This document shows positions 1-54,489 of a stretch of DNA of 54,489 bases, one piece after another (the stretch's first letter is position 1; the number at the start of each line of letters is the position of its first letter). The notes beneath the pieces are model-generated. The model worked only from the letters and a program-made list of their open reading frames with translations. It was not told the origin of the DNA and did no database searches. Source of the DNA: a bacterium (GTDB lineage Bacteria > Cyanobacteriota > Vampirovibrionia > LMEP-6097); contig JBJTTW010000267.1 in the NCBI GenBank assembly GCA_046080385.1, forward strand, positions 1 through 54,489. The letters are read 5' to 3'. A program made the translations under genes and the position numbers.

Positions 1-120
1 CAGATTAGAAAATTAACCCTCAATCTGCTCAAACTAGAATCCTCCAAATGCAGTTTGGTTAATAAAAGGCTGAAAGCTGGATGGTCTGCCGATTTTAGAG
101 AAAAATTACTCTTCTCTTAG
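1..120 (+). mobile_element. 3' end of an ISAs1-family-like transposase ORF (partial, enters from the left edge)
   Basis: Frame 1 is open from base 1 to TAG at 118-120 and translates to QIRKLTLNLLKLESSKCSLVNKRLKAGWSADFREKLLFS*. From memory this resembles the conserved C-terminus (..NLLK..KR.KAGWD.DYL.KLL) of ISAs1/H-repeat transposases. It abuts the truncated hsdS. Confidence 0.45.
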
Positions 121-678
121 TTAGAATGATTTTGCCCTGCCTAGTTCTGTGACTATGCGGTGTTGGTCGGGAAGAGAGGGGAAGGAGATTTGAAGATTTT
201 GAAGGAAAGGTATTTTAACACCCTGAACTGTTGCACCAGTACCTGCTTTAACAACTTTTGGAGAAATATTTTTAAACCACCAAAATAAATAAAAAACATC
301 TAAAAATTTTTCATTTAGTGGAATTAAAGCTTTTAGATCTTGATTAATGGCGGTATTGTGTTTGAGAAAGCAAGCTTTCCCTAACCCAACTCGTGTGGCA
401 ATGATGACATTATTTGCCGGGATAATATTAGTGGAACTATTTTGTACTGCCTCTAAGGTTATTTTATATTCTGTGTCTTCAAGGTAATCATTTTTCATGT
501 CCCTGACTGTAGCCCACAATATATCACCTCCATAGAATGAAGTATTTGCTTTAGAGGGAGTTCCACCTCCAATAATTGCACATACCTCCCCAAGCTTCTT
601 CATCTGCCACTTTCCACGGGGATTTGAAAACACGCTCTGTAACTTAGCTCCAAATGCCTTTCCTGCTCCAGCTTTCAT
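121..678 (-). CDS. hsdS: Type I R-M specificity subunit HsdS, half-length (one target-recognition domain); probably truncated by the adjacent IS end
   Basis: The 185-aa ORF has a TRD-like body and the conserved ..FPSLPDQHRIVTEL.. motif. It stops a few codons later, where the central coiled-coil and second TRD normally follow. ATGA overlap with the upstream gene. Confidence 0.7.
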   Translation of the reverse strand: MKAGAGKAFGAKLQSVFSNPRGKWQMKKLGEVCAIIGGGTPSKANTSFYGGDILWATVRDMKNDYLEDTEYKITLEAVQNSSTNIIPANNVIIATRVGLGKACFLKHNTAINQDLKALIPLNEKFLDVFYLFWWFKNISPKVVKAGTGATVQGVKIPFLQNLQISFPSLPDQHRIVTELGRAKSF

Positions 679-1664
679 AATTGGCTCCTATTAAGAATAG
701 TAATAATAATCTTCAGCATAGTATCTTTTTCTGCTGGTTTAGATGCTGCGATAAGTAATGTTAAAGCTGCAAGTCCTTCTTCACTAATTCCACGGCTACC
801 AGAGAGATGATAGAGCATTTGATTTTTATCAAGAAAGTGTAGAAATAATGCTGCTGCAATACGTTTATTACCATCAATGAAAGAATGATTTTTTACTACG
901 AGGTATAAAAGCATAGCTGCTTTTTGTTCTAAAGAGGGGTATAGTTCTTCACCTGCAAAGCTTTGATATATTTGACTTACTGAGCTATAGAAACTTTGAT
1001 CTTTTGCTTTTCCAAAAACAGCAGAGTCAAAATCACGTCGCATAGTTTCTACGACTTCAAGAAATTCTTCTGGAGAAATTATAATCGCAGGTTTTGTAGT
1101 TTTTCCTTTATACTCAAGAGTTTCATGATCATAATCATCTAAAATATCTAAGCCCTTTGCATATTCTGTTAAAAGACGGACTATGCCACGAGCATCTTCT
1201 ATATTTTCGATATTTTCTATTAGACTTCGCTCTAGTAGCTGAATTGATTTTTGAAGACGAGTAAACTTGTCACGCTCGTCTTGAATTTTTTTATGATTGA
1301 TCGCATAGCCTTGAATAAGGTATTCCTTAAGTACACGATTTGCCCAGATACGAAACTGTGTACCCCTCATAGAATTAACTCGATAACCGACTGAGAGAAT
1401 CATATCAAGGCTAAAGTAAGAAATTGGTTTATCAGAATTTGCAATGTGCATTTTTTGCACATTGCCTTCTTCTAATAATTCTCCTGTTTTTATGATGTTT
1501 TTAATATGTCGTCCAATAACCGTTCTATCACGTTCAAAGACCGTAGCAATCTGCTTTTCAGTGAGCCAGAGAGTATTAGACTCTATCTTAACTTCTGTCT
1601 GTACACTACCATCAGCAGCAGTGTAGATGATTATTTCATCCGTTTTAGAATTTTCTTCCGTCAT
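675..1664 (-). CDS. RhuM-like N-terminal domain fused to a Fic/Doc domain, typical passenger gene of type I R-M loci
   Basis: The N-terminus (..LWLTEKQIATVFERDRTVIGRHIKNI..SVGYRVNSMRGTQFRIWANRVLKEYL) is RhuM-like. The C-terminus carries the Fic/Doc motif HSFIDGNKRIAAALF. Confidence 0.7.
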   Translation of the reverse strand: MTEENSKTDEIIIYTAADGSVQTEVKIESNTLWLTEKQIATVFERDRTVIGRHIKNIIKTGELLEEGNVQKMHIANSDKPISYFSLDMILSVGYRVNSMRGTQFRIWANRVLKEYLIQGYAINHKKIQDERDKFTRLQKSIQLLERSLIENIENIEDARGIVRLLTEYAKGLDILDDYDHETLEYKGKTTKPAIIISPEEFLEVVETMRRDFDSAVFGKAKDQSFYSSVSQIYQSFAGEELYPSLEQKAAMLLYLVVKNHSFIDGNKRIAAALFLHFLDKNQMLYHLSGSRGISEEGLAALTLLIAASKPAEKDTMLKIIITILNRSQL

Positions 1665-1709
1665 AGCTTATCTCCACACTGACATTTTCATAATAATCTT
1701 TATGGGCTT

Positions 1710-2435
1710 TTAATTTTGCATCCCTTTAGCTTCCATCGTTTCAGCGATTTGCCTCGTGGAGAGTTCTGGGCACTGTTGCCGAACTCCAATTTCTGCGTTT
1801 TCGTTGTCCTCATGATTCTCATGTACACCCAGTACACTGCGGTCATTCGTCCTCCTCAGCCTTGAACTTGTTCGTTTGGCAACAGTGCCTTCTGCTAGAG
1901 CTGTAAATATTAACTCAGCCTCGCTCATGTGATCTCTGAGATTTTGAGTCTTTAATTTTTTCAGATCTTTATGCTCTTTCACACTAAGCCCAGCCCATTC
2001 TTGATGAATCCACTTTTCACTGCGTCCATGTTTTTGCCAAGTATCACGAGCACGATCTAAAGACAGTTCTGGATCTGCCATCTCTTGCATACGCTCATAG
2101 CCTACCTTGGCGAGCCATAATTTAACAGGCTCAGCTTTAGGACTAGGAACCGACTGAATTAGTCTTAAGAGTGTCTCTGCTGCTGCAACATCAGTATTTC
2201 GCAATTTCCCATCACTAACTGGCATTTTCAACTGGTGACAAAATGTCACCAGCTCAGAACCCTCTTCTTTCAGCCTTTCTTTAAGCTTGTTCCAGTATTT
2301 TCTAGCCTTCTGATAATCTTCCTGCTCTGTGAGTATCTGAATAATATCTATAACTGAAAAATACCAAATCTCTTTTTCTTCATCATAGATTCGTCTAATT
2401 TTATAGTCTTCAAAAACACTTAAATCTTCTGTCAC
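1710..2435 (-). CDS. Bro-N / DNA-damage-inducible protein D (DinD)-like protein carrying an in-frame R1 insertion near the C-terminus
   Basis: N-terminal ..IRRIYDEEKEIWYFSVIDIIQILT.. is Bro-N-like. The C-terminal segment GTVAKRTSSRLRRTNDRSVLGVHENHEDNENAEIGVRQQCPE is encoded by R1. Removing it restores ..TALAELSTRQIAE.. Confidence 0.65.
   Translation of the reverse strand: MTEDLSVFEDYKIRRIYDEEKEIWYFSVIDIIQILTEQEDYQKARKYWNKLKERLKEEGSELVTFCHQLKMPVSDGKLRNTDVAAAETLLRLIQSVPSPKAEPVKLWLAKVGYERMQEMADPELSLDRARDTWQKHGRSEKWIHQEWAGLSVKEHKDLKKLKTQNLRDHMSEAELIFTALAEGTVAKRTSSRLRRTNDRSVLGVHENHEDNENAEIGVRQQCPELSTRQIAETMEAKGMQN
1769..1889 (-). mobile_element. R1 MITE-like element, full length (121 bp), inside a CDS
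   Basis: Arms are ggcactgttgccgaac / gtttggcaacagtgcc (15/16 complementary). A perfect 5-bp direct repeat TTCTG sits at 1764-1768 and 1890-1894. Element plus one repeat copy is 126 bp (42 codons). Confidence 0.85.
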
Positions 2436-2497
2436 AAAAAGGCTCCTATTTTTCTAACATCATCTATATTTTTAAAAGCCTGCTCAAACATAGTCTC

Positions 2498-3136
2498 TCA
2501 CTTGCCCGCAAGCCCAGCAAAAAAACCTTTATAAAACTCAAACGCCGTGGGGTTAGCAATCAAATGAGCAGTACAGTGCATAATCTTATGAATCGGCTCT
2601 AAGCCATTCTCTCTTAAAGTCTTTCCTGTAGCGACTAAATCTATAATCACATCAGTAAGATCAGTCAGTGGCGCAAGTTCTACTGAACCGTAAAGATTAA
2701 TAATCTCGACTTCAAGCCCGCGCTGATGAAAAAAATCTTTAGCTAAATTAGGAAAGGTCGTCGCAACACGCGTATAGCTAGGCAATTCAGAAACGCTTTT
2801 ATACTTGCCTTGCACAGAACAGACGCAGAGATCACAAGCCCCATATTTCAAATCTTGAAGCTGATGCACCTTCGCCCTAGAATCTAAAATTACGTCTAAG
2901 CCGACTATACCAAAGTCAGCAGCGCCATGTTCTACATAAACTGGTACATCATGCCCTCTTACCATAAGGAACTGAATATCATAATCTTTAAAAGCCTCAT
3001 TATGAATAGTACTGCGGCGAATTAATTTACGTTTCGCATCTTCACCATTTTCAATTTCAATACCAGCTTTACTAAAAAACTCTATAGCACCCTCTAAGAG
3101 AGCACCTTTAGACAAGGCTATTTTCACTTGTTGCAT
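2498..3136 (-). CDS. hisG: ATP phosphoribosyltransferase, short form
   Basis: 212-aa short HisG-like protein that overlaps the hisZ stop. Confidence 0.9.
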   Translation of the reverse strand: MQQVKIALSKGALLEGAIEFFSKAGIEIENGEDAKRKLIRRSTIHNEAFKDYDIQFLMVRGHDVPVYVEHGAADFGIVGLDVILDSRAKVHQLQDLKYGACDLCVCSVQGKYKSVSELPSYTRVATTFPNLAKDFFHQRGLEVEIINLYGSVELAPLTDLTDVIIDLVATGKTLRENGLEPIHKIMHCTAHLIANPTAFEFYKGFFAGLAGK

Positions 3137-4221
3137 ATTAAAACATTCGCTCCTTTCTCAAACTCAAGCTGAGCTGCTTTATAAACATCCCGCCATTCTT
3201 TAGCAGCTGGAGAAAGCTTTTTCGGGAGTTTATCAGTAGAAAAATTATCTAAAAGATTTAGATTAGATAATGCTGAAATCAGCCTTTGCACATAAAAAGC
3301 GAAACCTATCGCTGGCAGATCAATACCAAAGCTTGAATATAGATTATCGTATCTACCACCCATAGCGATATCATTACCTTGCCCTTTAATTAACAGCTTA
3401 AAATGCAGTCCCGTATAGAGTTTTAAATCTGGACACTGATACGGTGCGAAGACTATTTTAGAAGAAAGCTGAGCTAAACTCTTTAAGTGACTTAAATCTA
3501 AATCTAAATCCTTTTCAACTCTTTTTAACTTCTCTTCATTTGGAACAGATAGACTTATCTGCTCTTGGCTATAAAGGCACTTAAGAAAACTTTCTTCAAC
3601 AGCTAGTTTTTCAAATGCAACAAATTCACCTTTCAGTAAAAGGTTATAAGCCTTAGTAATTAAATCATGGCTAGAAGAAGCTTCTGAACTGATTACTGGG
3701 ACTGGTTTATTAAATTTAGCAAATAAGCTATGCCAGATTTTAGCATCGGTTATACAGATCTGATAATCACTTACACCTAATTCCTCAATAGAATCTATCA
3801 TTAATTGCAATACTTCATAATCGGAAAAGTTTTCTTCAGCCTTAGCACCGACATACTCTATACCGACTTGCTGTATCTCTCTAGATTCATCAGTAGGAGT
3901 GCCTTTATAGCGATAAACAGAAGCATTATAGTATAGCTTCACTGGAAGCTGAAGCTCTTGAGCCCTGCCAGCTATTGCTTTAGCAATAGGCTGAGTCATC
4001 TCTGTTCTCAGAGCAAGAGTTTCACCATCTTTATCTAAAAATGTAAAAGTTTTATCGGTAAACTTTTTATTTGCCCTATTTATAACATCTAAATCTACTA
4101 AACTCTGCACTACTATTGGTTCATAAGACCATTTTTCATAAAGAGCCACCAGCTTATTTTTTATCGCAAGCTGCTTTCTAACGTCAGATGGCAGCCATGT
4201 TTTTAAACCTCTAAATACCAT
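3124..4221 (-). CDS. hisZ: ATP phosphoribosyltransferase regulatory subunit (HisRS paralogue)
   Basis: Class II aaRS-like core without an anticodon-binding domain. It lies directly upstream of, and overlaps, short-form hisG. Confidence 0.8.
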   Translation of the reverse strand: MVFRGLKTWLPSDVRKQLAIKNKLVALYEKWSYEPIVVQSLVDLDVINRANKKFTDKTFTFLDKDGETLALRTEMTQPIAKAIAGRAQELQLPVKLYYNASVYRYKGTPTDESREIQQVGIEYVGAKAEENFSDYEVLQLMIDSIEELGVSDYQICITDAKIWHSLFAKFNKPVPVISSEASSSHDLITKAYNLLLKGEFVAFEKLAVEESFLKCLYSQEQISLSVPNEEKLKRVEKDLDLDLSHLKSLAQLSSKIVFAPYQCPDLKLYTGLHFKLLIKGQGNDIAMGGRYDNLYSSFGIDLPAIGFAFYVQRLISALSNLNLLDNFSTDKLPKKLSPAAKEWRDVYKAAQLEFEKGANVLICNK

Positions 4222-4274
4222 AAATTATTTCCTGTAAAATCTACGCAGCGAAAGGCGCATAGAATTAATCTTAT

Positions 4275-5165
4275 CTACTGTTTTTTCTTTGCCTGTGGCT
4301 GTAAGGTATTTTCCAGTAATTTATCTAAATTTACAAAAGTATTTCCTTTCAAACCAACGATTACTGGTACATCTGGATTATTTTCTATAGCATCTAAATA
4401 CTCTAAATCAGCAACCATCGGATTTGCTTGGATAGCGCGTCCCTTGACTTCTACTTGCTTAGCATTACCTTCACCCTGAATAATGGATATCAGCTTTTCT
4501 TTTAAAGCTATTTCTTTACGTATATGAGCTAACTGAGCCTTCTGTAAGGCGATCTGCTTACTTTCTATCGCCTCTATATATTCTGGCGAAAATTCTATTC
4601 TTCTAATAAAGAGATCATTTAGCTTAAAACCTGATTCAGCAAAGGATTTAGATAAATATTCTTTAGCCTCACTAGAAACTAATTTTCTGGTATCTTCAGT
4701 ATATAAAGCATCCGCTACGTGTCTTGCGATAACTTCCTGCATCACTTTACCAGTTTTAGCTTTAAGTACAGGCGCATAATCAGTTCTAAGTTTTTGATAA
4801 ACCTCTGGAGCTCTTTCTTGGATCATCTGAGTTAATATAGACATCTCTATACCGACTATTTGACCATCACCAGTCTTCGCTACTATAGGATTCCCTAGGC
4901 GACCAGGGTCCATAGCATCTTTAGTAAAAGTATAAGTATTAATACGTGTATCAAAGACAATTAAACTTTGAACAAATGGTAATAAAAAATGCAAACCCTC
5001 TCTTAAAGGCTTATCCTGAACACCATCCTTAATATTAAAGATGACACCAGTTCTGCCCACATCAATGATACGCATTGACTGCGAGAGCAGAGCTAGAATA
5101 GCAAAAGAAATCACTAAAAACATTTCTTTTTTTATCTTTAATCCAAATATATTCAAATCTTTCAT
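4275..5165 (-). CDS. SPFH/band-7 (prohibitin-like) membrane protein
   Basis: N-terminal TM helix followed by ..GRTGVIFNIKDGVQDKPLREGLHFLLPFVQSLIVFDTR.., the typical SPFH fold signature. Confidence 0.8.
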   Translation of the reverse strand: MKDLNIFGLKIKKEMFLVISFAILALLSQSMRIIDVGRTGVIFNIKDGVQDKPLREGLHFLLPFVQSLIVFDTRINTYTFTKDAMDPGRLGNPIVAKTGDGQIVGIEMSILTQMIQERAPEVYQKLRTDYAPVLKAKTGKVMQEVIARHVADALYTEDTRKLVSSEAKEYLSKSFAESGFKLNDLFIRRIEFSPEYIEAIESKQIALQKAQLAHIRKEIALKEKLISIIQGEGNAKQVEVKGRAIQANPMVADLEYLDAIENNPDVPVIVGLKGNTFVNLDKLLENTLQPQAKKKQ

Positions 5166-5207
5166 TTATAAACCTCGTACTTAGCTAGAAACATCTCCCC
5201 ACAAGAA

Positions 5208-6116
5208 TTACAGATCATCATTTATTATAAGCTTGGTTCTCTTACCTAAAACCTGCGCTTTTCTGTACTTAACATAGGAATTACCGAAACGATTTAAGGC
5301 ATCTACTTTTAACTTAATAGCCTCAGCTTCACCTTCAGCTCTCGTGATAACAGCATCTCTATCATTCTGCTTTTCAACAATAATATTATCCTTAGTATCT
5401 AATTCAATTCTTGCACGCTGCTTTTCTTCAATCGCGCTCTGGTAAGCAGCAGAGAAAGCAACTTCATCTAAAAGAAATTCCGTCAAAACTACTTTATATT
5501 TAGCTAAATGCTTCTCTAAAGACTTAGAAATTTTATCAGCGATAACTCTTCTATCTTCACTATAAATAGCAGAGACAGTATAACCTGCGATAACCTCTCT
5601 AACCATGCTTCTGACTATTGGGTTAATTACTTTATTTACATACGAATTATAGCCATCATTACCTATCTGCTGATGCAGCCACCACAGCTGCTTAAAATCT
5701 GGTCTAGCCCTTACTGTTACATCTACTGAAATGTTCTGCCCATCTGAAGTTAAAGTGTCTATGGAATTACCAAGTATTTTAGCTCCGTTTTTAGAACGCT
5801 CAGCAGAATTACTAAATATATAACTAATCTCTCTTACGTTATAGATAGTAGCTTGCTGAAGCACTGGAATTACGAACTGAATCCCTTCTTCTAGTACTCT
5901 CTTTTCCATACCTATAACTCGATTAAAGATTACAGCTCTCTGACCAGCTCCGACAAGAATAACTAAATTAGGCACTACAAAAAACAGTGCTACTATAGTA
6001 AAAATTTTTATTTTATGCTTACTAAAAAAATCATCTGGATCAAAGCGATTAGAATTATTTGAGCCGAAAAAGTCTGAAAAGTTGGGACTACTCATATCAA
6101 AAAAGAATAATAGCAC
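5208..6116 (-). CDS. SPFH/band-7 (prohibitin-like) membrane protein, paralogue of the downstream gene
   Basis: TM helix followed by ..GQRAVIFNRVIGMEKRVLEEGIQFVIPVLQQATIYNVR... The start is uncertain (alternative ATG at 6095). Confidence 0.75.
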   Translation of the reverse strand: MLLFFFDMSSPNFSDFFGSNNSNRFDPDDFFSKHKIKIFTIVALFFVVPNLVILVGAGQRAVIFNRVIGMEKRVLEEGIQFVIPVLQQATIYNVREISYIFSNSAERSKNGAKILGNSIDTLTSDGQNISVDVTVRARPDFKQLWWLHQQIGNDGYNSYVNKVINPIVRSMVREVIAGYTVSAIYSEDRRVIADKISKSLEKHLAKYKVVLTEFLLDEVAFSAAYQSAIEEKQRARIELDTKDNIIVEKQNDRDAVITRAEGEAEAIKLKVDALNRFGNSYVKYRKAQVLGKRTKLIINDDL

Positions 6117-6142
6117 TAAAGTTTATTGATATAATCTTATGC

Positions 6143-7171
6143 ATGACTAAAGTTAAAGTTGGTATTAATGGTTTCGGACGTATTGGAAGAAATGTTTTTC
6201 GTGTTCTGAATGAAAATTTTGTTGATCAAATAGACGTACTCGTTATTAATGATCCGTTCTCTCCCCCAGAAGCTTCTGCACATTTGATTAAGTTTGATAG
6301 TACTCTTGGCAGATTCAATGGCGAGGTAAGTGCTGATGAAAACTCTATTACTGTAAATGGTAAAACTACTAAATTCTTAAAAGAGAAAGACTTAGCTGCT
6401 CTTAACTGGGCTAAGCATGGTGTGGATATAGTTTTAGAATGCTCTGGTGTATTCACTGATGCAGAAAAGGCTAAAACACATTTAGCTGGTGGTGCGAAAA
6501 AAGTTCTTATATCTGCTCCAGCTAAAAATGAAGATATCACTATAGTTCTTGGAGTTAATGAGGATAAATACGATCCATCTAAACACCACATCATCTCTAA
6601 TGCTAGCTGTACTACTAACTGCCTAGCACCTTTCACTAAAGTTATAGATGATAATTTTAAAGTTCTAAATGGCATGATGACTACTATTCATGCTTATACT
6701 TCAGACCAGAAACTATTAGATAACGCTCACTCAGACCCACGCAGATCTAGAGCAGCGGGGGTTTCCATGATCCCTACTACTACTGGTGCAGCTAAGGCTA
6801 TCGGTTTAGTGCTTCCTCATTTAGCTGGTAAATTAAATGGTTATGCGATGAGAGTTCCTACTCCTAACGTCTCTGTAGTAGATGTAGTCTTCACTTTAGA
6901 GAAATCAGTTACTAAAGAAGAAATAAATGCGGTACTGAAAAAAGCTGCTCAGACTAACCTTAAAGGTATTCTTGATTACACAGATGAGCCTCTAGTATCT
7001 ATCGATTTTAAAGGTGATGCTCATTCGTCTATCATTGATGGCGACATGACTATGGTAGTAGCTGAGAAACAAGTTAAAATCCTTTCTTGGTACGATAACG
7101 AATACGGTTACTCTAACAGATTGTGTGATTTAGCTGTATTAGTTGGTAATAAGCTGCCGGTGGCTGTGTAG
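6143..7171 (+). CDS. gap: Glyceraldehyde-3-phosphate dehydrogenase
   Basis: MTKVKVGINGFGRIGRNVFR.. and the SNASCTTNCLAP active site. The ORF-track start at 6059 adds 28 non-conserved residues, so ATG 6143 is preferred. Confidence 0.92.
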   Translation: MTKVKVGINGFGRIGRNVFRVLNENFVDQIDVLVINDPFSPPEASAHLIKFDSTLGRFNGEVSADENSITVNGKTTKFLKEKDLAALNWAKHGVDIVLECSGVFTDAEKAKTHLAGGAKKVLISAPAKNEDITIVLGVNEDKYDPSKHHIISNASCTTNCLAPFTKVIDDNFKVLNGMMTTIHAYTSDQKLLDNAHSDPRRSRAAGVSMIPTTTGAAKAIGLVLPHLAGKLNGYAMRVPTPNVSVVDVVFTLEKSVTKEEINAVLKKAAQTNLKGILDYTDEPLVSIDFKGDAHSSIIDGDMTMVVAEKQVKILSWYDNEYGYSNRLCDLAVLVGNKLPVAV

Positions 7172-7211
7172 TTTTTATAGAACTGTTTCTGAAAATTTCA
7201 ATGAAAACAAG

Positions 7212-7247
7212 AAGTCCCTTGAGTAAAATTAAGGGACTTTTTGTTTT
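7212..7247 (+). terminator. Rho-independent terminator of gap
   Basis: aagtccctt-N10-aagggactt (9-bp stem) followed by tttgtttt. Confidence 0.8.
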
Positions 7248-7301
7248 GAAAGAGAAATGCATAGCTCAAATTAAAAAAGAGGCTGAGTTATACACTTAAA
7301 T

Positions 7302-7357
7302 ATTATGCCTCAAAAAGAGGCATAATATGAGTTATAAGGTAGTAATTTATAACTCAT
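7302..7357 (+). promoter_or_regulatory. Two adjacent perfect hairpins/palindromes; the second overlaps the Fic start codon
   Basis: attatgcctc-aaaaa-gaggcataat (7302-7326) is followed by atgagttataa-N9-ttataactcat (7327-7357). The Fic ATG is at 7356. Confidence 0.55.
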
Positions 7358-8462
7358 GAAATGGAACTGGCAAAAAAAAGATTGGCCTGATTTTAAGTAT
7401 GATACAAGCCTGCTAGAGAAATACGAAGATGAATTTCTCCATAAATCTGGTATTTTCTTAGGTACCTTAAAACACATTCAGAATGAAGAGAAGATAGATT
7501 TAAAGATAGATATAATCTGCGAAGAAGCTTACCGAACATCTCTAATTGAAGGAGAATTTTTAAATAGAGAGAGTATACAATCGTCTATTAAAAAAAATTT
7601 TGGTATCTCAGTAATAGATATAAAAAAAATCCCCAGTGCAGAAGCCGGACTAGCTGAAATGATGCTAGATCTATATGATAATTTTTCACATCCTATCTCT
7701 AAAAAAAGTCTTGGTAGATGGAATTCTTTAATTCTTGATGGCATAAATTCTAAAATTAAAACTAGGTCATTTAGAAAAGATACCGAGCCGATGCAAGTTA
7801 TTTCAGGTTCAGTATACAGACCTAAAATACATTTTGAAGCACCTCCATCAGAGGCTTTAGAACATGAAATGAGAAACTTTATTCGGTGGTTTAATAATTC
7901 AAACCCAAATAAGCAAGACCCTTTAAAAACCTTAACTAGAGCTGGACTAGCTCACCTCTATTTCGTTTGCATACATCCATTTGATGATGGTAATGGACGA
8001 ATAGCTAGAGCTCTTGCAGAGAAAGCTTTATCTCAAGGATTAGGTGAGGCTAGCTTAATATCATTATCACAAGTGATAGAAAAGCATCGAAAGCAATACT
8101 ATGCTATCTTAGATGCATCTAACCGAGATCTTGAGGTCACTGATTGGTTAGAATACTTCTCTAAAACAGTATTAGAAGCTTTAGAATTAAGCCAAAAATC
8201 TATAGAATTCTCTTTAAAAAAAGGGAGATTTTGCAGACTTTATGAAAACAAGCTAAATCTAAGACAGGAAAAGGTTATCAGCAGAGTATTTAAAGAAGGA
8301 ATTCAAGGTTTTAAATGCGGCTTAAGTGCAGAAAATTATATCTCTATCACTAAAACCTCTAGGGCTACGGCTAGCAGAGACTTACAGGAATTAACCGAAA
8401 TGGGGGTTTTAGTTAAGACTGGTAATTTAAAAGGGACTCGTTATTATTTGAGTTTGGAGTGA
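7356..8462 (+). CDS. Fic family protein (DUF4172-type N-terminus, C-terminal wHTH)
   Basis: Fic motif HPFDDGNGRIARAL and N-terminal MKWNWQKKDWPDFKYD. Confidence 0.85.
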   Translation: MKWNWQKKDWPDFKYDTSLLEKYEDEFLHKSGIFLGTLKHIQNEEKIDLKIDIICEEAYRTSLIEGEFLNRESIQSSIKKNFGISVIDIKKIPSAEAGLAEMMLDLYDNFSHPISKKSLGRWNSLILDGINSKIKTRSFRKDTEPMQVISGSVYRPKIHFEAPPSEALEHEMRNFIRWFNNSNPNKQDPLKTLTRAGLAHLYFVCIHPFDDGNGRIARALAEKALSQGLGEASLISLSQVIEKHRKQYYAILDASNRDLEVTDWLEYFSKTVLEALELSQKSIEFSLKKGRFCRLYENKLNLRQEKVISRVFKEGIQGFKCGLSAENYISITKTSRATASRDLQELTEMGVLVKTGNLKGTRYYLSLE

Positions 8463-8510
8463 AGGCAATTAATTGGCTAACTTATCTCTTCACTATACTA
8501 ATAGATCAGA

Positions 8511-8915
8511 ATGGTAATTAAGTCTTATAATGGAGAGGATTCCATGACTGAATTAACGCGTAGATTCTATGAACTTTATCCAATTCCGCAGGCAGTGCCT
8601 GCGGAATTATCATGGACTCATTTTTGTTTTCTCCTGAAAATAGATAACACTGAAAAAAGATCTTTCTATGAAATAGAAACTATAAGTAATAACTGGTCTA
8701 CAAGAGAGTTAGAAAGGCAGATTAACTCTTTACTTTATGAGCGACTTGCCATATCTAAAGATAAAAATGCAGTGCAAGAGCTAGCTATAAAAGGGCTAGG
8801 AGATTCTTCTCTAGATCTGGCTCTAGATGAGATTTCAGGTGAAATGCGGAAGGAAATAGAACGGCATAGAAAAAGAGAAAGCAAAGAATTTAATAAGGAG
8901 CAAAGCTTTGAGTAA
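8511..8915 (+). pseudogene. N-terminal fragment of a YhcG/DUF1016 PD-(D/E)XK nuclease family gene
   Basis: ..LSWTHFCFLLKIDNTEKRSFYEIETISNNWSTRELERQINSLLYERL.. matches the DUF1016 N-domain. The ORF is only 134 aa, so the nuclease domain is missing. Confidence 0.55.
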
Positions 8916-9879
8916 CACATTCTATCTAATCGGCATTATCGGCTGTCTCTGGGTCAGCTATGATTTTATACGTAAAATATTACTCAAAAGAATAAAGCCA
9001 TTACCTGTAGTAATTTTCCTAGAATTTGGTCAAGCAGCAGTTTACTTAAGCTACGGCTATCTCTCTCAGCAATTAACTTATAGTCATGAATATATTTTCC
9101 CTGGTCTTGTAACTGCTGTCTTTGCCTCAATAGGAACCTTCTTGCTAGCTAAAGCTATCTCAATTTCACCACTCAGCAGTGTCATCCCATTTCTTTCTTT
9201 CCTACCTTTTTTCACTGTAATATTTGGCAGTTTAATATTAAAGGAAAACCTTTCTCTGATTCAGCTTTCAGGATTAATTCTTTTAGTTTCAGCTTCTTTG
9301 ATGATTAATTACCAAGGCAAGAAAGTATACTCTATCCTAGAATTATTTCAAACCCTTTACCAAGATCTCACTCATGAAAAGGGTTGCGTCCTAGTTATTA
9401 TTACTTCTCTTGCTTGGGCTTTCGCTATACCTTTTGATAAGCTTGCTATCCAAGCTACTAATCCTATATCTCACGCTCTTTGCCATGCGATACTCTGCGG
9501 AACTATATTTAGCATCGCTCGCTTCTTTTCTAAAAGCAGCCCTTGGGGTGATACTAATTTTTTAGAAATAAATCTGCAAGATAATGAAAACAGAGGAGAT
9601 AGAATTACGAATAAATCGCTCTCAAGTAAACAGTTCCATCAAATGCCAAGCACATACTGGTTACTATTACTAGGCACAATAAATGCTTCATTTGCCATGG
9701 TATTACAGTTTATGGCTTATCAAATTTCCTATGTAGGCTTGGTCGAAGCTGGTAAGCGATCCATATCTCTTTTCTGTAATTTATTTATCGGTGCTTTAAT
9801 TTTCAAAGAGCCTGTCAATAAATTTAAACTTTCAGGTACTATGCTAATTTTAATAGCTACTATTCTACTTTTAAATTAA
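8908..9879 (+). CDS. Polytopic membrane protein, EamA/DMT-like transporter
   Basis: About 10 hydrophobic segments in two halves. TTG start, which is uncertain. Confidence 0.55.
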   Translation: MSNTFYLIGIIGCLWVSYDFIRKILLKRIKPLPVVIFLEFGQAAVYLSYGYLSQQLTYSHEYIFPGLVTAVFASIGTFLLAKAISISPLSSVIPFLSFLPFFTVIFGSLILKENLSLIQLSGLILLVSASLMINYQGKKVYSILELFQTLYQDLTHEKGCVLVIITSLAWAFAIPFDKLAIQATNPISHALCHAILCGTIFSIARFFSKSSPWGDTNFLEINLQDNENRGDRITNKSLSSKQFHQMPSTYWLLLLGTINASFAMVLQFMAYQISYVGLVEAGKRSISLFCNLFIGALIFKEPVNKFKLSGTMLILIATILLLN

Positions 9880-9885
9880 AAATTT

Positions 9886-11310
9886 ATGCAGGAAATACAG
9901 TTAACAAACGGGAAACACGGTCACACTCTGAATGCCACACAAATCTTCTCCCCAGACGGTAATTGGTTAGTCTTCGATACTCGCAACGATGATACTCATA
10001 TAAGCCGCACGGGAAGTATCTGTAAGTTAAATATTGCGACTAAAGAAGTTATAGAACTTTATAAAACTAAAAATCAAAGCATTTATGGACCAGGGGTCGG
10101 GGCAGCAGCTTGGAACCCTGTCAATGACCAGATTATTTTCATTCATGGTCTTTTAAATTGTGATAAAGAAAAGCCTTACAGCTTCACAAGAAGGTTTGGA
10201 GCGATTATTTCAGGGAATCATCAAGCGGGCGAAAACGCAGAAATTGGAGTTCGGCAGCAGTGCCATCATGCGGAAGGGAGGAATATTCAAGAACCACTTA
10301 GCAAAGGAGCCTTAAGAGGCGGAACCCATGCTCATACGTGGAGTGCTGATGGCAAGTGGATTAGCTTTACTTACAACGATTATGTTATGGAATGTTTAGA
10401 AAAAACTTCTTCAAGTGAAAGAAAAGACTTGAGGACTATCGGCGTGATGACGATAGTAGAGAATATTCATGAGGATCGTGAGGCGGGTGAAAACGCAGAA
10501 ATTGGAGTTCGGCAGCAGTGCCCTGAAGAGAATTTCAGAGGAAGGTATTTCACGGTAATAACAGCTAAAGTTACAGAAAATCCTCAATTCGGCAGTGATG
10601 AAATAGAGCGAGCTTTCGATGAATGCTGGCTAGGGAAAAATGGTTACACGAAAGACGATAGCACTGTTCACAATGGTTCACAGCAGGCACGAGCCATAGC
10701 CTTTCAAGGAAATGTCCGTTCACTAGATGGGACTTTAGTTACAGAAGTTTTTATAGCAGATATTCCAGAGGATATAACACAATCACTCACAGATAAGCCA
10801 TTAGAAGGCACTTTAGATACAAGGCCTAATGTACCAGCAGGTTTAGTGCAAAGAAGAATTACTTTTACTACGGAAAGAAAATACCCTGGGCTTCAAGGAC
10901 CACGTTTCAGGCTACGCAGTTCAGCAGATGGAAGCTTGATTTATTTTCTAATGAAAGATGATAACGATATAGTTCAAATCTACTCAGTGAGCAGCATTAA
11001 AGATACTAAAAATATAATCACAAATCAGCCACTTAAACAAATAACAAATTTTAAATACTCAATTCAGTCACAATTCAATCTCAGCCCTGATGATAAATAC
11101 ATTTCAGTACTGTCTAACAATCAAATATATTTAGTTAACGTGCAAGATGGCAATATAACTAAGATCAGTGAGAGATACAGTGATAGAGAAGCACCAATCA
11201 GCGGCATACACTGGAGTCCAGACGGTAAAAGTTTAATTTACAATCGTTATGCCTTTATGGAAGATGCTTACTATATTCAGATTTTTCAAAGACTAATACC
11301 AAATGTGTAA
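9886..11310 (+). CDS. Beta-propeller (TolB/DUF3748-like) protein with two R1-derived in-frame inserts
   Basis: Repeated ..SPDG(N/K)W.. propeller-blade motifs. It contains GENAEIGVRQQC twice, encoded by nearly identical DNA. Confidence 0.6.
   Translation: MQEIQLTNGKHGHTLNATQIFSPDGNWLVFDTRNDDTHISRTGSICKLNIATKEVIELYKTKNQSIYGPGVGAAAWNPVNDQIIFIHGLLNCDKEKPYSFTRRFGAIISGNHQAGENAEIGVRQQCHHAEGRNIQEPLSKGALRGGTHAHTWSADGKWISFTYNDYVMECLEKTSSSERKDLRTIGVMTIVENIHEDREAGENAEIGVRQQCPEENFRGRYFTVITAKVTENPQFGSDEIERAFDECWLGKNGYTKDDSTVHNGSQQARAIAFQGNVRSLDGTLVTEVFIADIPEDITQSLTDKPLEGTLDTRPNVPAGLVQRRITFTTERKYPGLQGPRFRLRSSADGSLIYFLMKDDNDIVQIYSVSSIKDTKNIITNQPLKQITNFKYSIQSQFNLSPDDKYISVLSNNQIYLVNVQDGNITKISERYSDREAPISGIHWSPDGKSLIYNRYAFMEDAYYIQIFQRLIPNV
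10214..10264 (+). repeat. R1 right-half element inside a CDS
   Basis: ggaatcatcaagcgggcgaaaacgcagaaattggagttcggcagcagtgcc aligns to the right half of R1. Same reading frame as the 1769 copy. Confidence 0.8.
10468..10522 (+). repeat. R1 right-half element inside a CDS
   Basis: catgaggatcgtgaggcgggtgaaaacgcagaaattggagttcggcagcagtgcc. Same frame (HEDREAGENAEIGVRQQC). Confidence 0.8.
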
Positions 11311-11334
11311 CAACGCAAAAAATAAAATCACAGA

Positions 11335-12243
11335 TCATCCTTCACGATAAAACCACTGAATCTCTGGATTAGCCCTAAACCAAGTCATCTGCCTTTTCGC
11401 ATACCTTCTAGTTCTTAACTGTATTTGATTTACAGCTTCATCTAAGCTCATAAGCCCTGAAAGATAATCGGCAAGCTCTCTATATCCAATAGTGCTATCT
11501 ATAGTTTTCACTCTGCCATATTTGTTGATTAAAGCCTTAACTTCATCAAGAAAACCGCAGTCAATCATGCGTAAAACCCTTTCATTGATTAAATTATAGA
11601 GATCCTCTCGCCTTTTAAAATCTAAACCAATATACAGAGAGTCATTGCGAGCTTCTTGGCTTTTATTTCTAAGTTCACTTAAAGGTTTTCCCGTACTAAT
11701 AACTAACTCTAAAGCTCTGATTACCCGCACTTTATTCTGAACATCTATTAAATTTAAAGCAGTTGAATCATTTTCTTGAAGCATCAGTAAAAGCTCATCT
11801 AAAGATTTTTGATTAAGCTCATCTCTTAAAGCTTGATTAGTATTCACTGCGGGCATTTCTAAATTTTCTAAAGCAGCTTTAATATATAGACCAGTGCCGC
11901 CCACTACTATAATTTTCTTTTCTGGATTTAGCTTCCATATATTTTTAACTACATTATCAAAATCCTTTTGATAATCACCAGCCGAATAAGCTTCTGTAAT
12001 AGATTTAAGATCCACCAAATGATGCTTTACCCTCTCTAGCTCATCAAAAGAAGGCTTAGCCGTACCTATATCCATTTCTCTGAAAATTAAGCGACTATCA
12101 GCATTAATAATCTCTGTGTTAAATTTTTCTGCAAGCTCTATAGCTATATCAGTTTTCCCAGTACAGGTAGGTCCCACAATTGCAATTAGCTTTTTTGGGC
12201 TAGTATCAATATAATTTAGAATTGAGTCTGTAATTAATGGCAT
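11335..12243 (-). CDS. miaA: tRNA dimethylallyltransferase
   Basis: P-loop GPTCTGKT and MiaA-like sequence throughout. Confidence 0.9.
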   Translation of the reverse strand: MPLITDSILNYIDTSPKKLIAIVGPTCTGKTDIAIELAEKFNTEIINADSRLIFREMDIGTAKPSFDELERVKHHLVDLKSITEAYSAGDYQKDFDNVVKNIWKLNPEKKIIVVGGTGLYIKAALENLEMPAVNTNQALRDELNQKSLDELLLMLQENDSTALNLIDVQNKVRVIRALELVISTGKPLSELRNKSQEARNDSLYIGLDFKRREDLYNLINERVLRMIDCGFLDEVKALINKYGRVKTIDSTIGYRELADYLSGLMSLDEAVNQIQLRTRRYAKRQMTWFRANPEIQWFYREG

Positions 12244-14513
12244 TAAAACAAAACCTCCCTAGCCTTTTTTTCAAAGTATTGATTATACTGCTTGGTTCAC
12301 TAATTTTCACCTCGTTAGTAGGTGTCAGGTCTTGGTACAAGCCACTACTTTCAATCAAAGAAGTAAGCCCTGTAAGCGTAGTCTTAGAAAAAGGTGTAAA
12401 AGTTCTTGATGAAGTAGCCACGAACCAGCTTAAGGAAGAAACTAAGACTAAATCCATTTATAACCTTAATAATCAAGAGGTTTTAACGGTCGATGATACA
12501 GCCACACAGAAGAGCTTAGAAGAACTAAAAATTTACGTAAAAGTCATACAAGCGACCTTAAGCGGACAGAGATCTTACGAAATGCCGATTATAAGCAGGA
12601 TTGGTATTCATATGCAGATGACTTTAATACAATTAAACGATCATAAATTCAAAGAAATTCAAGCAGTTCTTGATGGCAATACCTCTGCTGGTGAATTTAT
12701 CAATTCAGATTATGAAAAAATAGTTTTGGCGATTAGTAATCTTAGTAGCTTTGAAAAAAATTACTTTTTAAAAGAGATAGAACGCTTCCGTCTTGAATTT
12801 AAAAATGAAAAAAAAGTAATTAAGAATCTTGGTGCTAATTTTTTTCTTGACCTACAAAAGCTCACAGATAAAAAAGAATTCCTTTATAGACTTTTTATCG
12901 TACAGAAAAAACTTTTAAATATAGGTATAGTAAATGGTCTCCCAAAATCTAAAATTACTAAAAATATAGAGATACTTTTTCCGAGCTTAAGAGGCTTAGA
13001 GCTTGATTTAACTAAAAAAATTATTCTTAACACTACTAGCCCTAATATAAAGATAGACTGGAAAAAAGTAGAAGATCTGGAAAATCAAGCCCTAGCTTCA
13101 GTTTCAGATATTTACGTAAAACTGCCAATAGGAACAGTTTTAGCCGAAAAAGGTAAAAAAATCTCAGAGAAAAACTATTATTATATGAAAAATTTAAACC
13201 TGCTCAGACCAGAAGCTGACTGGAGTTTAGAAATAAAATACCTTGGCATCGTCTATATAGCCGTATTCTTAATGAGCCTATATATTTTCCTAATAGAGAA
13301 GCGGAAATACAGTATCCAACGACTCGCCATGATATTCACTGTAGTACTTGGCTCTCAAGCAGTGATATCTGCTATTTCTTTATGGGGGATAAATAAACTA
13401 GCTATAGTTCCTATTTCTCTAGTGCCCATATTACTAACCGTTTTTTATCTACCTAAACTCGCCCTATTTAGCTCATTACTAATGAATTTTTTCCTAATGT
13501 ACAGCTTTGATTTAAATTTCTGGCAAGTTTTACCTCTTTTAGCTGGTTCTATTTACGCGATATATTTAACCAAACACTCTCACCAAAGAGAAGATTTAGC
13601 AAATGCTGGAACTAAAATAGCTCTATGTCAGGGTTTAGTATTCTTATTCTCCGTCTTAATAGCTGTAAAAAACTTTAGTGTAAGTACAGTTCTCGTCATT
13701 ACAGCACTCTATGCTTTAAGTGGAATACTCTCTGGTCTAATAGCACTAGCAGTCTTACCATATTTAGAATTCACCTTCAGACTATTAACGCCATTTCGTT
13801 TATCCGAGCTATCTAATCCAAATCAGCTACTACTCAAAAAACTTAAAGAAGAAGCACCTGGTACTTATGAGCATTCGCTAAATGTCTCTCGCTACGCTGA
13901 AGAAGCTTCTAACGCCATAGGAGCTAATACAGAACTGATCAGAGTTGGTCTTCTATACCACGATATAGGGAAAACCTATAATCCAGACTACTTCATAGAA
14001 AATAATTTAGGGAAACCTAATCCTCATACGACTTTAGATGACCCTAAAAAATCAGCTGAAATAATAATCGCTCATGTACCAGAAGGCATTAAATTAGCGA
14101 AAAAACATAAATTACCAGAAGCCATTATAGATTTCATTCCTATGCATCAAGGAACTACGGTAACCAACTATTTCTATGTGAAAGCCTTAGAGAAATACGG
14201 AAAATCTAATATCAATATTATGGATTTTAAATACCCTGGTCCTATTCCTAATTCTAGAGAAGCTGGCATTGCGATGATTGCAGACTCTGCTGAAGCAGCC
14301 TTAAAAAGTGAAAAAGAACTGAACAGTGAAAATGATGTCAGAGAAAAAATTGCGAAGATCATCAGTGCTAGAGTTAATGAAGGTGAACTTAGAAATTCTA
14401 ATTTAAACGCAGAAGAATTAGAATTGATAAAGGATTCATTTGTAAAAGTTTGGAAAAGTAGAAATCATGACAGAATTAAATACCCTGAGCAAAGCAAGCC
14501 CCCTATTGATTGA
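12237..14513 (+). CDS. 7TM receptor with HD hydrolase domain (7TMR-HD, PgpH/YqfF family)
   Basis: Extracellular domain, 7 TM segments, then an HD domain with ..LLYHDIGKT... The start is uncertain. Confidence 0.8.
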   Translation: MALKQNLPSLFFKVLIILLGSLIFTSLVGVRSWYKPLLSIKEVSPVSVVLEKGVKVLDEVATNQLKEETKTKSIYNLNNQEVLTVDDTATQKSLEELKIYVKVIQATLSGQRSYEMPIISRIGIHMQMTLIQLNDHKFKEIQAVLDGNTSAGEFINSDYEKIVLAISNLSSFEKNYFLKEIERFRLEFKNEKKVIKNLGANFFLDLQKLTDKKEFLYRLFIVQKKLLNIGIVNGLPKSKITKNIEILFPSLRGLELDLTKKIILNTTSPNIKIDWKKVEDLENQALASVSDIYVKLPIGTVLAEKGKKISEKNYYYMKNLNLLRPEADWSLEIKYLGIVYIAVFLMSLYIFLIEKRKYSIQRLAMIFTVVLGSQAVISAISLWGINKLAIVPISLVPILLTVFYLPKLALFSSLLMNFFLMYSFDLNFWQVLPLLAGSIYAIYLTKHSHQREDLANAGTKIALCQGLVFLFSVLIAVKNFSVSTVLVITALYALSGILSGLIALAVLPYLEFTFRLLTPFRLSELSNPNQLLLKKLKEEAPGTYEHSLNVSRYAEEASNAIGANTELIRVGLLYHDIGKTYNPDYFIENNLGKPNPHTTLDDPKKSAEIIIAHVPEGIKLAKKHKLPEAIIDFIPMHQGTTVTNYFYVKALEKYGKSNINIMDFKYPGPIPNSREAGIAMIADSAEAALKSEKELNSENDVREKIAKIISARVNEGELRNSNLNAEELELIKDSFVKVWKSRNHDRIKYPEQSKPPID

Positions 14514-15135
14514 GCAATTTGAGCTTGGTCCCATGGCTAATTACATCTATTTCATCGGTGATAAAGAAACTAAAGAAATAGTCGTAATAGATCCAGCTTG
14601 GGATGTGAATTTCATCAGAGATAAAGCCAAAGAAGCTGGGTTAAGCATTAAAGGAGCTTTAATCACCCATGGTCACCCTGATCATACTAACGGTATTAAT
14701 AAACTGTTAGAAACTCATGATATACCAGTCTATGTCTCTAAAGAGGAAGCGAACTTTTATAAGCCAATTGGTGAAAATATTATAGAAGTCGATGCGACTT
14801 TCAATTTAGATATAGGAAATATTCGTATAGATTTTTTACATACACCAGGTCACACACCTGGTTCTCAGTGTTTTCTAGTAGAGGGTAATTTAGTAGCTGG
14901 CGATACACTATTTCTAGATGGCTGTGGTAGATGTGATCTACCCGGTGGAGATGTCGAAACGATGTTTGATACTATTCATCATAAACTAATGAAATTACCA
15001 GACCGCACCATGATATTTCCTGGTCATAATTACCATCACCTGCACTGTGATGAATTATGTAACCAAAAAAAGACTAATCCCTATATGCAAATGGATAACC
15101 TGCACGCCTTTATTAACAGAAGGCTACCTAGATAA
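14467..15135 (+). CDS. MBL-fold metallo-hydrolase (glyoxalase II-like)
   Basis: THGHPDH motif. An alternative ATG at 14533 would remove the overlap with the upstream gene. Confidence 0.8.
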   Translation: MTELNTLSKASPLLIEQFELGPMANYIYFIGDKETKEIVVIDPAWDVNFIRDKAKEAGLSIKGALITHGHPDHTNGINKLLETHDIPVYVSKEEANFYKPIGENIIEVDATFNLDIGNIRIDFLHTPGHTPGSQCFLVEGNLVAGDTLFLDGCGRCDLPGGDVETMFDTIHHKLMKLPDRTMIFPGHNYHHLHCDELCNQKKTNPYMQMDNLHAFINRRLPR

Positions 15136-15146
15136 AAGAATTTCAT

Positions 15147-15179
15147 TAATCGTCTAATAATCGTCTAATAATCGCCTAA
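15147..15179 (+). repeat. 3 x 11-bp direct repeat upstream of a Fic gene
   Basis: taatcgtctaa taatcgtctaa taatcgcctaa, ending 30 nt before ATG 15209. Confidence 0.7.
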
Positions 15180-15208
15180 TATTATTAACTATTGGGTATG
15201 ATTAAAAT

Positions 15209-16291
15209 ATGTCAAACGGCTTCAATCCGACATATTCTATCAGTCCAAGGTTATTAGAAAATATAAAACAAATAACCTTATTAATTAATGAGTTAAATCA
15301 GGCTAAGCTCACACGTATAGTGCTATTAAACTTGGAAGAAAATGCAAGACAGGTATCTACTTACTCATCTACAGCCATAGAAGGAAACCCATTACCTTTA
15401 ACTGCTGTAAAGAAAATTTTAAAAAATCAACCAAATCATCTGAGGGACACCGAACAAGAAATTACAAATTATAATGAGGCTTTAATTTATTTAAGAAATT
15501 ACAATCAAACAGCTAAATTAGATTTTAAAACTAAGACTCAAGAAAAAGCATCGGTTAATTTAAAACTAATTTTAGAGATTCAGAAAATAGTAATGCTCAA
15601 ACTCCTGCCAAAAGCTAAACTTGGTAAATTACGCAAAGAACCTGTTTTTGTAAATAATCCTCAAACAGGTAAAACCATCTACTGGCCGCCAGATCACCAC
15701 GAAGTACCTAAACTAATAAATGAACTGATAAACTTCACCAGTAAAAATACACATATTCTAGACCCAATAATACTAGCTGGTATTTTTCATAAACAGTTCG
15801 TAGTAATCCATCCCTTTATAGATGGAAATGGACGCTGCACACGTCTTTTAACTAAACATCTACTTGCTAATTTAGGTCTAAATACCTTTCACCTATTTAG
15901 TTTTGAAAATTACTATAACCAAAACGTTACTGAATATTTTCAATTAGTGGGTATCAGGGGAAATTATTATGATATTTATAAAAAATTAGACTTCTCTGAA
16001 TGGCTAGAATATTTCAGCAGTGGAATCATAGATGAACTACTCAGAATAAGGCCTTTCATCAAACAAGAATCCATAAATCCAAAAAATACTTTAGAGAAAC
16101 ATGACAAAAAAATTTTAGATTACATTAACAAGCATGGTTTTATTACGGATAAAATTTATAGCTCACTTACAGAAAGGGCTAAAGCTACTCGCAGCTTAGA
16201 TTTTCAAAAACTAATACAGCTAGATCTAATCCAAAAACTAGGTAAAGGGCCAGCTACTTACTACAAGCTTATAAATAAATCTTTCACGTGA
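15209..16291 (+). CDS. Fic family protein with C-terminal wHTH
   Basis: Fic motif HPFIDGNGRCTRLL. Confidence 0.85.
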   Translation: MSNGFNPTYSISPRLLENIKQITLLINELNQAKLTRIVLLNLEENARQVSTYSSTAIEGNPLPLTAVKKILKNQPNHLRDTEQEITNYNEALIYLRNYNQTAKLDFKTKTQEKASVNLKLILEIQKIVMLKLLPKAKLGKLRKEPVFVNNPQTGKTIYWPPDHHEVPKLINELINFTSKNTHILDPIILAGIFHKQFVVIHPFIDGNGRCTRLLTKHLLANLGLNTFHLFSFENYYNQNVTEYFQLVGIRGNYYDIYKKLDFSEWLEYFSSGIIDELLRIRPFIKQESINPKNTLEKHDKKILDYINKHGFITDKIYSSLTERAKATRSLDFQKLIQLDLIQKLGKGPATYYKLINKSFT

Positions 16292-16292
16292 T

Positions 16293-16355
16293 GGGCGTGT
16301 AGCGAAACTCCAATTTCTGCGTTTTCCTTGAACTTGTTCGTTCGGCTACACGCCC
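16293..16355 (-). mobile_element. R1 element, short form (internal deletion)
   Basis: Arms are gggcgtgtagcgaaac / gttcggctacacgccc. The core is reduced to tccaatttctgcgttttc|cttgaacttgttc. Flanking pentamers are GTGAT / ATGAT (4/5). It starts 1 nt after the Fic stop codon. Confidence 0.8.
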
Positions 16356-16372
16356 ATGATAAAATACCACCC

Positions 16373-17296
16373 ATGCAGACTATGAAACCTAAAATTCTCA
16401 GCCACTTTGAACAACTCGAAGCTGAAAGCATACATATCATCAGAGAAGTAGTCGCAGAGTTTAAAAACCCTGTAATGCTTTATTCAGTAGGTAAAGATTC
16501 GTCAGTAATGCTACATCTAGCTCGTAAAGCTTTTTATCCAGCAGCTATCCCCTTTCCTTTGATGCACATAGACACTGGTTATAAATTCAAAGAAATGTAT
16601 GAATTTAGAGATTCCTTTGCTAAAGAATTAGGTGCTAGGTTAATTATTAATCGTAATGAAAATGCTATCGCAAATAATATGAATCCTTTTAAATATGGGA
16701 CTACTACTTGTTGCGGCGCACTAAAAACTGGTGCTCTTTTAGACGGCTTAAACAAACATGGTTTTGATGCTGCCTTCGGGGGAGCTCGCAGAGATGAAGA
16801 GAAATCTAGAGCGAAAGAGAGGGTCTACTCCTTTAGAGATAGCTTTGGGCAGTGGGACCCAAAAAATCAGCGCCCTGAATTATGGAATATTTATAATGCA
16901 AGAATCAGTCCTGGAGAAAGTATTAGAGTCTTCCCTCTATCTAACTGGACTGAGCTTGATATCTGGGAATACATTAAACTTGAAAGTATTCCAATAGTAC
17001 CTATTTACTACGCTCAGGAAAGAGAAGTAGTTATTCGTAATGGCATTATTATACCTGTAGACTATAGCCAAGAATATTTAAAACCTCGTGCTGGAGAAGA
17101 AGTTAAAGTTTTAAAATGCAGATTCCGTTCGCTCGGCTGTATGCCTTGCACTGGAGCCATAGAATCATCTGCGATTGATATAGATGGGATCATCAATGAA
17201 GCGAAGGTAGCAAAAAAATCCGAACGTGAAAATCGCGTCATAGACTTAGGTTCAGACAGCTCAATGGAAGATAAAAAGAAAGAAGGATATTTTTAA
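16373..17296 (+). CDS. cysD: Sulfate adenylyltransferase subunit 2
   Basis: ..[12 protein letters not shown].. and PP-loop SVGKDSSV. The ORF-track start at 16328 lies inside R1, so ATG 16373 is preferred. Confidence 0.9.
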
Positions 17297-17328
17297 AGAC
17301 ACTCTTTCCCCTGTGATATAATTTTTCC

Positions 17329-18123
17329 ATGCTAAGCCAAAAGAATTTTAGATATAACCTAATCAGAGAGTCACTTGAGACTAGATCATTCTTAAAAATA
17401 ATCTCTGGTATAAATAATTTTGACAAAGAAAAAGTTTTAAAAATAGCTCATGCTGTAAAGGCTGCTAGCGCTACAGCGATAGATATTTCCGCAAGAGAAG
17501 ATATTATCATCGCAGTTAGAGAGCTTTTAAAAGATACTGCTCTAGTGGTTTCATCCGTTAAAGTTGAAGAACTAAAAAGAGCTCAAGAACTTGGAGCTGA
17601 CATACTTGAGCTTGGTAATTTCGAGGCTCTTTATGAAGAAGGAATTTACTTATCAGCAGCTGAAGTTCTTGCATTAGCTAAAGAACTTACAGAAATTAAA
17701 ACAGAAGGAACTATGCTTTCCATAACTGTTCCTGGTCATTTAAATATTAGTGAACAAGTAGAATTAGCTAGAGACATAGAAAATCTAGGAGTAGAAATTA
17801 TTCAGACAGAAGGATCTTTACCGACAGATGCTAACACATCTAATACGCTTGGCGTTCTTCAAAAAGTTATGCTAACTCTTTCTAATACTATTGAGCTTAG
17901 TAAAAATCTCAAGAAGACCTTTATACTTACAGCTTCTGGCATAAGCCCTGACACAGCAGCTCTTGCTATTACAGCTGGCGCACACGGTATTGGAGTAGGT
18001 AAATATATTAATAAACTCGATTCAGAGTTAGAGATGCTGGCTTCTATTAAACGTCTTCAGGAATCACTATCTATAACTCAAATCGAAAAAACTCTTCAAG
18101 AACAAGAGCTGATTTTGAGTTAA
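17329..18123 (+). CDS. DUF561 / Ycf23-like TIM-barrel protein
   Basis: Length and the ..LKIISGINNFD.. start resemble cyanobacterial/plastid Ycf23, judged from memory. Confidence 0.55.
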   Translation: MLSQKNFRYNLIRESLETRSFLKIISGINNFDKEKVLKIAHAVKAASATAIDISAREDIIIAVRELLKDTALVVSSVKVEELKRAQELGADILELGNFEALYEEGIYLSAAEVLALAKELTEIKTEGTMLSITVPGHLNISEQVELARDIENLGVEIIQTEGSLPTDANTSNTLGVLQKVMLTLSNTIELSKNLKKTFILTASGISPDTAALAITAGAHGIGVGKYINKLDSELEMLASIKRLQESLSITQIEKTLQEQELILS

Positions 18124-18151
18124 TAACCCGACTCATAAATGGACTTTCATT

Positions 18152-19291
18152 TTGCAGCCCTTAACGACTAGGTACCTCAAGCGAATTGACACCTATATAT
18201 TTAATGAATTCGTTCTGCCTTTCTTAAGTGCAGGCGGTATTATAGCTGGGGTTTGGCTCGGGATAGATAGATTCAAACAAATATTTAAGCTCCTAGCTAA
18301 TGGTGATTACCCTTGGTATACAGGATTTTTAATATTAGTTTTAGATATTCCGAAAATTGCCTTAAATATTTTACCTATCTGTATTTTACTTGCCTGCTTT
18401 CTTTGTTTTCAAAAACTCTCAATTCAAGCAGAGTTCACCGCGATGAAAGCAGCTGGAGCCAATTATCTACGCATTCTAAAACCTGTGATGATTTTCGGTC
18501 TAATCGGTGTATTGAGTTGTTTTATTCTCGCTGAGATTTTAATCCCCGTGACTGGACCTCTCAACGATAGTATTTTCAAATCTGCAAAAAAAAGAGAAAG
18601 TAAAGAGGTTAAAAGCTTCACCTACACTAAGCACTACCCAAGCAAAGAAGTTCAACAAATATTTTATGCTAAATCAATCAAAGAAGATTTACTGACGAAC
18701 TTAGTCATAGTTGATTTTAATGATCAGGGTTTCATTAATATATACCTTGCGAAAAACGCTGAATGGGATTCAGAAAAGCATGGCTGGAATTTGGAAAAAG
18801 GAAATTCTAGTTTTATCGATCGTGCAGCGATGGATGATAATGAGGGTTTCAATCATATGGTCTCAAATTTTAAAAGCAAGTTTATAGAAAGCCAGACTAA
18901 TCCCCTTGATTTAATTGATGTTTATAAAAAAATACAAACTCTAAATATTCTTGAAATATGGGAATTAATAAAACTGCACGAGAAAAATAATATTGAAACT
19001 AGTAATCTAAATTCCTTAAAAACCAATTTCCAGCAACGTTTCGCATATCCTTTTACAGCTCTAATACTTGCTTTTATCGGCGCCCTCTTGGGATTTAGCT
19101 CTAGAAGAGAATCTCGTAACTGGAACTATATAACCCTCGGGCTAATAGTATTTTCTTTTTTTATGTTCCAGGCTATTTTTACTTCCTTTGGTGATTCTGG
19201 CAGAATGCCAGCCATACTTGCCATGTGGTTTCCAAATTTCCTATTATCACTAGTCGCGATCTTGATTTCCTATTTTAAAACTACTAAATAA
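18152..19291 (+). CDS. LptF/LptG-family LPS export permease
   Basis: 6-TM topology with a periplasmic beta-jellyroll-sized insert. TTG start. Confidence 0.7.
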   Translation: MQPLTTRYLKRIDTYIFNEFVLPFLSAGGIIAGVWLGIDRFKQIFKLLANGDYPWYTGFLILVLDIPKIALNILPICILLACFLCFQKLSIQAEFTAMKAAGANYLRILKPVMIFGLIGVLSCFILAEILIPVTGPLNDSIFKSAKKRESKEVKSFTYTKHYPSKEVQQIFYAKSIKEDLLTNLVIVDFNDQGFINIYLAKNAEWDSEKHGWNLEKGNSSFIDRAAMDDNEGFNHMVSNFKSKFIESQTNPLDLIDVYKKIQTLNILEIWELIKLHEKNNIETSNLNSLKTNFQQRFAYPFTALILAFIGALLGFSSRRESRNWNYITLGLIVFSFFMFQAIFTSFGDSGRMPAILAMWFPNFLLSLVAILISYFKTTK

Positions 19292-19326
19292 TAAATCCTC
19301 TGTAATTAGCTAAAATAGATAATCTA

Positions 19327-21258
19327 ATGTCATCGCCAATCAATGAAATTAAAGAGAAAGCTGACATAGTAGAACTTATCGCTGATCATATTCCAGTGAA
19401 AAGAGCTGGAGCAAGCTACGTCGCTAAATGTCCTTTTCACAATGATACTAAACCATCTATGCATATCAGCTCACAGAAAGGCATCTATAAGTGCTTTGCC
19501 TGTGGCGCTGGAGGAGATGTTTTCAAGTTCTGGTCTGAATACCATAATAAGGATTTTTCTGAAACTCTAAAAGACTTAGCCTTAAAGTATGGGGTAACTT
19601 TAAATCAGCATCCAGAGAATACCAGCAAACAGAAATTACAGAATGAATATTTAGAAATTCACTCAATAGCAGCCGATTATTATCATGAAAAACTTTTAGG
19701 TGCTGAATCCGCCGAGCTGTGCAGAAATTATCTCAGCGCAAGGCAGATAGATTTAAATACAATTAAGAATTTTAGAATCGGCTATTCACCGACATCTAAA
19801 GACGATTGGGGATTTTTAGTTAAACACTTAACTGGAAAATTAAAAATCAGCGAAGAAGAGATTTTCAAATCAGGGCTTGCCATTCATCATGAAAAATCAG
19901 GAAAATACTATGATCGCTTCAGAGATAGGCTGATGATCCCGATTACTAATGAGAAGGATGAAGTTATCGGCTTTGGGGCAAGGATTTTAGAGGATAATTC
20001 AGAGGCTCCTAAATATATCAATTCTCCAGAAACCGATATATATCATAAAGGTGATGAACTATTTGGGCTTTCACTTGCAAAAAAAGCTATTAAGGAAAAG
20101 GATTTCGTCATTTTAGTTGAAGGCTACTTTGATCAAATAGCCTTATATAAAGAAGGTTTTAAAAATACCGTTGCGAATCAGGGAACGGCACTTACACCTA
20201 AACAAGCTAAGCTTTTACTAAAATACTCGTCAACTAAAAGTATTTATCTCTGCTTAGATAGTGATAAGGCGGGTGAATTAGCTAAGGAAAGGGCTTTCGA
20301 AGTTATCATGCAAATCGCTGCTGAACTGAATCCTGAAATCAAAGTGATAGATTTACAAACAGCTAAAGACCCTGATGATTTCATAAAACTCTTTGGCAGA
20401 CCTAATCTTGAGCTTGAAATTAAAAATGCTAAATCTTTTATCGATTATAAAACAGATAAATTAATGCCTGAATTTAAAAAACAAGAATTTGGCCCTAGAG
20501 AAAAAGCTAATTTTATTTCTAAAATGTCTCGCTTCCTATATTTTATTAATAATAAAATCGAACTAAACGCTTATATACAGAAACTAGCTGCAAGACTGGA
20601 CCTCAGTAGTAACATCCTTGAAGAGCAGATCGGAAAAGAGTTTAAAAACCTTGCTAGGGAATTTGCAGTAACTAGAACTAATAACAGTAGTAATTCAGCT
20701 GCTTTTATTAACTCAAACAAGCCGGCGGAAGCCAGTCAAAACAAGCCTCGTGGATTTAATACTAATCAGCTATTCACATCACAAAATCAAAAGCATCAAA
20801 AATATTCTTCTATCAACTCAGATCCATTAAGCAGATTTGATATAGAGCTTTTAGCTATTATGCTTGATGACAGAAGACTTCTAGAAGAGTTTATGGCAAA
20901 CGAATACAGCTTAAATAAAGAAGAGTACCAGATTATACTTTCAGCTTTAGTTGACGTAAGCTTTGAAAATCCCGATGATGACACCAATAGTAAATTTAAA
21001 AAACTTAAAAATCACGAATCACTTGAAGACCTTAAATACTCTAGTGATTTAGCTGAAATAGCGATGGAATTAGAATCTGATAAAAAACAGTATCAGACTC
21101 GTTTTAATGAAATAATTTCAGTTTTAAGAAAACAAAAATCAGAAATTCTAAAACGTAAATTAGATAAAGAATTACAGGAAGCAGAAAAAAATAAAGATGA
21201 AGAAAATATTGGAAGACTACTTAAAGAGATTCAGCAGCTTTTAAAAGAATACTCTTAG
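19327..21258 (+). CDS. dnaG: DNA primase
   Basis: Zinc finger CPFHNDTKPS..CFACGAGGD and a Toprim region with EGYFD. Confidence 0.9.
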   Translation: MSSPINEIKEKADIVELIADHIPVKRAGASYVAKCPFHNDTKPSMHISSQKGIYKCFACGAGGDVFKFWSEYHNKDFSETLKDLALKYGVTLNQHPENTSKQKLQNEYLEIHSIAADYYHEKLLGAESAELCRNYLSARQIDLNTIKNFRIGYSPTSKDDWGFLVKHLTGKLKISEEEIFKSGLAIHHEKSGKYYDRFRDRLMIPITNEKDEVIGFGARILEDNSEAPKYINSPETDIYHKGDELFGLSLAKKAIKEKDFVILVEGYFDQIALYKEGFKNTVANQGTALTPKQAKLLLKYSSTKSIYLCLDSDKAGELAKERAFEVIMQIAAELNPEIKVIDLQTAKDPDDFIKLFGRPNLELEIKNAKSFIDYKTDKLMPEFKKQEFGPREKANFISKMSRFLYFINNKIELNAYIQKLAARLDLSSNILEEQIGKEFKNLAREFAVTRTNNSSNSAAFINSNKPAEASQNKPRGFNTNQLFTSQNQKHQKYSSINSDPLSRFDIELLAIMLDDRRLLEEFMANEYSLNKEEYQIILSALVDVSFENPDDDTNSKFKKLKNHESLEDLKYSSDLAEIAMELESDKKQYQTRFNEIISVLRKQKSEILKRKLDKELQEAEKNKDEENIGRLLKEIQQLLKEYS

Positions 21259-21259
21259 A

Positions 21260-21299
21260 GAGCACTGCTCAACTCCATTTTCTGCTATTTCATCGTTCT
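21260..21299 (-). repeat. Degenerate R1 end fragment
   Basis: gagcactgctcaactccattttctgctatttcatcgttct aligns to arm plus tccaatttctgcgttttcgtcgtcct. It starts 2 nt after the dnaG stop. Confidence 0.45.
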
Positions 21300-21326
21300 A
21301 CTGAATAACATTTCTTGCTCAAAAAC

Positions 21327-21357
21327 AAAAGACCAGCTCTTTTAAAGCTGGTCTTTT
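21327..21357. terminator. Bidirectional terminator between convergent dnaG and rplT
   Basis: aaaagaccagct-cttttaa-agctggtctttt, a 12-bp stem with A/T runs on both sides. Confidence 0.8.
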
Positions 21358-21376
21358 AAAAATATAGATTCAGAAA

Positions 21377-21742
21377 CTAAGCAGCAACTGCGATAATAGC
21401 AGCTTTAGCTTGATCAACCAATTTAGCAAAGGCAACTTTATCATTAACAGCGATATCTGCAAGCATTTTTCTATTAATAATAATGTTAGCTTTATTTAAA
21501 CCATTTATAAGCTGACTATAAGAAATACCTAGCTCTCTTGCAGCAGCGTTAATCCTCTGAATCCAAAGACCTCTAAAATCTCTTTTCTTAAGCTTTCTTC
21601 CGATGTAAGCCTTTTTAAGACCTTTCATCATAGACTGCATAGCAGCAACGAAGATCTTACTTCTGCTACCAGCATAACCCTTGGTAAGTTTTAATACCTT
21701 CTTATGTTTTTTTCTATTTACATTACCTCTTGTGACTCTCAT
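21377..21742 (-). CDS. rplT: 50S ribosomal protein L20
   Basis: [23 protein letters not shown].. Confidence 0.95.
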
Positions 21743-21787
21743 GACTTACCTCTTGAAAAATAAAATTCCTAAATCTTTTACCTAAAA

Positions 21788-22000
21788 CTATCTCGCATAC
21801 TTAGTATACGGGAACATAGACATAATTCTCTCCATTTGAGACTCATGCACTTCGCCCTCTGGCTTTCTTAAACGTCTTTTATGTTTAGCAGACATACCTG
21901 TATTCAAGTGGCTGATACCACCTTTCTTAAAAGTTAGCTTACCTGTGCCAGTTAACTTGAATCTTTTTTTTGCCGATTTATTAGTCTTACGCTTTGACAT
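21788..22000 (-). CDS. rpmI: 50S ribosomal protein L35
   Basis: Small basic protein directly upstream of rplT. Confidence 0.9.
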   Translation of the reverse strand: MSKRKTNKSAKKRFKLTGTGKLTFKKGGISHLNTGMSAKHKRRLRKPEGEVHESQMERIMSMFPYTKYAR

Positions 22001-22116
22001 ACTGAAAGTAAAATCTTAACAAGTTTTATAGAGAAAAGTCAGATAATTTATATTAAAACAATATTTAGATCATATATATAATTTATTATGGACGTGTAGC
22101 CATCGGTACCACATAA

Positions 22117-22779
22117 ATGCCTCAAGCGACAGTCATATTTAAACACTATCTAGATCTGGATTCCACCATGAACGAAGCCAAAAGGCTTATCAAAGAGAGT
22201 TCTGAATATAAATCAGGCTCGATAATCTGCATAAGTGCTGATTTTCAATCACAAGGACGCGGGCAGCATGGCAAAAGCTGGGCATCACCACGTGGAGCTG
22301 GTCTTTATCTATCTTTAGTCAGTGATCTTAAAATCCCCTCGGAGAACGCATCTATATTAGCTACTGAACTCTGCATTAGATCACTAGAAGATAGTCTCAA
22401 GCGAGTTAAAGCTCACAACTTAGCTAATAATGTGAATTCAAAAGATGACAAAAGTTCAAAAGATAAAATTATTGAGAATTGTGAGTTTAAACTAAAACCA
22501 CTCAATGATATCTACGTTAATAACTGCAAGCTAGCTGGGATACTCCTAGAAAAGTTCGTTTTTAAAGATACTGAATACCATACAGTAGGTATAGGGATTA
22601 ATCTTTACAAAAGTAGTTATCAGTTAAAAGAAAGTTCTCTTGAGATGGCAAAAGCAATGCCTATCAGCTTAGAGGAGATTAGCAGCATCAATGCCACTCA
22701 AGATTTAGCAAAAAGCTTATTAAATGACTTATCTGAGAACTTTTTGAAATACTTTTATTTACCCACACAAGAATATTAA
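22117..22779 (+). CDS. birA: Biotin--[acetyl-CoA-carboxylase] ligase, no N-terminal HTH (group I)
   Basis: GRGQHGKSWASPRGAGLYLS motif. Confidence 0.75.
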   Translation: MPQATVIFKHYLDLDSTMNEAKRLIKESSEYKSGSIICISADFQSQGRGQHGKSWASPRGAGLYLSLVSDLKIPSENASILATELCIRSLEDSLKRVKAHNLANNVNSKDDKSSKDKIIENCEFKLKPLNDIYVNNCKLAGILLEKFVFKDTEYHTVGIGINLYKSSYQLKESSLEMAKAMPISLEEISSINATQDLAKSLLNDLSENFLKYFYLPTQEY

Positions 22780-22846
22780 TGTTTCATTTATAAAAAATAC
22801 AAGAATTATTTTTGAAAGCATTTTATAATTTAAAGTCGATCTGAGA

Positions 22847-22923
22847 CGGGACATGGCTCAGCTTGGTAGAGCGCTTCGCTTGGGACGAAGAGGTCGCAGG
22901 TTCAAATCCTGCTGTCCCGACCA
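22847..22923 (+). tRNA. tRNA-Pro (anticodon UGG), CCA encoded
   Basis: Folded by hand. Acceptor cgggaca/tgtcccg, D stem gctc/gagc, anticodon stem cttcg/cgaag with loop cuUGGga, T stem gcagg/cctgc, ending in ACCA. Confidence 0.9.
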
Positions 22924-22944
22924 TTTTTATTGATTAAAGCGAAC

Positions 22945-24288
22945 TCAGGCAGCAAAAGACAGTTCAGAAAAGCGAATCTCTGGAGCAAAAAAATCACCCG
23001 AATTAGAGGGCTTTATCTCAGACCCAATAAGCATAATATCTTTGAGCATCTGATAAAAATTACCCTTCACCGTAGTCTCTTTAAAGCTAAACTTCTTAGC
23101 CCCATCCTCTAAAACATAGCCAGCGACACCGAAAGAAAAATCTCCCGAAATTAAATTAGCGCCAGAATGAAGACCATCTAATCTTGTAACATAGAGCAGC
23201 CGTCCTTTATAAAGCTCTGCATGCAAGCTCAATCCAGCAGCGATTTCCGGCTGATGCAGTTGCACATCTAAAGATGATTTCGGGCTTCTTTTCCCATGGC
23301 CAGAGCTTTTAGTAGCAAAAAAATTAGCCGTGTACGAATTATAAATACCATCAATAAAATATCCATTTTCAATAAGAGTATGATTAGCTGTAGCCACGCC
23401 CTCATCATCAATTAAAAGACGCCCCAGTCCATAAGCAGCCCTAGGTCTATCATAGACACTAAGTAAAGGTGAGGCTATTAAAGAATTTCGCTGTTTCCAT
23501 AATGGATTTAGTTCTTTACGAGCGGCTTCTGAAGAGAAAATCACACTAAAGGTATGAAACATCTCTTCAAAAGTTTCAGGATTAAAAACCACGTCATAGT
23601 GTCCATTACTTAAGGGCCTAGCATCAAGCATAGCTAAACTTTCTTCATAAACTTTTTTAGCCATTTCACGAGGATTAATCTCATCTAAATTTGCATAACT
23701 GTAACTAATATAATCAAAAGTCTGCTTAGCTTCATGCTCAAGTAAACATGAACTGGTCGCCCTTACTTGCTTTCGCGATAGCTCAGAATTTAGTCCTTTA
23801 GAGTTCCTTATAAAAGTTCTTGCACTAGAAAATGCTAAACCATTACAGGGAACTGATTTAACATGACTAGATAAATTAAAAACTTCATTTTCTAATTCCC
23901 TAGCTAAAGCTAATTTTTCTTCTATAGAAATATCTAATCCCTGATTAAGTTCTGCATTATCATCTATTACATTAATGGTTTCTAGAGCTAAAAGCTGCTT
24001 CGGGTTAGGTGTAGAAAATTTAAGACTAAGCATAGCTTGCTCACAGACAGCTTTTAAAGACTCTAAATCTAAAGCTTCTGTATAGCTCACTCCCACTTTC
24101 CCATCAAGAAATAATCTAACCCCGAGTACCTGATTCTGAGTGATTTTCTGCTCTAAGACTTTTCCTTTATCATGGGAATAAATTTCAGAGTTAGAATCTT
24201 TCATCAGCACTTCATAATCATTCACGCCAAGCTGCTTACAATTAGTCGAAACTTCCTCTAAAACTAAATCTACTTTTCTATCGGTCAT
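22945..24288 (-). CDS. pmbA: Metalloprotease PmbA/TldE
   Basis: PmbA/TldD family member lacking the HExxxH-type motif. Stop/start overlap with tldD. Confidence 0.85.
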   Translation of the reverse strand: MTDRKVDLVLEEVSTNCKQLGVNDYEVLMKDSNSEIYSHDKGKVLEQKITQNQVLGVRLFLDGKVGVSYTEALDLESLKAVCEQAMLSLKFSTPNPKQLLALETINVIDDNAELNQGLDISIEEKLALARELENEVFNLSSHVKSVPCNGLAFSSARTFIRNSKGLNSELSRKQVRATSSCLLEHEAKQTFDYISYSYANLDEINPREMAKKVYEESLAMLDARPLSNGHYDVVFNPETFEEMFHTFSVIFSSEAARKELNPLWKQRNSLIASPLLSVYDRPRAAYGLGRLLIDDEGVATANHTLIENGYFIDGIYNSYTANFFATKSSGHGKRSPKSSLDVQLHQPEIAAGLSLHAELYKGRLLYVTRLDGLHSGANLISGDFSFGVAGYVLEDGAKKFSFKETTVKGNFYQMLKDIMLIGSEIKPSNSGDFFAPEIRFSELSFAA

Positions 24289-25676
24289 TATGAAAGCTCC
24301 CCACCAACTAATATCTCATCAACCTTAAGAGGCGGCTGCCCTACAGTTACTGGAACTGAACCACTAACCGAACCACACATTCCAGCTGCGAGTTCTAATT
24401 CTTTACCCACCATAGAAATTCTCTGTAATATTTCAGGGCCTGCACCGATTAAAGTCGCTCCTTTAACAGGCTTCGTTAGCTTACCATTCTCGATTAAATA
24501 ACCACTGTTCACCACAAAATTAAACTCACCAGTACCAGGAATCACACTACCACCACCTAGGCTCTCAGCGTAGAGACCGTAATCTATAGAAGAAATTAAT
24601 TCATCTCGAGAAAAATCACCTGGGCAAATAAAAGTATTACGCATACGTGAAGCTGGTGCATAACGATAACTTTCACGTCTAGCAGAGGCACTCAGCGGAT
24701 ACTGTGTTTTCAAATGTCCGACATAATCCACCAGAAAGTTTTTTAAAATCCCATTCACGATTAATTCAGTTCGTTTCGTCTGACGCCCCTCATCATCTAT
24801 CCTAATACTGCCCCACTTATCAGCGATAGTACCGTCATCTACAGCAGTAACGGCTGTATTTGCAATCTGCTGATTCATCTTATCCCAAAAAACACTAGAA
24901 CGCCTTTCTACACTAGTAGTCTCCAAAAGATGCCCGCAGGCTTCATGAAAAATAACACCACCAAAAGCATTCTCTAAAATGACAGGCATTTTTCCAGCAG
25001 GGCAGGCTATCGCAGAGAGCTTTCTTAATGCTCTTGAAACGACTTTCTCGCCAAGGCTCTCAGAATCAAGCTTACGGATAAAATCCATATCCATAGTAGC
25101 ACCTGGAGCTTCATAAGCATCCTCTCTTAAATTAGCATCCTCGGCGATAGCCGTTACGCTAAGGCGAATATAATTACGAGTATCAGAAACATTTAAGCCT
25201 TCTGAATTATATATCTGCACTTCCTGCCTGCTTTGTGCGAGATTTAAATTTACTTGGACAAGCTTCTCACTCAAAGAACGCATCTGCCTATCCATGTTTA
25301 ATAAAAATTCTATTTTCTCTTGCCAGTCTTCATTTTTCAGACCAGAATCTAAATCACTCCCCAAAAGGGTTTTAGTAAATGGCAATGTAAGCTTTTCTTC
25401 AGAAAAACTTGCATTAGACTTAAGCTTAGAAACTATTTTTAACAGCTCTAGCTCATCTAAAGTACTTGCAGTACCGTAATAAACTTCAGAACCATAAATC
25501 AGGCGTATACCTAAACCGAAATCTATACCAGAATTAATCGAATCTAGCTGTTTAGAAGCCTGTTTAAAAGTTAAATGATTTTTCCTTTCGATAAAAATAT
25601 CACAGAAATCAGCACCCTGCCGCAACGCATGATTAATAAGATTCTCTGCGATTTTAGGATCTAAAAGAGGTTCCAT
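24288..25676 (-). CDS. tldD: Metalloprotease TldD
   Basis: ..GGVIFHEACGHLLE.. motif. Confidence 0.9.
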   Translation of the reverse strand: MEPLLDPKIAENLINHALRQGADFCDIFIERKNHLTFKQASKQLDSINSGIDFGLGIRLIYGSEVYYGTASTLDELELLKIVSKLKSNASFSEEKLTLPFTKTLLGSDLDSGLKNEDWQEKIEFLLNMDRQMRSLSEKLVQVNLNLAQSRQEVQIYNSEGLNVSDTRNYIRLSVTAIAEDANLREDAYEAPGATMDMDFIRKLDSESLGEKVVSRALRKLSAIACPAGKMPVILENAFGGVIFHEACGHLLETTSVERRSSVFWDKMNQQIANTAVTAVDDGTIADKWGSIRIDDEGRQTKRTELIVNGILKNFLVDYVGHLKTQYPLSASARRESYRYAPASRMRNTFICPGDFSRDELISSIDYGLYAESLGGGSVIPGTGEFNFVVNSGYLIENGKLTKPVKGATLIGAGPEILQRISMVGKELELAAGMCGSVSGSVPVTVGQPPLKVDEILVGGELS

Positions 25677-25906
25677 AGGTCTTAATCATATTACAGAATG
25701 CTATTTAAAAATATTAAGCTAGGTATCTCCGACTGGGGAAGCATTGATACCTAGCCTAATTTAAGATGGTGGCTCAAATTAAACACCATCTTATTTTCTC
25801 AGCGATTATCGTGTGAGGAATTCTCGGCTGAGAAAACTCCCGAATTAATGGACTGCCTATAAAACGCACAGCTCATCAATGTTTCAACGATAGGCAGAAT
25901 TATTAA

Positions 25907-25935
25907 TTGACCTAAACCTTAACAGGATATAATAT
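25907..25935 (+). promoter_or_regulatory. Near-consensus sigma70-type promoter with no downstream + strand gene
   Basis: TTGACC, 17-nt spacer, TAATAT. Confidence 0.5.
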
Positions 25936-25941
25936 AGTCCC

Positions 25942-26005
25942 TGAGGGTTGGTGTGCGTAGTTCTGCTTCAAAAGACTTCCACCCAGCCCTCTTTAATTAA
26001 GTTTT
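25942..26005 (+). ncRNA. Candidate very short transcript: GC-rich hairpin plus U-rich tail just downstream of the promoter
   Basis: gagggttggtg-N26-cacccagccctc (11 bp with one bulge), then tttaattaagtttt. Confidence 0.3.
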
Positions 26006-26165
26006 AGACATTGTAGATTAGATCACCCAAGAACAGTGAAATGACAGTTATTCAATTATATAAAAAGTAAAATCATAGACGACTTCCAATCACAATTTAA
26101 CAGTTCTGCTTCACATATAAATATTTCATAGAATAAAGAAAATTACAAGCTTTTTTGAATTTATC

Positions 26166-29069
26166 TTAAACTATCATGCCATGGCGCATAGTATTCTCGG
26201 TCACAGTCTTCTCTTCCAAAAACTGCAAGAGATAATTAGGACCACCGGCCTTATAACCAATACTAGAAAGCTTAGTACCACCGAAAGCCTGCCTGCTGAC
26301 TATCGCACCTGTACAAGCTTGATTTATATATAAATTACCTAAGTTAAAATTCTCTTTAGCGTAATCAATATTTTCAGGGCTTCTTGAAAAAATAGCTCCA
26401 GTAAGCCCATATTTAGAGTCATTCGCAAGATCAATAGCAGAATTAAAGTCATCTACCGCAAATAGACAGAGAATCGGTGCAAAGATTTCATCCTGAGCAA
26501 GAGTACTACGGGGAGAAACATTTTCAACTATGACTGGGGTCACTTTAAATGAATCTTTATCCATATCCATATTACTGTCGACTAAGACTGAAGCCTCACG
26601 CCTAGCTAAATTTAAATATGTCTGAAATTTTTGAAAGGCCTTCTCGTTAATCAAAGAAGACATTTCAGACTCAGCTAAATAAGCAGGTCCCACACTAATG
26701 GCTCCCACAGCAGCCACTAATCTCTCTTTAACTCTTTCATAGATACTGCTAACTAAAATCAATCTAGAACAAGCTGAACACTTCTGTCCTGAAAAAGAAA
26801 AAGCAGATTTTAAAATAGCTGGAATTAACTGGTCTAGGTCAGCAGTTTCATCGGCCACGATAGCATTTTTACCGCCCATCTCGGCGATTAGTTTTTTCTT
26901 TAAATGAGGATGCTCATTTAGGCTCCTATTAATCTGCATACCTATTTCATGTGATCCCGTAAAAGTAATCAGGTTAACATCCTTATGCTTAACCAATTCT
27001 GCACCTATTTCCGTGCCTGAACCAAGTAACAACTGCACCACTGACTCCGCATATTTAATATCTTTAAAAGGAAAAGAATCACGAATCACCTTATTTAAAT
27101 CAGTAACTAATTTATATGCAATAGCTGGTGCTTCCTCAGAGGGTTTAATAACAACAGTATTTCCCGTAAGCAAGGCAGCTGAAGTCATCCCAAGCAATAT
27201 AGCTAAAGGGAAATTCCAAGGAGAAATTACAGCAGTTACTCCTAAGGCCTTATAGAAATTAGTATTCGCTTCACCAGGTAGTGACCTTAATTCATTTTCT
27301 GAAAACAAACTCTCAGCTTGCTCTGCATAATAATATATAAAATCAATAGCCTCTGAAAGTTCAGCATTAGCCTCATTCCAAGTCTTAGCCACCTCTAAAA
27401 TTAAGAGAGCTGCATAATCTTGTCGCTTCCGCTCTAAAAGCCTAGCAAAAGCCTTCATAATCTTAATTCTTTTCTGCACAGCTAGATGCGACCACCACAT
27501 AAAAACCCGCTTTGAATTATTAACGGCAAAATTAACATCACTAATTTCAGCAGCATGAGCATAAGCCACTACTTGATTTTTTTGAGAAGGATTAACTGAG
27601 GCAAAAGTCTTTCTTAGAAGAACATCCTTACCATTTACAATCGGATAGACTTCTAATGGGCGCTGCGCAATCTGCTTCATAAGCTGCTCAATAGCAAACT
27701 GCATTTCAAAACGTGTTCTAATTTTAGAAAAATCCAGAAGTGGCGAATTTGTAAATTCTTGGTCAGCACAGTCATCTAACTTAATTGATAAAAGATTATT
27801 TGATACTGGCTTTTGAATAAGCTTGTCTAGATTATCATCACTCAAGCTTTGAAATAGAAATGAATCATTTGCAGTATTCTCTAAAAGCCTTCTAACTAAA
27901 TACGCCATGCCCTCCACTAAATCACCACAAGGTAGATAAACTCTCACACCATAAGCACGCTCACACAGAAAGAATTTCATATGATCTAGCATTCCATAAA
28001 GGAACTGAAACTCATATCTATCTTTATCCACCTTGTAAAGCTTTGCAAGCTCGATAGTTAAAGCGATAGAGCGAATATTATGGCTAGCTATAGCAGGGAA
28101 AATATATTTATTATTTTTAAAAAGTAGTTCCAGTAATTCTTCATAATTCTTATCAGTCTCTACTTTCCTTTCATAGACTGGAATATTCCAATTATTCTGA
28201 ATCGCCACCGCTCTTTCATAATCCCAATAAGCACCTTTAACCAATCTAATTTTCAAAGAAGCTTTTCTCTTCTGAGAAAATTCTATAAAAGAAATTAAAT
28301 CACTTTTACTTTCCTTTAGATATGCTTGTATAACAACTCCTGCGCCAGACCAATGTTTAAACTCTTCTGTCAACAACAACTCTTTTACCGTATCAAAAAA
28401 CAATGTTTTCGTATCGTAATGTTCGCTGTCTATAGTTATTTCAGAGCCATTGCCCAAAGCAGCGCGAAAAATTTTCGCTAAGTTATCTTTTAAGATTTTT
28501 TTATTCACCTCATAAGCACTAGCTTTTATCTGCGGGCACAGACTTGACAATTTAACAGATAAAGCAATGCTTGGCTTAGTTTCAAGTAAATCTAAATATG
28601 TTTGTAAATATTTTTCTGACTCCTCTTGACTAATAGCAAGTTCGCCTAAAATATCTAAAGTACAATCCAAGCCAGAAAAGCGAAGCTCTTCTATTTTCTT
28701 AGATAATTTCCGTTCATCATTATCAACAATAAAATTCTTAGCCAGGGATTTAACACCAAATTTAGTAAAATAATCTATCAGTGAAGCTCCCAATGGTAAA
28801 CGAGCAGCAAAATAAATTAAATCACCAAGAAATAAATCCTCTTCCCTCATATACTCCAAGAGATACTTACTTACCATTTCAGGCGTCTTCAGACTTGGAT
28901 ATAAATCAACAAATTTAAATAACTGTTTTTGCAGTCGTGGATTTTTAGACGAGAATAAAAGAACCTGTTGACTCCACCAAGCCAAATCTAAAAGCTTAAT
29001 ACGCTTAAGCTCTTCCTTATGAAACTCTAATAATTCTTTAGCTCTTAAATAAACTGGGTCCAAGTCCAC
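26166..29069 (-). CDS. putA: Bifunctional proline dehydrogenase / 1-pyrroline-5-carboxylate dehydrogenase
   Basis: 967 aa. N-terminal PRODH barrel and C-terminal ALDH with FTGS, EMGGKNA and GQKCSACSR motifs. Confidence 0.9.
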   Translation of the reverse strand: MDLDPVYLRAKELLEFHKEELKRIKLLDLAWWSQQVLLFSSKNPRLQKQLFKFVDLYPSLKTPEMVSKYLLEYMREEDLFLGDLIYFAARLPLGASLIDYFTKFGVKSLAKNFIVDNDERKLSKKIEELRFSGLDCTLDILGELAISQEESEKYLQTYLDLLETKPSIALSVKLSSLCPQIKASAYEVNKKILKDNLAKIFRAALGNGSEITIDSEHYDTKTLFFDTVKELLLTEEFKHWSGAGVVIQAYLKESKSDLISFIEFSQKRKASLKIRLVKGAYWDYERAVAIQNNWNIPVYERKVETDKNYEELLELLFKNNKYIFPAIASHNIRSIALTIELAKLYKVDKDRYEFQFLYGMLDHMKFFLCERAYGVRVYLPCGDLVEGMAYLVRRLLENTANDSFLFQSLSDDNLDKLIQKPVSNNLLSIKLDDCADQEFTNSPLLDFSKIRTRFEMQFAIEQLMKQIAQRPLEVYPIVNGKDVLLRKTFASVNPSQKNQVVAYAHAAEISDVNFAVNNSKRVFMWWSHLAVQKRIKIMKAFARLLERKRQDYAALLILEVAKTWNEANAELSEAIDFIYYYAEQAESLFSENELRSLPGEANTNFYKALGVTAVISPWNFPLAILLGMTSAALLTGNTVVIKPSEEAPAIAYKLVTDLNKVIRDSFPFKDIKYAESVVQLLLGSGTEIGAELVKHKDVNLITFTGSHEIGMQINRSLNEHPHLKKKLIAEMGGKNAIVADETADLDQLIPAILKSAFSFSGQKCSACSRLILVSSIYERVKERLVAAVGAISVGPAYLAESEMSSLINEKAFQKFQTYLNLARREASVLVDSNMDMDKDSFKVTPVIVENVSPRSTLAQDEIFAPILCLFAVDDFNSAIDLANDSKYGLTGAIFSRSPENIDYAKENFNLGNLYINQACTGAIVSRQAFGGTKLSSIGYKAGGPNYLLQFLEEKTVTENTMRHGMIV

Positions 29070-29087
29070 AACTGTATTATAAGCTGA

Positions 29088-29603
29088 CTATGCTATCAAA
29101 TCAACCAACATACCTTCAACCAAATCTAAAGATGCCGCAATTTTGAGTTCACCAGACTGATCTTTAAAATAATCTTTCGCCATCTGATCTAACTCTTCAT
29201 CTACGATTTTAATTCTTTCAAAAAAACCATCTTCAGAATTCTCTCCCTCGTAAGCCTTATCTTTAATATCCGTTAAAAAAGAATGAACAGCAGTTAAATA
29301 ATCGGTCATAACTCCTGGTGTGAAATATTTTTTTACTGCCCCACCTAATTTTTTAATGTCAGCAAGCTGATTTCTAAAATCTTCAGTTTTTAAATTTTTT
29401 AATTTATCTGCATTTAATTGGTGAGCAATAAATCCTTCAAAATTAGTCTCTTGAATATTATTAATTAACTGAGTATTAATAGATTTAGCATTAACTTTAG
29501 AATTACTAGGAGCGCCTAATTTATCCGCTAAATTACCGAGGCCAGCCCTAATGCCTACATCATTTCCCATACTCGCAGAACCTAGTGCATTCAAGACCAT
29601 CAC
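29088..29603 (-). CDS. Hypothetical protein (possibly YaaR/DUF327-like)
   Basis: 171-aa ORF 18 nt upstream of putA. Only weak remembered similarity. Confidence 0.4.
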   Translation of the reverse strand: MMVLNALGSASMGNDVGIRAGLGNLADKLGAPSNSKVNAKSINTQLINNIQETNFEGFIAHQLNADKLKNLKTEDFRNQLADIKKLGGAVKKYFTPGVMTDYLTAVHSFLTDIKDKAYEGENSEDGFFERIKIVDEELDQMAKDYFKDQSGELKIAASLDLVEGMLVDLIA

Positions 29604-29688
29604 CTAAAATATCCCCCAAACTAACTAAAAATTACTAGATAAAACAGACTATATTTTGCTATTATCTATAAGTCCAGGAAATCAAGAC

Positions 29689-30270
29689 ATGGCTACAGAA
29701 CTTAAAATTGAAAAGCGTAAAGAAAACAGTAAACCAAGAGCTCTTAGGAGAGAAGGCTTAATTCCAGCTACGATTTATGGGCCAGAATTAGAAAAAGCTA
29801 TTGACATTCAAGTAAATGGTAAAGACTTTAAGAAAGTAAGTTTCAAGGATTATAAGCATTTAATCGAACTTAAGGATAACGAAACCCTACATGAAGCTCT
29901 GATCCGTAACATTCAGAAAGACTTTGTAACTGGTGAGATTTTAAATATTGAGTTTTATAAGGTTAAGAGTGGTAATAAACTTAATACAAAAGTAGCCCTA
30001 AGATTTGTAGGTGATTCACCAGCAGCCAAGATGGGTTGTGACATAGTAACTCAGTTTACTGAAATGAACGTCAGATGCCTTCCAAGAGACATTCCGGAGG
30101 ATTTTGAGGTGGATATTTCTGTTCTAAAAAAACCTGCAGATATGATTAATTTTGGTGATCTAAATTTAGGTGATAAATTAGAGCTTCTAGATCCAAGTAG
30201 CGAAATTATTGTTAAAGTTGTAGCGAAGAGAGGAGCTGTAACTGATGCTCCTGCCGAAGCTCAGAAGTAA
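29689..30270 (+). CDS. rplY: 50S ribosomal protein L25 / general stress protein Ctc (long form)
   Basis: MATELKIEKRKENSKPRALRREGLIPATIYG... ATG 29689 is preferred over the track start at 29656. Confidence 0.85.
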   Translation: MATELKIEKRKENSKPRALRREGLIPATIYGPELEKAIDIQVNGKDFKKVSFKDYKHLIELKDNETLHEALIRNIQKDFVTGEILNIEFYKVKSGNKLNTKVALRFVGDSPAAKMGCDIVTQFTEMNVRCLPRDIPEDFEVDISVLKKPADMINFGDLNLGDKLELLDPSSEIIVKVVAKRGAVTDAPAEAQK

Positions 30271-30271
30271 T

Positions 30272-30346
30272 CGCACTGTTGCTGGACCCCAATTTCTGCG
30301 TCTTCGTCGTCCTCAGCCTTGAACTTGTTCGCTCGGCAGCAGTGCC
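30272..30346 (-). mobile_element. R1 element, short form (deletion between the internal tcgtcctc repeats)
   Basis: Arms are cgcactgttgctggac / gctcggcagcagtgcc. Flanking pentamers are GTAAT / GTAGT (4/5). It starts 1 nt after the rplY stop. Confidence 0.8.
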
Positions 30347-30378
30347 GTAGTAAAGACGTTTCTTTCTAAGCTTGCTAT

Positions 30379-31344
30379 TTAACATAGATTCTCTTCGAGA
30401 AAACTTAGGGAAGTTTTAAAATCTTCTGGTAGATCTATTTCAAATTTCAGCCTTTCTTCCGTAATAGGATGAGTGAACTCAAGTTTGTATGAATGCAAAA
30501 GCGGTCTATATGCTTTTAGCTTATTTTTCTCTATGCCATAAACAGCATCACCAATAATGGGATGCTTTATGTAATTCATATGAACACGAATCTGATGAGT
30601 TCTACCTGTATCTAATTTACATTCAAGCAATGCAAAAGGATCTTGAGAAGCTTTATATTTATACCTTTTTAATAACTGCCAGTTGGTTTTCGCATACCTA
30701 GCGTGTTCTAGCGTTTCAAAAGTGCGCATCCGCTTCCTATCATTGTGATCACGCCCAATAGGTTTAATTACAGAACCACTTGTTTCTCTTAAATTCCCTA
30801 GAACTAGAGTCTGATAATATCTTTCTACTTCCCGATTCTTAATCTGTTCTGCTAAGCGCCTGTGTGCTAAATCATTTTTACAAGCCAGCATTAAGCCTGT
30901 AGTATCTTTATCAAGACGGTGTACTATACCTGGTCTTAAGACACCGTTAATTTGGGATAAGCTATCCTTACAGTGATGCAGAAGAGCATTTACTAGAGTT
31001 CCATTCACCGTATTAGATGAAGGGTGTACCACTAAACCAGCTTGCTTATTTAAAACCAAAAGATATTCATCTTCAAAAATAATATCCAAAGGAATAGCCT
31101 CTGGCAATATATCTAAACTCCTTGGCGGTGGCAGATTAATAGAAATCATATCGCTGTTCTTAACTTTATGAGAAGCCTTTACCACCTTAGCATTCAATAA
31201 AATCTGCCCATCCTCAATCAAGGTCCCAATAAAAGACCTAGTTAAATTCAAAGATTCCAGCCCAGCCAAATAAACATCAAGCCTAACAGCCACAGACAAT
31301 TCTGTAACCAATAAATTTATCTGATTTTCAAGACTATTAGACAT
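30379..31344 (-). CDS. rluD: RluA-family 23S rRNA pseudouridine synthase (RluD-like)
   Basis: S4 domain plus catalytic HRLDKDTTG. Confidence 0.85.
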   Translation of the reverse strand: MSNSLENQINLLVTELSVAVRLDVYLAGLESLNLTRSFIGTLIEDGQILLNAKVVKASHKVKNSDMISINLPPPRSLDILPEAIPLDIIFEDEYLLVLNKQAGLVVHPSSNTVNGTLVNALLHHCKDSLSQINGVLRPGIVHRLDKDTTGLMLACKNDLAHRRLAEQIKNREVERYYQTLVLGNLRETSGSVIKPIGRDHNDRKRMRTFETLEHARYAKTNWQLLKRYKYKASQDPFALLECKLDTGRTHQIRVHMNYIKHPIIGDAVYGIEKNKLKAYRPLLHSYKLEFTHPITEERLKFEIDLPEDFKTSLSFLEENLC

Positions 31345-31442
31345 CTGTTAGCAAGCTGATTCTAGCATTTCATATCAATCCAGCACTAACAAATCTTCAC
31401 TTCACGAGAAGCATTATTGCCTCAATTAAGACTATCTAAAAA

Positions 31443-31817
31443 CTACTTAGACCCCAATACACTTTCTAAGTCAGCAATTAAATTATCAAAAGCAATATAA
31501 GCTGTCGAGCTGTCTTGATAATTTCGTGAATGCCTTATTGAATCATATCCAACAGAAGTAAGCATCGCATTTAAAGATACGTCTCGTTTAAATTTACTCA
31601 TATCTCTTAGAGCTTTTAATTCACTGCGCCTAACCAACGCCTCATCTTTATTTTGAGTACGAACGGCTTCACTGAAAAAATTAATTAACCTCTCTCTCTC
31701 TTCTGGAGACAGATCTTCTCTAAAATCCTCAACATTCAAAAGACCAAAATCCTCTGACTCAGAATTATAAGAAATTCCCTGATATTGATTTATAGCAGAG
31801 TTATCGACGTAAATCAT
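31443..31817 (-). CDS. Hypothetical protein
   Basis: 124-aa ORF with an aagagg SD-like sequence upstream. No recognised domain. Confidence 0.45.
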   Translation of the reverse strand: MIYVDNSAINQYQGISYNSESEDFGLLNVEDFREDLSPEERERLINFFSEAVRTQNKDEALVRRSELKALRDMSKFKRDVSLNAMLTSVGYDSIRHSRNYQDSSTAYIAFDNLIADLESVLGSK

Positions 31818-31834
31818 ATAAGAAAATACCTCTT

Positions 31835-31955
31835 GAGACTGTTTCCAAACTACAATTTCTTCGTTTTCGTCGTCCTCATGATCCTCATATACCTATAGTA
31901 CACTGCGGTCATTCGTTCTCCTCAGCCTTGAACTTGCACGCTTGAAAACAGTCTC
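31835..31955 (-). mobile_element. R1 element, full length (121 bp)
   Basis: Arms are gagactgtttccaaac / gcttgaaaacagtctc. Flanking pentamers are CTCTT / ATCTT (4/5). It ends 17 nt from ATG 31817. Confidence 0.85.
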
Positions 31956-32035
31956 ATCTTAGATTTACAAGTATCAAAAAAAAATAAAGGTTAAGTTAAG
32001 AGCAAATCGCTAAATTATAGATAAATCGAGAAAAA

Positions 32036-32248
32036 CTACTGAGCAGCTTTTTTCTTTGCATACTTCTTAGTAAATGTGTCTATTCTACCAGCAGCATCTA
32101 TGATCTTATTAGTGCCTGCATAGAAAGGATGACAATTACTGCAAACTTCCACTCTTAGAGAAGGTTCTGTAGATTCCACTAAAAACTCCGCACCACAGGT
32201 ACAAGTAGCAACAATAACATGGGTCTCTGGATGTGTGTTTTGCTTCAT
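32036..32248 (-). CDS. rpmE: 50S ribosomal protein L31 (Zn-binding type)
   Basis: MKQNTHPE.. with CTC..C..C cysteines. Confidence 0.9.
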   Translation of the reverse strand: MKQNTHPETHVIVATCTCGAEFLVESTEPSLRVEVCSNCHPFYAGTNKIIDAAGRIDTFTKKYAKKKAAQ

Positions 32249-32293
32249 AGGACTTTAGATTTTAACATGCAAATATATTAAACTCAACCAGTT

Positions 32294-32617
32294 TTATTTT
32301 TCATTAAGGAAGTCTTTAGTTAAAGATTTATACTTCTCCACTTGCTGCAAAAGCTTTTTGTTTAAATTTATAGAAGCCTCTGCCTCTTTATAAAGCTGAT
32401 CTAACTCTAGCTCAAGATCCTTTATGCGATTATGATTCTTCTCGTTTTCAAATTGTAAATTCTTAACTGAAATTTCAAGAAACTCAATATTTCTTAAATG
32501 TTTTGCAAAGCTTGGGTCATCCTTAAGCTCTGTAATAAATCTAGTCGTGTCTTCATAAGAAGAGGAAAAGAGGCCAGAAAAACCGCTCAAGTCATCGAAA
32601 TCATCACCAATTTTCAC
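32294..32617 (-). CDS. Hypothetical coiled-coil protein
   Basis: Heptad-rich 107-aa ORF. Confidence 0.45.
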   Translation of the reverse strand: MKIGDDFDDLSGFSGLFSSSYEDTTRFITELKDDPSFAKHLRNIEFLEISVKNLQFENEKNHNRIKDLELELDQLYKEAEASINLNKKLLQQVEKYKSLTKDFLNEK

Positions 32618-32692
32618 TATTTCAGAATCTTAACAAATTTAAGAGAGCAGTTTTCTTGCTAAATATTAAGAGATCAATTAAAATTTCTGAGT

Positions 32693-33532
32693 ATGACTCT
32701 TGAAGATCACAACACAAGCCAGCTTTATTTATCTAACGAAGCGAAAGAAAGCAAAGAAATATTCTCAAATCTCTTGGGCGATATTAAATCGGAGCTTAAA
32801 GTATTAGCTGAAAAGCAGGAACATAAAGTTTCTCCTGAATTTAGTGCCTTAATGGACGGTTATGTCATCAAAGCCAATGAGAGTGAGACATTAAGAGTTA
32901 AATACCAGCATGTCGAAAGTCATTACGAGGAGCTTAAATTAGAGCTTAAGACACAAAAAACACAAAATCGCCAACTTGCTTCTGACCTTGATTCAGTACG
33001 CGAAGCTTTAAAACTCTCTGAATTAGAACTATCTAAATTCAAAAGAGATTTCGATCACACTAGGCAAGATTTCCAAGATAAATCTGATGCTTTGCAAAAC
33101 GAAAAAGAAGCTCTACTCAGAAAAATAAAAGAGCTAATGACTTGGAAAGAAACTACTGAACAGCTTTGTAACGAAATGAAAGCTGAACTCGTTGAATACA
33201 ACCATAAAGTCAAACAGCTTCAACAGGAAAATTTAATCGAAAAACAGACTGCTGAAAGAAGTCTTAGAGAAGGCCAGAAAGTCATCCAAGAACTCAAAGA
33301 ACAGCTTGAACTCAGAGAAAGAGAAGCTAGTTACAAAAACGCTCTTATCGAACAGCTTGTTAGACAGACAGCTCAAGCCAATGGTCATAGTTCAATCAAT
33401 GACATCAACAGCGTTTTAAAAGGCATGAATACCACAGGTTCAACACACTCTAATGCCGAGGCTACCTATACAGATGCTCATGATGACGAAGAGACTGCTA
33501 AGAAATTCAAATGGGGAGCTTTTAGGCTCTAA
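32693..33532 (+). CDS. Hypothetical long coiled-coil protein
   Basis: 279 aa, E/K/Q/L-rich, upstream of the amidase. Confidence 0.5.
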   Translation: MTLEDHNTSQLYLSNEAKESKEIFSNLLGDIKSELKVLAEKQEHKVSPEFSALMDGYVIKANESETLRVKYQHVESHYEELKLELKTQKTQNRQLASDLDSVREALKLSELELSKFKRDFDHTRQDFQDKSDALQNEKEALLRKIKELMTWKETTEQLCNEMKAELVEYNHKVKQLQQENLIEKQTAERSLREGQKVIQELKEQLELREREASYKNALIEQLVRQTAQANGHSSINDINSVLKGMNTTGSTHSNAEATYTDAHDDEETAKKFKWGAFRL

Positions 33533-33541
33533 ATTCATGGC

Positions 33542-34735
33542 TTGCCAATGCTAGTCTATCCTCCAGAAGGACACGAAACTGACAGTAAGAAGATTTTCGT
33601 GCTGGGTTCTGCTAAGTCGTCTTGCCAAATAAACAATTTAAATATTAGGCTTGAGAAGAATGGTAATTTCTGCAAACTAATCAAACTCAAACTCGGTGAA
33701 AATAAAATAGAAATCAACATCGATGGGGAATCTTTTACCCGCAGAGTTTATGGTGTTTTAAATACTAATAACAATCCAAATCCTATAGCGTATGCTCGTC
33801 CTTACCAAGCCTTCAACACAACAGATTCAGAAGACAAGAATCATAAAATCACGCCCCCCGCTATCCAAGAGGCTATTAAAAAGCTCGCAAGTTCAAAGAA
33901 TATTCTACGGAGCATCTTAATAACTAATAGAGGTATATCTATACCACTAAACATTCTCCCCGATTACAAACTGGAAAAAATTAACGCCCATAACTACAAA
34001 TTAGATTTAGGTATCATGGAGCAAGATTTAGACTGGATTCACTATTCAGAGTTAAATCCTGAAATCAAAATAGAACGAATCTCAGCGACTATCTTCAGTA
34101 TCATATCTCAAAAGCCCATAGTAAATCATAAAATTAAATTCAAAAATCAAGTGCTTAATATCTCGTTCACATTTAGTGAAATGCCTCTTTTCGTTTGCAT
34201 AGATCCTGGTCACGGCGGCTCCCAAATGGGAACTATCTCCCCAAAAGGCATATTTGAAAAAGATTTAAATTTAAGCCTAGCTATAAAACTCGCAGCCGAA
34301 TTAAATCATCAAGGAGTAAAAAACATACTTACTCGCAATCTTGATACGGAGAAGAGCTTAAGTGAGCGGGTAAATATCTCTCAGAAAAATAAATGTACTT
34401 TATTTATTTCCTTGCATCATAACGCTCTGCCAGATGGCAGAGATCCGAATAAAGAGAGTGGGTTTTCTTGTCATTATTTTCATGAACATAGCTTTGAACT
34501 TGCTAAATTTATTTCTCTCAAGCTCAAAGCCTCATCTTCACAGAATTTTGCTGGAATTTATAAACAAAACCTTCATGTACTTAGAGAAAATCCAGATACC
34601 CTAAGTGTTTTAATTGAGCTTGGCTATCTTATTCATCCATTAGAATCAGACTTACTATGCAAAAAAAGCTTTCAAACTAAAACTGCTCAAATATTAGCAA
34701 AGGCCTTATTAGAATTTCACAAAAGCTCAAAATAG
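33542..34735 (+). CDS. N-acetylmuramoyl-L-alanine amidase (Amidase_3, AmiC-like)
   Basis: C-terminal ..CIDPGHGG.. and ..ELGYL.. motifs. Confidence 0.8.
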   Translation: MPMLVYPPEGHETDSKKIFVLGSAKSSCQINNLNIRLEKNGNFCKLIKLKLGENKIEINIDGESFTRRVYGVLNTNNNPNPIAYARPYQAFNTTDSEDKNHKITPPAIQEAIKKLASSKNILRSILITNRGISIPLNILPDYKLEKINAHNYKLDLGIMEQDLDWIHYSELNPEIKIERISATIFSIISQKPIVNHKIKFKNQVLNISFTFSEMPLFVCIDPGHGGSQMGTISPKGIFEKDLNLSLAIKLAAELNHQGVKNILTRNLDTEKSLSERVNISQKNKCTLFISLHHNALPDGRDPNKESGFSCHYFHEHSFELAKFISLKLKASSSQNFAGIYKQNLHVLRENPDTLSVLIELGYLIHPLESDLLCKKSFQTKTAQILAKALLEFHKSSK

Positions 34736-34856
34736 CATTTTTCAGCGGATCTTTAATAAATCACCTATTAACGCTTTGAAAACATAGCATCTTCGCTATC
34801 AAATAAAAAAACTTTTAAGTGGCTAGTCTATTGTAAAATAGTAATAATATATCATC

Positions 34857-36368
34857 ATGTCAGCTTATTTCGATGCACTAATCATCGGCTCAGGTATTGC
34901 AGGGCTTAATCTTGCAAGAAAGCTTGCACAAGCAGGGCAGACAGTATTTATATGCTCAAAAGAAGCAGTAACAGAAGGTTCTAGTAAATATGCTCAAGGT
35001 GGCGTAGCCGTAGTTAGCCCTTGGAATCCTGAAGATAAACTTGAAAGTCACATTCAAGACACTTTAAGTGCTGGAAAAGGTCTCTGTGATTCTAAAATAG
35101 TAGAAACTGTTTTAAGTAATGCTTGGGAAAGAGTCGAGGAATTTATAGGCTTAGGAGTAAAATTCGATAAAGATTTCTATTTAGAAGGATCTCATAGCTT
35201 TAAAAGGGTTCTACATGTAGCTGATGCTACTGGCAGAGCTTTATTAAAACCTTTACTAGATAATGTTTCCTGTAATTTAAATATAGCGATTTCTCAAGGA
35301 ACAGAAGCTATAGCACTTTTAAAAAATGATGCTTCTGAAGTAGTCGGAGCTAGGCTTAAAACTATTTCAGGAGAAGTTTTCGATATAAATGCAGCCCAAA
35401 CCATTTTAGCTACTGGTGGCTTTGCTTCATTGTATAAAGATCACACCACGCCTCGTATTTTAACTGGAGATGGTCTTGCACTAGCTTACTTGGCTGGAGC
35501 GGCTCTAGAGAATCTAGAATTTATTCAGTTTCACCCCACTGTTTTCTTTAATGGCTCTAAGCCATTTTTAATTTCAGAGGTCGTAAGAGGAGCTGGAGCT
35601 ACACTTAAAAATATCTGTAAACAGAGCTTCATGGAAGCCTATGATATTAAAGCTGAACTTGCAACAAGGGATATAGTCAGCAGAGCAATAGCCGAGGAAA
35701 TGAAAAAGACTGAAGCTGATTACGTCTACTTAGACATGACTTGCTGGTCTAAAAAAGATTTAGAAGAAAAATTCCCAAACATCTACCATCACTGTGAGTT
35801 AAGTGGCTACGATCTTAGCCAAGACCTTCTACCTGTGCGTCCCGCAGCTCATTACTGCATCGGAGGCATCAAGACTGATATTCATGGTAGAACCAATGTA
35901 AAAGGTCTTTATGCTATTGGTGAATGTGCCTATACGGGCTTACACGGAGCTAATCGCTTAGCGAGTAATTCATTACTCGAATGTATAGTAATGCCTGAGT
36001 TTTTAGCTAATTCAATTCTAAGTAGCGAATTTACTAAATCCAATAAACCAGGAAAACCCTGCGAAGACGTAAACGCTACGCTGAGCTACTCTGAAATCAA
36101 TGCTGAAGAAGAAAATCTAAAAAATATTCAAAACATCATGAGTAGAGGTCTTGGCATAGAAAGAAATGCAAGTGAATTAAAAAGCTGCTTAAATGATCTG
36201 AAACACTGTACTGAGGGAAGTAAAGCAAGAGTGGTCGCAGAATTAGCCTTCAAATCTGCTCTTAAGCGCGAAGAAAGTAGAGGCTGTCACTTTCGCAGTG
36301 ATTTTCCAAAAGCTAATTCAAAATATATAAACAACACCCTAATTCAGAAATCATTAAGAACCCACTAA
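34857..36368 (+). CDS. nadB: L-aspartate oxidase
   Basis: GSGIAGL FAD motif and ..SRGCHFRSDFP.. Confidence 0.9.
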   Translation: MSAYFDALIIGSGIAGLNLARKLAQAGQTVFICSKEAVTEGSSKYAQGGVAVVSPWNPEDKLESHIQDTLSAGKGLCDSKIVETVLSNAWERVEEFIGLGVKFDKDFYLEGSHSFKRVLHVADATGRALLKPLLDNVSCNLNIAISQGTEAIALLKNDASEVVGARLKTISGEVFDINAAQTILATGGFASLYKDHTTPRILTGDGLALAYLAGAALENLEFIQFHPTVFFNGSKPFLISEVVRGAGATLKNICKQSFMEAYDIKAELATRDIVSRAIAEEMKKTEADYVYLDMTCWSKKDLEEKFPNIYHHCELSGYDLSQDLLPVRPAAHYCIGGIKTDIHGRTNVKGLYAIGECAYTGLHGANRLASNSLLECIVMPEFLANSILSSEFTKSNKPGKPCEDVNATLSYSEINAEEENLKNIQNIMSRGLGIERNASELKSCLNDLKHCTEGSKARVVAELAFKSALKREESRGCHFRSDFPKANSKYINNTLIQKSLRTH

Positions 36369-36406
36369 TTATCTATTAGTTCACGCTAGAATGTAACGCA
36401 GAGACC

Positions 36407-37927
36407 ATGCCCTTAAACGCCTTTCCTAAAGTAAGAACCAGAATAGCACCTAGCCCAACAGGTAATCTTCACTTAGGTACGGTCAGAACTGCTCTCTATA
36501 ATGTACTTTTCGCTAAAAAACACCAAGGGGAATTTTTCTTTAGACTAGAAGATACTGATAGACAGAGAAGCGAAGAACAGTTTACTCAAGAAATATTAGA
36601 AGGGTTTAAATGGTTAAATATCTCTTGGGATAGGCCAGAAGGGCGTGTAAGCGAACGAATACACGCCCAAGAAACTCTCGTAGGTTTAGGTGAGGATGGG
36701 ATAGTCAGACAATCCCTCAGAGAAGCCGTGCATAGCAGTTATATAGAAAGATTAATTAACGAGGGTAAAGCTTATAGATGCTTTGCGACAGTAGAAGAAT
36801 TAGACGCTATGCGTGAAGCTCAGAAAGCTCGTAAAGAGATAGAGAAATATGACAATCGCTCAAGAGCTATCTCCAGAGATGATTCAGAAAAATTACTTAA
36901 AGAAGGTAAGCCATATGTAGTTAGACTCAATCTAGGTGAAGATCACGTGATTACTTGGTTAGATTTAATCAGAGGTGAAGTATCCATTAATACTAAAGAC
37001 CTTGGCGGAGACCCAGCTATCCAGAAATCTACTGGACAGGTTCTCTATAATTTCGCAGTAGTAATAGATGATTACGAAATGCAGATTTCACACATCCTGA
37101 GAGGAGAAGATCATATAAGTAACACAGCGAAACAGATCGCGATTTATGAAGCTTTAGATTTTCCGATTCCCGCATTTGGTCACCTACCCTTAATTTTCAC
37201 GAAAGATAAGCAGAAACTCTCTAAACGCAAACATGGTGATATCGCTTCTGTTAACACTTATAAAGCACAAGGTTATTTAGCAAAGGCACTGGTTAATTAC
37301 CTTTTAGGTACTAGTTATAATTCAGCGAAATATGGTGAAATATTTACTATTCCTGAAGCGGCTGAAGATTTTCAGATAACTAGCGTTAGTAAAAGCCCAG
37401 CTATTTATGATATTCAAAAGCTCAACTGGTACAACCGTGCCTACATCAGTAAACTGAGCTATCAAGAAATATTAACTCATGTTTCAAGATTTTCAAAATT
37501 TGATTTAGAAAATAATTCTCTATTTAACTCATCTCAAATCCAGTCAATAATTGAATCTATCAAAGAAAGCTTAGATAAATTCGACCAAATAGATGAACAT
37601 ATTAACTATTTTTTTGAAGATTTTAAACTTGATTACAGTGAACTAGTTACGATCATTGATGAAGGTAAAGAAGTTATTCTAGAATTTATATCTCTTATCG
37701 GAAGTGGTTCTCTAGATTTTACTGATCAAAACTCAATTAAAAATGGTATTAATTCTATTGGTGAGAAATTAAACATGAAAGGTAAAAAACTATTTTTCCC
37801 AATTCGCATAGCCATTAGTGCTAAAACTAGTGGGCCTGAACTAGGATTTATTGCAGTACTTTTAGGTAAAGAGAAAATTATTGAAAGATTAAATTCAGCT
37901 TTATTAAAAACCTCTCACAGACACTAA
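36407..37927 (+). CDS. gltX: Glutamate--tRNA ligase
   Basis: PSPTGNLHLGT (HIGH-type) and KLSKRK (KMSKS-type) motifs. Confidence 0.9.
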   Translation: MPLNAFPKVRTRIAPSPTGNLHLGTVRTALYNVLFAKKHQGEFFFRLEDTDRQRSEEQFTQEILEGFKWLNISWDRPEGRVSERIHAQETLVGLGEDGIVRQSLREAVHSSYIERLINEGKAYRCFATVEELDAMREAQKARKEIEKYDNRSRAISRDDSEKLLKEGKPYVVRLNLGEDHVITWLDLIRGEVSINTKDLGGDPAIQKSTGQVLYNFAVVIDDYEMQISHILRGEDHISNTAKQIAIYEALDFPIPAFGHLPLIFTKDKQKLSKRKHGDIASVNTYKAQGYLAKALVNYLLGTSYNSAKYGEIFTIPEAAEDFQITSVSKSPAIYDIQKLNWYNRAYISKLSYQEILTHVSRFSKFDLENNSLFNSSQIQSIIESIKESLDKFDQIDEHINYFFEDFKLDYSELVTIIDEGKEVILEFISLIGSGSLDFTDQNSIKNGINSIGEKLNMKGKKLFFPIRIAISAKTSGPELGFIAVLLGKEKIIERLNSALLKTSHRH

Positions 37928-37928
37928 T

Positions 37929-38951
37929 ATGAATAATAAGAAATATAACGTAGCAATATTAGGAGCCACAGGTAATGTTGGTAGGCTTCTATTAGACATT
38001 CTAATTAAAAGAGATTTTCCTTTTAATCTGCTCAAACTATTAGCTAGCGAAAGATCAACTGGCAGTGTCATTCAGGGCCGCAATGGCATAGCTTATCCTG
38101 TCGAAGCTGTTAATTCTAATTCCTTTGCAGGGATTGACATAGTACTTGCGTCCGCTGGATCTTCTATTAGTAAGCAATTTTCGGAAGATATAGTAAAGGC
38201 TGGTGCTGTTTTAATAGATAATTCTAGTGCTTTTAGAATGGATGAAAGTGTGCCACTCGTAGTACCAGAAGTTAATCCCGAAGCCTTAAAACTACATCAA
38301 GGAATTATCGCTAATCCTAATTGTTCTACAGCTCCACTCGTCTGTGTCTTAAAACCACTACAGGATTACTACGGCATAGAAAGAGTAGTAGTAAGCACCT
38401 ACCAAAGCATCTCCGGTGCTGGCAAAGCAGCCATGGAAGAGTTAATAGAGACTACACAGCAAGCTATTAATAAAGAGCCTTTCGTAAATAATGTCATAAA
38501 TCAAAGACTTGCTTTTAATTTAATCCCTCAGATAGATGTGTTTTTAGATAATGGTTACACCAAAGAAGAAATGAAAGTAATCTTAGAGAGTAGAAAAATT
38601 CTAGGCTTGCCAGAGCTTAAAATCACTTGCACGGCAGTCAGAGTACCTGTTTTAATATGCCACAGCGAAAGTATTAATATAGAACTCAAGAAAAGCTCTG
38701 ACGTAAAGGAATTTAAAGAAGTTATTTCTAAAAACCCTAATGTTAAAGTTATTGATAGTCCTGATGAGAAAATTTATCCTATGCCAATATTAGCTCAGGG
38801 TAAGGATTCGACCTTTGTCGGCAGGATTAGAAAAGACGAAAGCAAGGAGAATACTTTTAATATTTGGTTAGTCTCTGATAATTTACGTAAGGGCGCTGCC
38901 CTAAATACAGTACAAATCGCAGAATCCATGATAAAACAAGGTATAATATAG
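37929..38951 (+). CDS. asd: Aspartate-semialdehyde dehydrogenase
   Basis: GATGNVG and active-site NPNCST. Confidence 0.92.
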   Translation: MNNKKYNVAILGATGNVGRLLLDILIKRDFPFNLLKLLASERSTGSVIQGRNGIAYPVEAVNSNSFAGIDIVLASAGSSISKQFSEDIVKAGAVLIDNSSAFRMDESVPLVVPEVNPEALKLHQGIIANPNCSTAPLVCVLKPLQDYYGIERVVVSTYQSISGAGKAAMEELIETTQQAINKEPFVNNVINQRLAFNLIPQIDVFLDNGYTKEEMKVILESRKILGLPELKITCTAVRVPVLICHSESINIELKKSSDVKEFKEVISKNPNVKVIDSPDEKIYPMPILAQGKDSTFVGRIRKDESKENTFNIWLVSDNLRKGAALNTVQIAESMIKQGII

Positions 38952-38983
38952 AAATTCAGGTTTTATAAAGTAGACTTAAGCTA

Positions 38984-39904
38984 ATGATTAATTTCGGCTC
39001 ACTAATTACAGCAATGGTAACTCCCTTTAAAGAGGATGATGTTAATCGCATAGATTATATTGCTGCTGAAAATATAATCACACACTTGGTAAAAACTGGT
39101 ACCGATTCGATAATCATCTCTGGTACTACTGGTGAAAGACCAACACTCACCCACCAAGAGGAAGAAGATTTTCTTGACTTCACTTTAAAAAAAGTAAAAG
39201 AACTTGATCAGGGTACGAAAATTATATTCGGAGCTGGTTCTAACTGTACTAAAACAGCTATTCACTCTGCTAAACAAGCAGAGGAACTTGGCGCTGATGG
39301 CATATTACTCGTAGTACCTTACTACAATAAGCCTAACCAAGAAGGACTTATTAAACATTTCAATGAAATATCTTCTAGCACAGACTTACCTATTATTCTC
39401 TATAATGTCCCAGCAAGATCAGTAGTGAGCCTCACTGCAGAATCGATTATTGAATTAGTTTCTAATAATCCTAATATCATTGCACTTAAGGAAGCTAGCA
39501 GTAATTTTGATCTAATCAGTACGGTAAGACAGAAGTTTTCGTCTAGTGCTTTAAAAATTTACTCTGGTGAAGATACTTTGATTTTACCTATGATGAGTAT
39601 CGGTGCAGATGGAATTATATCTGTATGTTCGCACGTAGTGGGCAGACAGATGAAAGATATGATAATAGCTTTCCAAAGCGGGAATAATGAGTTAGCTAAG
39701 CGAATTCATTTGAGAATTTTCCCTGTCATGAAAGCGATATTCTCAGATACTAATCCGATTGGTATTAAAGCTGCATTAGCTGGCATGGAACTGTGTTCAG
39801 CAGAGTTAAGAAGCCCGATGCTTTCTTTACCGAAAGAAAAACAGCTTGAGTATAGTAAATTAATTAAAGAAGTTTTAGAAGTAGCAGAGGCAGATTTAGT
39901 CTGA
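38984..39904 (+). CDS. dapA: 4-hydroxy-tetrahydrodipicolinate synthase
   Basis: GTTGE, YNVP and ALKEAS motifs. Confidence 0.9.
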   Translation: MINFGSLITAMVTPFKEDDVNRIDYIAAENIITHLVKTGTDSIIISGTTGERPTLTHQEEEDFLDFTLKKVKELDQGTKIIFGAGSNCTKTAIHSAKQAEELGADGILLVVPYYNKPNQEGLIKHFNEISSSTDLPIILYNVPARSVVSLTAESIIELVSNNPNIIALKEASSNFDLISTVRQKFSSSALKIYSGEDTLILPMMSIGADGIISVCSHVVGRQMKDMIIAFQSGNNELAKRIHLRIFPVMKAIFSDTNPIGIKAALAGMELCSAELRSPMLSLPKEKQLEYSKLIKEVLEVAEADLV

Positions 39905-40044
39905 GTAAAATAACCAACCAAACAAGAAGAATTCTTAAATCTAGCAGCGGTGAAATCAAGACCGTTACTAAGACAATTAAGCACGACTCTAGTCAAATAA
40001 CTTACGACCCAAGCAAAAAGGTAAAAATAATCGCCCTCGGTGGC

Positions 40045-41733
40045 TTGTTTGAAATCGGAAAAAACACTTGGATATTTGAATGTGGTGACGACATCATGCT
40101 TGTTGATGCTGGACTCGCCTTCCCGACTGCAAGCATGATAGGAGTAGATATAGTACTCCCTAAAATTAATTATTTAGTCGCTAACAAAGATCGCATCAGA
40201 GGCATGATAGTAACCCACGGTCATGAAGATCATATTGGTGGTATAGTGCCGATGCTCAGGGAAATTAATATTCCAATCATTTATGCACCTGGCCTGGCTT
40301 ACGCCTTAATTCAAAGCAAACTTAAAGAAGCGAATGTACTACATCAAAAGATGGTCTGGACTAAAGCTAGAGACAGGGTTCAGATTGGTCAGCATTTTTC
40401 AGTTCAATATATAAGAAATAATCATAGTATCGCAGATAGCTACTGCCTGATCATCGATACACCAGCAGGTAGAATCGTACATAGTGGTGATTTCAAATTC
40501 GATCACAGCCCAGTAGAGAACCAGTATTTCGACATTCGCAGCTTAGCTGCGGCTGGAGAGTCTGGTGTAGACCTGCTTATAAGCGATAGCACTAATGCAG
40601 AAAGAGCTGGTTACACACCATCAGAGAAAGCAGTTATACCTAAGCTTAAAGAAATGATTTTTAATTCTAGAAAAAAATTATTTATCACGACCTTCGCTAG
40701 CCAAGTAAGCCGTGTGAAAATCGTCTTGCAGCTTGCTCTGCAAGCTAATAAAAAAGTAACTATATTTGGTAGATCTATGGTTAACCTAGCGAATATCTCT
40801 AGGGAACTGGGTTTCATTTCCATACCAGATAATTTCATAATCAAACAGGAAGAAGTAAATAAAATCCCCCCTGAAGATCTCGTTATTTTAACGACAGGCA
40901 GTCAGGGAGAGCAGTTCGCAGCCCTATCTCGTATCGCCCGTAACGAACATAAATACGTAAAAATACAAGCTGGAGATCAAGTGCTGATCAGTGCTTCACC
41001 GATACCAGGAAATGAAAAATCAGTTAATCATCTCATAGATAGCTTATTTGCTCGCGGAGCTGATGTTATTTATGGATTAGGTCAAACCATTCATGTCTCT
41101 GGCCACGCTAGCCAAGAAGAACAGAAAATGCTTTTAAATCTCTGCAAACCAGTTAACTTTATGCCTTGTCACGGCGAATATCGAATGCTGCTCAAACATG
41201 GTGAAACTGGAGTGAAATGCGGAGTCAATCCCGATAATATTTTCGTACTTGATAACGGGGATATTCTTGAAATGCAGGACGGAAAATGCTCTATTAAAGA
41301 AAGAGTCGACGCTGGTATAGTCCTTGTTGACAACGACAACGTCGGCAGGCTCGACGAAGATATAATCCTAGAAAGAAAAATGATATTAAGCGATGGCTTT
41401 ATATTAATCGTCGTTAATATCAATGCTTACGGCAAGTACAGTACCGAACCTAAATTAGATACTAGGGGTATATTATTACCACTTGGTTTTGATGAAAAGA
41501 GTTTTAAAAAAGAACTTATCGGCTTGACTCACGAAGCACTTGAAAGCATTACAGATAAAGAGAAACCATCTTCCATAGAAAATTTAGATAAATTTTCCCT
41601 GCAACTACAAAGCGTTATTTCTTCTAAAATTTATAATTTCCTTGATAATAGAACTCGCCGCTATCCACTGCTTGAGGTTGTGGTTTTAAGTAATCAAGGT
41701 GCGGTTAAGCCCGTAGTTGCTGGTTTAAACTAG
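40045..41733 (+). CDS. rnj: Ribonuclease J; the true start lies upstream of the listed TTG
   Basis: HGHEDHIGG motif. Conserved KVKIIALGGLFEIGKN begins at 40021, upstream of the first canonical start codon. Confidence 0.85.
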   Translation: MFEIGKNTWIFECGDDIMLVDAGLAFPTASMIGVDIVLPKINYLVANKDRIRGMIVTHGHEDHIGGIVPMLREINIPIIYAPGLAYALIQSKLKEANVLHQKMVWTKARDRVQIGQHFSVQYIRNNHSIADSYCLIIDTPAGRIVHSGDFKFDHSPVENQYFDIRSLAAAGESGVDLLISDSTNAERAGYTPSEKAVIPKLKEMIFNSRKKLFITTFASQVSRVKIVLQLALQANKKVTIFGRSMVNLANISRELGFISIPDNFIIKQEEVNKIPPEDLVILTTGSQGEQFAALSRIARNEHKYVKIQAGDQVLISASPIPGNEKSVNHLIDSLFARGADVIYGLGQTIHVSGHASQEEQKMLLNLCKPVNFMPCHGEYRMLLKHGETGVKCGVNPDNIFVLDNGDILEMQDGKCSIKERVDAGIVLVDNDNVGRLDEDIILERKMILSDGFILIVVNINAYGKYSTEPKLDTRGILLPLGFDEKSFKKELIGLTHEALESITDKEKPSSIENLDKFSLQLQSVISSKIYNFLDNRTRRYPLLEVVVLSNQGAVKPVVAGLN

Positions 41734-41740
41734 GAAACTG

Positions 41741-42164
41741 GGGGGACTACTCCCAAACTCCAATTTCTGCGTTTTCGTCGTCCTCATGATCCTCATGCAC
41801 ACCTAGTGCACTGCGGTCATTCGTCCTCCTCAGCCTTGAACTTGTTCGTTTGTGAGCAGTCCCCCTCCTGTGATGGCTCCCAATCTTCAATTTCTGCGTT
41901 TTCGTCGTCCTCATGATCCTCATGCACACCTAGTGCACTGCGGTCATTCGTCCTCCTCAGCCTTGAACTTGTTCGTTTGTGAGCAGTCCCCCTCCTGTGA
42001 TAGCTCCCAAACTCCAATTCCTGCGTTTTCGTCGTCCTCATGATCCTCATGCACACCTAAGTGCACTGCGGTCATTCGTCCTCCTCAGCCTTGAACTTGT
42101 TCGTTTGTGAGCAGTCCCCCTCCTGTGATAGCTCCCAATCTTCAATTTTTGCGTTTTCGTCGTC
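41741..42164 (-). repeat. Head-to-tail tandem array of R1 units (3 full units plus a partial fourth; period 127/127/128 bp)
   Basis: ctcccaa[ac][ct]tccaattt.. recurs at 41750, 41877, 42004 and 42132. The first unit has both arms (gggggactactcccaaac / gtttgtgagcagtccccc). Confidence 0.9.
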
Positions 42165-42210
42165 AAGCGATAGCAGCGTGCTAAAATTAAAGTTTTGAGG
42201 AGTAAAATTA

Positions 42211-43248
42211 ATGCCTGTAGCTAACTATAAACAATACATTGAAATGCTCGATAGAGCTAAAAAAGATAAATACGCATATCCTGCGGTAAATATAACTTCA
42301 CTTGCGACTATCAGTGCGACTTTAAAAGCTTTTGCTGATGCTAAATCTGATGGTATCATCCAGGTTTCCACTGGTGGAGCTGAATTCGCTTCAGGTCTAG
42401 CACAAAAAAATATGGTTTTAGGAGCGACAGTGCTTGCTGAAGCCATTCATACTTTAGCTGAAAAATATGATATTTTAGTCGCTATCCACACTGACCACTG
42501 TCAGCCAGGGAAAGTAGATTCTTTCTTAAAGCCACTTATCGCGAAGACAGCAGAAAGAAGAGCTAAAGGCTTACCTAATTTATTTAACTCTCATATGTTT
42601 GATGGTTCTGAACTTTCGACTAAAGAGAACATAGCTATCGCTAAAGAACTTATTAAACTCTGTAATGATAACGAAATTATTTTAGAAGTAGAGACTGGTG
42701 TAGTCGGCGGCGAGGAAGATGGAGTGGATAACTCTGGTCATTCTAATGAAAAGCTTTATACGACACCAGAAGATATGCTTTACGTTTGGGAAGAATTAAG
42801 CCCAATTAACGAAAGATTTATGCTAGCTGCCACTTTCGGAAACGTGCATGGTGTCTACAAACCAGGTAACGTAAAACTTACACCTAGCATTCTTAAAGAA
42901 GGTCAGGCTGCAGTTAAAGCTAAATTTGGAAAAGAACACCTACTAGTATTTCATGGTGGCTCTGGCTCTGAGTTAAGCGATATTCACGAGACTTTAGAAT
43001 ATGGCGTTATTAAAATGAACATAGATACTGATACTCAGTACGCTTTCACTAGACCTATAGTGGAGCATATGTTTAAAAATTATGATGGCGTTCTTAAAAT
43101 CGAAGGCGAAGTAGGTAATAAAAAAGTTTATGATCCTAGATCTTACTTAAAGAAAGCTGAAGAAAGCATGGCTGCGAGAATTGGCCAAGCCTGCGCAGAT
43201 CTTAAATCTTCTGGTAAATCGATTTATAAATCTTTAGTTACGGCTTAG
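42211..43248 (+). CDS. fbaA: Fructose-bisphosphate aldolase, class II
   Basis: ..VAIHTDHC.. and ..VFHGGSGS.. motifs, with a gaggag SD upstream. Confidence 0.9.
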   Translation: MPVANYKQYIEMLDRAKKDKYAYPAVNITSLATISATLKAFADAKSDGIIQVSTGGAEFASGLAQKNMVLGATVLAEAIHTLAEKYDILVAIHTDHCQPGKVDSFLKPLIAKTAERRAKGLPNLFNSHMFDGSELSTKENIAIAKELIKLCNDNEIILEVETGVVGGEEDGVDNSGHSNEKLYTTPEDMLYVWEELSPINERFMLAATFGNVHGVYKPGNVKLTPSILKEGQAAVKAKFGKEHLLVFHGGSGSELSDIHETLEYGVIKMNIDTDTQYAFTRPIVEHMFKNYDGVLKIEGEVGNKKVYDPRSYLKKAEESMAARIGQACADLKSSGKSIYKSLVTA

Positions 43249-43273
43249 TTTTTAAATTATTAACAAATAATGC

Positions 43274-43315
43274 AAAATCACCTTGGAATATGTTAATATA
43301 TTTTAAGGTGATTTT
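43274..43315 (+). terminator. fbaA terminator hairpin whose 3' arm is the SD of the next ORF
   Basis: aaaatcacctt-N20-aaggtgatttt, a perfect 11-bp stem, then tat before ATG 43319. Confidence 0.6.
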
Positions 43316-43318
43316 ATT

Positions 43319-43870
43319 ATGGGTTTAGGTAGTTTATTTGGTAATTTAGCTAAAAGTTTTCTTACTGGTGGTACTGGAGCTGCTGAGCAGCCATCAACTA
43401 TACAGAGGACAGAGGCAAAATCAAATCCAACAACACCTCTTGAACAGGTTAATGCGGCAGTTCGTGAAACAAGCCAACAGGAATTAAAGGAATTAAATGC
43501 ACCAGAACCAGCCCCTAGCGCAGCAGCTATAATGCCTGAAGTTCCACTAGGCAATCAAGCAGAGCCTTTGAAGGCAATTAATCAGGAAGAAATTAAGCCC
43601 GCAATTAAACTAGAAATTTCTCAAGAAACAGTAAAAACTTTCGAGCCCATGCTTTTAACAGCCATAAAATTCCTTAAGGAAATACTTCCATTTTTCGCAG
43701 CAGGGATTAAAACGATTTTACCTAAATCAGAGGTAAATCAAATATCCTCAAACATAATAAAAAACAATGGCGGTCCCGAAAAAGCTATGCAGTGGCTGGA
43801 GGCACATGTAAAAAATAATCCCATTCTTGCCCGAGCAAACACCCTAAATCCTACTGCAAACCCAGCCTAA
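43319..43870 (+). CDS. Hypothetical protein (low-complexity P/A/T/E-rich middle, hydrophobic segment)
   Basis: 183 aa with an aaggtga SD. Preferred over the antisense ORF 43303..43554. Confidence 0.5.
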   Translation: MGLGSLFGNLAKSFLTGGTGAAEQPSTIQRTEAKSNPTTPLEQVNAAVRETSQQELKELNAPEPAPSAAAIMPEVPLGNQAEPLKAINQEEIKPAIKLEISQETVKTFEPMLLTAIKFLKEILPFFAAGIKTILPKSEVNQISSNIIKNNGGPEKAMQWLEAHVKNNPILARANTLNPTANPA

Positions 43871-43918
43871 TAAAGCATTCTATTTAAAATCAATTTAGAT
43901 CTAATCTGTTTTTACAAA

Positions 43919-43958
43919 CTCAAATATATTTTTGAGGAAAAACGAACCCTTAAAATTT
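43919..43958 (+). repeat. R3 motif copy a (cassette leader)
   Basis: ctcaaatatatttttgaggaaaaacgaacccttaaaattt. Confidence 0.75.
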
Positions 43959-44231
43959 CAGAAAAAATTCAGCATACTCATATCCATGCCGCACTATGAG
44001 AGAGTCAATGAATACCGTATTGAGATTATTAAGTCACTAGGTTTTTGGCTTATAAGCCCGACTGGTTTATTAGTTTATATGTTTTTATTTGATGATACTA
44101 AATTATTTCAAGAAATGAATCTAGTAAAAGCTATGATAGCTTTACTGTTACTAATTTCTGGGATAAAATGCTTAGATAAAGCTTATGAAATAAATAAAGA
44201 GCTTGATAAAGAGGAAAACTGGAATGTCTAG
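43932..44231 (+). CDS. Small 2-TM membrane protein (cassette 1, gene A); likely starts at ATG 43986
   Basis: Weakly paralogous to 44441..44635 (K.LGFWLISP versus K.SGFAFLTP). Confidence 0.5.
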   Translation: MRKNEPLKFQKKFSILISMPHYERVNEYRIEIIKSLGFWLISPTGLLVYMFLFDDTKLFQEMNLVKAMIALLLLISGIKCLDKAYEINKELDKEENWNV

Positions 44232-44361
44232 AACACTGCTTATAGAGATACAACAAGCTTCACTAGTGCTTTTCAACGTCGCATGCGTCTACATCGGTAT
44301 TCACTGGGTTCTTTTCAGAGACCGTTCCAAAGAAAAAACTAAAAAAATTCAACAGCCTTAA
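44224..44361 (+). CDS. 45-aa single-TM peptide (cassette 1, gene B), not in the ORF track
   Basis: ATG overlaps the stop of gene A by 8 nt. Translates to MSRTLLIEIQQASLVLFNVACVYIGIHWVLFRDRSKEKTKKIQQP. A decayed paralogue lies at 45377. Confidence 0.45.
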   Translation: MSRTLLIEIQQASLVLFNVACVYIGIHWVLFRDRSKEKTKKIQQP

Positions 44362-44374
44362 TATTAAAATTTTT

Positions 44375-44414
44375 CTCAAATATATTTTTGAGGAAAAACG
44401 ACCCCTTAAAATTT
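44375..44414 (+). repeat. R3 motif copy b
   Basis: ctcaaatatatttttgaggaaaaacgaccccttaaaattt. Confidence 0.75.
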
Positions 44415-44440
44415 TTTCTATTTTTGCGAAGCTAATTTAA

Positions 44441-44635
44441 GTGGGTAATTTAATCGAGCCGTATAAATACTGTGCAGATGTTTTAAAATATTCTGGCTTT
44501 GCTTTTCTCACTCCAGTAGCGAGTTTGGTACTAAGCTTGATAACAGATTTTTCTTTTACATTTGATCCTAATCAATTAGAGCGGTATGTTGTTGCTGGAT
44601 TATTTTTCATTTTGGAATTAAAATTTATCTTATAA
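44441..44635 (+). CDS. Small 2-TM membrane protein (cassette 2, gene A)
   Basis: GTG start, 64 aa. Confidence 0.45.
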   Translation: MGNLIEPYKYCADVLKYSGFAFLTPVASLVLSLITDFSFTFDPNQLERYVVAGLFFILELKFIL

Positions 44636-44666
44636 GGCTTATCCATATTACAAAAAGGAGTTATTG

Positions 44667-44804
44667 ATGAATCTGCAAAATCTTGATTGGAATTTCATCT
44701 ATGGTGTGATTTTTTTAGTAATACCTATGCTCATAGGAGCCTTTTGGCTTGAATATCACTGTTATCACCTAAAAATGCGTGAGCTAGAGACTTTAGAAAA
44801 GTAA
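44667..44804 (+). CDS. 45-aa single-TM peptide (cassette 2, gene B), not in the ORF track
   Basis: aaggag SD 7 nt upstream. Translates to MNLQNLDWNFIYGVIFLVIPMLIGAFWLEYHCYHLKMRELETLEK. Confidence 0.5.
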   Translation: MNLQNLDWNFIYGVIFLVIPMLIGAFWLEYHCYHLKMRELETLEK

Positions 44805-44808
44805 TAAT

Positions 44809-44835
44809 GGAGGAAAAACGACCCCTTAAAATTTT
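44809..44835 (+). repeat. R3 motif copy c (partial)
   Basis: ggaggaaaaacgaccccttaaaatttt. Confidence 0.7.
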
Positions 44836-45000
44836 GTTCAAGATGAAGCAGAATTTTTTCTATGGATTTATCTGAGAAGATAGAAATATTAGAATCTGAA
44901 AAAGTTAAGTCTAGAATCCTTATGCAGGGTGGCTTTTGTTGCATGATACCTTTTACATAATGCTTTTAATGAGTTACCATAAAATAAGACGCTAGGAGAA

Positions 45001-45106
45001 TTATACCATTCTGGAAAATTCTTTTGAGTCCAAGCAGTCGGAAACTAGGACTGCGCAAGGGACATATAAAAGTCTTTTTCAGATTAAAATGGTATTTTGG
45101 TATTAG
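45001..45106 (+). mobile_element. R2 repeat copy a (~106 bp, MITE-like)
   Basis: ttataccattctggaaaattc...gattaaaatggtattttggtattag. By hand alignment, 104/106 identical to the reverse complement of 47406..47511. Confidence 0.8.
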
Positions 45107-45109
45107 AAT

Positions 45110-45289
45110 ATGGCTTGGGATTATTTTTTTACTATGCCTGCTATTACAGTCCTATTTTTTCTTTTAATTTATCGCTTGCATTATGGGTTTTATAAAATCG
45201 ATTTAGAATGTGGCGATAAAAATGCAATAAAGCCCACATTAGCAGAGGTTTTTCTTGGGATTAGAAAAAAGAAGTCTGAGGAAAAATAA
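45110..45289 (+). CDS. 59-aa single-TM peptide, not in the ORF track
   Basis: MAWDYFFTMPAITVLFFLLIYRLHYGFYKIDLECGDKNAIKPTLAEVFLGIRKKKSEEK. The ATG is 4 nt after the end of R2a. Confidence 0.35.
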   Translation: MAWDYFFTMPAITVLFFLLIYRLHYGFYKIDLECGDKNAIKPTLAEVFLGIRKKKSEEK

Positions 45290-45376
45290 CTCCATTTTTT
45301 ATGTTTATTTATTGGAGAACAGCCTACTGTAGCTGATCAGATGCCTATCCTCCCCTAACTAAAGACGAAAGCTACA

Positions 45377-45515
45377 ATGCCTAAAACACTACTCATCGAG
45401 ATACAACCATCTTCACTAATGCTTTTCAACGTCGCATGCCTCTATACCCCGGCATTCACTAGGTGCTTTTCAGAGACCGTTCCAAAGATAAAAAACTAAA
45501 AAAATTACACAGCCC
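45377..45515 (+). pseudogene. Decayed paralogue of the 44224 peptide gene
   Basis: atgcctaaaacactactcatcgagatacaacc.. parallels 44224.. at the DNA level, but indels shift the frame after about 22 codons. Homology runs up to the R2b insertion. Confidence 0.55.
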
Positions 45516-45620
45516 TAATACCATTCTGCAAAATTCTTTCGAGCTCCCAGCAGTCCAAAATTAGGACGACACAAGGGATATGAAAAAATTTCCAGATCAA
45601 AATGGTATTTTGATATTAAG
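45516..45620 (+). mobile_element. R2 repeat copy b (diverged)
   Basis: taataccattctgcaaaattctttcgag...atcaaaatggtattttgatattaag. It interrupts the sequence that is contiguous at 44355-44375 in cassette 1. Confidence 0.7.
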
Positions 45621-45720
45621 CCTAAAAACCCTAAACCAAGCTCAGGAACACGAATTCTGCACTATAAACTATAAAAGTTAAATTTCAATTAAAAAATATT
45701 TTTTTTCGAACAAAAAAAAC

Positions 45721-45749
45721 TTTACATTTATTTCCGCGTTTGTTAATAT
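45721..45749 (+). promoter_or_regulatory. Strong sigma70-type promoter of the small peptide gene
   Basis: TTTACA, 17-nt spacer, TAATAT. Confidence 0.6.
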
Positions 45750-45802
45750 CTTAAGTATAAGTCGAGTACGTAAGTACAAATTAATCAAGGAGAAAATAAA
45801 TT

Positions 45803-45937
45803 ATGGTATCAATAAACCCAGCACCACCAGCAGCTGTAACAGTAAAACAGACACCAGCAACAGCAATTAGCAAAGAGCCTTCACCTCAACCTTCAACTCC
45901 AGCTCCTACGGGCGGCAGAGGTCTCGACATTCACTAA
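45803..45937 (+). CDS. 44-aa Pro/Thr/Ala-rich peptide, not in the ORF track
   Basis: aaggag SD 8 nt before the ATG. Translates to MVSINPAPPAAVTVKQTPATAISKEPSPQPSTPAPTGGRGLDIH. It has its own promoter and terminator. Confidence 0.6.
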   Translation: MVSINPAPPAAVTVKQTPATAISKEPSPQPSTPAPTGGRGLDIH

Positions 45938-46004
45938 TCGCAGAAATTTCTAATTCCCTGCAACGGTGCATAAAACAACTTAGTAACCCTAAGTTTAAAT
46001 AACT

Positions 46005-46045
46005 AGAAAGAGAAAACCCCGCCACAAGCGGGGTTTTCTCTTTCT
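46005..46045 (+). terminator. Very strong hairpin terminator
   Basis: agaaagagaaaaccccgc-cacaa-gcggggttttctctttct, a perfect 18-bp stem. Confidence 0.75.
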
Positions 46046-46067
46046 ATCTTAATCAGTAAAAAGTAAT

Positions 46068-46135
46068 CTCCCCCGAACTCCAATTTCTATGCTTTTATCC
46101 TCCTCAGTCTTGAACTCACACCTTCGGCAACAGTG
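46068..46135 (-). repeat. R1 element, short and degenerate (the arms no longer pair)
   Basis: ctcccccgaactccaatttctatgcttttatcctcctcagtcttgaactcacaccttcggcaacagtg. Confidence 0.65.
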
Positions 46136-46238
46136 AAAATCCTCTAAAACCTAAATCACGCTTCGCTAAATTTTAAACTTAGAGCTGTGAGTCCCACAAT
46201 TTTTAGATATAAAAATTACCGCTTCTTTTTCTTTTCAA

Positions 46239-46359
46239 GGCACTGTTGCCGAACAAACAAGTTCAAGGCCGAGGAGGACGAATGACCGCAGTGTACTGCG
46301 GGTACATGAGGATCATGAGGACGACGAAAACGCAGAAATTGGAGTTCGGCAACAGTGCC
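46239..46359 (+). mobile_element. R1 element, full length; used here as the reference orientation
   Basis: Perfect 16-bp terminal inverted repeat ggcactgttgccgaac / gttcggcaacagtgcc. Its open frame runs in-frame into the nuclease fragment. Confidence 0.9.
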
Positions 46360-46388
46360 AAGATAGAACTAGCTCAGGTCGTATAGAT

Positions 46389-46592
46389 ATGGTTTTAGAA
46401 ACAAGTTCTAAAATTTATTTATTTGAGTTTAAGGTAAATTCGACATCTAGACTAGCGTTAGAACAGATTAAAGAAAAAAAATATTATGAGAAATATGAAA
46501 ATGTCGAAGATAAAAAACTTTTACTTGTAGGTATTAATTTTGATTTAAATTCTAAAAATATCTCAGAGACTGAGGTTCTAGAGTGGAATTAA
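46389..46592 (+). pseudogene. C-terminal fragment of a PD-(D/E)XK (DUF1703/AAA-ATPase-like associated) nuclease family gene
   Basis: (GRID)MVLETSSKIYLFEFKVNSTSRLALEQIKEKKYYEKY.. matches the C-terminus of that family. The roughly 400 upstream codons are absent, and R1 sits at the break. Confidence 0.6.
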
Positions 46593-47344
46593 CAGCTGTG
46601 CTGTACCTGACTAATCGCTGTAATCTATTCTGTGATCACTGTGATCAAAGCTCAGGTAATGCACGTGAAAATGAATTGACTACTAGTGAAATTCTTCAAG
46701 GAGTAGAGAAACTCTTAAAGGGAGAGCCTTTTGAGCATTTGCAGTTCGAGATCTCAGAAAGTAGAGTGCCACACAATTCTACTCCTGTAGCAGGGCAAGA
46801 GATCAGGCACGTCTGCCTATCTGGAGGAGAGCCTGTATTACATAAAGATTTTTTCTATATAGCTCGCACTTTGATGGATTGGGGATTAGAAGTGAGTTTC
46901 ATTACTAACGCGACTTTTAGTCCAGTCTATTATTCACGAATATTAGAATTGGACTTTAATGCAATTTACGTAAGCTTAGATGGTCTAGAAAATACACATA
47001 ATTTACTAAGGCGTTCTGGATTGAGTTTTAAGAGGGTAATTCAGTTCTTGGAGTTTGTAAATGACTGTTTGGCTAAGCCAGTAGCTGAAATAGGCTTAAA
47101 TGCGACTGTTGCTGAGCCTCTAAACTCAATACAGAAAGTTTTTTCAGGGGATCTTTATGTTGTGACTTGCGTTACATCTAAGTCTGTTAATGATTTAGAG
47201 GCTTTATCTGAATTGCTTTCTAAGTACAAAATTACTAAATGGTTTTTAAAGCCTCTTGAAATGAAGGGAAGGGCTTTAGAGCATCCAGAGTTGTGGGTGG
47301 ATGCTTCTACAGAAGAACAATTTCTGCGTTATAGCAAAAGATAA
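46583..47344 (+). CDS. Radical SAM protein, no SPASM/twitch C-terminal domain
   Basis: CNLFCDHC (CxxxCxxC), GGEP, and SLDG..H...R motifs. GTG start. Confidence 0.7.
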   Translation: MELTAVLYLTNRCNLFCDHCDQSSGNARENELTTSEILQGVEKLLKGEPFEHLQFEISESRVPHNSTPVAGQEIRHVCLSGGEPVLHKDFFYIARTLMDWGLEVSFITNATFSPVYYSRILELDFNAIYVSLDGLENTHNLLRRSGLSFKRVIQFLEFVNDCLAKPVAEIGLNATVAEPLNSIQKVFSGDLYVVTCVTSKSVNDLEALSELLSKYKITKWFLKPLEMKGRALEHPELWVDASTEEQFLRYSKR

Positions 47345-47405
47345 GAAAATGTTTAAGATTGTTTTGAATTTCACTTGTTGTTTCAATTTAAGAATGTTAT
47401 CATCT

Positions 47406-47511
47406 CTAATACCAAAATACCATTTTAATCTGAAAAAGACTTTTATATGTCCCTTGCGCAATCCTAGTTTCGGACTGCTTGGACTCAAAAGAATTTTCCA
47501 GAATGGTATAA
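47406..47511 (-). mobile_element. R2 repeat copy c (inverted relative to copy a)
   Basis: Reverse complement of 45001..45106 with 2 mismatches. Confidence 0.8.
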
Positions 47512-47527
47512 GGATAACAAGTATTAC

Positions 47528-47860
47528 ATGACCAGTTCTAGTATCATTAATTTGCCTGTATCACCTGTATCACCTGTATCACAAGAGTTTGTGAATCCCA
47601 ATCTTGGACAACCATCTCAAGTCGTAGAATTATCACCTACTGTATCTGACTCTTCATCACGAGATACTGCAGTAACATTATCTGGCAAATCTCCAACAGA
47701 AGTAGAGAAGATAAAAGAAAAAAATACAAATACACCTCAAAACGCAAAACCTAGCATGATATCCATCCTATTTATGATTATTTTTGGTGGGTGTTTGGGG
47801 TGGATCTCTGGGAAGCAAGGTATTAATCCTGCTTGTATGTATATTTCAACGAGGTCTTAA
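47528..47860 (+). CDS. Hypothetical protein: S/P/T-rich N-terminus with a C-terminal TM helix
   Basis: 110 aa. Contains a 9-bp in-frame tandem repeat. Confidence 0.45.
   Translation: MTSSSIINLPVSPVSPVSQEFVNPNLGQPSQVVELSPTVSDSSSRDTAVTLSGKSPTEVEKIKEKNTNTPQNAKPSMISILFMIIFGGCLGWISGKQGINPACMYISTRS
47555..47581 (+). repeat. 3 x 9-bp perfect tandem repeat (cctgtatca) encoding PVSPVSPVS
   Basis: Read directly from the sequence. Confidence 0.9.
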
Positions 47861-47862
47861 TT

Positions 47863-48822
47863 TCAAACTCTAACACTCATGCCGAGCTTATTAATTAAAT
47901 CATGATCTGCCACTGCACGAGGATTATCAGTAGTAAGCAGTTTATCACCAGTAAAGATACTGTTAGCCCCAGCAATAAAGCACATCGCTTGCAGCTCTTC
48001 TGACATATCTAACCTACCAGCAGAAAGCCTTACTTGAGCTTTAGGAATCATAATTCTAGTCGTAGCGATGGTTCTAATTAACTCAAATTTATCAATAGGA
48101 TTATCCTTCATAGTTTCATACATTGGCGTACCTTCTATAGGAGCTAAAAGGTTTATCGGTACTGAAGCTGGCTGAGGATCTAGTTCTGCTAAAGTTTCTA
48201 TAAAACTAAATCTATCTTCTCTAGTTTCTCCAAGACCGAGAATCCCGCCACAGCAGACGTTAATTCCAGCTTCTTGAACTAACTTTATAGTATTTAGCCT
48301 ATCGTCAAAGGTTCTAGTTGTGATGACATTAGCATAATGCTCTCTAGATGTATCTATATTATGGTTATAACTGTGAAGACCAGCCTCCTTAAGTCTTTGA
48401 GCTTGGTCATCTTTTAGCATACCTAGTGTTACACAGGGTTCCATGTTCATTTCTTTAACGGCTCTTACCATTTCTAATACATTCTCGAATTGATAATTAT
48501 CAGGTGCAGAACGCCAAGCGGCTCCCATGCAGAATCTCGTCGCACCATTAGCTTTAGCTTCTTTAGCTTCAGCTAAAACTTTTTCTAGATCCATTAATGA
48601 ATAGACTTCTGATTCAGTGTCATAACGAGCTGACTGTGAGCAATATGAGCAATCTTCAGGGCAGGCCCCAGATTTAATGTTACTTAAGGTACAGAACTGA
48701 ACTTCATTTGGATTATGAAATTCTCTGTGTATGCTCTGTGCTTTAAAGATAAGTTCAGGAAGCGGTAGTAGATAATTTGTTCTTATCTCTTGCTTTAGGT
48801 TCCTTTGAATTGTTTGAGTCAT
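47863..48822 (-). CDS. bioB: Biotin synthase
   Basis: ..GACPEDCSYCSQS.. radical SAM motif. The N-terminus aligns with E. coli BioB from memory. Confidence 0.92.
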   Translation of the reverse strand: MTQTIQRNLKQEIRTNYLLPLPELIFKAQSIHREFHNPNEVQFCTLSNIKSGACPEDCSYCSQSARYDTESEVYSLMDLEKVLAEAKEAKANGATRFCMGAAWRSAPDNYQFENVLEMVRAVKEMNMEPCVTLGMLKDDQAQRLKEAGLHSYNHNIDTSREHYANVITTRTFDDRLNTIKLVQEAGINVCCGGILGLGETREDRFSFIETLAELDPQPASVPINLLAPIEGTPMYETMKDNPIDKFELIRTIATTRIMIPKAQVRLSAGRLDMSEELQAMCFIAGANSIFTGDKLLTTDNPRAVADHDLINKLGMSVRV

Positions 48823-49114
48823 GGTTATTTAATTTAGCATTTTTAAACTTAACACCTTTAATTAAAGGTACTTTAGACGAAAAAATCGACTCAGCATCTT
48901 GATGACTAGCTTGGATAATAAACTCAGCTTCTTGAGGATCTATGTCGAAATACTTAGAAATAACTTCTAATATTTCAGCTTTCATCTGTTCCATTACACC
49001 AGGATTTACCTGCTGTCTATCGTGAGTTAGCATTAACTTCATCCTGTGCGTAGCAGTAGCAGCACTGGAGTCTTGTTTGGAAAATAAGCTGCGGAAAAAT
49101 TTTTTAATAGCCAT
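48755..49114 (-). CDS. minE: Cell division topological specificity factor MinE (with a non-conserved C-terminal tail)
   Basis: ..RMKLMLTHDRQQVNPGVMEQMKAEILEVISKYF... Lies downstream of minD. Confidence 0.85.
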   Translation of the reverse strand: MAIKKFFRSLFSKQDSSAATATHRMKLMLTHDRQQVNPGVMEQMKAEILEVISKYFDIDPQEAEFIIQASHQDAESIFSSKVPLIKGVKFKNAKLNNHDSNNSKEPKARDKNKLSTTAS

Positions 49115-49118
49115 AAAA

Positions 49119-49916
49119 TTACCTAAATATTGCCTTTATTTTACCGAAAAGCCCCTTAGCTTTTAAGTCCATGAAAGGTACATCAGTACCTAAAATCCTC
49201 ATTGCTATATTTCTGTAAGCCTGTCCAGCAGATTTATTTGGAGTCAGAGAGAGTGGCTCACCTTTATTAGTCGAAATAACTATATCTTCATCATCTGGAA
49301 CTATTCCAAGAAGATCCACTGAAAGAATCTCGCAAATGTCATCTATGCTCATCATTTGATTCGCACTAACTAAGTCTGGTTTAATTCTGTTTACGATTAA
49401 TTTATAACTGTGTAATTCGCTTTTTCTCGCTTCTAGTAATCCGATGATCCTGTCAGCATCCCTTACAGAAGACATCTCTGGAGTTACTACGACGATAGCT
49501 TCATCAGCTCCAGCTATACTATTCTGAAAGCCAGACTCTATACCAGCCGGACAGTCCACTAAGACTATATCAAACATAAGTTTTAGTTCTGCAACTAATG
49601 CTTTAATCTGCTCCTCATTAACGGAGTTTTTATCTCTTGTCTGTGCTGAAGGAAGTAAAGATAGATTTTGGAGTTTTTTATCTTTAACTAAGGCTTGTTT
49701 TATTTTACAAGTACCTTCGATTACATCTACTAAGTTGTAGACCACACGGTTTTCAAGCCCCATAAGAATATCAAGATTTCTTAAGCCGATGTCCATGTCA
49801 ACTACGCAAACACTCTTACCTAAATTGGCTAAGGCCGCTCCAATATTAGCAGTGGTGGTAGTCTTACCTACTCCGCCTTTGCCTGATGTAATTACAATAA
49901 CTCTACCTTCTGCCAT
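49119..49916 (-). CDS. minD: Septum site-determining ATPase MinD
   Basis: Deviant Walker A SGKGGVGKTT. Confidence 0.95.
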   Translation of the reverse strand: MAEGRVIVITSGKGGVGKTTTTANIGAALANLGKSVCVVDMDIGLRNLDILMGLENRVVYNLVDVIEGTCKIKQALVKDKKLQNLSLLPSAQTRDKNSVNEEQIKALVAELKLMFDIVLVDCPAGIESGFQNSIAGADEAIVVVTPEMSSVRDADRIIGLLEARKSELHSYKLIVNRIKPDLVSANQMMSIDDICEILSVDLLGIVPDDEDIVISTNKGEPLSLTPNKSAGQAYRNIAMRILGTDVPFMDLKAKGLFGKIKAIFR

Positions 49917-49936
49917 TCATAAACCTAATAAATTAA

Positions 49937-50662
49937 TTAAGATATGTATATAATTATCTCATCATTTTCTAATTTTGCAAGCTCAGCACCGTGAAAAAAG
50001 TTATTTTTATAGCTTTTAGTCTTGATATTATTACGAGATAAATCTAGATTACTCTCAGAGATTCGCAATTGGCAATTATTAAATTTTAGAGCTGATATCG
50101 AAGCATTTTTATCTCTATTTGAACCAGCATGAACTATGCCACGGCAAGTTCCCCAGATTATAACGTCTCCTTCTGCAATTATTTCAGCAGATGGATTAAC
50201 ATCACCATAGATAATTACATTACCAGGATAACGAATTAGATGACCGGCCCTTAGACCAGATTTTACATAAAGTGTTTCAGGGATATTGTACTCTTGATCA
50301 TTATTTAGTTCTTCGTCTGTTATATTTTCGATCTTTTGATTTGTACTACTAGGCTCAGTTTCTGAATTGCTATGCAGTATATTCTCCATGTCTCCAGCTA
50401 GGTAAGATGCTTTTAGGGAGACATTATTCTTATTTAGTGAACTTTGTATCGCTTTGATTTGCTCACTTATTTCTAGGTCTGCTTCTGTGTTATCTAATTC
50501 TGGCAATATTATAGAGACAGCATTCCCTGAAAAGAAGCTTGCTGAGCGGTTTAGCTCTTCTTCGATTTTTTTGGTGAAGCCTTTATCTTTAATGTCAAAC
50601 CCACTTAAGTCTAAAAATATTTCTTTTTTGACTCTTTTTATTTTCAGTTCTTGCATGATCAC
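49937..50662 (-). CDS. minC: Septum site-determining protein MinC
   Basis: C-terminal beta-helix region ..GDVNPSAEIIAEGDVIIWG... Lies upstream of minD. Confidence 0.8.
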   Translation of the reverse strand: MIMQELKIKRVKKEIFLDLSGFDIKDKGFTKKIEEELNRSASFFSGNAVSIILPELDNTEADLEISEQIKAIQSSLNKNNVSLKASYLAGDMENILHSNSETEPSSTNQKIENITDEELNNDQEYNIPETLYVKSGLRAGHLIRYPGNVIIYGDVNPSAEIIAEGDVIIWGTCRGIVHAGSNRDKNASISALKFNNCQLRISESNLDLSRNNIKTKSYKNNFFHGAELAKLENDEIIIYIS

Positions 50663-50675
50663 ATTATAATTTAAA

Positions 50676-51779
50676 ATGACTGTGGCTAATGAATCAAGAA
50701 TTTTATCTGTTTGGAAATTAAGAACTTATCAACTTTTTGTTATTTCTTTATTTTTCTTTATCGTAAATAATGTACTTTCTGCTGTATCTCAAGTTTCAGA
50801 TATTAGTGCTAGTTTCTTTATTGGTGTTCTTATTAATTACTTATTATCTAAGCCTGTAGATTTTCTAACTCACTATATACGCTCTCGTGCTTTGTCTGTT
50901 GCCATAATTTATTTAACTTTTATTGGACTTTTGATCACTTTAATTATTAATGGTTTTCCAGTGATATTTGTTCAGGCACAAGCTTTGATAAACGTTTTTC
51001 CGCAGCTTCTACCTAAGATTAATTCGGTAATTGAGTTTGTTTTATTATATTTAGCTCAACATCAAATTAATATTAGTTTTGTGAGCCTTGATTTAAGCAG
51101 CTTTGCAAATAACTTACTTCAGCTCAAACAGAATATGACGGTCGCTGATTTTGGTTCAGTGTTCACTTCTTTTATTACTAATTCTTTTTCTTTAATTCTT
51201 TATTCTTTGCTTTCGATTTTAATTAGTATTTATTTACTGGTAGACGGAAAAAGAGTCTGGGACCTGTTTCTAGAGCCTTTTACGGGTAAACTTAAAGATC
51301 ATTTATTTTATTTAAAACAAAGAATTGATAAAAGCCTTTATGCATTTATTGTTGGACAGTTTCAAATAGCTTCTTTAACTACACTTGTTATGACTTGTAC
51401 TTATTTTGCTCTCAATATACCCTTTGCACTGGTTTTTGGCTTGTGTCAAATGTTGGAGGTTATACCAGTAATTGGAACTTGGGTAGCGATAATTCCATGT
51501 GTAGTCCTAATTGGTTTTGCTACTACGCCAACTAAAGCTTTAATAGCTTTTGGTGTTTATATTTTCTATACGCAGATTATTCGAGATAATTTCGTTACTC
51601 CGCGTATTATGGGAGATGCACTTGGCTTTCATCCTTTAGCGATTATTCTAGGATTGCTGGTTGCAGCTAAGCTGTATGGGGCGATTGGAATAGTTTTTGC
51701 TCTGCCTTTAATGGCTGTAATCGGTGCTGCGATTCAATATTTTCTTGAGGTTAATCATCTTAAGGTTAAGAAAATTTAG
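50676..51779 (+). CDS. AI-2E family transporter (PerM-like)
   Basis: Eight hydrophobic segments in a PF01594-like layout. Confidence 0.75.
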   Translation: MTVANESRILSVWKLRTYQLFVISLFFFIVNNVLSAVSQVSDISASFFIGVLINYLLSKPVDFLTHYIRSRALSVAIIYLTFIGLLITLIINGFPVIFVQAQALINVFPQLLPKINSVIEFVLLYLAQHQINISFVSLDLSSFANNLLQLKQNMTVADFGSVFTSFITNSFSLILYSLLSILISIYLLVDGKRVWDLFLEPFTGKLKDHLFYLKQRIDKSLYAFIVGQFQIASLTTLVMTCTYFALNIPFALVFGLCQMLEVIPVIGTWVAIIPCVVLIGFATTPTKALIAFGVYIFYTQIIRDNFVTPRIMGDALGFHPLAIILGLLVAAKLYGAIGIVFALPLMAVIGAAIQYFLEVNHLKVKKI

Positions 51780-51780
51780 A

Positions 51781-51869
51781 GGCGGGCGAAAACGCAGAAA
51801 ATGGAGTTCCGCAGTGGTGGGCGTGTAGCCGAACGAACAAGTTCAAGGCTGAGGAGGACGAATGACTGC
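51781..51869 (+). repeat. R1 composite: a right-half unit followed by a left-half unit (tandem-junction arrangement)
   Basis: ggcgggcgaaaacgcagaaaatggagttccgcagtggt + gggcgtgtagccgaacgaacaagttcaaggctgaggaggacgaatgactgc. It fills the whole gap between two convergent stop codons. Confidence 0.75.
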
Positions 51870-51871
51870 TA

Positions 51872-52204
51872 TTAGTACATAGGTACGTTAGTGTCGATCT
51901 CCTCAGACCAAGCATGAATGCCGCCTTCAAGGTTATAGAGCTTGTCAAAATCATCAGCTTGCTCTTGCAGCCAAGATATAACTTTTTTACTTCTGCTGCC
52001 GTGGTGGCAGTGAAATACCACTGGTCTATCTTTAGGGATTTTAGACAGATTTTCTGGAATTTCTTGCATTGGGATTAGCTCACCCTTGAGATTCGCATAT
52101 TTATATTCGTCTGGGTTTCTAACATCAATGAGTAGAAAATCTTTTGATTCATCGCGCCATAGTTTTAAATCAGAGACGGATATTTGTTTTATTTCTTTGA
52201 ACAT
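51872..52204 (-). CDS. Rhodanese-domain sulfurtransferase
   Basis: Active-site loop CHHGSRS. Confidence 0.8.
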   Translation of the reverse strand: MFKEIKQISVSDLKLWRDESKDFLLIDVRNPDEYKYANLKGELIPMQEIPENLSKIPKDRPVVFHCHHGSRSKKVISWLQEQADDFDKLYNLEGGIHAWSEEIDTNVPMY

Positions 52205-52236
52205 TAATTAAATTATATAGCGTAAAATTTTTAGTG

Positions 52237-52276
52237 GGGGAATATCAATGGAAGCTCAGAAATATTGATATTCCCC
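52237..52276. promoter_or_regulatory. Perfect 13-bp-stem palindrome in the divergent rhodanese/maf intergenic region
   Basis: ggggaatatcaat-N14-attgatattcccc. Confidence 0.5.
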
Positions 52277-52371
52277 GTAACTTATATATTACATTAATGG
52301 AGTCTTATATTGAATTAACTTTATTAAATATTTAAATTTTATGATATGTTAATTTTTGTAAAGTGTATTGA

Positions 52372-52974
52372 ATGATCAGCCTTTTATCTAATCTTTTTCT
52401 TGCAAGTGGTTCTTTGACTCGTAAAGAGCTTTTAAAGGCTCATGGTCTTGAAATGAAGACCTGTCTGCCAGAGGTAAATGAAGATGATTTGAAAAAGAAA
52501 TTCTGTATTAATTTCTCAGCTGCTGAAACAGCGATGTTTTTAGCTAAAGCAAAAGCTAGTTCAGTATCTCTTTTAGATAAACAGTCTTTCTTTATCGCGG
52601 CAGATCAGGTTTGTGAGCTTGATGGTAGAATTTTTGATAAACCTTTAACTGAAGCGACAGCGATTAAGCATTTAAAAGAACTTCGTTCTAAAACTCATAC
52701 TCAGAACTGTGCTACCGTAATTTATCATAATGCTGAGTGTATTTGGGAGTTTTCAGGTAAAGCTTTATTAACTATGAGAAATCTTAAGGATGAAGAAGTT
52801 GCATCTTATGTTGAACTGGAAAGGCCTTTAAATTCGGCTGGAAGTTATATGTTTGAAAAACACGGTAAGCATTTATTCTCTGATGTTCAGGGGGATCATG
52901 ATGTTATTTTAGGGCTTCCAATAGTAAAGCTTCTAGATAAACTTTATGAGCTTGGTTTAATAAGATTGAGCTAG
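52372..52974 (+). CDS. maf: Maf-like nucleoside triphosphate pyrophosphatase
   Basis: ..LASGSLTRKELL.. N-terminus and Maf-like length. Confidence 0.8.
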   Translation: MISLLSNLFLASGSLTRKELLKAHGLEMKTCLPEVNEDDLKKKFCINFSAAETAMFLAKAKASSVSLLDKQSFFIAADQVCELDGRIFDKPLTEATAIKHLKELRSKTHTQNCATVIYHNAECIWEFSGKALLTMRNLKDEEVASYVELERPLNSAGSYMFEKHGKHLFSDVQGDHDVILGLPIVKLLDKLYELGLIRLS

Positions 52975-53023
52975 GCAGTTTGTTCAGCTATATGCCTAAA
53001 TCAACCTAGATTTATATCAATAA

Positions 53024-53416
53024 ATGAATCGGATTAAATACATAAATATTTTAATTACCATTTCAACGTTGGCGACAATATTTCATTTATTGATTTTATT
53101 TAGAGTTATTCCATTTGAAATAACTTGGGGAGGACGATTAAAAACAGTTGAAGAAATGTATGTTTTTGAAACTATTTCCATCTTGATAAATTCATTTTTC
53201 ATTTTTATACTACTACAAAAGGGAGAATATATCCGTTATTTTTTGGGTAAGAAGACAGTAACTTTAATTTTGTGGGTTTTCTTTACAATTTTTGTTCTGA
53301 ACACTATTGGTAATGTTTTTGCCGAAACATATTTTGAAAAGTTTTTTACAATATTGACACTCTTAAACGCTATTCTTCTTTGGTTAATCAACAAATCAAC
53401 TAAACAAAACTTTTAA
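53024..53416 (+). CDS. Small 4-TM membrane protein, hypothetical
   Basis: 130-aa hydrophobic ORF. Confidence 0.5.
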   Translation: MNRIKYINILITISTLATIFHLLILFRVIPFEITWGGRLKTVEEMYVFETISILINSFFIFILLQKGEYIRYFLGKKTVTLILWVFFTIFVLNTIGNVFAETYFEKFFTILTLLNAILLWLINKSTKQNF

Positions 53417-53426
53417 TAATACAATT

Positions 53427-53825
53427 ATGAACATACCAATTTTAATAGCGAATATACTGACACTTTTAGCCTTCATTATTCACACTTTTGTGGGTGACAA
53501 AGAACTGAAAGTAAACGAACCAACAGAAGCGAATGACGAAAATTTCCAAAAAAGAGAAAAATGGACAATGGCAAGATGTGGTTGGCATTGGGTTTCGTTT
53601 GACTTACTTTTTGCTACAATCGGACTTGGACTGATTAACTTTACAGACTTCTTTAAGAACGAAAAAACGTTATTACAAATACTAACAATATACTTTTTCG
53701 GTTATGCTGTAGTTTGGGCTTTGACAATTGCAATTTCAAAACAGTTTCCGAAAAATTATTTGAAATTAGGACAATGGATTTTGCTTTTGCTTATAAGCGG
53801 ACTAATCTACTTTGGAACAAATTAA
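53427..53825 (+). CDS. Small 4-TM membrane protein, hypothetical
   Basis: 132-aa hydrophobic ORF. Confidence 0.5.
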   Translation: MNIPILIANILTLLAFIIHTFVGDKELKVNEPTEANDENFQKREKWTMARCGWHWVSFDLLFATIGLGLINFTDFFKNEKTLLQILTIYFFGYAVVWALTIAISKQFPKNYLKLGQWILLLLISGLIYFGTN

Positions 53826-53834
53826 TTTTGACTT

Positions 53835-54257
53835 ATGCTTAAACTTGGTGGATACATAAACATAGTATTTGCAATCGGACATATTGTTGGACTCTTTTGG
53901 GCAGACAAAATGTTTGAAGTTACAGGAATTGGAAAAGAAATGACCGAACTTGCCCAAACGCATTCATCATTGCCGTATTTACTGACAATTTTTGTAGCAA
54001 TCGTATTTTTCATTTTTGGTTTGTACGGACTTTCGGCTGACAATAAATTTAGACCACTTCCATTTTTGAAACCTTTGATTTTTACGATTGCAGGAATTTA
54101 TCTACTTCGTGGAATTGGAGAACTCATATTTGACTTGGAAAAACAACAAGCAAATCAATTCTTAGAAGTAACCTATTCGTTAATTGCTGTTTTTGTTGGA
54201 CTTTTATTTTTGATAGGTGGACTGAAAAAATGGAAATTAAAACAGACGAATGAATAA
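53835..54257 (+). CDS. Small 4-TM membrane protein, hypothetical
   Basis: 140-aa hydrophobic ORF, followed by the hairpin cccgct..agcggg. Confidence 0.5.
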   Translation: MLKLGGYINIVFAIGHIVGLFWADKMFEVTGIGKEMTELAQTHSSLPYLLTIFVAIVFFIFGLYGLSADNKFRPLPFLKPLIFTIAGIYLLRGIGELIFDLEKQQANQFLEVTYSLIAVFVGLLFLIGGLKKWKLKQTNE

Positions 54258-54361
54258 ACAACGACCCGCTAACAGCCGTTTTGCAAAAGCGGGGGTTTCG
54301 TGCTTCTATGAAAGTGAAGTGCTAAATTCAAGCTTTGTGCATCTAATGATCTGATTACCCA

Positions 54362-54487
54362 TTAAGCTGCCCCTAATTTAATTTTATTTAGAGTAAGGGG
54401 TTTGAAGTAATTAACGGAGACATAGAGGAAGCGATCTAAAATTGCTCTTAGATCAAACCTTCTATTGAAGCGATATTGAAATTCAGC
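54362..54487 (-). mobile_element. 3' end of an IS1595-family-like transposase ORF (partial, runs off the right edge)
   Basis: The minus-strand translation AEFQYRFNRRFDLRAILDRFLYVSVNYFKPLTLNKIKLGAA* carries the ..EF.(F/Y)RFNRR.. C-terminal signature of IS1595/ISXO2-like transposases, judged from memory. Confidence 0.5.
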
Positions 54488-54489
54488 AA

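Follow-up and report, generated by a model that had tools for sequence, protein, structure and literature searches.

The DNA analyzed here, a bacterial stretch of 54,489 nucleotides (the window), carries a repeat of about 121 bp, R1, whose terminal arms differ between copies and remain largely complementary within each copy. This raises the question of whether R1 is a structured RNA or a mobile element, and what its ends are conserved for.

R1 copies in the window and their host range

Using blastn and nhmmer, we detected R1 sequence at all 11 loci proposed in the initial annotation. The window contained six full 121-nt copies together with fragments, distributed as follows.

1769-1889, minus strand: full copy (blastn, 94% over 121 nt)
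10215-10264, plus strand: 3' fragment, element positions ~72-121, in frame in the DUF3748/PD40 β-propeller gene 9886-11310
10462-10522, plus strand: 3' fragment, positions ~61-121, in frame in the same gene
16293-16355, minus strand: internal-deletion derivative, positions 1-30 joined to 88-121, both arms kept (blastn, nhmmer)
21259-21304, minus strand: degenerate 3' fragment, positions ~75-121 (nhmmer E=0.001; blastn)
30272-30346, minus strand: internal-deletion derivative, positions 1-44 joined to 78-121, both arms kept (blastn, nhmmer)
31835-31955, minus strand: full intergenic copy, flanks AAGAT/AAGAG (blastn, nhmmer)
41743-42164, minus strand: tandem array (TRF: period 127, 3.3 copies, 96% matches)
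46073-46135, minus strand: degenerate internal-deletion derivative, positions ~3-40 joined to 78-111, classed as keeping both arms (blastn, nhmmer)
46239-46359, plus strand: full intergenic copy with a perfect 16-bp terminal stem, used as the reference copy
51779-51880, plus strand: 3' fragment (79-116) directly followed by a 5' fragment (2-69) (blastn, nhmmer)

The derivative at 16293-16355 begins 2 nt past the stop codon of a Fic-domain gene (15209-16291), and the fragment at 21259-21304 lies directly behind the stop codon (21258) of dnaG, whose product was recognized by its DnaG domains. The derivative at 30272-30346, located between an L25 gene and a pseudouridine synthase gene, has its deletion junction inside the GAGGACGA direct repeats. 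Flanked by the genes for RNase J and fructose-bisphosphate aldolase, the array starts, when read in the orientation of the element, with a 3' fragment (42127-42164), followed by units at 41997-42118, 41870-41990 and 41743-41863, and the unit junctions consist of a degenerate right arm plus AGGAGG. The reference copy lies 224 nt upstream of a radical-SAM gene (46583-47344) and has no clear 5-bp duplication (TTCAA/AAGAT), and the fragment pair at 51779-51880 is found between the AI-2E transporter and rhodanese genes.

A 23-nt and a 40-nt core motif each occurred six times, against zero expected in shuffles. Across ~690 kb of loci from six genomes, we identified 224 R1 matches, 86 of which were full copies. 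R1 was present in at least five Melainabacteria (Vampirovibrionia/Caenarcaniphilales) assemblies, with five metagenome-assembled genomes (MAGs) in the genome scan, and the names of further R1-bearing MAGs were likewise all of Melainabacteria type. No phage or plasmid match for R1 was found. A scan of the window against Rfam 15 returned a tRNA-Pro as its sole match and none for R1, and a permissive scan of 46150-46450 gave two chance-level matches, both outside R1. R1, at 121 bp, is a genuine mobile repeat of the Melainabacteria, which are non-photosynthetic cyanobacteria, and is specific to this group (Vampirovibrionia, Caenarcaniphilales).

Target sites and residence inside genes

Hallmarks of transposition, which the initial annotation had thought unlikely, are present in R1 as 5-bp target-site duplications and filled/empty sites. 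An exact 5-bp flanking repeat was found at 19 of 75 loci, compared with 0.8% in controls, and a repeat matching at four or more of the five bases at 35 of 75, compared with 6.3%; the signal was confined to the 5-bp register. A clean duplication was missing at about half of the loci, and many of these hold copies in tandem or nested arrangement. Between genomes, orthologous sites can be filled or empty, as in the DUF3748 gene family, where the L093 orthologue carries a clean 126-nt insertion with flanks TCGAA/TCAAA at a site that is empty in the window and in the L092 orthologue. The target is AT-rich with the loose consensus [A/C][T/A]N-A-[T/A/G]; stop codons resemble it, and intergenic copies often abut them. 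R1 is a mobile element and not a housekeeping RNA.

[quoted passage not shown] Neither a transposase nor an integrase or reverse transcriptase was found among the 50 window ORFs scanned for domains, and no transposase domain occurred in or next to the window R1 copies. In the window and the ~690 kb of loci, there was no longer or autonomous element sharing the R1 ends.

In-frame residence in genes is the most striking property of R1, and one that the initial annotation missed. Together with its duplication, the element spans 121 + 5 = 126 nt, equivalent to 42 codons. About 40% of full copies (36 of 86) are read through inside genes, all in the sense frame F1; no full copy is read through in any other frame, though an antisense frame is open in 61 of the 86. 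R1 copies that land in genes survive in one orientation and frame only. Overall, 83 of the 224 matches lie within long ORFs on the strand of the element, one of which has a short antisense ORF across it as well. The F1 frame is stop-free, and its predicted peptide (20 residues followed by x-V-H-E-D-H-E-D-D-E-N-A-E-I-G-V-...) is very hydrophilic, with a GRAVY of -1.43 compared with -0.45 for the antisense peptide. In the intergenic copy at 31835-31955, a TAG in the hairpin loop breaks F1.

By translation, the hosts of in-gene copies include homologues of guaA, murE, radA, coaBC, cysN and glpD. GuaA with R1 has ~63 and ~30 extra residues relative to the solved GMP synthase 5tw7. The window copy at 1769-1889, flanked by the exact repeat CAGAA/CAGAA, lies within the ORF 1710-2435 of a Bro-N domain protein and is read through in F1, with 188 aa upstream in this frame and a stop 18 codons on. 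In the DUF3748 gene, the fragments at 10215-10264 and 10462-10522 encode AGENAEIGVRQQC and HEDREAGENAEIGVRQQC, respectively. At the first site, the L092 and L093 orthologues carry a 3' fragment plus a full copy, and the window state is the recombinant between the two CGAAAACGCAGAAATTGGAGTT repeats. The second remnant is missing in distant homologues (~435 aa), and close orthologues have shorter remnants. In the AlphaFold model of this protein, the R1-derived pieces are the sole segments with pLDDT below 50 (aa 119-123 and aa 197-213 for the first and second remnants), and the R1 peptide remnants are thus predicted to occupy low-confidence loops in the one host protein modelled.

Arm pairing, decay and alternative explanations

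The arm sequences had been quoted correctly in the initial annotation, as had the change of the central hairpin from tgTac/gtAca to tgCac/gtGca; the claim that arms are complementary within each copy holds overall, with two mismatches in each of the 31835 and 41741 arms. To re-evaluate covariation, we used 73 non-orthologous full copies from six genomes. In the terminal helix, 91.8% of cells were paired, and both sides had changed in 14 of the 16 pairs. Compensated cells numbered 246, compared with 65.1±9.0 in shuffles (0 of 500 reached 246) and 17-65 in controls with the partner slid by 1-3 columns, and the 48 further pair types exceeded the shuffled value of 38.7±2.0 (0 of 500). Covariation was also seen in two of five pairs of the central hairpin, and none was detected in the 7-bp inner helix of these 73 copies. 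The arm covariation proposed from the window is real.

As had also been proposed, conservation is reversed relative to a classical MITE: divergence is 36-40% in the arms and 57% in the hairpin loop, and only 2.5-5.6% in the core, so that R1 lacks the sequence-conserved terminal repeats of MITEs. The core shows no codon periodicity, indicating that the constraint acts on its nucleotide sequence. Among 44 well-paired copies (at most one mismatch), there were 26 distinct left arms, and 35 distinct compensated variants, many in single copies, occurred within the four arm subfamilies. The covariation is therefore not merely the product of a few clonal subfamilies, the outcome that would have undermined the initial proposal.

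These numbers bear on an account in which R1 comprises classical MITE subfamilies, each arm type being the terminal inverted repeat of its own cognate transposase, with the two ends co-varying only since both must match one protein. Four major arm types, each found in all sampled genomes, are compatible with it, as are the 5-bp duplications and filled/empty sites. However, the 26 arm sequences and 35 compensated variants could be served only by dozens of different transposase specificities, conservation lies in the core and not at the ends, and no transposase was found in the window ORFs or R1 loci searched; we consider this account improbable.

In orthologous copies, at an overall divergence of 2-5%, 11 arm positions had changed on one side and four on both. 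The both-sided differences could point to DNA-level copying, by hairpin template switching or inter-copy conversion, as the source of arm complementarity without selection for pairing. The same may be said of the sole clear compensated change among orthologous copies (at arm position 6 of the guaA copy, where a transversion turned G-C into T-A), of the central-hairpin variant TGTATCAAGCATACA, whose reappearance as a whole in one orthologue and in unrelated copies points to conversion, and of site 3 of L092, where microhomology patch conversion took place with no duplication. This origin is nevertheless unlikely, given that in-situ changes were mostly one-sided, that two of the four both-sided cases were independent one-sided C-to-T changes that did not restore pairing, and that an invariant core beside drifting arms is left unexplained.

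Fragments are unevenly represented, with 44 solo 3' fragments and 16 composites of a 3' fragment and a full copy against 15 solo 5' fragments, an excess of 3' fragments of about three to one. At least 16 full copies are directly preceded by a 5'-truncated copy, often sharing the same rare arm variant, and a by-eye count among the 36 in-gene copies gave about 20. Neither simple cut-and-paste nor replicative DNA transposition predicts this arrangement. A SINE-like RNA intermediate would be a folded transcript of stem and conserved core whose reverse transcription, starting at the 3' end, and integration should yield concatemers and copies truncated at the 5' end; it would agree with the variable 5' ends of the abundant 3' fragments, the partial unit at the start of the window array, the permuted order at 51779-51880, and a core constrained at the nucleotide level beside a covarying stem. 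Against it, the duplication length is fixed at 5 bp, no reverse transcriptase was found among the window ORFs scanned, and intergenic copies occur in both orientations. Mismatches were of G:U type in 47 cases and of A:C type in 36, an excess that is not significant and therefore gives no pointer to an RNA on a particular strand. The two 3' fragments whose origins were examined at the DNA level arose by adjacent-copy recombination and by patch conversion. We regard an RNA intermediate as quite unlikely.

Least probable is that R1 benefits its host as a structured RNA or a cis-regulatory module, stabilising mRNA, terminating transcription or acting as an SD/anti-SD switch, along the lines suggested in the initial annotation. 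In favor of such a role, the reference copy has a stable predicted RNA fold (-51.9 kcal/mol, z = -7.8), intergenic copies lie up against stop codons, co-orientation of these copies with neighbouring genes is moderate (50 vs 26 flanks) and the core holds GGAGG-N5-ATG, but there is no Rfam family match and no T-tract behind the stem, resident copies decay, the neighbouring genes are functionally unrelated, and the 42% of full copies inside coding sequence would have to be translated. A consensus scan of one 5.2-kb stretch, covering five of the eleven loci and leaving two full dispersed copies outside, found nothing resembling a terminator on R1; a single weak match to a promoter overlapped the edge of the array. 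Nor is R1 a discrete structured-RNA gene of the kind suggested in the initial annotation: it has no Rfam match, and resident orthologous copies show mostly one-sided decay in place of maintained pairing.

Proposed mechanism and comparison with known systems

We favor, as the probable explanation, that R1 is a non-autonomous element with MITE-like anatomy and a behavior resembling that of the Rickettsia palindromic elements (RPEs). A putative enzyme that cuts with a 5-bp stagger, in the simplest case a DDE-type transposase, would move it in trans. In cis, its propagation would require the invariant, purine-rich core of ~85 nt, in which purines make up 67% of the forward strand, and the 16-bp terminal stem, free in sequence as long as its two sides pair. 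Since it is the propagating lineages, and not the resident copies, on which pairing is enforced, mobilisation probably involves recognition of the stem in a folded form, either single-stranded or cruciform. DDE transposases normally read terminal sequence, and the free-sequence termini of R1 are atypical for them. The Tn7, Mu and Tn402 group combines 5-bp duplications with TG...CA ends, which R1, with termini GG...CC, does not have. Once inserted, copies decay through one-sided C-to-T changes and through the loss of internal segments between the two GAGGACGA...CGCAG direct repeats; they also recombine with adjacent copies and are converted from others, and these events together account for the many 3' fragments.

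R1 resembles classical bacterial MITEs (Correia, RUP, Nezha) in being small and present in many copies, in having terminal inverted repeats and a target-site duplication, and in showing nested insertions, internal-deletion derivatives and filled/empty polymorphism. The difference lies in the terminal repeats, which classical MITEs conserve as the part bound by the transposase and often share with a parent IS. It is the ends, in contrast, that vary most in R1, and neither the window nor the R1 loci yielded a parent IS. With REP/REPIN-RAYT and IS200/IS605-derived elements, whose mobility relies on a hairpin recognized as a structure in single-stranded DNA, R1 would share a dependence on hairpin structure. 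These elements do not duplicate their target and are associated with an HUH (Y1) transposase gene; REPs are shorter, and the hairpins of IS200/IS605-derived elements are subterminal, not terminal. Membership is excluded by the 5-bp duplication and by the absence of a Y1/HUH gene among the 50 window ORFs. Integron attC sites are structure-conserved, sequence-variable imperfect palindromes that bound cassettes and have conserved outer R''/R' boxes. They can likewise be set aside, as R1 is conserved in the center and variable outside, has no cassette arrangement and duplicates its target.

As summarized in PMC3184786, bcr1 of the Bacillus cereus group (Økstad 2004, Klevan 2007) is a transcribed mobile repeat of ~155 bp with 5-bp direct repeats, no known transposase, compensatory changes that preserve the predicted fold, and a strain-variable genomic distribution. 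On these properties, R1 is similar in its 5-bp flanking repeats, compensatory base changes and lack of a detected transposase. It differs in host and sequence, its contrast between core and arms has been quantified, and in-frame residence in genes, seen in R1, is not among the properties summarized there for bcr1.

The RPEs (Ogata et al. 2000, 2002), as described in summary in PMC10969869 and PMC3184786, are palindromic-ended repeats of ~105-150 bp without a transposase, dispersed intergenically and, in nearly half of cases, lying in frame in unrelated housekeeping genes, where they add a conserved peptide that the host protein tolerates. So far as these summaries describe them, R1 matches the RPEs in its palindromic ends, intergenic spread, frequent in-frame insertion into genes and lack of a detected transposase, and it differs in its clear 5-bp target duplication, free-sequence terminal stem and almost invariant core. 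Like an RPE, R1 is an in-frame palindromic repeat read in one frame as a conserved peptide (36 of 86 copies; GuaA against 5tw7; the DUF3748 series), and the comparison to RPEs made in the initial annotation was apt, pairing having been kept through many independent compensated changes. The hosts are unrelated, being Cyanobacteriota of the class Vampirovibrionia for R1 and Rickettsiales for the RPEs, and a relationship in sequence between the two would not be expected. Since the R1 hosts named in the records are Melainabacteria (Vampirovibrionia, Caenarcaniphilales) MAGs, we regard R1 as an analogue of the RPEs and not a member of them, likened by its properties and not by its sequence.

Copies of R1 in the window and beyond

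R1 is a mobile element. All 11 window loci listed in the initial annotation were recovered by both blastn and nhmmer, and the arm sequences and the central hairpin change quoted there were correct. The reference copy at 46239-46359 has a perfect 16-bp terminal inverted repeat, and core motifs of 23 nt and 40 nt occur six times apiece in the window and never in shuffles. Six copies are full-length (121 nt), three of them units of a tandem array that opens with a partial unit. The other loci comprise 3' fragments, derivatives with internal deletions in which both arms survive, and a single locus where a 3' fragment precedes a 5' fragment.

41743-42164: R1 tandem array, period 127, three full-length units
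1769-1889: full R1 copy inside an ORF with a Bro-N domain, in frame F1 (the sense reading frame of R1), 18 codons ahead of the stop, flanked by CAGAA and CAGAA

Two R1 copies lie in a 2.3-kb region (44231-46583) whose ORFs are all short, under 80 aa, and which has no match in Rfam; it also holds a terminator-like 20-bp hairpin on the minus strand (46004-46046). Elsewhere, housekeeping genes between 121 and 16291 are interspersed with a cluster that includes three Fic/DOC-domain genes: one at 675-1664 has a RhuM domain, another at 7356-8462 has DUF4172, and the third spans 15209-16291. The cluster also takes in a Bro-N gene (1710-2435) and, at 121-678, the gene for an S subunit of a type I restriction-modification system.

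The exact R1 pattern was found in at least 91 stretches of the species-representative genome collection, and the matches listed all came from five MAGs, labelled Candidatus Caenarcaniphilales, Candidatus Melainabacteria, Vampirovibrionia, Cyanobacteria REEB446 and, in one case, 'Proteobacteria'. The last, RFQS01, is MAG WB4_1_1465, titled 'Proteobacteria bacterium' (loci such as L001, L011 and L053). Because it has orthologous loci in common with the other R1-bearing MAGs (R1, plus 7-22 kb that can be aligned and that takes in orthologous R1 insertion sites, with each of the four Melainabacteria/Caenarcaniphilales MAGs), its label is probably wrong. A search with the R1 peptide added MAGs named Melainabacteria, Vampirovibrionia or just 'bacterium'; among the matches listed, other phyla were represented by EBR67 'Proteobacteria' records alone, which are the RFQS01 assembly, and all were short 'hypothetical proteins' on intergenic copies only, without host genes. 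Many intergenic copies stand in public MAG annotation as such 'hypothetical proteins' of 42-70 aa (P0001-P0049), which are probably gene-calling artefacts of the stop-free frame.

A phage or plasmid origin is ruled out by the absence of an exact core match from IMG/VR and of any blastn match from plasmid and phage collections, and a known RNA family by the absence of Rfam matches at gathering and permissive thresholds. Literature searches did not find such an element described in Melainabacteria or Caenarcaniphilales. An nhmmer profile gave 224 matches in about 690 kb of collected R1-bearing sequence; 86 of these, spread over 75 non-orthologous loci, are complete and have 30-nt flanks.

Terminal pairing and target sites

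Covariation was assessed in a gapless alignment of 73 non-orthologous 121-nt copies (A2). In the terminal helix, 91.8% of cells are paired and both sides change in 14 of the 16 pairs. Compensated cells number 246, compared with 65±9 when the letters of the 3' side are shuffled (reached in 0 of 500 shuffles) and 17-65 when partners are slid by 1-3 columns. Two measures are robust to relatedness, namely pairs with double changes (16 against 12.7±1.2 expected; 2 of 500 shuffles) and further pair types (48 against 38.7±2.0; 0 of 500). The covariation of the arms proposed from the window's sequence is borne out by these figures. The arms form four major types, and 26 distinct left arms occur in the 44 copies with at most one mismatch; within the types, 35 distinct compensated variants stand beside 66 uncompensated ones, a diversity beyond that of a few clonal subfamilies. 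The central hairpin covaries in two of five pairs (UA to CG and CG to UA) around a hypervariable 5-nt loop, and the inner 7-bp helix showed no covariation among the 73 copies.

Divergence of the parts of R1
Arms: mean pairwise divergence 36-40%; between orthologous copies of different MAGs 5.0%
Hairpin loop: mean pairwise divergence 57%
Core: mean pairwise divergence 5.6%; between orthologous copies of different MAGs 2.3%
Unpaired core: mean pairwise divergence 2.5%
Flanks: between orthologous copies of different MAGs 3.3%

Conservation of the core through coding is ruled out, third codon positions being no more variable than the others (0.029 against 0.036 and 0.062); because codon periodicity is absent, the core is taken to be constrained as nucleic acid. 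A small ORF starting from GGAGG-N5-ATG is broken by stops in many copies, and frame 2 is open in 4 of 86. Mismatches of G:U type (47) do not significantly exceed those of A:C type (36), so that no RNA strand is singled out. A hammerhead-like motif (CUGAGGAG...CGAA) was dismissed by eye, as it has no stem II.

At 19 of 75 loci the five bases outside one arm are repeated exactly outside the other, and at 35 of 75 four or more of them agree, compared with 0.8% and 6.3% when left flanks are paired with unrelated right flanks; registers of 4, 6 and 7 bp are at background level only. Filled and empty sites were found across orthologous regions of different MAGs, for example at L001 (empty, GCCATGAT) and L054 (GATGA-[R1]-CATGA). 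The duplicated target is rich in A and T and loosely follows [A/C][T/A]N-A-[T/A/G], frequently resembling a stop codon; together with selection, this accounts for the start of intergenic copies 1-8 nt past stop codons. Sequence beyond the duplication resembles the arms no more than permuted controls do (p = 0.10-0.38); because these outer flanks are unrelated to the arms, the arms are neither target guides nor copies of the target.

In-frame copies and their fate

One copy with its duplication (121 + 5) adds 126 nt, or 42 codons. Counting as read through any copy within a long ORF that has at least 40 codons on each side, 36 of the 86 full copies qualified, all on the element's own strand and in frame F1, with none in other frames. 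The antisense frame is stop-free in 61 of the 86; were both stop-free frames equally tolerated, the binomial estimate for 36:0 would be about 4×10^-10. With fragments included, long ORFs on the same strand as the element enclose 83 of the 224 matches. By eye, we take the host proteins to include homologues of MurE, RadA, CoaBC, CysN and GlpD, of a DUF2309/DabA-like protein and of a cation antiporter. A GMP synthase homologue bearing R1 aligns with the solved structure 5tw7 in three blocks, and its extra residues (about 63 and about 30) fall exactly at R1 sequence. The F1 peptide is very hydrophilic (GRAVY -1.43; antisense peptide -0.45). Because F1 is stop-free and the frame bias strict, the insert, judged by its reading frames, must be translated and not removed from the mRNA. 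Between genes, either orientation of R1 is found, with a moderate co-orientation bias (50 versus 26 flanks), so the absolute bias within genes is best explained by selection, not by the insertion mechanism. Separately, the PAPS-reductase domain at window 16328-17296 spans 230 residues versus a 175-position Pfam profile, and the protein may carry an additional insert.

The window's ORF 9886..11310 encodes a DUF3748/PD40 β-propeller protein. Its distant homologues (about 435 aa) have no R1 sequence, whereas close orthologues from Melainabacteria are 464-554 aa long, with differing R1 states at four sites.

R1 states in the ORF 9886..11310 and its close orthologues (P numbers, proteins; L092 and L093, orthologous loci)
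Site 1, window and P0058: R1 3' fragment (ENAEIGVRQQC)
Site 1, P0053 and P0067: the 3' fragment (ENAEIGVRQQC) and a full R1 copy
Site 1, P0063: fragment, full copy and a nested second element
Site 1, P0056: fragment and three codons of the full R1 copy only
Site 2: R1 remnant kept by every close orthologue, longest in the window
Site 3, L092 alone: 42-nt R1 3' piece in place of 15 coding nucleotides, at the position matching window about 11230
Site 4, L093 alone: clean 126-nt R1 insertion, flanks TCAAA and TCGAA
Site 4, window and L092: empty site TCGAA

At the DNA level, the window's state at site 1 is a recombinant between two CGAAAACGCAGAAATTGGAGTT repeats of the composite of fragment and full copy. 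The piece at site 3 of L092, the REEB446 orthologue, lacks a duplication and is bounded on either side by microhomology, so it resembles patch conversion or templated repair from an R1 copy, not transposition. In P0051 the whole segment between sites 1 and 2 is duplicated (alignment A3, columns about 117-215), placing about 80 β-propeller residues in tandem. This apparently arose by unequal exchange between two R1 remnants, in which case R1 copies would serve as recombination substrates within a gene. In the AlphaFold2 model of the window protein (72 sequences; mean pLDDT 88.4, pTM 0.89), pLDDT falls below 50 only at residues 119-123 and 197-213, the two R1-derived pieces.

Orthologous arms differ by one-sided changes at 11 positions and both-sided changes at four. 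In two of these four, C-to-T changes arose independently on opposite arms and pairing was not regained. Two ortholog groups (L032/L074/L078 and L048/L071; contexts GGGA[C]TG and CTG[C]TG) show C-to-T at a shared arm base pair, on opposite arms in different genomes, a pattern suggestive of a hot spot for deamination, perhaps a methylated motif in the palindromic arms. At one locus, orthologous central hairpins differ by a whole block (TGTATCAAGCATACA) also present in unrelated copies, which points to its acquisition by conversion from another R1 copy. On these orthologue comparisons, pairing is not visibly maintained at resident loci and is a property of lineages still propagating; mainly for this reason, we place the selective constraint on mobilisation, not on host function.

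Internal deletions are common, with junctions in the two GAGGACGA...CGCAG direct repeats or in other short homologies. Fragments of the 3' end (44 solo and 16 directly ahead of a full copy) exceed those of the 5' end (15). The 17 solo 5' fragments inspected proved to be products of internal deletion or to lie at the edge of a locus, and are thereby ruled out as IS ends. At least 16 full copies are preceded by a 5'-truncated copy, usually at a spacing of exactly 5 nt, and a count by eye found one ahead of about 20 of the 36 in-gene copies. The truncated copy often has the same rare arm variant as the full copy, with a degenerate outer arm half, and in two presence/absence comparisons the composite was either there or missing as a single block. 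Such composites may have formed when R1 inserted again at the regenerated target and a deletion followed; two adjoining copies would meet in a 16-bp palindrome around a 5-nt spacer, an arrangement likely to be unstable. Alternatively, a concatemeric intermediate may lie behind them.

R2, another small element (about 76-78 nt), lay within R1 in every case checked and carries a covarying hairpin of its own plus a AAGCTTGA-TTTA-TCAAGCTT hairpin. It occupies a fixed position in the R1 central hairpin (GTA^CA, TA flanks) in 17 'long-form' copies (L008, L011, L015, L019, L024, L028, L038-L041, L051, L058, L068, L076, L085, L088; for example L068:4706-4917), and the window has none. One orthologous locus has the short form in three genomes and the long form in one, with the same loop, which makes R2 an insertion/deletion polymorphism. 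Its 78 nt preserve the reading frame (peptide ISSDAEDASHVSGSYPSKQKYKLDL).

Mobilisation and comparison with known elements

No transposase, integrase, HUH or RT domain was found in the 50 window ORFs, and the window's genes are ordinary chromosomal ones (hisG, gap, miaA, dnaG, rplT, putA, nadB, gltX, asd, dapA, rnj, fba, bioB, minCDE). The R1-bearing loci examined held no longer element with R1 ends, and repeats of at least 350 bp within a genome were paralogous genes only. Pairs of 5' and 3' halves lying 0.8-5 kb apart, considered as an autonomous partner, are distinct remnants lying within a GH31-like gene.

A duplication fixed at 5 bp favours mobilisation of R1 by an enzyme whose cuts are staggered. 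The further idea that R1 passes through a folded single-stranded intermediate, recognised by shape (a stem of arbitrary sequence) and by the invariant purine-rich core, maybe as RNA with concatemeric or 5'-truncated products, the 5-bp duplications being kept, strikes us as improbable. If true, it would explain how an element whose ends are free to drift could nevertheless colonise essential genes; to our knowledge, a structure-guided, possibly SINE-like, mode of transposition is undescribed in bacteria. As a natural experiment on the cis requirements of small mobile elements, R1 is unusually clean. Its ends keep pairing but not sequence and its centre keeps sequence but not coding, which may point to mobilisation that reads structure. 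REP/RAYT and IS200/IS605-type mechanisms do not make target duplications and are thereby ruled out. A promoter or terminator role is likewise rejected, scans of 41500-46700 being at shuffled expectation: the consensus scan placed no terminator-like site on R1, and one weak promoter-like match (9/12) overlaps the array edge. The interpretation in the initial annotation survives in its structure-dependent ends, through covariation, and in its RPE-like comparison, and fails as a non-transposon or regulatory RNA, given the 5-bp duplications and the resident pairing not visibly maintained.

In the Melainabacteria-type clade, orthologues are set apart by blocks of 42 residues, with consequences for sequence alignment, tree building and the prediction of structures. 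Palindromic repeats that settle in frame in housekeeping genes have reportedly been regarded as peculiar to Rickettsia, as in the title of Ogata et al.

R1 has the same anatomy as miniature inverted-repeat transposable elements, except that its variable part is the ends. With bcr1 of the Bacillus cereus group it shares 5-bp direct repeats and compensatory changes that keep the folded structure, as that element is described in a passage of PMC3184786. Rickettsia palindromic elements (RPE) are portrayed, in passages of PMC10969869 and PMC3184786, as palindromic repeats of about 105-150 bp, nearly half of them in frame in unrelated metabolic genes. R1 and RPE have in-frame gene colonisation in common, at similar frequency and in unrelated lineages, and by analogy of behaviour R1 is the closest analogue of RPE so far. 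Two properties of R1 stand out: its pattern of conservation is inverted, and it has entered essential genes, as RPE do, in a lineage unrelated to theirs. The same phenomenon in uncultured non-photosynthetic cyanobacteria makes it a recurrent evolutionary strategy, not a curiosity.

Follow-up and report, generated by a model that had tools for sequence, protein, structure and literature searches.

The closest described counterparts of the repeat element reported here are the Rickettsia palindromic elements (RPEs), which are ~120–150 bp in length and multicopy in their host genomes (Ogata et al. 2000, as summarised in PMC10969869). Roughly half of the RPE copies are in-frame insertions in unrelated metabolic or housekeeping ORFs, where they encode a conserved peptide, and RPEs have no transposase of their own (PMC10969869). 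Tandem arrays of RPEs are not mentioned in that 2024 MITE review (PMC10969869). Our element is like the RPEs in that it is a small, multicopy palindromic repeat that resides in-frame in unrelated ORFs, encodes a conserved peptide and is without a transposase. It differs from them in its host, which belongs to the Cyanobacteriota (class Vampirovibrionia) rather than the Alphaproteobacteria, and in that 5-bp target duplications (TSDs), empty sites, fast compensatory evolution of the arms and tandem arrays ending in a partial unit are documented here. By analogy, the element appears to work like the RPEs, a likeness of behaviour and not of sequence membership.

The element also resembles bacterial MITEs such as Correia/NEMIS, ERIC and Nezha (PMC10969869 and general background), with which it shares terminal inverted repeats (TIRs), a TSD, small size, high copy number, the lack of a transposase, internally deleted derivatives and potential hairpins in transcripts. 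In typical MITEs the TIRs are the conserved part, because they are bound by the parental transposase, whereas in our element the arms are the most variable part and covary, and it is the interior that is conserved. A third likeness is to the REP/BIME clusters of enterobacteria, in which palindromic units are arranged in tandem in the intergenic spacers of co-transcribed genes, with copy numbers that vary between strains. BIMEs are composed of ~35-nt REPs in alternating orientation that are mobilised by RAYT (HUH) transposases without TSDs, and they are extragenic by definition and untranslated.

Results

The window (the whole 54,489-nt stretch of DNA that was analysed) carries asd, dapA, rnj and fbaA in that order, all on the + strand, with a tandem array of the element, R1, between rnj and fbaA. 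The upstream neighbour, rnj (40096–41733, + strand), encodes RNase J (NCBIfam RNase J, E = 4e-173); its 545-aa form agrees with gene calls elsewhere and has an exact product on record, the mechanical ORF having its start at 40045. The array occupies positions 41741–42164 and consists of 3.3 head-to-tail units with in-register start-to-start spacings of 127, 127 and 128 nt. It begins 7 nt downstream of the rnj stop at 41733, and its last unit ends at 42164, 46 nt upstream of the ATG of fbaA, the gene for class II fructose-bisphosphate aldolase (42211–43248, + strand). Both the array and the truncation of its last unit had been proposed in the first-pass annotation of this sequence, and both were borne out, with Tandem Repeats Finder reporting a repeat at 41750–42164 with a period of 127, 3.3 copies, 96% matches and a score of 772. 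Pairwise identity between the units is 96.9–97.7%, the differences being unit-specific substitutions and one 1-nt indel.

Unit 1 (41741–41865, + strand) is full, has the complementary arms GGGGGACTACTCCCAAAC (41741–41758) and GTTTGTGAGCAGTCCCCC (41848–41865), and folds into a long hairpin, with z = -3.4 on the + strand and z = -7.1 on the - strand. The stretch that follows (41866–41992, + strand) comprises a TCCT junction and unit 2, which has the left arm GTGATGGCTCCCAATC, degenerate in its outer 7 nt, and a right arm identical to that of unit 1. A TCCT junction also precedes unit 3 (41993–42120, + strand; left arm GTGATAGCTCCCAAAC), which is 128 nt in length because of one extra A and also has one T>C change. 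The final stretch (42121–42164, + strand) is again a TCCT junction, here followed by a truncated unit of ~0.3 made up of the left arm GTGATAGCTCCCAATC and TTCAATTTTTGCGTTTTCGTCGTC. It had been thought that only the first unit has a complete outer arm. This needs to be corrected: the later units have full-length left arms, in which the outer 7 nt have diverged (GTGATGG or GTGATAG versus GGGGGAC) and are unpaired with the right arm. At two diagnostic sites, the units of the window alternate as a, b, a, b'.

Alignment of 61 copies defined an element of 121 nt, with 16-nt terminal arms, a 5-bp central hairpin, an interior that is ~95% conserved and the sub-terminal conserved sequences AACTCCAATTTCTGCG and CCTTGAACTTG. 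The arms are the most variable part, yet they are complementary, with 92% of cells paired across the 61 copies. Changes on both sides were observed in 14 of the 16 arm pairs, the observed values were reached in 0 of 500 shuffles, and in a control in which the partner was slid by 1–3 columns only 26–39% of cells were paired. Compensatory changes were also found in two of the five pairs of the central hairpin. A long hairpin is predicted for either strand of the element (z = -3.4 to -7.1), and arm mismatches of the G-T and A-C types number 22 and 40, respectively, which is too weak a difference to name a functional RNA strand.

Perfect 5-bp direct repeats abut the arms in 17 of 63 copies, with element boundaries taken from the alignment, in comparison to an expected 0.84 and a maximum of 5 in 2000 shuffles; in 31 of the 63 the flanking 5-mers match at four or more of the five positions. 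These flanks are direct repeats and not an extension of the palindrome. Orthologous empty sites with a single copy of the 5-mer were found when L047 was compared to L034 and L003 to L046. At the rnj-fbaA locus, an outgroup (L166, a more distant relative) has kept the asd-dapA-rnj-fbaA order with a 140-nt rnj-fbaA spacer without the element. With its 5-bp TSD, the 121-nt element lengthens its target by 126 nt, equal to 42 codons. In the ~0.7 Mb of sequence examined, no transposase was found between a left end and a right end of the element. R1 thus has the TIRs, the TSDs with empty sites and the small, multicopy, transposase-free form of a MITE, in agreement with the first-pass annotation, and it is a non-autonomous MITE-like palindromic mobile element. 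The fast-changing, compensating arms are not what sequence-specific binding by a transposase would predict. An IS630-type transposase pair (DDE_3 and HTH domains) was noted ~1.6 kb downstream of fbaA in one relative (L167, 6674–7715, - strand). The target duplications of IS630 elements are TA, and IS630 is for that reason an unlikely partner for the element.

The family has a narrow distribution. An exact, conserved 22-mer occurs at 83 or more loci in a collection of species-representative genomes, all from five MAGs of the Caenarcaniphilales/Melainabacteria/Vampirovibrionia type, one of which is mislabelled as Proteobacteria, and the peptide encoded by the element was found only in such Caenarcaniphilales-type MAGs. 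The element family is confined to Caenarcaniphilales (Melainabacteria/Vampirovibrionia) MAGs. The RFQS01 loci of MAG WB4_1_1465 (e.g., L004), labelled “Proteobacteria bacterium”, have DNA ~90% identical to the window as well as the element family, and this MAG is therefore probably a mislabelled Caenarcaniphilales genome. Searches of phage and plasmid collections with the element gave no match, and a single contig in IMG/VR carries it. That contig (L199, IMGVR_UViG_3300042866_002883), which is predicted to be viral, has three copies or fragments (3619–3669, 3941–3978 and 10182–10280) and may derive from a prophage in a Caenarcaniphilales genome. No description of the element was found in the literature searched.

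Several other identities for the repeat were considered and rejected. Rfam returned nothing at the gathering threshold, and its best match at the E-value threshold was PrrB_RsmZ (E = 4.3); a ribozyme or other known RNA family was accordingly rejected. A structured non-coding RNA gene or riboswitch leader was set aside on the same lack of an Rfam family, and on the occurrence of copies in all orientations to their neighbours and inside ORFs. A CRISPR array was rejected in that the units abut with 4–5 nt between them and are without unique spacers.

Many copies reside within genes. Near-full copies were found in open frames of at least 120 codons in 31 of 70 cases, and all 31 lie on the strand opposite to the array orientation and in one frame. 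The peptide encoded, G-T/R-V-A-E/K-R-T/A-SSRLRRTNDRSVLxVHEDHEDDENAEIGV, is hydrophilic and acidic. Ten host ORFs gave ten different Pfam families, with unrelated housekeeping proteins among them (DabA, cytochrome c assembly, FAD oxidoreductase, GMP synthase, CysN-type GTPase, epimerase, PyrK Fe-S domain, TrmD, signal peptidase and Bro-N), and in several of these ORFs the domain is split by the insert. The length of the insert keeps the frame in 25 of 25 ORF-embedded copies, and where ORFs contain copies in tandem the periods are 129 and 123 nt. This constraint on frame implies that the insert would be translated rather than removed. It is this 126-nt, 42-codon insert, with its one orientation and frame in ORFs, that leads us to regard the element as behaving like an RPE.

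Substitutions in the element are distributed over the codon positions as 57/40/58. This absence of codon periodicity indicates that it is the DNA that is conserved and not a protein domain; a protein domain rather than mobile DNA was rejected on that basis together with the unrelated hosts, the TSDs and the empty sites. A second stop-free frame, in the forward orientation, is open in 44 of the 61 copies and is never used. Filtering by stop codons alone therefore does not explain the orientation bias and was rejected as its sole cause. Gene callers annotate intergenic copies as “hypothetical proteins” of 42–70 aa (P0121–P0167), and the mechanical minus-strand ORFs of the array (41747–42056, - strand; 60 and 79 aa) are of that spurious kind.

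Elsewhere in the window, the element gave 11 profile matches at ~8 separate sites, which are full, internally deleted or truncated and lie on both strands. One full copy (1767–1891, + strand), with the perfect TSD TTCTG, is in-frame on the - strand near the C-terminus of an ORF (1713–2453, - strand) with a Bro-N domain, a domain that is often phage-associated. A full intergenic copy at 31833–31956 (+ strand) has the covarying arms GAGACTGTTTCCAAAC and GCTTGAAAACAGTCTC, and another full copy, at 46237–46361, is in the opposite orientation (- strand). Solo left-end fragments were found at 10213–10265 (- strand; 0.3 unit, the orthologous site in MAG REEB446 having 1.3 units) and at 10464–10523 (- strand). 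The copy at 30273–30347 (+ strand) is an internally deleted short form of ~74 nt that has lost the stretch between two direct repeats in its interior, TTCGTCGTCCTCA and TTCGTCCTCCTCA, and similar short forms are present at 16294–16355 and 46064–46137. Deletions between these two repeats give rise to 74-nt forms, and deletions to ~45–59 nt to “mini” hairpins. At 51757–51880 (- strand) there is a unit right half, ACCAC and a partial left end, joined as in the array; a junction of right half followed by left half had previously been remarked at 51781–51869, and it is indeed present, reading in element orientation as right arm, ACCAC and partial left end.

Some further variation was observed in and around these copies. 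In L043, L042 and L082 a 9-nt internal expansion, in which TCCTCATGA is repeated, adds one more “HED” to the encoded peptide. A different repeat family is represented in the window by two inverted 107-nt copies (45001–45107 and 47405–47511) that are 98% complementary and enclose the R1 copies at 46064–46137 and 46237–46361 and a radical-SAM ORF (46583–47344). Just downstream of fbaA, at 43919–45620, there are several direct-repeat families spaced ~1155 nt and ~420–456 nt apart, which suggests a duplicated segment of small ORFs without a family match.

The layout of N full units followed by a trailing 0.3 unit (N.3) is not limited to rnj-fbaA, as it was observed at 11 or more loci in several genomes. 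Each N.3 junction consists of a right arm, ~5 nt, and a left arm that is full-length but degenerate. Orthologous sites were found to differ by one unit: L072 has 1.3 units and the window site at 10213–10265 has 0.3, with a gap of 126 nt, and L051 has 1.3 units and L068 has 0.3, with a gap of 128 nt. In copies collected free of seed bias (the count being made on seed-free copies), those truncated copies that keep the left end outnumber those that keep the right end by 38 to 6. Solo left-end fragments have arisen from full copies either by recombination or by microhomology deletion (such as TCGT..TCGT in L043/L018).

To place the array among its relatives, the rnj-fbaA spacer of the window was compared to that of 28 other assemblies of related lineages (L165, L172–L198), which were reached through the FbaA 90%-identity cluster. 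A scan of metagenome_contigs with FbaA found only relatives of ≤71% identity and was useless for the orthologous locus. The lineages compared have FbaA proteins of a single 90%-identity cluster, and the nearest of these proteins shares 99% identity with that of the window. Their spacers and that of the window make up at least seven structural alleles, of which six come from the 28 assemblies, with 0.3 to 3.3 units. The spacer has the 0.3 unit only in five assemblies (spacer of 76–77 nt), a mini and 0.3 in two, a 5'-deleted unit and 0.3 in one, two minis and 0.3 in seven, a full unit and 0.3 in six, and a full unit, a mini and 0.3 in six, with a scaffold gap at the spacer in the remaining assembly. 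Three full units and 0.3 were found in the window only.

All of these alleles end in one trailing 0.3 unit, the piece common to the whole locus, beside a conserved block, GTGCTAAAATTA, and all units at rnj-fbaA have a right arm of the GTTTGTGAGCAGTCCC type. The internal units share the right arm of the first unit, and their left end is of the trailing unit's kind (25–28 of 30 identities) and not of the first unit's. The units of the window are 97–98% alike, but their identity to units of other lineages at the rnj-fbaA locus is only 77–82%, which points to a recent expansion or to homogenisation of the units.

Discussion

Overall, we favor an account, to which we assign a probability of roughly three in four, in which R1 is an RPE-like MITE family and the rnj-fbaA array was formed from a pair of full and truncated copies by unequal recombination or slippage. 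At the rnj-fbaA spacer, a full copy would have come to lie head-to-tail with a truncated copy that had kept the first 33–43 nt. The 30–40 nt of left-end sequence shared by the two would then provide the direct repeat at which unequal homologous recombination or replication slippage takes place, each event adding or removing whole units. The lineage of the window would recently have expanded to three full units next to the old truncated unit. That the internal units combine the left arm of the trailing unit with the right arm of the first points to such an exchange between a full and an adjacent truncated copy. The mechanism and the recency of the expansion are read from sequence comparisons, and both are probable rather than certain.

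The first-pass annotation had argued that the array was not produced by repeated transposition, and our data support this. Its suggestion of slippage-type amplification also fits, given that orthologous sites differ by whole units and that the internal units are recombinants of the first and trailing ones; the rolling-circle amplification it offered beside this is possible but not needed. Simple stepwise unequal crossing-over without gene conversion does not give the a, b, a, b' alternation of the units. The recombination account also leaves unexplained the bias of 38 to 6 in the ends retained and the frequency of full-plus-truncated pairs.

A different explanation is that N.3 arrays are made in one step by polar copying that ends in a truncated unit, either by rolling-circle copying of a circular intermediate or by reverse transcription with template jumping, truncated copies being dead on arrival. 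The N.3 layout recurs from locus to locus and has its truncated unit on the same side each time, truncated copies are strongly polar, the junctions (right end, ~5 nt, left end) resemble IS circle junctions, and the trailing partial usually has the inner arm of the adjacent full unit. At rnj-fbaA, however, the trailing unit is common to all alleles and has an arm type unlike that of the first unit, which indicates an older, separate copy. In addition, orthologous pairs reveal that full copies give rise to solos through recombination or through microhomology deletion (TCGT..TCGT, TGA), a fixed 5-bp TSD suits a staggered transposase cut better than target-primed reverse transcription, and in the ~0.7 Mb examined the element is not linked to a gene for reverse transcriptase or Rep. 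On balance, we consider one-step copying of the array unlikely.

A broader proposal concerns the mobility of the element as a whole. The element may owe its mobility to polar copying that depends on structure, with the hairpin as the feature recognised, and that proceeds via an ssDNA or RNA intermediate, with no sequence-specific transposase. Such hairpin-dependent copying would join the compensating, fast-changing arms, the nearly constant truncation of copies at the same end and the head-to-tail N.3 arrays. We hold this idea to be improbable. If it were true, the rnj-fbaA array would record that mechanism as well as recombination, and the element would be a bacterial analogue of SINEs, a hairpin-templated mobile element that routinely rewrites protein sequences.

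The possibility that the array serves fbaA has to be weighed separately. The first-pass annotation had proposed that each unit presents an anti-SD decoy to the fbaA ribosome-binding site, TTGAGGAG (42195–42202, + strand). In a regulatory reading of this kind, the array would lie in the fbaA 5' UTR, where its CCUCCUC motifs pair with or compete for the SD and the number of units tunes translation; in a related version, the hypervariable array is a contingency locus that varies the expression of rnj or fbaA within populations. The complementarity is real, as CTCCTCA in each unit matches TGAGGAG at 42196–42202 over 7 nt (CUCCUCA/UGAGGAG in RNA). The array also runs in the direction of both genes, and polymorphism at the locus is striking. 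An intrinsic terminator after rnj was looked for and rejected, the spacer being without a terminator-like site.

The decoy interpretation itself is not supported. The motif, GTCCTCCTCAGCC, is the reverse complement of the element codons CTG AGG AGG ACG (LRRT) and is conserved in every copy genome-wide, whatever the neighbours, so that the LRRT codons of the opposite strand account for its presence; moreover, copies occur in both orientations relative to neighbouring genes. When the array was folded in silico with the fbaA ribosome-binding site, the SD was paired in both the minimum-free-energy and centroid structures, though with the left arm of the trailing unit and not with GTCCTCCTCAGCC, and the local fold containing the SD did not outperform shuffled sequence (z = -0.99). 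The first-pass annotation had also suggested selection for several copies here. Over the seven or more alleles the number of units varies from 0.3 to 3.3, yet the FbaA proteins all fall in a single 90%-identity cluster (closest, 99%), and this argues against selection for a given copy number.

The only sigma-70-like promoter match in the spacer (42160–42187, + strand) consists of TCGTCA, 16 nt and TAAAAT with TG upstream, giving the extended -10 TGCTAAAAT; it lies downstream of the array, and one such match was found where 1.5 are expected by chance. The GTGCTAAAATTA block at this site is kept in all alleles. If this match to consensus is used, fbaA transcription would start downstream of the array, the very arrangement that the first-pass annotation had named as counting against its proposal. 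Taken together, a regulatory leader or contingency locus seems to us doubtful. We infer that the array is not dedicated to the regulation of fbaA and that its hairpins are at most incidental structures in the rnj 3' region; a local modulatory effect on rnj or fbaA may nevertheless exist.

The least probable explanation is that an assembler created or miscounted three near-identical units. In its favor, a Logan assembly made independently from this sample is broken at each edge of the array (one contig ends near 41752 and the next starts at 42109), and a stretch of N occupies this position in one related scaffold. Against it, artefactual duplication would not create the unit-specific substitutions and the 1-nt indel, multi-unit alleles of the rnj-fbaA locus were assembled independently in other samples, two to five times each, and in-frame tandem arrays occur within ORFs elsewhere (L018, L068). 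The first-pass annotation had raised the possibility of collapse in an independent assembly. Because the Logan breaks fall at the array edges, its contigs confirm both outer junctions but not the count of 3.3, and the unit-specific substitutions indicate at least three distinct full units. In the related scaffold (L178; ERZ28593686 scaffold_1358), the N run is exactly at the array position in the rnj-fbaA spacer, such that this locus defeats scaffolding elsewhere too.

Conclusions

The repeat is best explained as an RPE-like MITE family that is new for Melainabacteria, and the array formed by it next to fbaA, a central glycolytic gene, seems to be a neutral by-product that changes rapidly and not a regulator. 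The element family has practical consequences, as it breaks short-read assemblies, creates spurious “hypothetical proteins” of 42–70 aa, and inflates or splits domain hits in annotated enzymes. It should be masked in the annotation of Melainabacteria MAGs.

Until now, the in-frame colonisation of housekeeping genes by a palindromic element has been essentially a Rickettsia curiosity. R1 provides a second, independent system, in free-living, non-photosynthetic relatives of the cyanobacteria, that offers clean TSDs and empty sites, an insert of 42 codons and numerous natural alleles. This system can be used to study how such elements move, why one frame is tolerated, and what they contribute to protein evolution.
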